The notes under the pieces: generated by a model | What the model was told of the DNA's origin: nothing | Seen by the model: the letters and a program-made list of their open reading frames with translations, nothing else | Databases searched by the model: none | Origin: Paragordius varius | Taxonomy: Eukaryota; Animalia; Nematomorpha | NCBI GenBank assembly: GCA_964247055.1 | Contig: OZ176051.1 | Span: forward strand, 10,912,001 to 10,976,000 | Direction of reading: 5' to 3' | Length of the DNA stretch: 64,000 nucleotides | Program-made: the position numbers and the translations under genes | Shown here: piece after piece, positions 1 through 64,000 of the stretch | Layout of the letters: every line of letters starts with the position of its first letter | How positions within the stretch are numbered: position 1 is the first letter of the stretch

Positions 1-665
1 TTAACCAATCGATTTTATATTATAAAAACATTCCTATATTTTTCCAAAAAAATGGGGATTGTTAAAATAATGAACATAATAAATGGTAATTAATTTTTCT
101 AGTGATATCATGAAATTAAGAACTGGTTGAAAATCTATGACATATGGATGATATTTAAAAGCTTGTACGATTCGGTTTTGGACTTACAATGAGAAAATTA
201 TTATTCTTTTTCAGATGCTCCATATCAGAAAATGGCAATTTGAACGCTTTTTAAATAAAAATACGGTGAAAGTAGATTGCTTCTTCTAAATATCTCACTA
301 AAATCGATTATAAGCTATACATAAAATGTAAAACAATATTAATTTATAGATGTGTCTGAAAGTCTCATGCGTGTTTTCTCAAAAAAGTAAAAATGCCGAG
401 ATTGCGCGATAAGAATTTTAAACATAAGCTAAATTATTACATCCTGAATTCTAAAAAATGGATGATTTGCTATATCGAACGATTTGTCGAATCAATTTTT
501 ATGGTATTTCGAAGCATTTCCAATTTCAATGGTGCTGAACATTTCAGCACCTATGTTTTTTAAACTAATGTGTTTGATTTTTAAATAGTTTTTATGTAAA
601 AAACAAAAAAGTAAAAGCTTATATATATCGAAAGATTATTATTGAAAATCAAGGTTTAGCATCAC

Positions 666-700
<35 letters not shown>

Positions 701-702
<2 letters not shown>

Positions 703-2005
703 TTTCCCAGTCAAAATAAATGTTTTCCCAGTCAATCGAAACATTTTCCCAATCAATCGAAACGTTTTCCCAGTCATCGAAACATTTTCCCAGTCAATCG
801 AAACATTTTCCCAGTCAATCGAAACATTTTCCCAGTCAATAAAAACATTTTCCCAATCAATAAAAACGTTTTCCCAAACAAAAACGGTTTTTTTTTATGA
901 TAAATATCAAAACAAGAGTTTAAAAAAAACTTTTAACCATTATCAGCGTAATATTAGGATATTATTTTTCATAAAAACACAATTATTGAATGACAATTTT
1001 TCCAAGTATATTCCCGTACACAATTAATGACTTATTTTTTAAAAGTCATATATTTGGAATTTGAGATGTTTTTAAGATAATATTTTTTATTTTATCGATG
1101 GTTTGCATTAATCTTTGCGGATCGCTTCACAACAGTTTTTAAATATCTCAAGTTTGATAAAAATACTGTCGGAAAAAATATCTAAACGAAATGATTTTAT
1201 GATAAAAATGTTTTTGATTTAAAAATATTTAATAAAAAGGATATTCACTAAAACAAGGGTGACCAACTAAATGCCTTTGCGGGCCGCAATTTTAACTCAA
1301 AAAGCACACCGTTCCGCATTCGAATATATACGGGCATTCACATAATTTTTCGATTAATAAGACTGTAAAATATAAACACAATATAACAAATTTTTTTAAT
1401 TCGTTACCAATTTAATAGACTCATAAATATACGTAAGAAATATGAATATTACTGAGATTTTGTGGGCATATTTTTGCATATGGATTTCCAAATTTTTCAC
1501 GGCCGCACAGATACTCGGAAGACCGCCTTAGCCGCTTGATGAAGCAAATAATAAATATTATAAAATTAGAATTATTTGTTTAAGATCCAATGTGAAGTGT
1601 TAAATAAACCTGCAAATATGAATGCGAACCATCGATAAAATAAAAAATATTATCTTAAAAACATCTCAAATTCCAAATATATAACTTTTAAAGAATAAGT
1701 CATTAATGATTGTGCACTGGATAATTGGAAAAATTGTCATTCATTAATTGTGTTTTTAATCAAAAATAACCATATATTACGCAGATAATGGTTAAAAGTT
1801 GTTTTTAAACTCTTGTTTTGATATTTATCATCAAAAAACCGTTTTAATTTAGGAAAACGTTTTTATTGATTGGGAAAATGTTTTTATTGACTGGGAAAAT
1901 GTTTCGATTGACTGGGAAAACGTTTCGATTGACTGGGAAAACGTTTCGTTTGGCTGGGAAAATGTTTCGATTGACTGGGAAAATGTTTTTTAAACTGGGA
2001 AATGG
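701..2005. mobile_element. Non-autonomous long-TIR element (about 400-bp TIRs, CCATTTCCCAGTC termini, subterminal 20-bp tandem repeats)
   Basis: 701-~1115 is the reverse complement of ~1615-2005. Both arms carry arrays of AAACRTTTTCCCAGTCAATCG-type 20-mers. The left end abuts (TA)n and the right end reads GGGAAATGG. No ORF in the spacer. Confidence 0.85.
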
Positions 2006-2031
2006 TGTATATGATACAAATATTATATATA

Positions 2032-4184
2032 CCATTTCCCAGTCAAAATAAACGTTTTCCCAGTCAATCGAAACGTTTTCCCAGTCAATCGAAACATTTT
2101 CACAGTCAATCGAAACATTTTCCCAGTCAATAAAAACGGTTTTATTTTGATAATAAATATTAAAACAAGATACAAAAATAACTTTTAACCATTATCAGCG
2201 TAATATTAGGATATTATTTTGCATAAAAAAACAATTATTGAACAATTTTTCCCATTACTACACAATCTTTAACTTATTCTTTGAAAGCTATATTTTATTA
2301 ACTGGAGGAGTATTTGATGGTTTTTGAGATATATTTAGAAAATTAATAATTTATTTATTTTATCAATGGTTCGCATTAATATTCGGAGCTAACCTGAATA
2401 TCTATAGTTTCGGATTGAATCATAAAATTTAAATATTTTCAACTCTTTATATATCAAAAAGGAAACCTTTCAACTTTGTCCTTGGTCAAAATACTGTTTT
2501 AAAAAATAATTTTACGATGAAAAAGTTGATTTTTAATGAAAAAATATATTGGATAAAATACAAATACATAATATTATGGTACGCAAGTTTATGTTAATTT
2601 GAGATGTTTAAGGATGACATTTTAATGTTTGGCTAATCTGAAATGCTTATGGTATATATCCTTGTTACTTATATACAATTTTGCAGCGATTAAATTTTAG
2701 ATAACGAGTTGTTAACCTTTTCTGATCTGGTGTGCAATATTGTAATTAAAAAATATTATACCATTATTTTCTCGTCTGCTTTTTATTTATTGGATACTTA
2801 CGTTGAGATATCAATAATTTTTTATTTTGCTTACATCAAATTATCTATATAAGGTTAATTTTATTTAATAAAATTTAGTAATGTAACAGGAATCAAGAAA
2901 AAATTAGTTATATCTCAACAAGATAGGAAGCGATTAGTAAAACGATTTTTTTTATGTAGAATGGACTGTGAATGTATCAAAGGATTTAAATATAAACTAT
3001 AATACTGCTCGTCAAATTATGTATAAATATAAAAAAAACAATAGTTCAGAAATTCTAACTCGTGGAGGCACTAAAAACAATATTTACGGAAGATATTATG
3101 CATTTCATAGATAATATACTAACTTATCAGCCGTCATTAACAATTCAGTTAAAAAAAATTTTGTAAGATGAAAAAAAATTATCTAAATCCTCTATAGACC
3201 GAGTAATCAAATCTTTAAAAATAACTTTGAAGTTAGCCCATCATCTTAATGATGTCAATGATCCTCAAATAATAGATTTAAGAAAAAAATACGCAATATG
3301 GTTTTCACAATCTTTTTCTGATGACTTAACAAATATTACTTATTTGGATGAATGCGGTTATAATTACCATATTATAAGAAGCCAAGGTCAATCCAAAAGT
3401 GGCACGAGAGCCAATATTGTGGTGCCTAGCGTAAAAGGCAGCAACATCACTTTTATTGGAGCTATGTCATTAAGAGGTATGGTTTACTACGAAATGGAAA
3501 GCCAAAGAACAGTCAATTCCCAACGCTTTACAAGTTTTTTTGATGTCTGTGAATATTTAAACGGGACGATATTCAATATCATTTTATTATAGACAATGCA
3601 CGCATTCATAAAAAAATGAATTAAAAAAGGTAGAGCCGATTTATACAGATACAAAATTGATTATTTGTCCCCGTACTGTTATATGTTGAACCCAATCGAA
3701 ATGACATTTTTCAAAAATGAAAAAAAATTTTGTCCGACAAAATATTATATTAAATAATATTAATACGAATGTGGAATTAGTGAATTTGATAAAATTGACA
3801 GCGGGCTCTATAACGTCGGAGGATAGTAGAAATTACTTTGAAAAGATAATGACAGATATGGTAAAGGCGCCAGCCGGTTTACCGTATATGTGATCTTTTT
3901 ATAACATACAATAAATGATAATCATTTTTTAATATATTATCTCAATTTGTCTCTCTAATAAAATCAAACAATGATTGATTTATTTAGGTATATTTGTACA
4001 GTAATAAAAGTCATTAAAGATTGTTTAGTGGTATATATGCGAAATATTGCGATTCAATAATTGTGTTTTTATGCGAAATAATATCTTAATATTACGCTGA
4101 TAATGGTTAAAAGTTATTTTTGTATCTTTTTTTATATTTATTATCAAAAATAAAACCGTTTTTATTGAGTGGGAAAACGTTTCG
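2032..4184 (+). mobile_element. Same long-TIR family carrying a decayed IS630/Tc1-type transposase
   Basis: TA|CCATTTCCCAGTC start, left TIR to ~2390, partial right TIR ~4050-4184, with transposase remnant between. Confidence 0.75.
2962..3892 (+). pseudogene. IS630/Tc1-like DDE transposase, frameshifted
   Basis: Across frames: ITYLDECGYN, KGSNITFIGAMSLRG, IDNARIH and YLSPYCYMLNPIE (the PYSPxLNPIE motif). D-to-E spacing is about 34-35 after correcting frameshifts. Includes ORF 3227-3592. Confidence 0.85.
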
Positions 4185-4188
4185 CTTG

Positions 4189-5413
4189 CATTTCCCAGTC
4201 TAAAAAAAACGTATTCCCAGTCAATCGAAACGTTTTCCCAGTCAATAAAAACGGTTTTATTTTTGATGATATATATCAATACAAGAAAATAAAAACAACT
4301 TTTAACCATTTTCAGCGTAATATATGGAGATTATTTTTGATTAAAAACACATTTAATGAATGACAATTTTTCCAATTATCCAGTGCACAATCATTAATGA
4401 CTTATTCTTTAAAAGTTATATTTTTTATAATTTGAGATATTTTTAAAATAATATTTTTTATTTTATCGATGGTTTGCATTAATATTTTTGGAACGCCTCA
4501 CAACAGTTTTAAAATATGTCAATGTCAATAAAATATTGACGGAAAAAATTAAACGAAAAGATTTTTTGATAAAAATGTTTTTGATTTAAAAATATTTAAT
4601 AAAAAGGATATTTACTAAAACAAGGGTGTCCAATTAAATGCCTTTGCGAACCGCATTTTTAACTCAAAAAAGCACACCGTTCCGCACTCGAAATATATAC
4701 GGACTTTCATATAATTTTTCGATTAATAAGACTGTAAAATACAAACACAATATAACATTTTTTGAATTCGTTACCAATTTAATAGACTCATTCATAATAA
4801 TTGCGTAAGATATATATTACTAAGATTTTGTGGGGATATTTTTGCATATGGATTTCTAAATTTTTCGCTGGCCGCACAAAGATACTAGAAAGGCTGCCTT
4901 AGCCCCCCGATGAAGCAATAAATAATATAAAATTAGGGTAAATTTTTTGTTTAAGATCCAATATGAAGTGTCAAACGACCTTTCTAAAAATGGTATATTT
5001 TTATAAATTTTATTATTTCCTCCGTAACTATAGATTTTTTAAGTTAGCCGCAAATATGAATGCGAACCATTGATAAAATAAAAAATATTATCTTAAAAAC
5101 ATCTAAAATTCCAAAAAATATAACTTTTAAAGAATAAGTCATTAATGATTGTGCACTGGATAATTGGAAAAATTGTCATTCAATAATTGTGTTTTTAATC
5201 AAAAATAATCTCCATATATTACGCTGATAATAGTTAGAAGTTGTTTTTATATTGTTTTGATATTTATCATCAAAAATAAAACCGTTTTTGACTGGAAAAA
5301 CGTTTTTATTGATTGGGAAAATGTTTTTAAATGACTGGGAAAATGTTTCGATTGACTGGGAAAACGTTTCGATTGACTGGGAAAATGTTTCGATTGACTG
5401 AGAAAACGTTTCG
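4189..5413. mobile_element. Third copy of the long-TIR family, non-autonomous, right end truncated
   Basis: Starts CATTTCCCAGTC. Its spacer (~4490-5045) is homologous to ~1116-1614 and the inverted arm ~5050-5413 carries the 20-mer array. Confidence 0.8.
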
Positions 5414-5738
5414 AAATTAAATGAAGATTATATTTTGCTAAAATTTTGTAAAATAAAGGCGTCCAAGTAGTTTGACATGGAAATTTTTTTTAAAACAAAT
5501 TTTTTTTAATATTTTGGTATTTTTTATAATTATTGGGATAGAAGCATTAAATTAGGACCGCTGACTTCAGTAGTTTTTTCGAAATCCCAACTCAAATTTA
5601 GTCTGGGGTATTCAGATACCCCAATTAGAATCCAAGTGTTATTTAAAATATTTATTGCGTAATCTTGACTTTTTGCGTTATTTCAAGCCTGTCCTTTCGG
5701 AATGGGTCAAATTTTAGCCTCCCGTCGCCCTTATTTAA

Positions 5739-6175
5739 CACTTGGATACAACATGTTCATTTCAGTCCTTCGATTCAACTTTTTGTGGTAGTTAGATACC
5801 CCAGGCCTGTTTAAAATTAAATACTTCATAAATATGGAAGGAATTAGAACAATGGCAAACATGTGTGCCTAAGCTGATTATATAAATAATGCAAACTATA
5901 CCACTCTTTCTGTTTATATTAAGTTAAATGTGATTTAATAAAAAGGTAACTTATAGCCTTAGAATCAAATAAACACGATATTTTGCAAAAATGTTGTAAA
6001 ATTAAAATGGCACCTAAGTAGTTTTATACGGATCTTTTTTTTTCAAAACTCTATTATCAAGAAGTTTCGGTCTTTTTATATAATATTTAATATGTTAAAA
6101 GCAAAAATTTAACTGACCGCTTCTTTCACTAATTTTTTAAAAATATAAATTTATACTCCAATTTGAATCGAAGCG
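5739..6175. mobile_element. TTAA-flanked MITE (piggyBac-like), CACTTGGAT terminus
   Basis: TTAA|CACTTGGATAC ... GAAGCG|TTAA. Homologous to 26663-27225. Partial copies at ~5460-5638 and ~34740-34918. Confidence 0.6.
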
Positions 6176-7065
6176 TTAATTAAAATTTATATAAATATTG
6201 TTTGAGTTTATGTGGAAACTATGATAATTCAGTGATACTCACCGAAAAATTTTTAAGGACCGCAAAATTTATTTTTGTCTAACGTGTTTTTAATACAGTT
6301 AAAAATCTCATAGCTGTTTGACACATATGAAGATATTTGTCCTCAAAAGTACATCAAAAAATTTATTCATAATTTAGGCGCCTTAAAAAAGTAATGTTAG
6401 GGTCGCTGTTTGAGTATAGCTGATTCATTTTATTAATATTTATGGAAGCATTAAGCTTTGGCTAAATTCTTTTATTTAGCATCATGTGCGCCAATTTTAC
6501 TTTTATCAGATAACCAGTAAAAAATGGCACCCTTATATTACTGGTTAAGCTGAAACCAAAAGCACCATACAATACTGACACATTTTACCATCAGAATATA
6601 TATCTTTCAATTTTTTAGCTCGAGATTTAGAACACTGTATTAGGTATGGCGACTCGGTATCAGTAATTTCTATATCCAAAAAATGAAATAAAAATAATGC
6701 CTTACTTTATATAATTGGTTTTAATAAAAAATTTTTTGGGTCAAACATCTACTTCACACTAATTTATTGCATAATTTGCTTTATTACAATGATTTAAGAT
6801 AGAACCATAAAAATAATGTTAATAAACTAATGCCAAACTAAGAAAATCCTCATATATTTGCATCAGAATTTTATGGATATAATTTTGTTTACATAGTGTG
6901 CTTATTATTTGCTTATATCAAGATGAGGCTTATTTTTATGGAATTATATACTAATATTAAATAATAATAGACTGGTATAAATATTGTTACCTATAATAAT
7001 ACTAAAGAAGTAAAAATATATTTATCAGCTGTGCTACATAATATGTAAATTCTCAACTGTTTCAC

Positions 7066-10000
7066 ATGATATCTAGAGCTTCTAGTCTTATTCTAATATT
7101 AATCTTAATTCTAAATTTATATTTGGCCCAAAAAGGTATCAAACATATTGGTTTTTATACTTATAATTGTAGACTTATACTTTTTGAATTCATATTTATT
7201 TTATGATATAAAAAAATTATTTGGCTTCCAACAACCAAATTTATTTACAAAATTATAAGAGAGCTTTAATTTTATTAATTTAACTATCTTTCAAATTAAA
7301 TAAAATTTTTTATCCTTATATTCTATAATTACAGGCCATAGTTTATTTGCATTTTTAATGAAAACATTGATCTTTAACATCTGTTCTTTTTGATAACTGA
7401 AACGTGCAATTAATTATTAAGTTTTAGATTTTTGTACTTTTAAGTGTATATATGCTGCTATCTATTACTATAAATCACAATAATTACCTCTAACAGCTTT
7501 ATCAATATTTATTAATTTACAGATAAAATTGAACAAAAATTAAAAAATGAACCAAAATCAGAGGTTTACAAACTGTTAGTATTTACAGTTGGGACTGAAC
7601 GGACTGATGGTTATCTGCGATACTTGAGGTCTACCCAAGTATTTTCTGGATTATACCCGATAGTAAGTGAAAATTTATTTAAAATATATTTTTTACATTA
7701 ATCAAACATTGATCAGTCCGTAGAGTCTTAAAGTTTGGCCCACTTCGTTAAGTTTATGTTTTTTTTATTGATTTTCATATAGATGTTTCAGTATACGTGA
7801 GAGATTATTTATGTTCTACATTTGACTTTTGTAAAACAAACACAATAAGATTGATTTCCTTGCTTTCATTGAAAATTGAATCTGTTTCTTCCTTATTTTT
7901 TTATATTTTTCGTTTGTTGTATGCAATCGGTTCAATTTCTCCCAATTATAACTCTATTTTTGTAGTTTTTGTATTTTATTATTATTATTATTATTATTAT
8001 TGTATATTTGAATATAATTTTCATTATGTACCTGTCATATAATTTTTACCTTGATATTTTCGATATAAAAAAATGAGTTTTTTCGCAAAACTTTTTCTCA
8101 AAATTTTGTCGTTAAACTCTTATTTTTTTCTTTTATGACGATAATAAAACTATAATTCAACGTAAAAGATATATTTATAAGTGTTATATGGCTTTTATTG
8201 CCATAAAAAATATATATTGTCCTAATTTTTATTGAGACAAATGAACCGTTTGTCCGATTGTACTTTTTTATCTAAAGAATAATGTCAACACAAAAGAGAT
8301 ATAGATTTATTAACACACGCATATAACAATAATGTATCGTATTAGATATGTAAAATCATTTATTAATTAATTAAATTTACATAAACAAAAATCTTGTCCT
8401 TAAACTTTATATATATATATATATATGCTTGATAAGGATGATATATTTTTACCTTGCCAATTAATTACCGCATGAATGATTCAAAATACATGTACTACGA
8501 TTTGGATTTGTACAAAAAATTAACTTCCCAAACTTAAGAAAGGTAAAAGTTTATATTGCAAGTAGTAAAATCGGTGTTCCATTACCTTTTGGGGTATTTC
8601 TCAATTTCAGAGCGATTAGAAATATGTTTTTCAAAAGGATTTTAGATACTAGGCCGAATTTAAAAATATAATTTCTATAGTCTTTTACGGGCGGTATATA
8701 ATTTTTTTTTGAAAAAATGTAAAATTGTAAGAAACTCACCCCAAACCTTTTTACCGCCATTATAAATTTTTTGAATCGGTAATGCATCAAGCAAATAGAT
8801 GTATATAATGGTTAGAAATCGTAATTGATCAACTTTAAATAACATGCAGGCTACATTTTGTCAGTAAAACTTGATATAATTTTATTTTCAGTTGTTCGTT
8901 TTATTTGTGTTTTGGAGCTGTCCGAATTTGGGACGCTAGAAGTCATAAAACTGTTAAAAATAGCTTTTATAACTAACACATGAGAATTTGAAAATTAATT
9001 TACCTTAAATACTTTTCAAATTGTAGTTTATTTGTAAAATTGAACTTTAGGATGCAAAACCCAAAAGGTATATTAGGACAAAAAAGTGAAAAGGTAATGC
9101 AGTGTTAATTGATTTTAAAATTTTGAATAGCACAGATACCTAAAATTTTTTTGTGCGGCCTGCAAAAAATTGATAGAATACCAAATAATATTGAAATTAT
9201 AAAATTTGTAAAATTACTTAAAATAATTAACCAAAATTATAGTGATTTCCCTAAAATTCTATCTCTTGAATCTGATAAACACCATTGATTGTTTTAACAG
9301 GGTTTTAATACCCTTAGTTATTTTATTTCGGTTAGGTATAATGTATTATCAGTAAGATATTGGCTATTTTTGCCAACGAAATAACATAAATAATTATTGA
9401 TATTATTAGTGCATATACGGATCCGTAAATTTATTAAAAGTTTATATATTGGTACCTATGTGTTTATATTTATTAAAAAATGCGGCCGCCAAATTTTATT
9501 ACCTGTAACCCTATTTTGTTAATCCCTGGTTAATGAAGAAAATTTGATTGAGAATAAGGTTTATTTTCTTGCTTAAATGCCATTATAAACAACTTAAGCC
9601 ATAAAAAACGAAAAAAATAAAACCGGATTTTCTTTCATAAACGGTTTTCAAAAAGTGTTTTTTCAATTTTTTATACGAGGCAAACCTTATTTTTTAATTT
9701 TTTTTATTTTCAAGTTTTTTAACAATCTATAATAACATAAAAAATTGTAAATTTGATACTTTTGAAATCGATATCTGGTTATTTAATTGTAATAACGCAT
9801 TCTGTGTCCCATTTTTTCATAACGCATTTATGTACATTTCTAGCCAATTTTTATCATAAAAATTTTTGTTGTTTAATAAGGAAAGTCTACTTATCTTTTG
9901 GGCCGTATATTGATTGCCTTATAAAATATTAACTAAATTAATGGTTCATTTGGTTAAATATTTTTGTTTTTATTGTTACAATTTTTGTGGTTAATGGCAT

Positions 10001-13000
10001 AACTTTTACCTTTTCGCACTATTGTGATATATTGAGCAAATTTTTTATTTGTTTTACCCGTGTCTCGTATATTAGTTTTTATAAATATTATATATTAATA
10101 TTCTTTTGTCAAAACTACGTTATTTAAACAAATTCATCTATGATATCATAGATTTATATATAAACGCCCATATTTCTTATCTCTATAATACATATATACA
10201 AATTTATGCAATATAGTTTATGTATACTAATCTATTTATTATCTTACTTTGACGTTAAATACTCGATAACTTAGTAATAATTAAATAAAAAAATTTAAAT
10301 CTTAACTATTTTAAACAGGGCCGTCCGGCAAAGACAAACTGTGGTTTCCGTTTAAGTGTTTTTGGTCATTTGGATCTGACTTCGGTTTCTTTTTTAATCG
10401 TAGATATCCCAATTTCTTTCAAAGAATTAATCTTTATAATTTAAATAAAATGAAAACATGTTATAATATTTTTTGGATCAGTTTTTTAATTTTGTAAAAG
10501 CTTTTGGTTTCAGTTCCAATCCTTTCTAAATATACCGAGTACCCGAACTTATATTGACCCCAATTGGAAAATAGTATCCGATTCATGTATGAGATACATT
10601 AGGATTATTATTTATTAAATTTCAATTATATTTACTTATCATATAATATAATAGATCTAATATTATTTATGTATTAAATAATAGGAATATAACTATATTT
10701 TTAAAATTTCTCATTATGCGCCTGATTTAGATCATTTATAGCCCAAGAACAAAAAGATTTATCAAAAGTCAGAAAAGTTTTTCACTATGAACATGAGTTA
10801 ATTACTTTATAAAAGCTGTTTATTTGAGCTCGTTACGCGGGGCAGTCCTGTGATATATATTTGCATTTGCTGATACTTTTCATTTTATTCTTGGTGGTCA
10901 CGCATTTATTTTTTCACATATTTACAAAGATTTTAACATAAATTATTTTGAATTTTTTAACAAAGTATTGCGAGTTAATTATCTCAAAATTAGGTAAGTT
11001 ATATTTAATGTTATGTAAGACTTTATGTCCTAAATAAAATTAAAAATACCTATTTTGAACATTTCCCATAATTTTAATTAGAAAAGAGCGCCAGCTGTTT
11101 GGCGCATTTTGTTTTTTACATTCATATCTAATATTTCAGACATTAAAATACTATTTTACTCACAAAATAATTTCCTATAGCTAACTAAAATCACATCCTA
11201 ATTTTCAACCATGTATTTTTGATTTAAGATTAGCTTTTAAAATTTAAGTAGCTAACCAATATTTAAATGCCCAAGAACAAGTTGATAAAACGGATGTTTA
11301 TTAAATCTTCCAAAAATTCGTTTCGGTTTAATTTTTGGCCGTAAACCATCATTTATGATAATATGTTTAATTTCACCATTATAAATTTTGTAGTAACATT
11401 TTGGGATACATATAAGGTATTTTGTTTTTTTTAATTTTAATTAACAAATATAAGCTACTTAAATTTCATCGTAAAACGATATCAAATTTATTTTTTATTT
11501 GGTTGACACTTATGTATATGACACAGTTTTCTTATCTAATTTTTTTATAAATTATGGTTTAAAATCGGCATTTTTATTCATCAAAGAAATGTCAACATTT
11601 GTGTAAAATACATAAGTATTTATAAAAAAAGAATGTTTTATTAAAAAGTGTCATTATAAAAAATATCACTCTTGACATACTTAACTTATAGTCTAAAAAT
11701 CAAAGTTTAAACCCAAAATCAATGAATGAATTCTTTAAAAAATATTTAATTAAATCCATATCTATGATTGCAAATATAAACGGCATTTTAAGTTTTATCA
11801 CGTCATAAATTGCTTATGTGCTAGGTAAATTTATAAAATGTTTTTGTTTACTTATTTCATAGACTCTGGGTATGAATGAAGAATGGATCGGAGGAGATGT
11901 ACAACATTTTCCAGGAGGTGGTCAAAAAATAAATCTGTTAAGGAGAGCGCTCATGCCATCAGAATTAATGCGTCACCATCTACGAATGATACAAGAACAA
12001 AATTTACCTGTTAAACAGCATTCATCTATATCTCCCACTCATACAACGTCTTCCATAATAAACTCACCTTTGTCATCTGAACATGAATCGTCTGCTTTAC
12101 TTTTGGCAACCTCCAAACAACAATTAGCAGACGATTCACCATCATATCAGGTGACATGGTATGATCCAAAAACATCCAAACTCCCATCCCAAAATATTAA
12201 CAATCCATTTCATAAAAGCAAATTTTTCACGTTATCAAAGGATACAGAAAGTAATGAAGACATCGAAGATGATGAAATATTTGACGCCCAAAACAAAAAT
12301 CAAGAGTGGCATGATGTAATGCGAAACGTTATTGTCCTTTTTACAGATAGGTATTTCTATTTAACTATATTTTTGCATGAAATATTTTGGATTTTAATTT
12401 TACAAGACGTTATTAATTTTAATTTCTTTTGCTGCGCATTTTTGTGCAATAGTATATCTCTCTTTCCAAAATAAATGTAACTTAATCTGTTGCATGTTTT
12501 TGAAAGCAAAGCTTTATTCCGAATTTAAGAATGAATAATCTTGGTGACGATAGCTGGTTATCATAGTTTAACCTGTTCGCTTTATGCCGTTTTTGAAGAT
12601 CAATATTAACTTTAAATAAAAATATTTCGGGTTTTAATATTTGAACTGAGAATCTCTTTGTATATCTTCTTAACATTTTACAGTTACGATGTGATATTTA
12701 ACGGTGATGCACTTAAAATTGTTGAATCATTTCTCAATTCCAAAGCCGGCATCTTATTTTCTTCCGAAGTGTTTTGTTGGCCGGACAGTTCCCTTGTTGT
12801 ATGAATTACTTTATTTTTTTTATATATTTAAATTAACTTTACTCAACATTGTAGTACCAAATATTATTGAAGTAAGTCATATATGTTTTTATATTATGCG
12901 TTTATCATTTCATATAACTTTTGTTGAGTTTGTGTTAATTTTTTTAGGACTCTTACCCGAAAACAAAGTCAAAGAATAGATTTTTAAATTCAGGAGGTAA

Positions 13001-16000
13001 GATTAAATTATATCTATAAATAATGTTTTACTAAATTAAATTATTTTTTAAATAGCTTTCATCGGATTTTACCACAATTTAACCTATTTATTGCAAATGA
13101 GTGACATGGAAAATATAATGAATAACAAACCTCAGTTAACAGACATTATTGAACCAGATGAAGATGATCAACTGTATTACACAAGGGCTTTTTTGAATTC
13201 TGATATTAGGGTAGTTATTTATTGTTATCGTAAACATAAAAATTGATAATTGTGCTAAACTAACCAAATTTTACATTTTTGTCTATAAAAATTTGAAGGA
13301 AAGATTAAAGATTAAAATGGATTATGAAAATGCCCTGTTTCAAAGCTTGAATGGCATACCTCCTGGTATTATTATTATTGTGGTTAATATTTATGTTTTC
13401 ATTTACCATCATTTTTTAATTGGTATGTAGAAGAGTTAAAATTGGTCACCTATTCCGACAAAAATGATCAGCAAAACATTGAAGGTGTTATGACATTGGT
13501 AAACACTGTCCATAAAACAAGGCCGACTATTATACATGGAAACGGTGATTCCAAAGTATTACACACTTATCTTTCAAAAAGCATATATAATAAATCATAT
13601 TTTATTGGTGCGACTCTCCTATCAGCCAATATATAAAAATTAACAATTTAATTATAATTAGGCTTAAACTATGATAGTGATAATTTCACATCTTTTTTAG
13701 ATACACCTGAATTACTTATCAAATTATATTCCAAGGGCATGGGCTGCCCCTGAAGGTTGTCTCTCTTGCCGGGAAAATTTGTTTGCACTCCGAAGCAAAC
13801 CGGTATGTACATTGAATAATTTTTATATTTTATTAAATTTTGTCATCTTTATTGATTATGGTAAAATTATTAAATAATATATAAATAAAAATGAACAATT
13901 TTGACTAAAGCAGGAGACTTGAAAACACCTAATTTACGAATTTAACAACGATTTCCACAAAACTAATATCAAATTCTTAAAAACATTTATTTAATCCGAT
14001 TAACCTTTTACATATGACCAAACATGAATTATAATTTCAATAACATAAAATTACTCATATATGTCAAGTTTTAAGCGACATCAATATATTAAATTGAAAA
14101 GGGATGGTGTAAATATTTTTTTTGTTTCGGGCTGTTTAATAGTTATATTTATATGTTGCATTTAGCTTGTTGAGTATCCCATAGTATTTTTGCATTTACA
14201 TGTTGAAAAACCTACACCGTTTTACCGCCAAGCTTTAGAAAAAATTTCGAAACTTGATTACCCTAAAAACCGTATTGTCCTTGATATATTTTCCAAGGTA
14301 ATAAATTTTTGGTTTTTTTATATATTACAAATGTTTTAAATGATATGAAAACAAAATTAATTGTAAATTTTGTTGATTTTTAATCTTAAGTGCAGATAGA
14401 TTAATTAGCTAAATATCTATTATACGATGTTAATTTAGGTGGAATATCACGATAAACACATTGAGGCCTTTTTAACCAAATATGGAAATCTGTATTTAGA
14501 TCGTGATTGGGCCCGCTTTCCTTCCAGCATAGATCCCGTTTCTCCGAATGCACCCCAAAAAACTCCTCATGAACGTGACATTATTTTGTAAACTTTGATA
14601 CATACATATTTATACGTTTATGATTAAATTTTCTGATTGAAAACTTATTTTACCTGTTAATTCAACTTAATGATGTTTGAACTGATAAATTTATTATTTG
14701 ATTTTGGCGGTTAGTGTTATAATACCATCTATACACTTTAAGTCATTTCTAAATGCAAAAGAATTTAATGAAATATCAATATTTTTTGAAATCATCACAA
14801 TAACCGTTTTTTTTAATATTTACTATATATTTATATAATTAATACGTTTGCCATATTATATTTGAAAGATCACGCTTCTGGTATAATCAACATAATCCTA
14901 GCTACTTTTTCAATATTGATTCCGACGTTCACATTGATAATCCCAAAACTTTAATACTTTTGATTGAACAAAATAGGTATTATATATATAATGTATGGGC
15001 TCAACTTAAATTATAAAACTTTTTTATTTTATACATTATATTATATATTCTATTGCTGTTAATATTTTATGGTTAAAGGAGCGTGATTGCACCTCTATTA
15101 GCACGGCCAGGAAAGATGTGGACAAACTTTTGGGGCGCGCTAAGCCCTACCGGATTTTATGCCCGTTCTGATAATTATGTTGATATTGTCACCTTTAAAC
15201 AACAGTATTATTTTGCATTTAATATATTACAGACTTTTATTATTAAAGTTGCCATAAATAGTTAGTTATACATATGTTATTTATTTATGATTTTTGTATT
15301 TTATTTGTTTTCTTATTAAATGGCTTATGAAAATTTCAATCGATATCATAGTTTTTTTTACAATTTTAGAGGCGTTTTCAATGTACCCTTTATCAATTCG
15401 GCCTACCTTATTCAACGTCAAAAAATTGCAACATGGCTCCTTAGTGATGGGAAACAATATAAGGTAAATTTAATCAGTTCTTTAAACAATAGATAATAGT
15501 TTTCGATATATTCTATATCAATGTAGAAATATTAAACTCACACTATTCGTATATTTATAGAACAGCAAATTTGAAACTTATAATGAACCACCTCTAATTG
15601 GTGACCCCGAACTTTTAGACCCTTTTCAAGAAAACCATGCATCTAATGATATATTGGCAATGGATGAGGATTCGAGAAAAATTAACAATCAATATACACC
15701 CGATTTTAATGTTTATACCTATAAAACATTTGATTCGGATATGGCATTTTGTCGGCACATGAGACAAAATGTAAATATATATACATTTTCGCTTTTATTG
15801 ATAAGTTATAATAGAGTTTTGATGGTAGTTACATTTATAATCTCAATATTTCATTATATAGGGTGATTTTATGTACCTTACTAATATGCACGTATACGGA
15901 CACCTAATTGATGCAGATTACTATGATACTAAGCACACAAACAATGATCTCTACCAAATATTTGATAATCCAAAAGTTATTTTCGATATTTGAATAACAT

Positions 16001-17614
16001 ATTTCCATATTTGTCATTTAACATACCTAATATAAAGTCAAAACTTTATTAATATCTTTCAATCGCCATAACGCTTTATTAAACGCATCTTAAATTTTAG
16101 GATTGGGAAGAAACATACATTCATCCGGATTGGAGAAAACAATTGGATCCTGAATTTCAAATAGCTGAAGTACTCAAATTATATATAAATAAAATATATT
16201 TATCAATTATGATAGGACAGATATAATATTAATATCTTTATAGCATTACATATAGGTTAATATTAACAAAGTTTTTATTATAACAAATTTTCTAGTTTTC
16301 TTTCTAATAAAGAAAATTGCTTCTCTAAAATAGCGGTGGATTATTTAATTATTTTACAGGAAGTTAAATTAATAAATTTTAAATACATAATTATTATGAA
16401 TAATAAATATTATTTAGCATGTTTCCATAATTATACATTTTTTGTAACATAGCCATGTCCAGATGTGTATTGGTTCCCCGTTCTTAATGATCTTTTTTGT
16501 GATGAGTTAATCGAAGAAATGGAAATTTTAAATGAATGGTCTGGTGGAAAACATGAGGTTTGTAATATTACCGAAATATTAAAATAGGTATGAAAAATTA
16601 GTACAGTACTTATATTTTTTTTTCTCGTGAAAAAATAAATAACTTAAGTGTGTTCCGTTTAATATCATATGACTTCTATGGAACATAATTAGAGGTATAT
16701 TAACACTTCAATTTTATATCAATAATATATAACTTATCATAATTATTTTAGGATAAACGCTTATCCGGTGGATATGAAAATGTGCCCACCGATGATGTTC
16801 ATTTAACACAAATTGGGTTGGAGAGACATTGGTTACATTTTCTCAAAATGTATATTAGTCCAATACAACTCAAATTATATCCTGGTTATGTGCATGATGT
16901 AATATATATTATATTTTATATTTCTTTTAATAATATTTTACTTTTAATTTGTTCTAAAACTACGGCCTCCTTATCATGTAATAACTATCTAGTTTGTATC
17001 CTAAAAAGAACAATTATTCTTCGTCAGCGAATCATAATTTAGAATTTATATTTATTAATCCATATATTTATAGCCACCAGAGGCTTTGCTAAATTTCGTA
17101 GTCCGTTATAAACCAACTGCTCAATCCTTTTTAAGGCCACACCATGATTCCTCCACTTACACCATCAATATTGCATTAAATCGCTACAAACATGATTATG
17201 AGGTACATTATCAAACAGAAATGGAATTGAAAATTAATTATTAATAAGGTTATGACCGGGTATCAATCCGTTTATGACCTTGGTGAATATTTAAAAAACT
17301 AAAACTTAAAAACATATGTTTATTACGTGATTAACTCTAATATTAATTTTATAAAAAATTAAAAAATGTTAACTGTTTAGTCACTCAACATATATTTTGC
17401 ATATACCATATCAATATAATTTTTTTTGTAATATATAAACAAAATATTACTAATTTAGGGAGGTGGTGTCCGATTTATTCGTTATAATTGCAGTGTTGTT
17501 GATACGAGAAAGGGATGGTCTTTCATTCATCCCGGAAGACTTACACATTATCACGAAGGTTTGCTTATAACCAAGGGGACTCGTTATTTGATGGTTTCTT
17601 TTGTGGACCCCTAA
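7066..17614 (+). CDS. PLOD: Procollagen-lysine,2-oxoglutarate 5-dioxygenase (multifunctional lysyl hydroxylase/glycosyltransferase), 21 exons, about 949 aa
   Basis: Phase-consistent GT-AG exons: 7066-7135, 7523-7662, 11863-12350, 12684-12798, 12948-12996, 13056-13210, 13299-13365, 13431-13555, 13701-13802, 14166-14297, 14439-14587, 14869-14976, 15079-15204, 15370-15463, 15561-15770, 15862-15975, 16101-16169, 16453-16557, 16752-16898, 17074-17202, 17459-17614 (total 2850 nt, TAA stop). Signal peptide [23 protein letters not shown]. Motifs [88 protein letters not shown] and [12 protein letters not shown]. Confidence 0.97.
7977..8001. repeat. (TAT)n microsatellite in PLOD intron 2
   Basis: Direct reading; it accounts for the poly-Tyr run in spurious ORF 7797-8042. 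Confidence 0.9.
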
Positions 17615-20600
17615 ATAGGATAGTTTAACTTCAAAAAGTTACATTATTTGAAATGTTTGCATGTTAATATTTATGCAATTGGGTAAAATATCCATATTTC
17701 AATACTGATATTATAATATTTCATTCAATACATCTTTTGCACACATTTATAAAGTATATATCGGTTATTTAACCTTCTTACAAACAATGTATTTCCAGAT
17801 TGTTGTTATATATCCAATTAATCATGCATATTTTTACAACTTTTTGAATGATAGACAAATTATGCATTAATTTAGATTGCATTTTTTTCATGATTTTTAC
17901 CATGATTACAAACTTTAAACTATGGGTATTTTTATTTAGACTAAGATATCAGTCATCATATACAACACAATCAATGGCATTACAATACAATTTTTAAAAT
18001 TATATCCTTTCGATTTTGTCAATTGCATTTAGAAAATATAATATTTTTAATTACATTAAATAAATAATTTATTTAGAGTTTTCATTTAAGTTAAGATTGT
18101 AAAATTACTATATCTCTTAAAACTATATAATTTTATGGAAACAATACATCCTAAAATTTTTAATTTATTTGGTACAATAACATCTCTTAAGCAGGAAAAA
18201 CGACCTAAATAATCCAATGATTTATATCAGTTTTACCTTTAAAATTTTAAAATAATATAGTCTTCCGTAAAAGTTTTTTAACAAGATTTCAAAGGACCAG
18301 AAAGATTTTATTAATTTAGACATTCCATTTATTATTTTTTTACAATAACTTTATAGAAGATAATGCCTTTTTTAATCTCATTAACAGTGCAGATTTTGGA
18401 TTTTATACCGGATTTTATGATTTGAATTTAATAATAGTTTTTAAATTTAGCATTAAAATGCTTACGGGTTATATTTGCACTCAAAAATATTAGATTAATG
18501 ACTTAATTTTGGAAATATAAAAAAGAGAAAGCTTAAATTAGAATACCAAATCATGCATCATAAATTTTGGATAACTGTATGAGCTAGGGATAAGTAAGAT
18601 TAATTAGTCAGACTAATATTTAAAGGGTAGATTTCGACCTTAAAACATCAACTTAACTTCATAATCAGTAATATTAATTCAACTAACATTGCCAAAAATT
18701 ATTATCAAATTTACAACTGTAGATAAAGTTGAAAATAAAACCATAGGTTGGATAAAACACCCTTATTTATCAAGATATAACAAATTTGCATTTCTTTTCG
18801 GGTAAAACGAAAATTGTTCTCGGTGATAAGGGTTATTTTTGCATAGCAATCCCACGTTTGATAAACGGTAAGGTTTGATAACTCTTGCAATATATTTTTT
18901 AATAATTAAAATTTTTCAAAGCTTAACACATTTTTTCACCAACGTGAAATTTATATATTGCTTATTTACAATGTAAATTTGTTACACCAAATATGTTAGA
19001 CCTTTATTTGCAACTCTGCAAAATAAGGTTATGATTAAATTATATATTCTAATTATTATGATAGTATTTTACCACATCATGTATCCTTATCAATTCGCCA
19101 AAATAATGTTAATCTGGTTTAGTAGATTATACGCCATATTAGGTACGTATTACATTAAAATATAATGCTTCAAAAAGTGGAAAAATTTAACATCAAAACC
19201 AAATATTTTACGATGGAATTAACATGATTTTTATTATCGGTTTTATATGTTTTTAAAATATTGGAACAGGTAACATAAATTAATTAAACATTACTCCATG
19301 CTCCAAATTTACTCATGTTAATTTATATACCATTTGTGCCGGTGGGGTTTACTTAAATCGACTATTTTTTATTTTATCAAACATCTTACTAGTTTTCGGT
19401 ATTAATATCTTTTCATGTTAATTTTATTTGCCCAAACATTTTTCTAGAGGGATAGGGTATTCTAATCAAAAAAAATAAGATTTAGCGGGAAGTGCTGCAT
19501 TAGTGGGTTTGGTTTAGAACAGACGTTTCCAACATAAATGGACCGGACCACATTTTTGACTCAAACTAAACGGGCGAGATGCATAAATATATATGGACAT
19601 ATATAAATAATTTATTAAATTTTAAACATAAAATTCAAACATAATATGGTAATTTGCTCTAGTTTTTGCTTCTTGGATAGACTAAATTAGAAATTGTTAA
19701 GCGATATTAATTATATCTGAGCATATTTTTACAAATTATAAACTTTCGAGTTTTTCGCGCTCCGCACATAAAGTATCCGATAGGGCCGTACTTGTATATC
19801 TCTGGTAAGTATACATTCTTTTAAAAGCTCTTTAACCAAAATTTAGTATTCGGTTTGCCCTTTTATTGGAGGATATTTTTGTCATATTCAGGACTTCGTC
19901 GGGGAAGCAGACCTAGAAATCGTTATTTGTTATATAGAGTTTATTACCGAATTTGTCTATTAGTATGCGGATTAATGTGCTATTAGGGATTGTGAACTGG
20001 TGAGGAATCCAAGATTGTTTATTTTGATTATAACTTTAGCTTTCCTAGGGCTGCGAAACAGAAGATCACCGTTTTTTACGAATAGCAAAATTAAATTCAT
20101 TAATGTTTATGTTCATTTTTCTTAAAAGAAACGCGCACAAATAACTTAATTGGTATTGAAAAATTATTTTAATTAACAGTAAATGCATTTGAGTATGGCA
20201 GCTAATTAACATCCGTTATTACGAAATTAAAAACCATTAAATACAATAAAGTATAATTTTATTCATTTATAAATGAACCAAACGCGGCCGATCTACTTTT
20301 TAACCTTTCTTTTGAGTTTGGCTTTCAACACGTACAAAAAAGTTTTTGAAAACACGGAACGGCCATTTTTGTGGCGCCGATCATATATTCTATGTGTATT
20401 GATTTACAAAATCCCACAAACTAGTAAGTTTATGGGAAAAGGCATTTAATTAAATGATTATTTCCTAATTTTAAAATCGAAAAAGTACGTGATCATCAGT
20501 AGGCGTTTTTATATTTAAATTCATTTACATAGCAAACATATAGAGACTAATATTTATTACTAATAAATGCACTTACGTTTATACGCTTTTTTCCATATTT

Positions 20601-21321
20601 TAATTTTATCAAACTTTGTGAGAACACATAATATATTCATGAAGAGTGTTGTTAAAGATAATCGTTATGAATTTATCTCACAGATAAAAAAACTCCTGTA
20701 TATTTGTTAAAATCTTGTCCATATTATGTTAGTCGATGGATGTATATAAAAATCATTACAAATTTGATTTATTTCCGTTTGTTATCTGTATAATCGTATG
20801 TATAAAACTAATTTTATTAATCTAAATCCAAGCAAAACATATATGAAAGGCATCTTAAAACACATATTGGTCCAAAAAAATACAGTTTTGATTTTTTTTC
20901 CTTTTTTTCAAGGGTTAAAATATTATTAAGGACCCAGTTTTAACACTTACTTGATGGGAAAAGGCGCAGTTTCTGGCTCTTGCGATTTAATTCACAGTGT
21001 AAGAGTCTGCCTTGCCAACTATACCTTCACGCCTGTTTCTAAAATCATCTAATTCTTCCGGATTTACTTATTATAATTGATCAACTCACGTTATTGTTGG
21101 GCAATTGGTAAGATATTAGCGTATGATGGGTAAAAAATAAAAAATGGTTGAAATACAGTTTTTTTAATCTTTCAATCAATATTGAATTTTATTTAATCAT
21201 GGACAATAAATTGTTTTATATCATATACTACTGTATTACCAATTAACATTTTTCTGAATTGACCAACATCAATGTATATATTGTGCTGTTATATTTGTAC
21301 AAATTAACAAAAATGGATAAG

Positions 21322-24300
21322 GGTGTTCTTCCCACAAAGTTTTAATAAACCATTTACTTACGAACTTAACAATTTTACAATTAACGGTTTAAATTTTTAA
21401 AGCGATTTAAAATACGATTTTTTAGTGTGACGTTTCTAATGATGTATACTTTATTTACTTCACAAAAAAAAGGAAGAGAAATTAAAAAATTTCATTTTGC
21501 AAACCAATATTAATATATACTAATGCTTAAGTAATATATTTTGTTTTCATTTTATATTCAGGTATGATACGAGAAGAGTATGTTGAAACATATGGACAGA
21601 TTGATTATCATTACCCCAATGAAACTGAGATAACCACCAGTATATATTATAATTTGTAACGAGACATATTAAATAATAAGACCAGATATTTTGAACTTGG
21701 ACGCAGTACAAAATTAAAACATACTTTGCCTGTTTTTAGACCATCGTGTGGTATATTATACAGTTTCCGCAAAATATACTGATGTAATATAAATATTCTG
21801 ATAGGAAAATATCAGAATTATCATGGTACTTTTGGTTTTAACCTTTACGAATTAAAGAAAGTTATTTACACTTTTGTGGTACTCCCATAAAATTGCATAA
21901 GGTGCGCATATTTTAGAAATATATTTTTTGGTGAAAGCTAAATGCTTTATTTTAAAAAATATCACTAAAATATAACATAAATAATAAAAAATTTTAAATT
22001 TTTAGATGTGGGCTCCGAAAGTCCCAAATTTTTGGCTCTTTTAAAATGGAATGTTCTCTCAAAATAAACGCAAAAATTCCGACATTGTGCAATAATTTTA
22101 ATATACTAAATTTTCATATCAACTAAATATATTTTTTAAAAAATACACACTTTGAAAAATTTAATTGTTAGCAAAATTTTGTTGAAGCATACTTCATATT
22201 ATTTTGAGCATAATGGAAACTATATAAACGGTTGAGATGTTATACTATTTATAATTCTAATTCTCAATCAAAATTTTGATTAAAGTATTCGTTCGTTTTC
22301 AAATTTTAGTTAAATAAAAATTGTGTTTTTTTAAAAAATTCACCATAATTTGCAAGCTAACAAATCTTAAAATTAAAATTCTAAACCTATAGTAATGTTT
22401 AATAAAAACGAATTATTAAAAAAAATGAATTTCATGCTTCAAAATCGTTAGAAGTACGCTTCAACAAAATATCTCAAATTTGTTTATGCAAAAAAACAAG
22501 AAAACTTATAAAAATGAAAGTTTAAGAAAAAAATTAAGTATTCTCACACCTCCCACTTAATGAGCATAGAAAACGTAAAAACTCTTAATTTTTTAATAAT
22601 AAAAGGTTATTTCGACATCATATGCCATATATAATAAATTTTATATAATATGTTACGCGAATAGTATTCTATAGAATTTTCCGTTTGATAATTATAACAA
22701 AAAATGAACTTTCTAAACTTAACATTTTTTAAAATATAATAAATTAATTTTGCTAATTTTTAAATTTTGAGGCACTTCTTTTTGCGGACTGAGTGAAAGA
22801 GCCAATAGCCTGAATCTTATGATGTGGAGTCCAAGATTTATAGTTTCGTCACTGCGCGAAAGGCTGCAATCCTAAGTTTGTATAATTAAGAAGAAAATAA
22901 AATATTAACCCCAATAGGTAAGGTGATCAGACGTCCCGCTTTTTCACACTTTGTCCCGCGTCCCGTTACGGTTTTGAAATGTCCCGCTTTTTCACGATCA
23001 TAAAAAAAATTGTTTTTTGAAATACATTTTTATATAAAAATTTATTTTTTTATCCGTTTTAACTTTTTATAATTAATTATCTTTTATATCTATATCAATT
23101 TTAAATTAAAATTTTTTAAAATTAAAAATATTTATTTTTTTCGAATTTAAATCATATGATTATACACTTTGTTCCTACTCCTACTGCAACATTATCAAAA
23201 AGACAAATTAATACCACAAATCGGTAGCTTATTTACTCCAGAAAATTAAGGTAATATAACATTTTTATACTAATATTAGCAATATGAGTATAAAAAGAGG
23301 TTGTAAATTCAACGATGAATTAATAAAAGAATTTCCTTTTATCAAACGAAGAATAAATCATTTTTAAATGTTCTTTGTGCTGGGGGAATTCACCCTAGCA
23401 CATGGCGGCAAGCATGATATTACAAAGCATATGGAAGCACAGTAACATAAAAAATGTTTAGATATGGCGGAATCCTCTTACAAAAGGAAGGATTTTTATC
23501 GAAAAACCGCTTTTGGAGAGGAAGAATAGAATTCGGCACTACCCGAAGGCGTTTTATCTTTCCACGCCGTTAATCACAATCTATCCTTTAGATCTATGGA
23601 TTTTACCTCACAGGTTATTCGTACCTTATTTAATAAAAAATTACGTGTGCCCGTACAAAATCTAAAGCCATTGTATGCAATGTCCTTTCGCCACATGCAT
23701 TTGCTCAAATACAAAAAGATTTGCTGAAAATCAATTTCATATCGCTATACTCTGATGCATCAAATCAAAAGGAAACAAAATTATTTCCCACTTTAATAAG
23801 ATATTTTGATCCAACCGGAGTAAAAATTAAAATTTTCGATTTTATTTCTCTACCCGGTAAAAATTCAGACATAATTTTTACTTCAATAATAAACATTCTA
23901 GAAAAAAATAATTTAAAAGACAAAAACATCGCATATTGCGCTGACAACACCAAAACGAACTTCGGTGGAAAAGTAAGGAGGGAAACGAAATTTTTTTTCC
24001 CTAAATTAGCAGATAATCTTAATCAATACATTATTGGCGTTGGGTGTGCAGCGTATATAATACACAACACTATTCAAACAGCGGATTTGTTACGCCTAGA
24101 TGAGAAAAATGTAGTTTTTAAAATTATATATACACGGTACGCTTTGAAACGCTTAAGGAATTGCAGAAGTTCAATATCAAAAAAAGCTTGGATTAAAACT
24201 CGTTGGTTAGCTCTGCCAGCTATCTAAAGAATTTAAAAATGTATGATCCTTTAAATCCTATTTTTTATCACAGGGCAAATGCCTTACAACTGAAAAATTT

Positions 24301-27300
24301 TTTGAAAGTCATTCTTTAAAAATATGGTTAGAGTTCCTACATAATTTAACTTCTCTCTTTCAAAATGTTATAAAACTGATAGAAGGTGACAAAATTTCGG
24401 CAATCGAAGTAGCCAATGAACTTAGTAACCTAAAATTCCAATGTCAAGAAAGGTTAGAAAATAATTTTATAAGATTATTTAGAAGCGATTCAATGAAATT
24501 GCTCATTTTCATTGGATAACATTTAAACCAGAATTTAATTGGTGCGATGTTTAAAAATCATTTGATTACATCTGCATCTCCCAAAAATTCCCAAAACGTA
24601 ATCTTTCAGAAAATGATTTTTTTTTAGGTATCATTAGTTAAAAAATATTAATAATGAAAAACTTAAATTATGGACAACAGAAAAAAAATACAGTAGAAAA
24701 GAAATGGTTTGAAATATTTCATCATTTTGAAACAAACTATGTTCCACACAATAATATTTTAAAAATTGGCACTATTTTTACCTGGAACCAACACTGCTAC
24801 TGAGCGCGTTTTTTCCACAGTAAATCAGGTGTGGACATCGGTCAAATTTAAATGTTGAAACTTTAAAGGCCATTTTATCTGTCAAATATAATTTGCCAAA
24901 TTCTTGTGAAGACTTCTACAATATTTTAAAAAATGATGACAATCTGCTAAACGCAAATCAAATAAAAAATATACCAAAAAATGAATAATATTTTACATTT
25001 ATAATGTATTTGTTTTAAAAATAAATCAATATTACAATAAATTTTTGTTTAATTTTTGGTTGTACACCCTCCCCCATGCCCTTCCCCCTTTTCTTTGTCC
25101 CGCTTTTTCGGTCAAAATATCTGGTCACCTTACTAATAGGCAATCTTTGTTTTTTACCGCAAAAAAACCATTTCTTCACAAATTATGGGGTTGTTTTTAC
25201 TGAGACTATATTAAATTTTAAAATCATTTTTTTGAATAAATGAAAGGTAATTAATATATATTTATTAAATTAAATTTTTCCTAATTTCAAAAACCAGTAC
25301 AAAAGGGAGCGCAGCACTGGCGCAGTTTTTTTCTGAAAACCCACAACTGCACTGCGAAAAACAGCCTATCTAATCACGTTAATATTAAATTTTGATAATG
25401 ATTTCAATAATTTTAGATAGAATCAATAGAAAGCTAAAATAATGAAAAGGTATATTAGATATAGACCATGTATTATAGCTTTGCCTAGTGGTATTTAAGG
25501 AATAACAGCCTAATGAAATATAAACCTAAAAAATTAGTTAATTATTAATATGAGATTAGATAAAATCTTAGGATGTATTATTTTGATAAGTTTAGAAGTT
25601 AAAATAATCCAAAAAAATGAATCATAGTTTCAGATAATAAACTTTGACGTTTGTGTTTTTAAATTCAGATACTAAAATCACTCGGAACAATCGGATGTAG
25701 TTGAAATTGAAACGAAAGGATCAATTATTTTATTTAACCAAAATTTATTTAACAGTTTTTAGTTTAAAATAACCTAAACTTTGGCATTCAATAAATGGAG
25801 GATATCTTTCCTTACATTCATTCGCAAATATTTTTAGACTATATTACACTGTGTGCAAAAAAATGTTTAAAAAAAATTTTTTTATCATGAGATAGCATGA
25901 CCAGCGTATTCATTTGCCGCTAAAATATTTATTTGTTGACTAGTGTTTGAAATATTTAGAGAAAATCAATCGGGAAAAAAGTGAAAAACAAGGATAATTC
26001 AAAAAATAATGATAAAATTTGAGATATTATAGTTTATTATCATTTTAGGATATATTTACAATATTTAAAAATCTTAAAGTTAGGTTTCTATTTCAGCTCA
26101 AAAGATGGCGTTTTCCTTTTCACACACACAAAAGACAAAACATTTATAATGAAACTATGTTAAAATATTTTTTTTAATTATTCACTACCTAAACTCACTA
26201 TTAAAATCTTAACATTCATATTTTATCAGTAAAAAAAAATTATAATTTATTTTCATCTTTTTATCATCTGGTTTATAAGTGTATAAAAAATTTATACTGT
26301 TTTGCTTTGGAATCTTATATGAGTTGGAATTATAAAGTATAATTTATACAAAATCGGATTTAAAGGTAGTGGAATATTAACCAACAATCCGTACAAATTT
26401 TAATAAAAATATTTTGTTTTAAAACAGATTTGTTACAGGGATTTGTAAGGATTGTTGTAGATATTCCACTATTTTTAAATCCTATTTTGCATAAATTATA
26501 TACTTAATAATACCCACTCATGTAAGATTTGGAAATAAAACAGTAAAATTTTTTTATAATAAACCAGACGACAAAAAAATGCAAAAATAAGAAACAATAT
26601 TTTTTCGTTTTATTTTAATATATAAGTTTTTTTTACCAAATATATGAATGTTAAGATTTTAACACTTGGATACAACACACTCATTTTAGTCCTTCGATTC
26701 AAATTGGGTAGTTGGATACCCCAGGCCTGTTTAAATCATATACTTTAAAAAGTATAGAAGGAATCGAAACCATGGCAAAACTTTGCACATATATAACATT
26801 AATAAACGTAAATATATAAAAAATTTTATTCAAAATTATTTGATACTACATATTTTAAGCTAAAACCGAAAAGATTTCGCCAACGTGACATGTCTCAAGT
26901 TGTAAAATTAAAAAATAATACAAAATAAACCGCTTTTTCTATTTCTATCAATGTTAGATGTAATTTATATTATAAATTAGTTTTACCCTTAAAATTAAAT
27001 GAAGACGATATTTTGCAAAAATTTTGTAAAACAAAAATGGCGTCGAAGTAGTTTGAGATGGAACTTTTTTTTCAAAACAAAATTTTATCAAGATATTTTG
27101 GCATATTTATATAATTTTTATCAGAATAGAAGCATAAATAATTGGAACCGTTTTCAGGAGTTTTTTAAAAATCCTAACTTAAATTTAATCTGGGGTATTT
27201 AGATACCCCAATTTGATTAAAAGTGTTAATATTGAGTTTAGGTAGTAAATATTATAAAAAAATATTTTAATATAATTTAGTGACTACCTATTTTAATGTA

Positions 27301-30300
27301 TCCAAAAAAGGCCTTCTTTTTAGCTGAAATTTTATAGAAACCCTAATATGATTTTAGGTTATTTATATATTGAACTATATCCTAAAATGATAATAAACCA
27401 TAATATCTCAAATTTTATCATATTTTTTTGAATTATCCTTAATCACTTTTTTCCAGATTTTGATTTTCCTTCAACGTTTCAAAAACTAGGTTGTCAACAA
27501 ATAATATTTTTTGCGGCAAATAAATTCGCTGGTCATAAGTTATCTCATGAAAAAATTTTTTTTGTAAATTAATCCTCTTTTTTGCACACAGTGTTATACT
27601 CATTTCCTTATTTGACCCTATATTTTGGATAATCTTTAATTTTTCATACATTTGACGCCATATGGCTAATAAATACCCCAAAAAGTATTGAATTATAATG
27701 AAAGCAAGTGAAAAAACATTAAACTTCAAGCCAATAATTCAGCGTTATTGTATCCTAAATATAAATTTGAGTTTATATTAAAATTTTACCTATATGCCTT
27801 GAAATACGCCTCATATTTTACACATTTCTATTCTTTTATCTAATGATCTCTAAAAATAATCTTTTAGGCTTGTGCAATTTGGAACAAAATAATCAATTCC
27901 ATTCTCTGAACATAATTTACAGACAACCCAGGTATTTATAAAAATTATAAATGAGTTTAATTAACTTGTTATTTTGTTCACCTGCACCAAATCAAAATTT
28001 AATAGATCGTATGTTTCGAAATGCAAATATAAAAGTTGGAATCATTTCGGCAAAATTGAATGACAAAATTTATTGACATCTTTTAGTAATATTTTATCAC
28101 TTCAAAAACTAATTATAAAATATACCTTTAAAATGCTTAAAAAATGTAATTTTATGAATATTTCCAAATATTTTAATATTTTTTATTATTTAATCTATGA
28201 GAGTTTATCTTCTTTTTAATTTTGAATTTTATCGGGTTTTTGTTAATGAAAGATTTAATTTGTCCTATTACTAAAAGAAAACATCAACATCAAAAAAAAA
28301 TTTATGAATAATTCCAAATATTATAATATTTTTTATTATTTAATCTATGAGTATTTATCTTCTTTTTGATTTTGGAAATTTTTATCGGATTTTTGTTATG
28401 TGAAGATTTAAATATTTGTCCTATTACTAAAAGAAAACATCAACATCAGTTAAAAAAAATTTAATATTTATCTAAATTTTATCAATTTATTCCATAAAAA
28501 TTTATTGATTTAATTTTTTTATAAAAAATTGAGTCCAAAATATATAAATTAACGCTCCATATGATTCTCATAGTAAAAGCTTTTGCGAGATTTTTCTGTC
28601 ACTAGATATTAACGCTATATTTCACAAAATTGATTAGTTCTGTCCCTTAATGATAGTATCCATAGGCACTCACACGGTTATTATTTTTGACCGATCAAAG
28701 TTTGAACATTAAAGGCTAATTAACCATCCTTAATATTATAATAAATCTTAGGCAAGACAGCGAAGCTTCTTGATTTATTTTATACTAGCTTAAATCTCGT
28801 GCTGCTAAGCAGCCCGAGATTTGGGGGGCTGTTTGAAAAAAGGGACAATAAAATGATCCATAAATGTGGATTATATCGAAACATTATTTAATAGATAATT
28901 TCATAGGATTTTCAAAATGGTGCATTCATATTAATATATTGTTTACTGGTGTAAAGGCCCCAAATTGACGGCTAACGGAAAAAACTGCTATACTATAATT
29001 TTAACCTTTTTATGGGTAATATTCAAAGCTTTTATCGATCTCGTATGGCTTCTTATGTTTTTTGAAAATTAGCTCCAAAGCCACGCCATTTTTGTATGGT
29101 GTCTCAGTTATAAACCGGTAGACCTCTACCCATAGGCCTATATGGAAAAAGCGTAAAGTTAAATTTTTTGCCTTTATAGGGAAAATATTTGGAATCATTG
29201 GAGACCATCGTCTCATGGGTTATTCGAAAAAATACCTCAACGATGGCGTATTTTCAGTGCATAAAGGCCCCAAATTAACGGCTAATATGAAAAGACCTTA
29301 CCTTAATTTTTACCTAGTTACGGGTAATATTTCGAACTTTAAATGAGCTCATATGGCATAAGTCTTTAAATTAGTTCCAAAACAACGCATGCAGTTTTTG
29401 TCCGGTAGCTTCTTACCCAGAGGCAGGTATAAAAACGCGTCGGGCAAAATTTTTGTTTTTATATGGGGAATATCTGGAATTATAATGTCTATATGTTCCT
29501 ATTGGAAATATTGCTTCAATTTAAACAATTGTATGCCGGCGAATTTTTCAGGCGTAAAACTTTTCTTAGCGACTCATTGAAATAGCCCTCTATACTAAAA
29601 TATTTGTAAGGGGTAATAAATATTTTAGGCCCTTATTGAACTCACATAGTCTCATAGGTTTTCTGAAATTTTGCTCCAAAGGCATGCTATATCGATATAG
29701 TGACGCATTTTTACACGGGTAGCCTTCTTCCCAGAAACCAATGTAAAAAAGACGCTAGATAATATTTGTTGCCTTATGGGAATACCTGAAATCATCATTC
29801 ATTCCATATGTTCTTCATAGTTTATGGAAGAATGGCTTTTATACAAATAATTGTTCAATGATGGCGCATTTAGGGCGTAAAGGGCCTATTTAAGCGCTTT
29901 TAAAAAAACCGCTCGACTTAAATTTTTGCTTTCTTACAGGTAATATTTCAGGCCCTTATAAAACTTACATGGCCTGATAACTCTTCTAATTAATTCCTAA
30001 AACGCAATTTCGATATGGTGTCGCAGTTTTAGGCGGGTAGCTCCCTACCCAGAGGCTGATATAAAAAAGCGCTTGATTAAAATTTTTTCCTTTTTACGGA
30101 GAATACCTGGAATCATGATTGATTCCATATGCTCTCATTAGTTTTGGAAAAATTGCCTTTAAATTAAAATATCATTCTAGGTGGCGCATTTTCTCAGGGC
30201 GTGAAGGGCCTAATAAACGGCTAATTTAAAACGCACGTTATTTTTCCATTTTTACGGGTAATATTTTAAGCAGCTATTGAACTCATATGGCCTGGTAGGT

Positions 30301-31514
30301 TTTCTGAAAAGCCCCAAAAGCACGCTATTTCGATTTGACGGGTCAGTTTTTATCGTGTATCTCCTTACCCAGCAGCTTTCATCAAAGAAAGGCTTGACTA
30401 AAATTTTTGCCTTTTAACAGGGATTACCTGGAATTTATATTGAATTTTTACGGTCTAATACTTTGGGCGAAAAATAGATTCAAAAAGTTATTTTTGTGGA
30501 CTTTGTTTTCAAAAAAATAGCAATTTACGGGGGGAGCGGGTAAAAAGAGGGCCTATATTAAAAAAGCGTGCCGACTATGTTCGGCGCAATCAAAAATAAG
30601 TGCATATTTGAAATGGAATGTTCCAACAGTTTTCCGAAAAATTGTCTCAAAAACACGATTTTTGTGCTGTTTATTAAAAAAACCCGTTTTTTACGCGGGG
30701 TGGGCCCGAACTGGGGGCTTAATTCAAAAAAAGAGCAAAGCTATTGTCGGGGCAATTAATGATTTTTTCGATATTTGGACTTGAATGGGTTTACCGGTTT
30801 TCCGGAAAAAGATCACAAAGCCACCACTTTCCATTTTTATAAATATATAGTTCATGTATTATGTTTTAAACAAATTCTTAATCCTTATTTATCTCCGATA
30901 CGGTTAAAATCCACCCTTAAAGCATTTTGATTTTGCATATAAAAGCGTTTCAAATAAAAATAATTGTATATTGTAATTATGTTTATAGGAATTAATTTAG
31001 TTTACATGTTTGCAAAAACATATTGTTGGATTTATTTTAATTTGTTGATATTTTTCCATAAAGTTTTTAACTTGAGATCTATTATAATATGTTAGATAAA
31101 AATGATATTTACAGTTTTATAACTAGTGTCTAAAACTTATATCTACAGTATGTTTAATGGTTGCTTATTTCACACTATAGTTGGGCAATTTTCTACACAG
31201 TCGTGTATGGTAAAAACAACAAAATGTAGTATAAACAATTATCTACTTTCGTTTTTCCACACGCTACTGTGTTGCAAATTACCCAACTATAGTTTGTAAA
31301 ATGTATACTGTAATAAAGATATATTATAATTCCTTGTTTTAGTAAACCCCCGACATTCAATTATTATGCTTATATCCATCGACATCCAAACGGAGAAGTG
31401 GAATGGATCATGAGAACAAAAAAATTAAATTTATCAGACAATTTGTACACTTACGTGCCCCAAGATGAAAATGAATATGCAAATTATCTCGCTTCATTGC
31501 AACATGGCTCGAAG
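21322..31514 (+). CDS. Unrecognised multi-exon coding unit D (5' end unresolved)
   Basis: Phase-consistent exons 21322-21386 (VFFPQSFNKPFTYELNNFTING), 21562-21639 (MIREEYVETYGQIDYHYPNETEITT), 27868-27931 (LCNLEQNNQFHSLNIIYRQP) and 31343-31514 (KPPTFNYYAYIHRHPNGEVEWIMRTKKLNLSDNLYTYVPQDENEYANYLASLQHGSK). Two of these have paralogues at 54167 and 56392. Confidence 0.7.
21674..25381. mobile_element. Non-autonomous hAT element interrupted by a nested hAT
   Basis: Degenerate TIR TAATAAGACCAGATA...TATCTAATCACGTTA with a perfect 8-bp TSD ATATTAAA (21666-21673 and 25382-25389). The body aligns with 47240-48695. Confidence 0.85.
22919..25132 (+). mobile_element. hAT (Tip100/Zaphod-like termini) with decayed transposase
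   Basis: TIR TAAGGTGATCAGA / TCTGGTCACCTTA and TSD CCAATAGG / CTAATAGG. Remnants include a BED-finger-like CSLC...HGGKHDITKH, DASNQK, CADNTKTNFG, GVGCAAYIIHN, KTRWL and the C-terminal PGTNTATERVFS dimerisation motif. Many stops and frameshifts. Confidence 0.9.
25847..27593. mobile_element. Near-palindromic non-autonomous element with CACTG...CAGTG ends (CACTA/EnSpm-like)
   Basis: CACTGTGTGCAAAA ... TTTTGCACACAGTG flanked by TTA on both sides. The arms are inverted up to a centre at ~26360-26470. A second copy lies at 52249-53419. Confidence 0.7.
26663..27225. mobile_element. TTAA-flanked MITE nested in the right arm of the CACTG element
   Basis: TTAA|CACTTGG ... AAGTG|TTAA. It is absent from the 52.2-53.4 kb copy of the host element. 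Confidence 0.75.
28151..28448. repeat. About 150-bp tandem duplication
   Basis: TTTATGAATA...CTATTACTAAAAGAAAACATCAACATC occurs twice in succession. Confidence 0.85.
28785..30850 (-). mobile_element. Non-autonomous Helitron-like element with internal ~310-bp tandem repeats
   Basis: On the minus strand: 5' CTATATATTTATAAAAATGG and a 3' stem AAATCTCGGGCTGC-TTA-GCAGCACGAGATTT followed by CTAG|T. Repeat units begin near 28955, 29262, 29555, 29876 and 30200. Confidence 0.65.
31171..31296. mobile_element. Small MITE
   Basis: ACTATAGTTGGGCAATTTTCTACACAGT is inverted to ACTGTGTTGCAAATTACCCAACTATAGT. Confidence 0.6.
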
Positions 31515-31564
31515 GTATTTTTTAAAATAAAAAATCAAAATTATAAAAAAACATGAAACCTGCA

Positions 31565-33001
31565 TTTATATATTAATAAAAATGGAAAGTGGTGGCTTTG
31601 TGATCTGTTTCCGGAAAACCGGTAGACCCATTTAAATCCAAATGTCGAAAAAATATAATCATTAATGAATGCCCCGACAATAGCTTCGCCCTTTTTTTTG
31701 AATTGCCCCCAGTTCGGGCCCACCCGTGTAAAAACGGGTTTTTTTGGAAACATAAGTCCACAAAAATTGTTTTGAGACAAATTTCCGGAAAACGTGTTGG
31801 ACCATTCGATTTTTGATATCATTTATTTTTACTTTTTTTCGATAGCGCCCAACATATTGAGCTCGTTTTTTTAATTAAGGCCCTCTTTTGACCCGCTCCC
31901 CCTCGCGAAATGGCATTATCATCTAAAAACCAAGTCCACAAAAATAATTTTTTGAGTCTATTTTTCGCCCAAAGTATGGAACCGTAAAAATACGATGAGT
32001 ATTCCGGTACTATCTGCTTAAAGGCAAAAATTTTAGTCAAGCGTTTCTTTGATGATAGCTGATGGGTAGAGCCGCCTAAAACTGCGCCACCATATCGAAA
32101 TTACGTTGCTTAGGATTTAATTTTCAAAAAAACTTATCAGGCTACATAAGTTTGATAAGGCTGAAATATTACCCGTAAAAAAACAAAAATTAAGTTAAGC
32201 GGTTTTTTTAAAATTGACCGTTAATTGGCTCTTTACGCCCTTAAAAATTTACTATCATTGAACATTATTTAGCATTCTTCCAAAAACTATTAAGAACATA
32301 AAGAATGAATGATGATTTCAGGTATTCCCCTATAAAGGCATAATTTTTTATCAAACCTTTTTATATTAGCCCCTGGGTAGGGGTATACCCGCCTACAACT
32401 GTCCATCATATCGATACATCGTGACTTTGGAGGCAAATTTAAGAAAACTTATCAGGTATCAAAGATGATTCCGAATATTTGCCCTATAAAGGCAAAAAGT
32501 TTACGCAGCGCTTTTCCATATAGGTCTATGGGAAGGGGTTTACCAGTTTAAAACTGAGTCGCCATACAAAAATGGCGTGGTTTGGGAGCCTATTTTCAAA
32601 AACTTAAGAAGTCATACGAGTTCAGTTAAACACATTTTTGGGGAATATGGATAATATCATTATTTCCTTTAAAAAGTGACCACAAATTACTTTTTATAAC
32701 CCTTGATCCCTATGTGAACAGAATTTCAAAATGAAACTTTTAACCATGATTTCGTAAAACGAAAATCTTAAAATAAATCCAATGATAGTTAAATATAATT
32801 GATAAGTGACAGTTTAAATATGGTCAATTTCGAGAAACAATATTTGAGCCTATGCAAAAACCCGTAAAAGAATAATTAAAGACAATCTTTTTATTGAATA
32901 TGTTTTTTATTATGTTTGTATCTCCATTACCTCTATATATTCCAAATTATTAAGAATAATTATCGATGATACCTCACAGCGAAGCGTGACAGGGCCGCTA
33001 G
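31565..33001 (+). mobile_element. Second Helitron-like copy in opposite orientation
   Basis: 31565-~32640 is the reverse complement of the left copy. 5' A|TTTATATATTAATAAAAATGG and 3' GCGAAGCGTGACAGGGCCG-CTAG|T, a Helitron-type terminus. Confidence 0.65.
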
Positions 33002-33195
33002 TTATCACTAAAATAAATATATATGATACAATAATAAATAAATAAATGAAGCGACTATACATTAATTAGTCTATTTTTTCCCTATTTGTTTTTTTAAATT
33101 ATTGTAAAATAACAAAATCCATTATATAATCCTACATCTTATATTATATTTTTCAAAATATATTCATGAATAGGAACCATTTTGACCATAATTAG

Positions 33196-35507
33196 GTGTG
33201 TTTAAAAATTTTATGTGCAAAGAAGCCAAATATACATTAATATACTCGAACATTTCGATCAAACATGTATGTTAAAAATATATTAAAAATAGGTTTATCT
33301 AAGCATAAGGCAGGATGATTTCGCTAACATCTATTATTTGTGCACAAACAATACCCTAGCAAATTTAAGTGAATGCTTTAACTTTCATTCTCTCCCTCGC
33401 CTCATCGATTCCAACCCTATTAAAGTATTCATTACATTATATTGATAATTATTTTATTTAATCACGGGCGATCAAAACTTTAAAATATATGGGGATTAAA
33501 AGTATTTAAAATGCATTTAAACTAATTTAAAAGTATAAATTTATAAATTTGGTGAGTAGCTAATATTAACAACTTAGTAAACTAAGATTATAAATCTTTA
33601 ACTACATTAAATCAAGCAAAAAATTTCAATCACACAATATAATGTTGCATAATGTGGGACATGGCTAAAAGAAAGCTTTAAAATTATTTGGATGAGTACA
33701 CTGAAAACTTAAACAATTTTTTTCGTTATAATCAATATATATAGTATTATTTTTAAAGCTTATATAACGCTTTATTCAAAATAATCCGGTTATTAAAGCG
33801 ATCAGTAACTCAAGTTTTTATTAAAACCATCATATAAAATGTTTGATATAATTTTAATGTAAATTATATTTTAATAATTATTTTTTATTAAGTTATAATT
33901 TTAAACACATTTAAAGGGTTAAATTGTATTTGAAGCGTTTAAAAATTTTTGTTCGCTCGCAATTCTAAACCAAGAAAATAAATTATTATATCCAAAATAT
34001 CAAGTTTTATCATTTCATTTTTTGCTTTTATGGCATTAATAAGCCAATGATTTACATGTATTAAGTCTTTCAACCTTACAGAGAGAATGAACCTTAATAT
34101 ATTTACTTGGATATTTATTTGTGATAGATCTTGTTTCTCATAAAACCTGATTATACAGTTATGGCCTATTATTATTATTATGATGAAAGGAATCGACATT
34201 CCTATTCTATTTACCGACACGTAAAAAATTTTACAAAACCTCCCTGCAATGTTAATGATCGTATAATTTATCCAGTTTTTATTAGGGCAACACCGGGGCT
34301 TAATATACATAATAATAAGACCAAGAGATACACGGAAGCAAATTTTCACTACTATGTAATATTAAGTTCTTGCTACAGAAAATCAGGTATTAAAATTTAA
34401 ATTTTTTTGATTATTAAAATCTAATTAAGTTATTAAATATTTTGAAATCATGTGACATATTGGGATATCCCTAAAGCCGTTTGATAAAATATTATCTGTT
34501 AGGAATCAACATTCATACAATTACAAAAGTTTGCATTTGTATAACATTGATGATCCGAAATAGACTAAAACTTATTATTACTTATTTTATGGACATACCT
34601 CAATTTGGTCAAAATGACATGTGAGCTTCAGCTATATATGAAAAATATTCAGAATTATCTGTTATATCATTGTTAGATGTGATTATATTAAATTTTAGCA
34701 TGAGAATTAAATAAAACTTTATTTATAATTTAAAATTAGCATCGAAGTAATTTGATATGGAACTTTTTATACTAAATTTTATTTAAATATTTTGGTTGTT
34801 TTATATAATTTTATTAGAAGAAAAGCATAAATTTAAATTGGAATCGTTTGTTTTAGTTTTTAAAATATAAACCTAAATAGTCAGGGACCCTAGATTACCC
34901 AATTCGAATCGAAGTTTATATAGATATTAACTAACTTGCTCTTTCTGTTTAGTGTAAAATTCGTATTTACTCATTAACAGATTGTAATTTTTAATATTTA
35001 ATTAATTATTTAACCTAAATTCGTTAGCTGAAAAAACGAGTTTTATTATAAAGGAATTAGAGGCCCTCACAACAAAGATTCGAGCGTTTGATATATAATT
35101 TTTAGTCGCATAAAATTGCGAACAAAGATAATAGTCTTAAGGGTATATAATTATATATAGCAGCAAAATCGTATGATATAAAGGAAAATTTTAAGCTTTT
35201 TAATCATTTGACTTTATTTAATATGTGTAAAATGATACTTTAGAAAATGGATTAATGGATTATACACGGTTTTTGAATGCAGGTATGATATTGTCTTTAA
35301 AATGAATTTGTTTACAGAATCCTACCTGGACTTAAATGATGATTTATGTGAATTTTCACTTAAAGCTGGAATATATAATGTTAAAGAAAAAACCTTAAGA
35401 AATACTGTACGCTTCTTAAGGTAATGAATTTTCTTTATAAAAATTAGGGTCACATTATATAAAATTTTATTAGATGTTTTAAATACCCATTATCATCTAA
35501 AATATGA
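33196..35507 (+). CDS. Unrecognised multi-exon coding unit A (possibly the C-terminal half of unit D)
   Basis: Exons 33196-33266 (tentative), 33293-33424 (VYLSIRQDDFANIYYLCTNNTLANLSECFNFHSLPRLIDSNPIK), 34128-34386 (ILFLIKPDY...NDRIIYPVF...FHYYVILSSCYRKS), 35244-35282 (ENGLMDYTRFLNA), 35318-35420 and 35474-35507 (TGA). Phases are consistent, and three exons have paralogues at 58.5-59.9 kb. Confidence 0.7.
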
Positions 35508-36124
35508 TAAATATGATCGTTAATGTACAATGTTAATCAAAAAATGCCATCAAGTAATTAGCATTGGATAATTTTTAATTAATCTTAAGTTTTCTATATT
35601 ATATCCTAAGTTGTAATATTAGCAATATTATAATTTAAGTATTACCTTCATGTTATGGACTAAGTTTTAGTTCATTATAAACGAAAAGGAATATAAAAAA
35701 GAGTTGGTATATTGATCATAGCGACTGAAAGTGGAAATAAATGTTATAATTTAGAAAACAAATTTACCAATCAAATTTTCCATACTCTTTTATGATTCAA
35801 TTTATTATCCATATATAACATTATTTAGTATTAATTTCACCTGACAAGATATTTTTTCATAATATAATTGGCTCAAATGTGATGAATTTGAAAAATTCAA
35901 TTAAAATCAGAGTTTCAAATTGGTAAAAGACTCTTCATCTATTTTTTTTAAATATGATAATATATTATTTTATGGCTATCGTAATTCGTACAATAAATAA
36001 GTATTAATAATTCGATTGTGTTCATTTATCTAAAATACATAAAACATGTGTCTAAGGCCGATAGCAGAATATTTTTTATTTATTACTTAAACATCGGAAA
36101 ATACAGGCATCATATCCTATTTAA

Positions 36125-36317
36125 AAGTATTCTCTTATCATAGAACCAATAATTTTAAAAATATATAAGCCACCAATCAATTTTATCTTGCTAGAAAAAA
36201 ATCCTCGGATCCGATTCCCAACGATTAATCATTACTAACCGGATTGATTTGAAAAATGCTTTATTTTTATAAATTTCTTGGAATATATATACATTATAAC
36301 CAGTGGATGGACTTACG
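36125..36317 (+). pseudogene. Possible decayed copy of the large A/B exon
   Basis: One frame reads KYSLIIEPIILKIYKPPINF...NPRIRFPT..*PD*...EYIYIITSGWTY-G|GT. This echoes YSI, KPPCN, NDRIIYPV, HYYII and the phase-1 donor of A/B. Two in-frame stops. Confidence 0.35.
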
Positions 36318-38152
36318 GTTACAGATTTCGGCACAAAAGTCTATTTCATATTTTTTGGAAAAATAATGCTACGTTAGATTTGTTGTTATTTGATTATAGT
36401 TTTTTTGTCTTTTTTACGGCTTAGAATTGAACCGGTTTGGTAATTAAAACGAGGAAAGAGATGTTATAAAATTACAACCGAAAACAGAGGTTCTAAGTAG
36501 AAGGAAGAGAAAATTACAGATCCAAGCTGATTTCTGATAAATTCTAGCGTTTTCAGGGGAAAGACTTGCTATATCATACGTCATTGCCTTTTTCTATTAA
36601 TTTTTCGGAAATCGAACCCAATATGCGGTTATAACACTCTTTTAGCAATTTATTGTTAAAAAGAAATGACAAGTTGGAAAATATGATTTTTTACATAATC
36701 GGTTAGGGATATAATTCATATTAGTGGAACTAGTAGTGTATCAAGGCTTCGAATGGTTACATGGAAAAGGAATCCGGTTCCTAAAATTTCAAAAGAAACT
36801 TGTTTTTGGGGGTTGGTACTACCCAGTTTATATTTATTGTAAATAACATTTTTTTTAGTCTGTCGTCAAAATGGATTAATCATCTATAAATTTGTTGGGA
36901 ATTACTAGTTTAGAGTCTCTTTTTTCCTTGTTTATTGTAGGGTAAGGACTTAAATAGTATCCGGACTTGTGAAGGCTTTAACACTCGCCCGTCCCCTGAC
37001 AGTGATAATGGAAAAAATGCGTAGTTACGCGGTTCAAACTCTGGCACGTAGTGTCAGATTCCGGCTCCCTACCTACCATACGATCACGCCTCCTTTGTTC
37101 ACATGTGTTTAAATATAATTTTTGAAAAGTAATGATCATATGATAACATTTTTTTTCGTATCCAATCGAAATAAAAATATGATGCTGGCATTTTTTTGAT
37201 ATCTTACCCTTGACACTTGAAAAGAAACACAGACATAATTATTTTTAAACCTATAGAACACACATTCATTAATAATGAATCTGGTAAATAATAACCAAAA
37301 ACGGGAAAAATGCAGGATATGTATCTTTTTAACCGCAGTCTACTGGCAACAACAATCCCTGGGAATCTATTATGAAATATCAAAATTTTATCATGTATGA
37401 TAACATTAGCGTACATAGTACGGCTCACAACATAGAAAAAACTTGTCCACGCTAATCATTATAACTTTAGATTTGAGAAGTAGTCTGACTTCAGAATTGT
37501 CTGTATAATCATTTATTAAAGTTAAATAAAGATTTCCTCCATGGATTCGTAGTTAACATAAATACACTTTTTGCCTCCTTTTATAAATGAGACCATTTAA
37601 TTTTTCTTATAAATTATGTTTTGATACAATTGTTGATATGGTTCATATTATGTCAAAAATGTATGGAAGTTTTTTATTGAAAAGTTTCTAAACCAAAACG
37701 GAATCGGTTCTTAATGTAAAAAACTGGTTTTGGAACATTAAATATTAGAGGACACAACCCTATTTCATTTTTGAATTCATAGGAACCAACCCGATTTTAT
37801 TTTTGAATTCGTAGGAGCCGGTTCTGGTTTCCCCTCCAGAAACCACCACGTTTTGGTACTTCGATCGGTTAGCCTTTATTATTTTATTATAAGGTCATCA
37901 AAAAAAGATGAAAATTTTATCAAATTTAATTTTGCCTTCATTTATACTTTTCATCACTTGACACATTTTAAGTCAATATGTTTGTTAGATTTTTCAATGT
38001 TTTCTAAAAATTTATTCTTTCCCCATTTACCTATGTTATTTCACAGATATTTAGATAATTTATTGATAGAATTAGTTTTAAGTTTGTCGTATTGCGAATT
38101 TGAAAAAACAACCAACTCAAATTTAAAATATGACAAAAAAACGGTTTATTAT

Positions 38153-39633
38153 TTAATATAAACTTTCCCACCATTTTTGAATCTTCTCCTTAATTAATGG
38201 GATTACATTCCTTAAAACTAAGCCGTAATAAGATGCAGTATTCTTCTTTGCACATTTAGTTTCTACATCTTGCAGCGTACGAAACATAGTTTTATATTTA
38301 TATTGAAATTGAGTCAACGAGGATTTCGCAACCTCTAACGCTGGACTTTTATGATCTTGGCTGTAGTTTATTATAATAGTTGGGTCATTCGCACCATCCA
38401 AACCGTATGTTTTGTTTATATGTATGTAAGCACCGTACCCAGGTCTCTTCGGACAAGGATAATTAAGGATGGTCAGAAAGGCACATATAGTGTGATCATG
38501 ACATCCCATACCAATAACCTTATCATCATAATTCTTATTAGTTAGGAATTGGTTGAGTCGAGTCATGAAATACCCCAAAAGGCTGACTTGCAGTTTATCG
38601 TTATTTTGAATGGCATACTTAAACATATTATCTACAACCTTATCTAAAGCTTGAACCTTGCCAGAATCGGATGTCCATTCGGGTAAAGCCAAAGTGGAAT
38701 CATTGATTAGGGATTGCAAAGTTGCTTTTTCACGATTGGCTTCTTTTGCATCGTAATATTCATTCTCGTTATTTTGTTCATTTTTTTGGCCCTTAAGTGG
38801 AGGTGCGACATAAGCTCTATCAATTAATGCCTTAATGCATTGGATATAATCGGTTAAATAATACAGCTCTGCTATATCGAATAAACTGTTCGTAAAAAAT
38901 GACTTATGATATACTGCTTGCCAAATCTGATTTATTATAACTGAGTTGTTTAATAAACTTTGATTGAAATTTGGATTCGAAAGTAAATTTTCCACAACAT
39001 CAAATTTAAAGTTTTTACACGTTTCAGCTGCGCTAAGGAACAAGTCGGCATTAGTATCTTTTTGAATTATATTTCCGTTTGATTGAATGTAGTTTATAAA
39101 ACTCTTATGTCCGCCACGCATATCTAAAAGTCCAAAATTAAAAGCAAGCGTCGATTCTATACTTCTTTGAGCCGGGCTTGAGTATAGAATAACGTTATCC
39201 GCTTTGACATGACTTAAATGGCGATTCCTAATATAGCGCCCAACTTTTCTCAATTGATAAGCTCCATGCTCAGTTAACTGTCCAATACCTCGGGGGAAAA
39301 TTTTATCATGAACAGATTGACCAATGGTTACGTCTATTGTTTTTTCATACGCCCTTTCACCGTGCCGTAATAAAATTATTGATAAATCTATCACATATAT
39401 ATATAAATATATATATACATATATATATATATATAAACCGATGTTGTAGTATTAATGAAATAATTAAAATCGCTCAAATTAACTTCAAAAAGTAATTAAG
39501 TTTTAAATTAATGACTAAATGTTAGTATATTACGATAATTAATATAATAATTAAATTATTTTTAATTAGTTATTAAATTACCTTTTCCATAAACGCCCAC
39601 AATTAGGATCCATAAGATTAAAAAATTATTCAT
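38153..39633 (-). CDS. Secreted histidine acid phosphatase (branch-2, acid phosphatase-like), 2 exons, 428 aa
   Basis: Exon 1 39633-39582 encodes signal peptide MNNFLILWILIVGVYGK with a phase-1 GTAA donor. Exon 2 is 39387-38153. Motifs RHGER, GQLT..G, the conserved Arg in QRSIES, LPEW, HD (GCHDHT) and PGYGA. Confidence 0.9.
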
Positions 39634-40915
39634 TCTTTTGCAAAAATTAAAAATTAATAATATAAATGCTAACAATTTAATAAGTAATTAGGTACCAGTT
39701 TTTATTTACACAGCAATAATGATTGCGCCTTTCTTAGAATGAATAATTATATTCCCCGAAATTTGCTTAAAACTTTGTAAAATAATATCAAATATTGCAA
39801 AGTCATTTATAAATAATCAATGTACACAATCGGAAAAAACAGATAAAATTTTACCTGTAGTTTTAATTTACGTTTTAATGATATCATGCCAACTAGAAGT
39901 AAACATATTATTTTTTACCATATCTCTATAATGTTAATATTGCGAAAAAACAATCGGGTTAATAATATCAATCATATATTTAATGGATGATAGTTACTGC
40001 TGAGATCTAATAAGGACTTATTGTAATTTGAAATATAAAAAATTCTATCTTTAAATAACAATACTTCTCTTATTTCATTTGTCATGTCATCTATTCTTTA
40101 TCTATATATAACCTCATAGTGCTAATTTCAATTTAATTTTGACAATTAAAAAAATATATAAAGATAGGATTTGCAACCATAAAATTTACAATCTATCCTT
40201 ATCGAAATTTGTATACATGGTGGCCACGAAAACAATTAATGGTTATTGAATCATATAACATCCGATAGCTCTTCAATACTTTTAGATATGATATAAAATC
40301 TAGATTTTATTTTCTGATTAAGTTTAAAAATCACATTTTCCCGCATTTGGTCAGATAAAATTAAAAAATTATACATGTACAAAATTTTATCTGTAATCCT
40401 AATTAGTGATTAAGCTTTTATTTTTTTGAGAAGCTCCATGAAATATTTACGAATATTAAAGCTAAAAAAACCCAATATCTCTTTCTTGCCATATATTAAA
40501 GATTTTAACTTTTGCCCTTATTTTGGAATCAATTGTCAACTCCTCAAAAAATAAATCATTTGGGTATAAGCAACCTTAAATTAAAATCAGTTGATAGAAG
40601 TATTTTCTACATCGAAAACTATATGAAAAATAATTATAAATGTTATAAGCGCTGCTTCCAAGCAAGTCTTTAATTAAAATAAAAGTAAAACTTTTTACCG
40701 CACAAGTTTTCTGATGCATATTGGATTCTAAAATGAGATTTTTCGTTAATAAAAATATAGCATCTTATTCCATAACAATTTGCATTATATGACATCTATG
40801 AACAAATTAGGCAGCGGATTGATTAGGAAATTAAAAACTGTTTCAAATATGAATGGCGCATTTATAAATAAATATATATAATTTTATTTAAATTGGTGTC
40901 CGAAAACTATTAAAT

Positions 40916-43900
40916 ATGATAACCGTTGACGGTTTATTTATCACTAATGACAATTCTTTGGGATATTGTAAATTATTGGTTTTTTTAAATTTTGGGCTTT
41001 CCATAAAATTTTATTATCAGAGTTTTAAAGGTCAATCAATGATTCTGAATAAAAAGTGGACATTGTTCTTTAATTGGCACAAGCGTCTGACGCTGAATTT
41101 GTTATAAACTTAAGATGCATAATTTGCTTAATTACAAATATCTAGACGAATCCCAATTTACCCGACAGATTTTGGGGTGATAAATATGTTGTTTGCAAAT
41201 TTTACACCGACTTATGCGGAAAATCATCCTGCAGTCATTTATAACATATTTGAAGGATCCAAACAAATCATTCACCAATTGGACAAATTTATGCAAATTT
41301 TTGCGCAGGTTTATATACAAAAGTTATTGATAACATATTATACTCGACTTGATTTCTTTAACGAATAAGGAAACGTTGTTAGATCTTTAGTAGAAATGAA
41401 AGAAACTTAAGAATAAATACAATTCGATGTTGTGATATAATTAATCATAACCTACACGCATGTAAACACATGCCTTTAATCGAATGGGAAAAGTACGGTA
41501 TACCAACCCATCTCTTATCGATTTTTTTACCAAAAACATTGATTTTTACCTTCTCCGAATATTAGAAATAGTTAGATCCTATTTCTTACATATCATAACA
41601 TATTTCCTATTCACATTCTCCCATTCGAAGGACATTCTGCTAATGTTGAAATCACGTAATCTCAGCATCCGCATCGCCACATGGAACTTACGCGGAGCCT
41701 ACAACAATCACAAACTAGATATAGTCGTTAACGAAATGACTAAGCATAAAATTGACATACTAGGAATATCAGAATCACACATTCCCTTTACCGGAACTTT
41801 AGAATTTGACAATCATATTTTGTAAAATACAAGGGGTCGGTATAATAATGAACAAAAAGCTATTTAACTTATCGGACATTTTTAATTTAATCAATGAACG
41901 TATAGTTGCGATCCGCATACAAACAACCCCTTAACCCATTACTATCTTTCAAAACGCCCCTACCTCCTCTTACAGCGATGACGACTGTGAAAAATTTTAT
42001 GCGATCTCGACTTGGCAATTTCCCAAATCTTAAAAAAGGATAACATATTTATCTTAGGCGATTTCAATTCAATCATAGGAAGAGACAAAACACCTCCTAT
42101 AACAAGCGGCATGGACTTGGGCATAAAAAACGAGAGTGGAGACAGATTGATTGAATTTTGTGCTAACCATCGTTTTTTCGTCGCAAACACCTTTTTTAAA
42201 CAGCCCAAACGACGTGTATACACATGGCATTTCCCGTGTCAAGATACCGTAACCAAATTGACTTCATATTAGGTATGGTGAAATATAAAAGTTCATTTCA
42301 TAATGTCAAATGCCTACCAGGATTGGATTGCTACAGCGACCACAACCTATTGATCGCCAAACTCTGCATTAAATTACAACTTCCCAAAATATCCAAACCC
42401 ACCAGAACAAGATTAGATTATGATACAATCGACGACAAGTTTAGCACCGCTTTATCTGATTGTTTCGAGTGTAGAACGCTATACACACAATCTGCAGAGA
42501 CACAGCCGACGAATTTATACAGCCTCTCAAACGTACTAAACAAAAAATTAAATTGTCAACCAAAAGTCTCGAGATCGCAGAAAAACGTAAAGAATCCAAA
42601 ATCAAATGCAAATGGGATGAATACAAACAACTAAACAGTGAATTTCAGAAGAGTGCAAGAGAGGACAAAATAAGTATTATGACCAACTATGTGAAAAATT
42701 AGGAACAGACGCCAAAAATAACCGAAACCTTTTTGCCCATGCAAACAATATTATTCCACACAAAAAAGCTTTTTACAATGAACCCATGAGAAACGACCAC
42801 AACTCGATCATCACTGAAAAAGACGAAATTCGCAAACTCTGGCATAAACACATAAGTAAACTATACAACGTAAATAACCCCCAGACTATTAACGAACTTA
42901 CTCAACAAAAAGAACCACCTATTATGAAAGAAGAAGTGGAACTTGCGATAAAACACTCTAGTACCGGCAAATCAGAGGGGCATAGAGACATCCCTACTGA
43001 AATAATAAAATATATCCCATCAATATACTTACCAAATTATTTCAAACCATATTTGAGATGGAAAAAATTCCTGAGGATTGGTGCTTATCCATTATGATTC
43101 CTATTTTAAAAAAGGGTTACCCAAAACTGTGCGACAACTATCGCACCATAGCGCTCATAAACCAGGTGTCCAAAGTTTTCCTTAAAATAATACAGTTTTG
43201 ACTAAATACCATTCTTGACCCCTGGTTATCCACGATTCAGGCTGGTTTTCGAAAAGGTAAAGGATGCCGAGATATGATATGTAATATGAGGTGGATAATC
43301 GAGAAACACATCGAATTCAACAAAGAATTGCATATGTGCTTTGTCGATTTTTCCAAAGCATTTGATTCCATCCAGCACAATAAATTACGAAATCTAAAAC
43401 AACTTGGAGTATCAACACATCTAATCAACGTCATATTCTCAATTTACTTAAATTCCACGGCTGTAATATTTACACCTCACGGTATATCTAACTCATGTAA
43501 GATACAAGTCGGCCTACGCCAAGGATGCGTTTTATCCCCAATTCTTTTTAACGCATACCTCGAATGCATAATAAGAAACATCCCAGAAACTTATGGCATT
43601 AATGTAGGTGGAAACCTACTTACATCCACTACGCGGTTGATACAGTCTTATTCGCAGACAGTGTAGACACATTATCGCAAGTCTTGCAAGTGTTTACAAC
43701 TAAATGCAATAAATTTGGATTAAATATCAATTTTAAAAAAACAAAAGTCATGCAAATCAACCCGGCTCTAACTAATACAATAATCCTCAACGGCAACCAG
43801 ATCAGTAAACCTTTGCACGTACTTAGGGAGCATTATTAACAGTGATAACAACTCTACGCCATAAATAAAGCGAAGAATTGCTATCGCTAAAGCAGTCACA

Positions 43901-46900
43901 TTCAAAAACAAGATTTGGATGTCGCATGACATTAAACTAAAAACCAAAATCAGATTAATCAAGGCTACAGTTTTTCCAATATTCATGTATGGGGGGAAAG
44001 CTGGACACTGAAAAATTATGACGAACGTCAAATAAATTCTTTCGAATTATGGGTTTGGAGGAAACTTCTCTAAATAAAATCAGACAAAATTTCAAACACC
44101 AATATTTTAAATAAAATTAACCCAAATGTCACTTCTAGGCAGCTTAATACGGCAAAAACTCTTCTCATTCGGGCACATTATGAGAGCCAACTCACTTGAA
44201 AAGTCCCTGATGCTGGGAAAAGTGAGTGGTGCTCGAAAAAGAGGGAGAAGACGAACTCGTTGGATGAATAACATCCTGAAAGAAACCAACCAATCATTAT
44301 CTGAACTAAACACCAGATCCGGTAATCGCAGTGAATGGAGAAGTTATATTTTCAATGTTGCAGTTAGTCGGAATCGACCTTAGCAACAACAAATAATGCA
44401 GAAAGAGCTATTATTGGTCATTTTGGTCTTTAAAATGGCCAAAAAGAGTCATTAGTTTAAATGTCTGTTTGTATGAATTATATAATTGTTAATAATAATT
44501 GAAGCGGGGGAATACAGTGACGCCTGTTCCCATTAAGAAATATCAGCGTAATAATACTTAGCAAGTTTTACTTATGCAACAAATTCATTAGAATTTATGA
44601 ATAATATTTAGGCATATATATATAATGTAAATCGCTAAATAAGTTGAAAAAGAAGATTTATTCCCAAAATGCCAAATACATCAGGAAATCCAATAATTGA
44701 AAAAACTTTAAAAAGGAATTCAATGATTAAAAACTTTAAAATATGCATAAGATATGTAACATTTACTTTGTACAAATCTTATGAATAATTCACATAATTT
44801 AGTAATTATATATTCGATGCATATGTATTTAAAACTTTGGTTGATAATGGCTAACAGTTGTAATATTGGACATTTATTTAATTTATTTGATATCAATATT
44901 TTTGCTTTTAAATATTAACTTATATGTAAGAAATCTATTCTAATTTCCGTATGTTTAATTGTTAATTGGAGAAAAATACATATATTTTCTAATGATATTG
45001 CCGACTAAGGATGCGTGACTGGATGAGGCTATATAGATATAAAATAATGATGCATAAAAAATTATATTATTACTCGAATAACAATTTTATAAAAAATGGT
45101 TTGGGTCAATACGGGTTCACTAAAGTTTATGATTATCGAAAGGCCTATGATTAGATTAATCTTAAAAGCCAAAATTTTTGTGTTATATTTTTTTCTATTT
45201 TGTAAGCGTCTCGTTAAGTCTTCAGCACATGTACACCTAGAGACATTATACAGGTTTTCGATATTTTATACAGCAAATAATAATTGGTAATAATGAAGGA
45301 AACCGGCTTTTAATAACTTAGGCCATACTTTGGTAAATAATCACGAGTAGGGACATTTTGAAAAAGTTGAAGGAGTTATATTCAACAAAATTTATAAACA
45401 TCGTGTTCGGCATATGTTAAATTAAATTAACCGAATCTTTGATATTTTAAAAACGTAAATATTCAATGAAAACCTAAAAACGCAATATAATATAAAAATT
45501 ATTATTTATATTGGGTTTTTGATTTTATCTTCCGAATATTAATGTAAATATATGATAAAAACTTTTAAGCTTATATTTTTGCCTTAACGATTTAAAACAT
45601 ACCTATAATCAGCTGTTTGGCGTATGTTCGTTTTAATATTTGTGCTTTTATGGCGTAAAAATTTTATTTTTCCGAATTTAGTACATTGTCTAATAATTTA
45701 AGTCTGTTCCTACAGATTTCATAATTTGATTATATAAATTATATATTTGTATATTTGTGAAAGATATATTTTACAGTGGATTTGTATGGAGGTTTGCAAA
45801 TAACAATGGAAACTATGGATATACGCAACAACAGAGAATATACATATCATTTTACCAATTCCCTGGTAAAATTAACTTAACGCTATTTTTTAAAGAAAGA
45901 CGGATATGGTCTAGTTATATATCGAAAAAACGCAAAAGCTAAAAAAAATTCTTCGTTATCAAAAAATTCATCATAATAATTAAATTATTAAAATTTAATA
46001 TGCAAAGGGTAAACTAATGCAGAACAAAAATTATGTTTTTACTTCCAATGCATTTGACTCATGTTGAGCGATTGTGTTTTGTGTTATCCGATTATATTTT
46101 AGTCCTGAAAAATAAATATATTACATATTAAATAACCTTTTTTTAACCAGAATTAATAATGAAATTTACGTAGATTTAAAAATATAATTTGGAATTTTTA
46201 TTAATTCATAAATTACCAGTTAGCTTTTATTGCGCTTAATCATAAAAAAATATTTTGTCTTTAATTTTTGTTTAAAGCCGCAGGATATTATCTTTCGACT
46301 GCGGGCCACTGTCTGACTATCATATTTAGCACAACACAAATTAGTAAAAAATAAAAACATTACTTTTGTGATAAAATAAATAGAGTTAAAGTTATAGAAT
46401 GATATAGGCCAAAGATAGACCAAAACGCTCAATTTCAAAAATCTATTATAAAAAAAACAAATAAAGTTTTGTAAAAAAATATTTCTAATAAATGATAATA
46501 CAACACAATGAAAGGGTCCGGTAAGCCTCTGCAAAAACCTGTGGTATGCAGTAGCCTTTGATTGGGAGAAAATTTGGAAACCATAATTTACAAAAATATT
46601 CTCACTAAATCTTCATTGTAATATCTTAAACAATTTTACTGAATAAGTCTATTCAGTAGGCAACAAATTATAAAAAATTGTGATGTTGTGTTTGCATTTT
46701 ACATTGCTATGTTTGAAATCTAATAAATTATCTATCAATGACAATTTATCAAATGCGGCCCCCCTGAATTTTTGAGTCAAATGCGGCCCACGAAGTAATT
46801 TGGGTTGAACACCCTGTTTTACAAGGTACTTAAAAGGCTTACAAGAATTAAAGCAGATGATAGTTTGGCCCCGAATTATTTTTTAATTTTTTATGTATTT

Positions 46901-49246
46901 ATTTTGATTACAAATATCTGCAAATGTGTCGAACAACTATGAAATTTTTTATTATATGGTGCACGGCCTTTCTTGTGAAATATTTTTTTGCGGCTCTGCT
47001 AAAATTTTCGGTAAGGACCGCTGATATATGTATATTTTCCACACAATTCGTGCAGAAATATGCTTATGTAGACCGAGTTTTTGATTTAAATTTTTTTATA
47101 TCCGAATCATGTGAGTTGATGTTTATGGCCCTATTTGGGCTTGAACCTTTTTGGACATAAAAAATCTTTGCACAAAACTGAGTTGATAATATTACTGCAT
47201 CGAATATAAAATATAATATATATATATATATATATATATTAATGTGACCAGATATTTTGAACTTTGACCCAGTACAATATTAAAACATACATTGCCTGTT
47301 TTTACAACATCGGTGTGGTATATTACACAGTTTCCACAAAAAATATCCTGATGAAAAATATATATTCTGATAGGAAAATATCAAGATAATCATGGTGCTT
47401 TTGATTTTAACCTTTACGAGTTATTAAAGAAAGTTATTTACACTTTTGTGGTAGGTGCTCCGTATAAAATTGCAAACGGTGCGCAATTTTTTCAAATATT
47501 AAATGATTTATTTCAAAAAATATCATTAAAATAAATTATCTGCAAATAAAAAGCAAAATATTATTTGTAAAATTTTTGAATTGTTAGATGTGGTCTCTGA
47601 AAGTCCCAAATTTTTTGGCTTTAATGGATTGTTCTCTTAAAGAAAACACAAAAATTCCGATATTGTGCAATAATTTTAAATATATGCTAAATATCAACTA
47701 AATATATTTTTAAATAAATGTATACTTTCAAAAATTTAATTTTTAACAAAATTTTGTTAAGCGTTTGACATGTTATAACACTTTATATATATATAATTCG
47801 ATAATGCTATGCGTTTTTCTCACTCAGAATTAATGTGTTTTTTTATAAATTCACCAAAATTTGCAAGCAAACAAACCTAATTCTCAACCTTCAACATCAT
47901 TTTAGAAAAAGGGTTTTATTATATCTTAAAGCATTATATCGTTTTCATCATGCTTCAAAACAGTTTGAAATATGCTTCAACAAAATATCTCAAATTTGTT
48001 TATGCAAAAAATAAGAAAACAAAAAAAATAAAGTTAAAAAATAAATTAAGAAATATCATACCCCCAACTAATGAGTATAGAAACGTAAATAACTCTTTTT
48101 TTAATACGAAAACAGGTTATTTCGAATTCATGTGCCATATAATAAATTTTAGATAATATATGGGAATACAATTTTCTATATAATTTTCCGTTTGATAATT
48201 ATAACAAAGAATGAACTATTTAAACATCAAACATTTATGAAAATATCATAAATTAATGTTGGTATTAAATTTTAAGGCACCTCTTTTTGCGGAAGCCCTG
48301 AGTAAAAGAGCCATTAGCCTGAAACTTACGGTGTGAGATTTATCGTTCAGCCTAGCGCGAAAGGCTGCAATCATAAGCGGTTTTACCGATTTAAATCCCA
48401 ATTTTATGTATATTTCGAGCAGAAAGTAAAATATTAACAAATTAAAAAACAGGCCAATCTTAGTTTTTTACCTAAAAATAAACCATTATTTTACAAATTA
48501 TGGGGTTATTTTACAGAGGTACTAATTGAATTCTAAAATAATTTTTTTGAATAAATAAAGGTAATTAATATCTAATTATAAAAATTTAATTTTTTTTAAT
48601 TTCAAAAAGCAGTACAAAAGTGGGCGCAGTACAGGCGCAGTTTTTTTTGAAAACTTAGTACTGTACTGCGAAAAACAGCCTATCTGGTCACATTAATATA
48701 TATATATATATACTTATATTAGGTTTTTCGATACAAATCATGTGATACTTTTTATGTCGAGTTTATACCATTTTAAGCGATATTTTGTATAAACTCTCTA
48801 TGTATAAAAAATATAAATAGCTAAACAAAATATTTTCTTACCGTATGAATTTTTTGATTCAACTTTGACGATACACGGCGATTTTTATATTTTAAAAGCT
48901 TTTCAGGGATCTTAGAATATGTAGAATCCTACTCAATAACTTCTGTTAAAGATTATTATGATATATACAACAAATTAATTTTTATTATTTCCGCTATTTA
49001 TTATCGACCTAATGTGCGATAAAAATGTTATTTTTTGGATATAACTTAAAAATAAAACAATTTTTAGACTTTAACCGATTTATTTCGATATTCCTCATCC
49101 TGAAGCTTTTGACTATCGAATGATATAAGATTTTTACGCAGTCGTTTTTCGACCTTCATTTTCACACAGCGTAATACGCTTGATTCGGGCTAATCAAACC
49201 TTATTGAAACCAAATATTTTAACGATACTTAGTAAATAATGTTAAA

Positions 49247-49297
<51 letters not shown>

Positions 49298-49645
49298 TGA
49301 TAATTCTAATTTTTCTGTTTTCTACTCCAGTTAACAATACGTCAGGCAAATTATATTTTGGAGATAACAGAGCGTCCCAAAATTCAGATAACAAAGCTTT
49401 TTCAGATCATAATGCGCCTTGAACTATCAATCAATAGCACCTTAAATTTAATCCACAGTTCTGTTTCCCGTGGATTCAATATTCAACCGATGATAAATTA
49501 CTACGAAATAAACTTCTCAACCTTCAAGATAGAATTTAACACTTTTAAATATGGTATTATATATGCGACTATGGATGATTGTCCAGGCAAATTGACTGAA
49601 AGAGAATATTTTAATTTATTAATCATTAATCAAACCCTCTATTAA
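40916..49645 (+). CDS. Unrecognised 4-exon gene C, about 254 aa, distant relative of units D/A/B
   Basis: Exons 40916-41100, 41146-41308, 45764-45865 and 49331-49645 join in frame (phases 2,0,0) and end in TAA. The start codon is tentative. Confidence 0.6.
41643..44393 (+). mobile_element. Decayed RTE-clade (BovB-like) non-LTR retrotransposon, APE + RT, in intron 2 of gene C
   Basis: APE motifs IATWNLRG, ILGISE, ILGDFNS, NQIDFIL and SDHNLL. RT motifs FRKGKGCRD, FVDFSKAFDS, GLRQGCVLSPILF and YAVD (for YADD). The C-terminus FGHIMRANSLEKSLMLGKVSGARKRGRRRTRW is characteristic of RTE/BovB, followed by a short CAACAACAA tail. Multiple frameshifts; no TSD identified. Confidence 0.92.
46752..46817 (-). 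mobile_element. hAT (Charlie/Buster-type) terminal fragment
   Basis: Reverse complement reads CAGGGGTGTTCAACCC...GTGGGCCGCATTT and matches 50760-50838 and 1255-1345. A related fragment lies at ~61105-61149. Confidence 0.55.
47240..48695. mobile_element. Intact non-autonomous hAT inserted in (TA)n, in intron 3 of gene C
   Basis: Perfect TIR TAATGTGACCAGATA...TATCTGGTCACATTA with ATATATAT on both flanks. It is the uninterrupted counterpart of 21674-25381. Confidence 0.88.
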
Positions 49646-50149
49646 AATTTACATTTTAGAATGTGATTCATACGATTTCCAATGCAAAAAATAAATACAT
49701 TGTTTCATTGAATATACATAAAATTATAATTAGCTTTTTAAAAATTGAGTTATCTGTCAAATCACGTTTCCGCGCTCATTTCCGAAGAGTAAATTTTATA
49801 ACACATTTATAATAATATTTTATAATCAATGTTTTTTTCCTCATTTATGCTTCCAAAAAAATTATTAATGAGATATAGGCCCATGTGAATGAGCCTGTTT
49901 AGCCGGCTCAATCACATGAATAACTAATCGAGTTGTTGTTCACAAAAATAGGTTCTGTTTCAAATCAAGCAAAATATATTTTGTCTCTTAACATTACTCA
50001 AAAGTAAATATTTGCGCTTTGATTAAAAAATATTATCTCAAAAATTTAGATTTTCCAATTCATTTAAAATCAAGCACCCTGGGAATTTAGCAAAATAAAA
50101 TAATTTCAAATTATATATCTAATTAAAATATCTATTTTTACTCCTGTTA

Positions 50150-50838
50150 AGAATCGCTTAAAAACGCTTGACAGCAAATTAGTCTCTGTGGTTTAACAGG
50201 TATTTGTGTAAGTGTGGATGTTATGGCAAGATTTAAAGCGTGTTTATTTTTGATTGTGGATCACTGGCTTCTGTCGAACGATAATGTGTTTTAACCATTC
50301 CGTTTGTTTTGGGTGACAAGGTACTGATGTTAAATGATATTTTCCGTTTTCATAGAATTTTTAACTCCATAGATGGAGAATATAACGCATTTTCGGTATA
50401 ACATTCTTGGTGATTCATATAGTATGAATTCGTCTAGAAAATTTAAAGGTATATATTAACTTGATAGCTCTTTGACTCATTTGAAATAGCTGTCGATTAG
50501 AACTATCCAATAAAAATTGTTTTAGGGCCTGAAATATCTAGATGTTATTTCACCCAAATTGCTGTGTTTGTAATTTAATTGTATGTGCTTTCAATTTTCG
50601 CATTGGTCGATTTTCTTGACAATTTATGTCGCTTTCCATGTTGTACCAAAAGATTATTTTCGCTTGTTAGTTTTTGTACAAGCTATCCATTTGGCAACGA
50701 ATTTGTTTTTTTGCTTGCATATTATCATATGTTAAAAATTTACTAAAATATTAATGAATGCCCATATATATTTCGAAGGCGGTCAGATTTTTTGAGTCAA
50801 AAATGCGGCCCACGAGCAATTTGTGTTGGTCACCCCTG
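50150..50838 (-). mobile_element. Internally deleted hAT (Buster/Charlie-like) remnant
   Basis: CAGGGGTGACCAAC terminus at 50838, with weak minus-strand remnants KFVAKW and VKTHYRS resembling hAT N- and C-terminal motifs. Confidence 0.4.
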
Positions 50839-51429
50839 TGCTAGTCTATAGAACAATCTAGTTAGTTCAGATTCCAAAATTTTAGTACTTGTTGAAATTA
50901 TGAGAGGCCTGATAAATAAGTTTTTATTAATATTTCTACGATTCTCTGTACTTTGAAAATGCAAAATGATGCGTTTAATTAAGACTGGACAAAATTATCA
51001 TAGTTTTTATTATTTACTTATAAATATTGCAATATTAAATTGAAAAAAAAAACCATGATTATAATACTTTACCTTGAAATGTTAAAAAATGCAAGGATAA
51101 TTGAATTCAATTATCCTTGCTACCTAATCACAAAAGTTTTATCTGATAATGGTATAAGGTTATTGGATATTGATAAATAGTTTAGTGTTCAAGGCTTTTA
51201 AAATATAAAAAAAAACAAATTATACATAAATAATTTTTACCAAAAAAAATGTTATTAATTTGTATTTCATGGATATGTCTTATATCGAAATTAGCAAACG
51301 GTAATATTTACAATATTTTTATGTTACTCAAAATAATACAGTATGGACATTTATGGTGGGCTATTCACATTACTGTTGTAGGCCAATTGGAATTGGCACA
51401 AGTATAGTGAAAAATACAAATTTTACCCA

Positions 51430-51735
51430 GAGTTAAATACAGTAAATTAATTATACGGATAAAACGGAAAAATATAAAGACAAATATTTTTTTCTAAAAG
51501 ACAACCATACGTTTTATATCTTGATTTTTTTGATTCAAACTTATTATTTAATAGTGAAAAATGTGAAATAGTGATATATAATACTCAATCAATTTAATAT
51601 TTTACATTCGTAATTAAATAGTTTATAGAGGAAAAATTGAGGTTTGAAAAAGTATGGTTATCTTAAAAAAATATTTGTCCTTATATTTTTACGTTTTGTC
51701 CGCATAATTTCAATTTTTACTGTAAAATTAATGTT
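51430..51735. mobile_element. MITE-like inverted repeat
   Basis: ACAGTAAA...AAAGACAAATATTTTTTT...CCATAC is inverted to GTATGG...AAAAAAATATTTGTCCTT...TTTACTGT. Confidence 0.55.
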
Positions 51736-52248
51736 GTAAGATAGGCATAAAAATTGTTTTTTTACATTTTATTGTTTTTACCCATGCTTAACTGGGTCGT
51801 CTATCGACCAACAATAATATGAATGATCCAACATAAATGTGCGTACTGTATAAGTCTCTGAATATATAATAATCTAAATACGTGTGTTAAATTATTATAA
51901 ATAACACTTGGTCACTCTATATTATTTTTGTGGTTGAATAAATTAAATTAAGAAAAATTGATTAATTGGAAGCTTTTATTTACGTAATTAGGAATATTTT
52001 CAGTCTACACACATTTAATTTTTTAACATTAACATATATTTTTACCGCTCATGACGAAAATTTGTTCAAATGTTTTAACCTGGTTCTCTAAAACGGTCAT
52101 ATGGTCTGTGATCCGATCCATAATCATAAACTAAAAATATGATCGCATTTATATATTAATTAAAACAGAAGTGAATAAATATAAATTTTGCCGTTTTTTA
52201 TATTGAAAAAACCTATGTTTTATATTATGCTTAATATATATGTATATA

Positions 52249-53419
52249 CAGTTTGTGCAAAATTTTTCATGAGATAACTTATGACCAGCGTATTCATTTG
52301 CCGCAAAAATTTTTATTTGTTGACAACCTAGTTTTTAAAATATAGAGAGAAAATAGAAAAAGTGAAAATTAAGGATAATTAAGTATAATTCAAAAAATTA
52401 TGATAAAATTTGAAATATTATGGTTTATTATCATTTTAGGAATTTTTAATATATAAATAGCCTAAAATCATATAGTTTGGGTTTCTATAAAAGTTCAGGT
52501 CAAAAGATGGCGTTTTTCTTTTATCACACTTAAAAGACAAATAAAATTTTATGAAACTATATTAAGATAATTTTTTTTAATTATTTACTTCCTAAACTCA
52601 CTATTAAAATCTTATCATTCATATTTTATTAGGTAAAATATACTTTTAAATCAAAATAAAACCAAAAATATTGTTTTTTTATTTTTGCATTTTTTTGTCA
52701 TCTGATTTATGACTATATAAAAAATTTATACTGTTTTATTTTGGATTCTTACATGATTAGGCATTATTAAGTAATGTAAAATAAGATTTAAAAGTAATGG
52801 AATATCAACCAACAGTCCTTACAATTTTCTGTAACAAGTCTGTTTTATGACAAATTAATATTTGTATTGGGATTTGTACAGATTGTTGGTTGATATTCCA
52901 CTAATTTTCAATCCTATTTTGCATAAATTATATGCTTAATAATTCCCACTCATTTAAAAATCCAGATGACAAAAAAATGCAAAAATAAAAAACAATATTT
53001 TTGGTTTTATGTTGAGTTTATTTTTCTGAATAAAATATGAATGTTAAGATTTTGATATAAAAAAAATTATTTTAATATAGTTTCATTAATTTTTTTTGTC
53101 TTTTAAGTGTGAAAAAAGGAAAACGCCATCTTTTGACCTGAAATTTATAGAAACCCAAACTATATGACTTTAGGCTATTTATATATTAAAAATATCTCCT
53201 AAAATGATAATAAACCATAATATTTCAAATTTTATTATAATTTTTGAATTATACTTAAATATCCTTAATATTCACTTTTTAATAGATTTCGATTTTTTCT
53301 CAATATTTCAAAAACTAGGTTGTCAACAAATAAATTGCGGCAAATGATTACCCTATAAGCTATCTCATGAAAAAAAATTTTTTCGTTAAATCAAAATGAC
53401 CCTCTTTTTTGCACACAAT
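52249..53419. mobile_element. About 1.17-kb near-perfect palindromic element, same family as 25847-27593
   Basis: The arms are reverse complements almost to the centre (GGAATATCAACCAACA / TGTTGGTTGATATTCC). Termini are eroded. Confidence 0.8.
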
Positions 53420-54166
53420 ATATATACTTATATCGTCGGAGTTTATATACGTGTTATGCCCATTTTTATCCATTTTCATTCAAAAACACTATATATTATG
53501 TTTTCTTTGGTTAAAAAGTGTTAAGTTCAAATATAGTTATATACGCTTTAAAACTGATCAAACAAGTTACATTTTACCCTAATAAATAAATTTAACTGTT
53601 TTCGACAAAAATATTTGTTATTTATGACTACTCACCTCGTCTTATGACCGGATTAACCTCACAAAACGCACACTCTAATCACAAGTATGGATTAGTGAAA
53701 TTATATTAAAAGCATATCAACTTTATCTAAAAGCATGAAATTTAAATAATATTGTTCTTATAAATTAAATAGGTAATATGCTATGTAAAAATATTTTGCA
53801 AGTAAATATATTTTATCACAGGAAATATATTGTTTTGATTTTTTGTAACGATTAGTAGTCGGCCAGCTTGGTGTCGAATATTTTATAATGTACTAATATA
53901 TTAAAAAAATTAAAATAGAGTCTGAAGGCATTTAAACGGCTCATGCGTATAACCAATCAAGTTTCAGTATATCCTAATATTATAGCATAGCTATATTAAA
54001 AGATACTTATATGTCCCATAATTTATAAATTGTTCAATATTGAGACATAATGTAATTAAACGTAAGTTTAGATAATATAAAATAAAATTTTATTATAATG
54101 ATTTAATATAATTGATATTATTATTTAATTAGAGAATATTTTTTATATTAAATTATAAAATCAAAG

Positions 54167-56560
54167 GAATGATCAGCGATGAATATATCGAAAGATTTGG
54201 CTCGGTTCCGCGACCAAGGAGCTCGCCATCCTCAAGTAATTTTACTATTACATATATATCATTAACGGCTATTGCTGCTTACTGTTTCTTTTTTTTTAAT
54301 TTACTCAGTATATGTAAAAAATTCTGATTTCATTCAGCAATGTCTCAAAAACAATTAATTTAGGTTTAATCGTGAAACAATGTTTTATTATTTATCTCTA
54401 TATTAATTTAAGGATAATATTTTGTTTATACGATTCAATAATTTTGGCATATGATGGGTGATTTATACTAATATATGTTTTTGCCCTAGATTGTGTTGAC
54501 AATTAAGATCACTGTCAGCTCTGGGCAAGCTTACGAGCCCTTAAGACAATGTGACATTTGATTATTTTTTAAAGTAGTTATCAGACCTTGTTTTCTGTAA
54601 AATAATACAATGATTAAATATGCAATAATTTAATGATGGAAAAGAAAAATGTAAATAACCTCAAAAAAATATGTTTACCTAATCAATGCCCCAAATCATC
54701 ACATTTCAAAGGAAAAAATAAACGAGATGTAGTCATAAATTTTACCGGTCAAACAGGTAAGTTTTAAAAAAAATCAATTGTTTTTATACAAAAGATTGTA
54801 CTTTGGCTTCTACACCATTTGCCCATCTCTCATTAATGTATGCTGTGCCAGATGGTTGTCATGCGGGAAACCATTATTCAAGCTATCCAAAGTCTTTAAA
54901 ATTATTAAAGTGTTATGATGAGAGGTTGAGTCTCGTTGATACAAAGTTGTATATTAGGGAAGTGGTTTCAATGTGTCTTTAAACGATTTTGCTGTGTTAG
55001 ACTCTAGTAAATCCTTTCTATGTCCTCCCCAATCCTGTCATTTTTTATGCATAGTTTAATCTTGGAATAACGGTTTTTCCGGGTTTTAGACGTTTATAAT
55101 ACACAATACGGCTTGGCCACCAGACGCAGAGCATGGTCTTTTTGCCGAAAAGCGATGTGGCCTTGGTGTAGATGGACTGGCTTGACATGAACAAAAGTCA
55201 TTTCTCATCACCGGCCTGAATTTGATGCAAAAAAGATTTCTTTTTAGAAGCAGGATTTCACAAGTTTTGCGGTTTTTGATTCAAGACGCTTATTCAAATT
55301 GTGTGGAACTTATTTACCTATTATTGGTCATTCCAATTGCTCAAAAACTGATTGTATTTTACGATACATGTTGCCAATTGTTGTTGAGTTTGAGTCCTAT
55401 CTCCTAAAAACTAGTGTTCTTTAGCATCTTTGGAGGTCTATCAGGAGGCCCACACACTTTCACATGAAATCACAACTTTTAATATTTTGAAAGCTTTGTT
55501 CACTATATGTTTCTACCAATAAATGTCAACAACAATAGTTTTTGGTTCTGACGGCAAAGCCGCAAATGTTTTTTTTCTGGGACGAAATTCGACATACTAA
55601 CTGAATGATAAAAACAAGACGCTAATTTATAGCAAACTCATCTTAAATATGTTTGTGGTTTAATATCACATGAACAAAATAGGCATCAAATTGGTCGCTA
55701 ATCTTCTTTAAGCTGAAACGGTATTTATTTATAGTCAAACCTGGTATATATCAAATTAAAAGTTAAAAATTATTAAGCGCATGTATACAAGATGTTTAAT
55801 CTTTATGTTAGTAAAACCAAAGATTTTAATGTATTTATAAATTTATAAAATTCGTTTGTATAAAGGGATATGCAACGTGGAAAACAATCAATTCCAGGAT
55901 CTAAATTACTTATATAACCAACCTAGGTTGTATATAATTTTATATTTAATTAGGGCAATATATTAAACGGTTGCCGCTTTTACCAACGGTTTAATTTCGT
56001 CGCGTTATAAAATAATCATATGTACCAGAAATTATTTCTTTATGTTTAAAATCATATCTTTTATGACAGATATTTGCATGTTAACATCAAAGTTAGCCAT
56101 TAAACATAAATTAATTTTCAAATGATTTTTGCTCCATAGCATAGCTATAAAATGAAATATGTAAAATTTTTTAATTCCTAAAATTAAATTAAAAGTTTAT
56201 TCACAACTCTACTACTGCATCAAGAGCGAAACATTGCCATAAACATTAGTGGTTGTAAAAAAATGCACCTGAAGGAAGTTTAATTTTTAATAGCCGTTTT
56301 TTGGAATTAACCTAAGAGTCATTATAAACTATTTTCATGAAAAAGCGGATGTTTGATATAATGTTTTACTACTCTTTTTAACAAACGGTAGAAATGGAAA
56401 TTTTACCACCCAAGCCTATTTAAGAAGATCAACTACAGGGGAAATATTTTGGGTTATGAGAACTACCAAGATACATCTGATACAGCCATTTTATACATAT
56501 TATGTCGTTAACCAAACTAAATATAAGAGCTATCTTCAAACTCTTTCCTATGGAACTAAA
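54167..56560 (+). CDS. Coding unit E, paralogue of D (intervening exon unresolved, possibly pseudogenised)
   Basis: 54167-54235 GMISDEYIERFG matches GMIREEYVETYG (both phase 1-1). 56392-56560 AYLRRSTTGEIFWVMRTTKIHL...YTY...YKSYLQTLSYGTK matches AYIHRHPNGEVEWIMRTKKLNL...YTY...YANYLASLQHGSK (both phase 2-0). Confidence 0.7.
54790..55700 (-). mobile_element. Mariner transposase remnant
   Basis: Minus strand reads AGDEK*LLF and KKTMLCVWWPSRIVYYKRLKPGKT. Heavily disrupted. Confidence 0.75.
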
Positions 56561-56686
56561 GTATGCTGCATTTATGCTACTTTGCATCAAATACACTAAA
56601 ATTATTTTCATTATTAGTGTATAAAGAGTGACATATATATTTTTGGAATTAACAATAAAAAATCCAATATTGGTTAGATATATATA

Positions 56687-56965
56687 CCATTTACAATTCA
56701 AATTCACCCTTGAATAATTTAATTTCAGTCTTGAACCAAATTCACCCTAAAAATAAATTATATTCGATAATATAACTCATCATTAAAAAGAATATTCTTA
56801 TGGCATAACTTATTATTTTTTTGGTATTATATTAATTTTAAATGTAATTTTATTTCTTATAAATATAAAAAAATATAGGTAATTTTCAATCCTAAGAAAT
56901 AAATAATATTTGAATTGTTCAAGGCTGAATTAGATTGTTTAAGGGTGAATTTGAACTGTAAATGG
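56687..56965. mobile_element. TA-flanked MITE, CCATTTACAATTCAAATTCACC TIR
   Basis: TA|CCATTTACAATTC...GAACTGTAAATGG|TA with internal repeats of TTCAAATTCACCC. A related copy lies at ~63590-63881. Confidence 0.8.
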
Positions 56966-57359
56966 TATATCTTACCATTCATAATAAAATAATGTCAGTT
57001 TAAACTATAGGTTTAGCAAGTATATTTAGGATTTAGTGTTTGTTCTAGTATAATATTTTTTTTATTTTAAAGAGAAAAAATTGATTTATAATTTTTTGTT
57101 GATTAGTTTTACAGTATTAAAAAATGGTTAACTTATTATTCATTATGTTAAAAACTAGTAAATAAATCATAGTAAAATACTGTATTTCCGTAGATTTTTT
57201 TTGAGCATAAATAAATATGGATTATTTATTTAACAGAATTTATTTTATAACTTATTGTACAGTGTACGTGTTTTCGGGGCGTTGATAAAATTATATGTCG
57301 GACACATGTATCAGATGGTGCTTTTTGTTTGGGTCTTAGGAGTCATTTAATAAAATATC

Positions 57360-57859
57360 CCATTTGCACTTCAAGAGTGTCCTTGAACACTTCAAGTTGG
57401 TCCTTTGACCTTTTTGTTTTGTTTACAACTTTTATCAATCAAATCGTGTATTATCCATTTATTCAATTAACCTATTTTCTATTATTTAACATAATCAAAT
57501 CAATATCAACTTTTAATCATGAGAAACAGTATATCTTTATTAATTTCTTAAAATTATTTTGGATCTTTAGATAATATAAGTAATTAAAAAATATATAAGT
57601 TTTCTGGGTTATTAATTACAATTTTATATTGAAAACTTAAAAGTTAATTATTTTGTTTAATTGAAATTACAAAAAGTGGTTATTGAATATAATTTTTATT
57701 TTTAAATAAATAAATAAAGAAAATTAGGTTAAAAATTAATAAAATAAAAAAATACATGCAAAAATTATGGTTAAATCAAAATTTAAAAATTTTAAGGACC
57801 AACTTGAGGTATTTAAGGACCAACTTGGAATATCAATGAACACCTTGAAGTGCAAATGG
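57360..57859. mobile_element. MITE with CCATTTGCACTTCAAG TIR
   Basis: CCATTTGCACTTCAAG...CTTGAAGTGCAAATGG|TA with subterminal ~21-bp AAGGACCAACTTG repeats. Confidence 0.75.
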
Positions 57860-58465
57860 TATATTTAACTTTTCTCGTAATGGTCCATATCGAAAAATCG
57901 CAAATTTAGTGCATATTATGCTAAATAAAAATTTTTGGTTAAAGCTTTGTTTTATTCCAATATTATTTTAATATAAATTAAATTTAAAAAACAATTCCAT
58001 ACAGTATTTAAATGTAGGCTCAGAATTTCAAAATTATTGATCTAAAATAGGCGTTATTGCACATTTTTAGCAATATAAAAATGTGTTTTATAAAAAAGTT
58101 AATAGCATTATCCTTATATCAAAATCTAGTAAAATATCGCGCAATCTCGGCATTCTTGGGTTTAGTTTAAGAAAACTAGCTATAATAATAGGTGCCCTAA
58201 TCTAAAAATATAAAATTTAAAATAATGCTTAGCTTTTTGAGTTTTTTGACATATTTTATAGGTATTTCAGAATAAAGCATTAAGTTTTAGCCAAAATATT
58301 TAACATAGTGTGCGCTAATTATATTATTTTTCTCTTTAAATGACTCGTAAGGAACAGCATCATGAGGATTCTGATACATTTATCTTAAATTAAAAATATA
58401 TTGCATCCGGATTTTTTTGTAAGCACTGTTTATACAAATAATCATAAAATAAAACACCTATATAG

Positions 58466-59903
58466 GTAATGGTGGAAATTAAGTCATACCAATATGCAAC
58501 ACTCTCTTATCTATGTACAAACATTACATTGTCTCGACTGAGTAAATGTTTCAATTTCACTGCATATTATTACAATGTACTGGCTACTAAGGAAATGCCA
58601 AAAAAAGTATATAAAATAGGGATCAGTTAACTACATAAAAATTACAAAGTTTTTTAGGGGAAACTTTTATGTATTATCTATTTTCATTCAGGTTTATTGT
58701 TAAATGACTCCCTCTTTTAAACAATACAACATTTTTTCGTCTGAAAAAAATTCATTCAACCTGACAGTGTATGAGTGTTTTCAGGGAAAAGAAAATTGAT
58801 TTAAATATTTATCGATTATGTTCTAGATTATTTTACTGTAAATTCAACAAATTTAAAAAATACCTTTTTCATTGATTTTAATAAATTTATAATATTGATT
58901 CAAAAAGAGGAATCTAAAATAATAACATCGATCTCTGCATTTAATCTAAATGTAATTTACAATAAAACCATTAATGTAATTTACAATAAAACCGACCAGG
59001 AAGTTTTTAATGAGAAAATATTCATGAAACTTGAAAACACTTTTATGGCCAAATCTTAAAACAATTATGAAAGGCCTTTAACTATTTTTTTATCTAAAAG
59101 CTAGAATTAGAAAAATGTTACAGGTATATAATTCCTTAAATTATAATATCATTAATTAGGCAGCATATTTTCGTTATTTAGTGTTTTGAGCATAGCCATT
59201 TATATATATCGAATTTGTAATTTAATTATAACTCGTTGTTTATCGTTACTTTCATATAAATATAGAAATATAAGATAGTTTTAAATTGATCACAAAAGCC
59301 TTACTATAATATAAATAAACTGACAAAAACGATCCCAAAATACACAAAATTTTTTAATTAAATTAACGATTAAATACCTATTTCTAGGGTTTTGTCAATA
59401 CTACATGCCTTTACTTCATAAATTGTTTTTACTTTTGAAATTATTTTTGGAATAATTAATATATGGCAAAATGACTGAACTAATATATATTTTGGTGGCA
59501 TAAGTTAATATAAATTAAAATTATATGAATATCAAATACATCATTAATTTAGATCCGTATCATGTTTGCCACAAACAGTGCTCATGCTTCAATCATAACT
59601 TTTGCCTATTATGATGATAATAAAAGAAATTCCTCATATTCCCTTGTTAACAGTATAGGAACCATTGAGAATGTTGGACGCTATAACCCTGATAAAATAA
59701 TTTATCCCGTATTTAAAGAAATTGATAATAATGACAATGCATCTGAGATGTCAAATGAAAAATTTCATTACTATATAATCATGGACGGGTGCTATACGCA
59801 AGGTAAAAATAATCATTGTATGTTTTAAAATAAATTAAATTAACGCAATATTTGTTAGATGTGGACACAAATGTCAAAGATTTCACCCATATTCTTGATG
59901 CAG
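58466..59903 (+). CDS. Coding unit B, paralogue of A
   Basis: Exons 58466-58606 (YLCTNITLSRLSKCFNF), 59553-59802 (DKIIYPVF...FHYYIIMDGCYTQ) and 59859-59903 (VKDFTHILDA) have the same phases as in A. Likely stop at ~59941; 5' link unresolved. Confidence 0.72.
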
Positions 59904-60019
59904 GTATTTTAAATATATATATAATAGCTAATACAGTGTAATATAAATGTAATTGTGTTAAATTTTATCGCATTAACTATAATGTTTTTTTGTTAAAATA
60001 CACCTAATTTTGAAACAAT

Positions 60020-60720
60020 TATTTATTCAAAAATATTCCCTCGATTTAAACATTTCTCTCATCTTTCTCATGTGGAAAAAATTGGCATACCAGAAAAACT
60101 GATTGTCTTTTGCGGTAAACCATAAGCCATTTTTTCCACCTTCAAAATTATTAAAGTGTTGCTCTGCCAGCATGCCCCTATTGATGTCAAGAAGAAATAG
60201 TTAGGGCGCCAAGTCTGGAAAGTATGGCGGGTGCAGCAAGAATTTTCATTGACTTTGCTGTGTAGAGCGTTCTCATCCTGCTAAACCACTTTGCCATGTC
60301 TTTATGGTCGTTTTTTTATTAATGCACGGATTAATTAATCATTTGGCTATAGTGTTATAATGGTTTCACTGAGTTTCAAAAGTTCATACAAATATAAATT
60401 TGGTTTAATCAGACACAGAACATAGTATTCCTACAGCGATTTGGGCTGGATGTTGAATTGGCTCAAGGTAAAAGCCACGATTATTTTCGCTTTGCATTTA
60501 CAAAATAAAGCATTCTCCCGCGTCACAATTCAATATCATTTTTTTCGTCACTTTGAAGTATGATATAAGTCCTTTTGAAATTATGGTTTGACATTTATTA
60601 GAATTATGAGTGACCCGTTTCCCTGTATTAGTTTTCCATTCCTCGTAAATTTTAATTTTTTATGTAATGTCTGTTTCGATAGCCGGTCCATGTGTGTGAC
60701 AATATTTTTAACCACATAGT
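60020..60720 (-). mobile_element. Second mariner remnant
   Basis: Minus strand reads LLHPPYFPDLAP (the HPPYSPDLAP motif) and shares AACACTTTAATAATTTT...ATGGTTT with the 54.9-kb remnant. Confidence 0.75.
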
Positions 60721-63589
60721 TTTGATTTAATGACATGTTTGCCAAAAATTTAGGTATTTATTGTTAAAAGAATAAAAGTAAATTTGCTGGCAAATAAATT
60801 CTTAAAAGACATTAATTTGGAATTTTCATTCCAGTAATTATAAAAAATTAAGTTAACAATAAGCCTGAAAAGTCATGGTGTTTTTTAGCGAAATACTGTG
60901 TCATTTTTTATGATTTAATTTTATGGAGGCTATAATGTGTGGTGCTAAGTTTTTAAAGCCTACAAAAAATATTTATCTTGTCGCATGGGCCGCACTATAT
61001 AATACGATAAAAATTTTATAGCTGTGTGACATATTTACAGATGGTCGTACATAAATAGTAAATTATAAAAAATTTTAAAAAATAATTTTCATAAATAAGT
61101 CCTTTTAAGGCCGAATGCAGCCCATGGGCCGCGGTTTAGGTACCACTGAGTGGATGATTAAAAAATGATTATGCAACGATTATCATAATTTAATACAAAA
61201 ATTAAAGGACATTATCAGTTTTTTTACCATCGAAATGAATTATTAAAATTTTGCAACATTTATATTGCGTCTCGCTTATAAACTCCCCCTCTAAGACAAC
61301 AACAAGTAAAATTTGGTGGCTAACGTCATTTAATTACACTGCTCAACAGGGTTTTGCACCACCCCATTATTTTTGCATTTTCTGATACCTAATGGCATGG
61401 ATAGGCCAAAACAAAAAAGAAAATTGAGGCCACCAATAGAATTTTTCCAAAATTTAATTTTTAAATTTGTATTTAATTCAAAAATAACAATCATTCCTCG
61501 TGTACATATGATTAAATATTCAAACAAGCAAGTCGATACAAGTAATATTCCATGCATGGATAACAAATTCTAATCATTAAATAAGATACTAAACAAGCTA
61601 AGAGCCAAAGTATTAAAAATCTAAAAGGGCTTAGTATAGTGTGATAGATCCGGGCGGCTGCACAAGCTCTGCATATCCCCCAAGCGAAATTATGCCAGAT
61701 ATGGCAAAGATAACAATAAGTAATCGTAAAGCCCGATGAGAGAGACTTGCAAGCAAAATCCAGGCAAATTGACATGTCAAATTAACCAATTTACAGAATA
61801 AAGTTAGATAAATTCTACAATTAAATTGAATAAAAAGATTAGGTAAATACAAATGGTCCAATCCCATAATAGTAAATTCTACTAAAAGTGGCTACACAAC
61901 ATCCATCTGAAATTAAAAATACAAAACAACCAATAATTTTAATAAATAAAGTATATCCACTAGGTATAAATAAAGAATTTTTTGTAAGAACCAACTCAAG
62001 AAAAAAAGCCTAACTCGAAAGAACGAAAACTAACAAAAAAAAATATAACCTATCTAAAAGCCGAAGGTTTAAACCATAGAATGCCTTTTTTAGTATTTTT
62101 TTAAAATTTTTTTATACGTATTAAAAAATCTCTTGAAAGAAAAAGACTAAATTTTGACGTTTAAGTCCGTACTATTTTTTCTCTCTGATATTTAAATGAC
62201 ATATTTATATTCAAAAGATAGATTTTAAAACGCTTTATTAAATGATACTAAGTTTATAATATAATAACATTTTATTATAAAGTTATATTTAATTTTCTCT
62301 CGATTTTCGCTTGTTTTTGAAAAATTGAAAAACCTATAAAATTTCAAAATTCTGATTGGCGGGATCAAAATTTTTTTCAAATTCGGTTTTAAAACACTGA
62401 AATTAGTCATAATTTAAAAAGTTTGAGTGGTGGTGCTCAAAAATGTCCAAATTTGTCGACTAGTGTTAGTCAAAGATGTGCCAAACAGCTGATTATCAAT
62501 ATATAAATGAGGTATGTAGAGAAAAATCCAAATATATATTACAGCCACAAAAATGGTATGATATAACCTTTGGGATTATGCTAATTTTGTCATATTAATT
62601 ACCTAAAAGAAATTCTTATATCAATAATAATTTTAGATATTTTAATTTAAACATAAGAAATATCTGGCCCATCAAATTTTGTATACTTTATATACCAAAA
62701 TCCAAATATTTTAAGCATGATATATTAAAATCTAAAATTATTTTAGATATTATTATTTAATATAGTAAAATTAAACATTTTATAAAGAAACGTTCTTAAA
62801 TGTTACCGATGACAAAATATGCCAATGGTTACAATTAGATGGATTATACAATATCGTGGATGATTATTTATTTCAACAATTCCTAAGGTATTATAATCAT
62901 AATAATTGTAATTTACGTATATTGTTCTTTTAGGAAAATGATGTTATAGTCAATATCAAAACAATATAATTTAAGTGAGGGAAAAAAACAAAATGGCGCC
63001 CAAAACATTTACAGTTTGAAAAATCCATAATAAAAAATCGGAGTTGATTGAAAATTAATTCTGAAGTTTATATAAAAAGATTAATTGATATTAGAGGCTT
63101 CTTCTTTGTGCAAATAATTTATTCAATTTCAAAGCATGACATATTGGGTAAACTTTAAATATGTTAAGTAAACATAAAATATAATAATAAAAATAAATTG
63201 CCGCATAATCGCAATTTTAAACATTTTGCGTTCAGGTTTATCTCTCATGATAGATTTTAATTAATATAATATAGTTGACGCGTGTTCCTATATTGTAATT
63301 ATAAAAACTAAGATATCCTTTTTTAATTTGCATATCTCAATATTATTAATTAATGCTGGCCCTTTTACTTATTGGATAAGACTCAACATTTATTTTTTGA
63401 GGCACACAGTGGGATACTAAAAAATTATAAACAAACATTATTACAAATGATCCAAAATGATATCGTTTATTATTAAAATATTTATAACTTTCATACTACT
63501 AATATGGTAATAATCATTTATATTTTATCCAAATTAAAACAACGGCTTCAAATTAAAAGCATAAGTTTATTAAATATACAATTGACAGT

Positions 63590-63881
63590 TTAAATTTACC
63601 CTTAAAGAATTCAAATTCACCTTTGAACAATTCGAATTCATCCTCGAACAATTCAAATTGACTGGGTGTTTTTTAAGATTAAAAATTACCTTTATTTTAT
63701 AATATTTTTTGATATGAAATTCTGTTTAAAATATGCTTAAAAAATAATAAACTATGTCATGAAAATATATTTCATATTAATGATGAGTTATATTAGAAAA
63801 CACATAATTTATTTTTAGGGTGATTTGAATTGTTCAGGGGTGAATTTGAATTGTTTGATGGTGAATTTGAATTGTAAATGG
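63590..63881. mobile_element. CCATTTACAATTC-family MITE, left end eroded
   Basis: Three ~21-bp GGTGAATTTGAATTG units ending GTAAATGG, with inverted units at ~63595-63660. Confidence 0.7.
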
Positions 63882-63908
63882 TCTCGCTTAATTTGATTTT
63901 AAATATTG

Positions 63909-63909
<1 letters not shown>

Positions 63910-63961
<52 letters not shown>
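63910..63961. repeat. (TA)n microsatellite (others at ~669-700, ~8407-8426, ~39395-39435, ~47215-47239, ~49250-49295)
   Basis: Direct reading. Confidence 0.95.
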
Positions 63962-63963
<2 letters not shown>

Positions 63964-64000
63964 AGGATTCCGTTATACAAATTAAATTTTGGTATAGTCA

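Follow-up and report, generated by a model that had tools for sequence, protein, structure and literature searches.

Two predicted paralogous genes for tyrosine-rich proteins, conserved across seven exons, in Paragordius varius

Short open reading frames with shared tyrosine-rich motifs, predicted to form two duplicated blocks of an unrecognised protein family in a 64,000-nucleotide stretch of Paragordius varius DNA (the window), raise the question of whether this locus encodes intact genes and, if so, whether these belong to a known family, a mobile element or an undescribed system. The frames probably represent the exons of two paralogous protein-coding genes, A and B, which are orphans, being either lineage-restricted or members of a known family that has diverged past exon-wise detection. 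The predicted genes A (21564-35420) and B (54169-62887) lie 19 kb apart on the plus strand, and each comprises seven conserved coding exons and encodes a compact, tyrosine-rich protein of approximately 280 residues. The five motif pairs of the original prediction are all found on this strand at the places given for them, with the same exon order and intron phases in both copies, while its extent falls short at the 3' end, where the second gene reaches ~62.9 kb rather than ending at 59941. The prediction had likewise allowed for duplication of either a gene or a gene pair, of which the former holds, as the two parts of the first block (D and A) form one transcription unit and those of the second block (E and B) another. 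The protein family had also been described as rich in both tyrosine and asparagine. Tyrosine is enriched (9.5-11% versus 6% in a neighbouring gene), whereas the asparagine content (9-11% versus 8%) mostly reflects the AT bias of the genome.

In both genes, exon 1 begins at an ATG in equivalent position and has a phase 1 end (21564-21639 in gene A, with the donor GTATAT, and 54169-54235 in gene B), with the GMI..EY.E..G motif spanning 21561-21596 and 54166-54201. Exon 2 of gene A (27868-27931), which is flanked by AG/GT sites, passes from phase 1 to phase 2 and carries the first conserved cysteine, pairs with 55866-55926 in gene B. This pair and that of exon 7 are colinear with the five already predicted and had been overlooked. 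The best-conserved block, GE..W.MRT.K...YTY, is located in exon 3 (31343-31514 and 56392-56560), its W.MRT.K core at 31404-31424 and 56450-56470. Exon 4 (33293-33424 and 58466-58606), which in gene A is in phase 0 at both ends, contains the YLCTN.TL..LS.CFNF motif (33335-33385 and 58508-58558); two conserved cysteines and a conserved N-x-T are encoded in this exon of gene A. The longest exon in gene A is exon 5 (34128-34386), coding for YYD, IIYPVF and FHYY..CY and ending in phase 1; its counterpart in gene B (59553-59802) is followed by an intron of 56 nt, and the IIYPVF/FHYY..CY region spans 34263-34376 and 59697-59795. The D.T..L.A motif (35258-35281 and 59879-59902) is common to exon 6 of both genes (35244-35282 and 59859-59903), which in gene A has AG/GT sites and phase 1 on entry and exit, and is followed by a 35-nt micro-intron (35283-35317) in gene A and by a 2884-nt intron in gene B. 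Exon 7 (35318-35420 and 62788-62887) ends in ..FLR in both genes, with 32% identity and the same phases. Two C-termini may be envisaged for each product. In gene A, a TAA immediately after FLR closes the frame if the transcript is unspliced; otherwise, removal of a 27-nt intron appends a short tail that ends at ~35523. In gene B, the alternatives are splicing of a 46-nt intron, which gives a 4-codon tail with its stop codon at 62947-62949, and read-through, which extends the frame by 17 codons. AG/GT dinucleotides are present at all internal junctions (12/12 across both copies), the six intron phases are the same in A and B (1,2,0,0,1,1), and the differences in exon length between A and B (9, 3, 3, -9, 9, -6 and 3) are multiples of three in seven of the seven cases. 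Intron sizes range from 35 to 6228 nt in gene A and from 56 to 2884 nt in gene B, and the exons have a GC content of 33% versus 27% for the introns.

The two copies share 36% protein identity over 264 residues, including all five cysteines of copy B, 16/26 tyrosines, 11/18 leucines and 8/15 phenylalanines. Four exon pairs score above the null distribution, in which reversed or shuffled peptides peak at 21-30 bits: exon 3 (52.4 bits, 38-41% identity), exon 5 (44.7 bits, 30%), exon 4 (38.5 bits, 41%) and exon 2 (33.5 bits, 63%), the last also exceeding the shuffle maximum. Taken singly, the short exons 1, 6 and 7 do not score above chance, and their pairing is accepted on the basis of colinearity, identical phases and AG/GT sites. 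As had been noticed by eye, similarity between the exons is evident in the protein and not in the DNA, where the two blocks match each other only in interspersed repeats, which are situated in the introns and flanks and outside the exons. Synonymous sites are saturated (pS = 0.81; pN = 0.42), which prevents a classical dN/dS estimate, so that pN and pS are given in its place; this saturation indicates that the duplication is ancient, as had been proposed. Since then, different repeats have come to fill the introns of the two copies.

Could these frames instead have arisen by chance, or be the remnants of dead pseudogenes? The stretching of copy A across 14 kb by repeats would be compatible with decay. 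However, in all seven colinear pairs the reading frames are intact, the splice sites canonical, the phases the same and the length differences divisible by three, and 36% amino acid identity persists despite saturated synonymous sites, which makes this explanation highly improbable. The frames, junctions, phases, pN relative to pS and null scores are those of a coding gene under purifying selection, as is looked for in an orphan gene, and, as judged from their sequences, this selection has preserved the open frames and the spliceability of both copies.

Whole-genome searches with the exon peptides and exon profiles, which supply the copy count proposed as a check in the original prediction, recover only these two copies in the 110 Mb genome. 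Three candidates for a third copy were rejected. One on contig C8 lies beside a mariner-type transposase with no other exon matches, one on contig C5 consists of a 29-codon frame with the other exons absent, both thus being attributed to chance, and a partial copy at 47.2 kb reflects a DNA match starting ~40 nt past exon 1, which corresponds to a repeat of intron 1. Nor are the exons the downstream part of a lysyl hydroxylase gene, as that complete upstream gene already ends at 17611. A and B cannot be joined into a single long two-module gene, as exon 7 of A ends in phase 2 and the acceptor of B exon 1 would be in phase 1, and a gene on the opposite strand intervenes; the interval between them contains an unrelated phosphatase gene and a LINE remnant. 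No partner genes of the pair were found. The gene pair is neither a transposon gene nor a multi-gene system, and the suggestion that the locus harbours an undescribed system is not borne out, given the two genomic copies, the lack of partner genes and a known-family control that is equally without relatives by word search.

Similarity searches were run exon by exon and not on the spliced full-length products. None of the 14 exon peptides exceeded the cut-off in Pfam, in agreement with the original prediction that no known domain would be recognised, and no exon matched sequences in the PDB, the ESM Atlas, viral contigs or metagenome contigs. Similarly, an HMM search of 1.84 billion proteins with exon 4 gave no match, the exon 5 profile, run against 1.84 billion representatives, retrieved nothing but spurious matches to tandem-repeat proteins, and a word search with exon 2 found no relatives. 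A match to a known family or transposable-element protein, which the prediction had regarded as evidence against itself, was therefore not encountered in the exon-wise searches. A viral origin was rejected, as the viral contigs were without any match. The neighbouring histidine phosphatase gene (His_Phos_2; 38156-39394, minus strand) served as a control; the word search finds no relatives for it, and Pfam recognises just one of its five exon-sized (83-residue) pieces, the other four being blank. As this member of a known family is nearly equally blank, the exon-wise blanks are weak evidence of novelty.

The control also lends some weight to the view that A and B are strongly diverged members of a known family, hidden by exon-wise searching in a very divergent lineage. 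A conserved Cys in exon 4, a His on a predicted strand in exon 5 and an Asp in exon 6 occur in the order seen in Cys-His-Asp enzymes, and we take this C...H...D order to resemble that of the papain-like/transglutaminase-like enzymes (PF01841) and arylamine N-acetyltransferase (PF00797), a fit of layout that carries no score. The His-to-Asp gap in A and B is 14-18 residues, while the Cys-to-His gap (~90 residues) is presumably longer than in the PF01841 and PF00797 families. A six-frame genome scan with PF01841 (Transglut_core; E<=10) matched two loci elsewhere and gave nothing within the window, a test weakened by the splitting of the triad over three exons, and the PF00797 scan (E<=10) gave zero matches in the genome. 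A transglutaminase-like or arylamine N-acetyltransferase identity was consequently rejected for want of profile support from PF01841, PF00797 and Pfam per exon. With the blank Pfam result for all 14 peptides, the spurious exon 5 matches and the PF01841, PF00797 and PF13359 scans without a match in the window also standing against it, membership of a known family is possible, but rather unlikely.

Derivation from a mobile element, with A and B as domesticated or decaying transposase genes of the Harbinger/PIF (HARBI1-like) or another type, has far less in its favour. In the motifs the likeness is by eye only, three of them resembling the DDE and helix-turn-helix regions of a Harbinger transposase; the products are similar in size to PIF/Harbinger and HARBI1 proteins (~280-340 residues), and the genome carries more than 100 DDE_Tnp_4 fragments. 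However, none of the 108 genomic DDE_Tnp_4 (PF13359) matches falls in the window, hhalign of three exon profiles against the genome's own Harbinger transposases gave probabilities below 0.2%, and the real exons score the same as shuffles against a local Harbinger HMM. Of the acidic catalytic positions, the first two would, furthermore, not be conserved in both A and B, and the introns are conserved in host-like fashion. The multiple dispersed copies of a transposable element are also not seen, the exons finding two loci only. Within the reach of these methods, a Harbinger/HARBI1 identity is ruled out by the PF13359 scan, hhalign and the shuffle-controlled HMM, and a transposase origin of any type is barely credible. 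The possibility that A and B, in line with the extracellular module suggested in the original prediction, are secreted, disulfide-bonded N-glycoproteins, with an undetected signal-peptide exon upstream of the apparent ATG, deserves more serious consideration, although it falls short of being probable. All cysteines are conserved, each copy has 5-7 N-x-S/T sites, one of which is conserved beside a conserved cysteine, and an acceptor-like AG|G occupies a matching position directly 5' of the ATG in A and B. This would allow an upstream exon and give a phase 1 intron, phase 1 being the usual intron phase after signal-peptide exons. Against this, A and B share the codon position of the ATG, a search for a conserved upstream exon found none, and candidate leader exons are no better than chance would yield in AT-rich DNA and unrelated between the copies. 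Furthermore, the number of conserved cysteines is odd (five), the sequon density is near that given by the Asn-rich composition alone, and the stretch after the conserved ATG is acidic and non-hydrophobic, showing no visible signal peptide.

The products of the two orphan genes appear to be folded alpha+beta domains with a core of conserved Tyr, Phe, Leu and Cys. An AF2 fragment model of exon 3, built on the copy B sequence with copy A in a two-row alignment, comprises a beta-hairpin and a helix (pLDDT 65, over only 56 residues), while that of exon 5 contains strands and is unreliable (pLDDT 44), and both models are too poor for a fold search. Judging only by the conservation pattern, the product may tentatively be envisaged as an independent globular protein whose invariant cysteines either hold it together or confer its activity. 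With a leader exon that has escaped notice, it might be a disulfide-stabilised secreted protein; with the conserved ATG as its real start, it might be a cytosolic thiol-dependent or metal-binding protein. That A and B define a new, lineage-restricted domain family, and possibly a new fold, with five invariant cysteines and a tyrosine-rich core in a thiol-dependent enzyme or a disulfide-locked secreted module, is an unlikely though not far-fetched prospect. Should the full-length fold prove to be a new cysteine-based domain, it would be of moderate interest to protein-family researchers.

A and B are a real, ordinary gene pair, lineage-restricted or unrecognisably diverged, and not a system. 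On present evidence the finding is of little import, adding one more intact two-copy orphan gene. The histidine phosphatase control indicates that blank exon-wise searches tell little about novelty in this divergent AT-rich lineage. The pair also provides an annotated case of intron size varying between 35 nt and 6 kb at homologous positions in two paralogues, one copy retaining the short form and the other having it filled with repeats.

Gene A (21564-35420) and gene B (54169-62887), both on the forward strand, each comprise seven exons, the boundaries of which were read from the DNA at each exon and entered in a final exon table that was checked by script. Exons 1 to 7 are located at 21564-21639, 27868-27931, 31343-31514, 33293-33424, 34128-34386, 35244-35282 and 35318-35420 in gene A, and at 54169-54235, 55866-55926, 56392-56560, 58466-58606, 59553-59802, 59859-59903 and 62788-62887 in gene B. 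An AG acceptor and a GT donor (mostly GTAT or GTAA) are found at all 12 internal junctions, the six intron phases (1, 2, 0, 0, 1 and 1) are the same in both genes, and the A-B differences in exon length (9, 3, 3, -9, 9, -6 and 3 nt) are multiples of three in all seven exons. The duplication of the D-A and E-B blocks put forward in the original prediction thus stands, while the junctions, phases and lengths show that blocks D and A form one gene and E and B another. Exon 7 further extends gene B to approximately 62.9 kb, beyond the end at 59941 first proposed.

All five of the motif pairs first noted were recovered on the forward strand in a six-frame regular-expression scan. Comparing the blocks in translation, and then all segments free of stop codons at higher sensitivity, yielded matches between 31356-31517 and 56402-56563 (52.4 bits, E 4e-14), 34155-34376 and 59589-59795 (44.7 bits), 33293-33385 and 58466-58558 (38.5 bits), and, in a pair that had been missed, 27867-27932 and 55865-55927 (33.5 bits, 63% identity). 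As the best scores in the same search with the copy B peptides reversed or shuffled reached only 21-30 bits, these four pairs lie far above chance, the biased composition notwithstanding. Taken alone, the exon 1 pair (22.7 bits), the exon 6 pair carrying the motif D.T..L.A (four identities in 12 residues) and the newly found downstream exon 7 pair (23.1 bits) are at chance level; in all three, the exon order, phase and splice sites agree with the gene model.

The introns measure 6228, 3411, 1778, 703, 857 and 35 nt in gene A and 1630, 465, 1905, 946, 56 and 2884 nt in gene B, and are strongly unequal in size at homologous positions. The 35-nt intron of gene A (35283-35317) corresponds to one of 2884 nt in gene B, and the 56-nt intron of gene B (59803-59858) to one of 857 nt in gene A, indicating that the introns of a single family change between a micro and a kilobase class. 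The GC content of the two genes is 33% in exons and 27% in introns. DNA repeats common to both blocks are confined to introns or flanks, including a repeat shared by 21641-22876 and 47205-48377 and an interspersed family with 74-82% DNA identity at 25842-27606 (gene A intron 1), 52259-53434 (upstream of gene B) and 5414-6144. Most of the translated matches outside exons stem from the latter family. In gene A, exon 3 is flanked by inverted copies of one repeat (30010-30867 and 31548-32414; 76% identity over ~870 nt), with more copies at 28.9-30.4 kb; these are probably nested insertions into both adjoining introns.

Genes A and B are the only loci detected in six-frame searches of the whole genome (110 Mb, 44 contigs) with exon peptides and exon profiles, which settles the genomic copy number, a point raised in the original prediction, at two. 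The DNA match at 47 kb does not represent a third copy, as it begins ~40 nt past exon 1. Two weak matches on other contigs were likewise discarded, one adjoining a mariner-type transposase without other exons (C8) and one being an isolated 29-codon frame (C5).

When substitutions were counted per exon and then totalled, the proportion of synonymous differences between A and B was 0.81, which is saturated, and that of non-synonymous differences 0.42 (dN ~0.61), and the proteins are identical at 36% of 264 aligned residues. The conserved positions concentrate on Cys (5/5), Tyr (16/26), Leu (11/18), Phe (8/15) and Gly (4/8), a pattern that, judged from the sequences, points to a folded core. The saturated synonymous sites, the lower non-synonymous proportion and this pattern show that the duplication is old, as originally proposed, and that purifying selection has kept both copies. 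The Tyr richness described for the family holds (9.5-11% versus 6% in a neighbouring gene), while Asn barely exceeds the local background.

An ATG opens exon 1 at the same codon in both genes, followed by a conserved acidic motif, and is most simply taken as the start of both. Since AG|G directly precedes this ATG in both copies (and in A is accompanied by a good pyrimidine tract), a further upstream exon with a phase-1 junction may exist. No conserved exon was found upstream of the ATG in A or B, and a scan for leader-like exons returned only unrelated candidates at chance level. Exon 7 ends in FLR in both copies and in gene A is directly followed by TAA if the donor is unused; alternatively, candidate introns of 27 nt in A (35421-35447) or 46 nt in B (62888-62933) would lead to short, non-conserved tails.

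Relatives were sought exon by exon. Eight exon frames gave no Pfam matches above the cut-off, a word search with the exon 3 profile no candidate, PDB sequences none below E 0.1, the ESM Atlas no usable match for two exons, and viral and metagenome contigs no relatives. The exon 5 profile matched four of 1.84 billion representative proteins, all spurious, being tandem-repeat proteins aligned in 4-8 stretches each. Fragment structure models were poor for both exon 5 (pLDDT 44) and exon 3 (pLDDT 65; beta-hairpin at residues 4-26, helix at 41-52). A useful yardstick for claims of absent homologues in this genome is the intronless histidine phosphatase located between the copies (38156-39394, reverse strand, 413 residues; His_Phos_2, E 9e-10). 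It found no relative at E<=1e-5 in a word search of 5.8 billion proteins and, when divided into five ~83-residue pieces, was matched by Pfam only in the piece carrying the catalytic motif. Exon-sized blanks are thus expected here even for members of known families, and the A/B family may be called unrecognised but not new.

By eye, a likeness was seen between exons 4, 5 and 7 and Harbinger transposases, in whose helix-turn-helix and DDE blocks the counterparts would lie. The 108 DDE_Tnp_4 matches genome-wide include none in the window, however, three exon profiles gave hhalign probabilities below 0.2% against five Harbinger transposases from the same genome, and the real exons scored no higher against a local Harbinger HMM than 300 shuffles of each. 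The conserved Cys, His and Asp order resembles that of transglutaminase-like (PF01841) or N-acetyltransferase (PF00797) enzymes, for which genome scans gave no match in the window. That the gene belongs, in diverged form, to a known family is rather unlikely, while a truly new family ranges from doubtful to an even prospect, depending on how "new" is defined. Most likely, one non-mobile gene was duplicated long ago and retained as two diverged copies, the product of which would be a compact protein of the alpha+beta type, ~280 residues long, with a core of cysteine and aromatic residues. This product is about equally likely to be secreted, with an unseen leader exon and disulfides and in line with the conserved N-x-T, or cytosolic, with the ATG as start and free or metal-binding thiols.

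The window has a GC content of 23-36% and contains spliceosomal introns and repeats of animal type. A weak mariner/Tc1-type DDE_3 fragment (3227-3589, forward strand; E 1.6e-4) lies within a group of clustered repeat copies in both direct and inverted orientation (700-5400). Around and between the two copies are a lysyl hydroxylase (PLOD), the opposite-strand phosphatase and a LINE remnant (41484-43666, forward strand) with a weak Exo_endo_phos endonuclease fragment and an RVT_1 reverse transcriptase fragment (E 7e-13) split over several frames. These neighbours are unrelated to the gene pair, which belongs to no multi-gene system and is an ordinary orphan or unrecognised pair rather than the undescribed system first suggested. 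The PLOD gene (7516-17611, forward strand) is complete, with GT-domain exons at 7570, 11860, 12664, 13148 and 13481 and a 2OG-oxygenase end reaching the stop after 17611, which rules out the gene A exons as its tail. Two GT-domain motifs that stand almost side by side in other PLODs are separated here by ~135 Ser/Thr-rich residues in an open frame (11863-12471), owing to an insertion or else to an intron that is open by chance.
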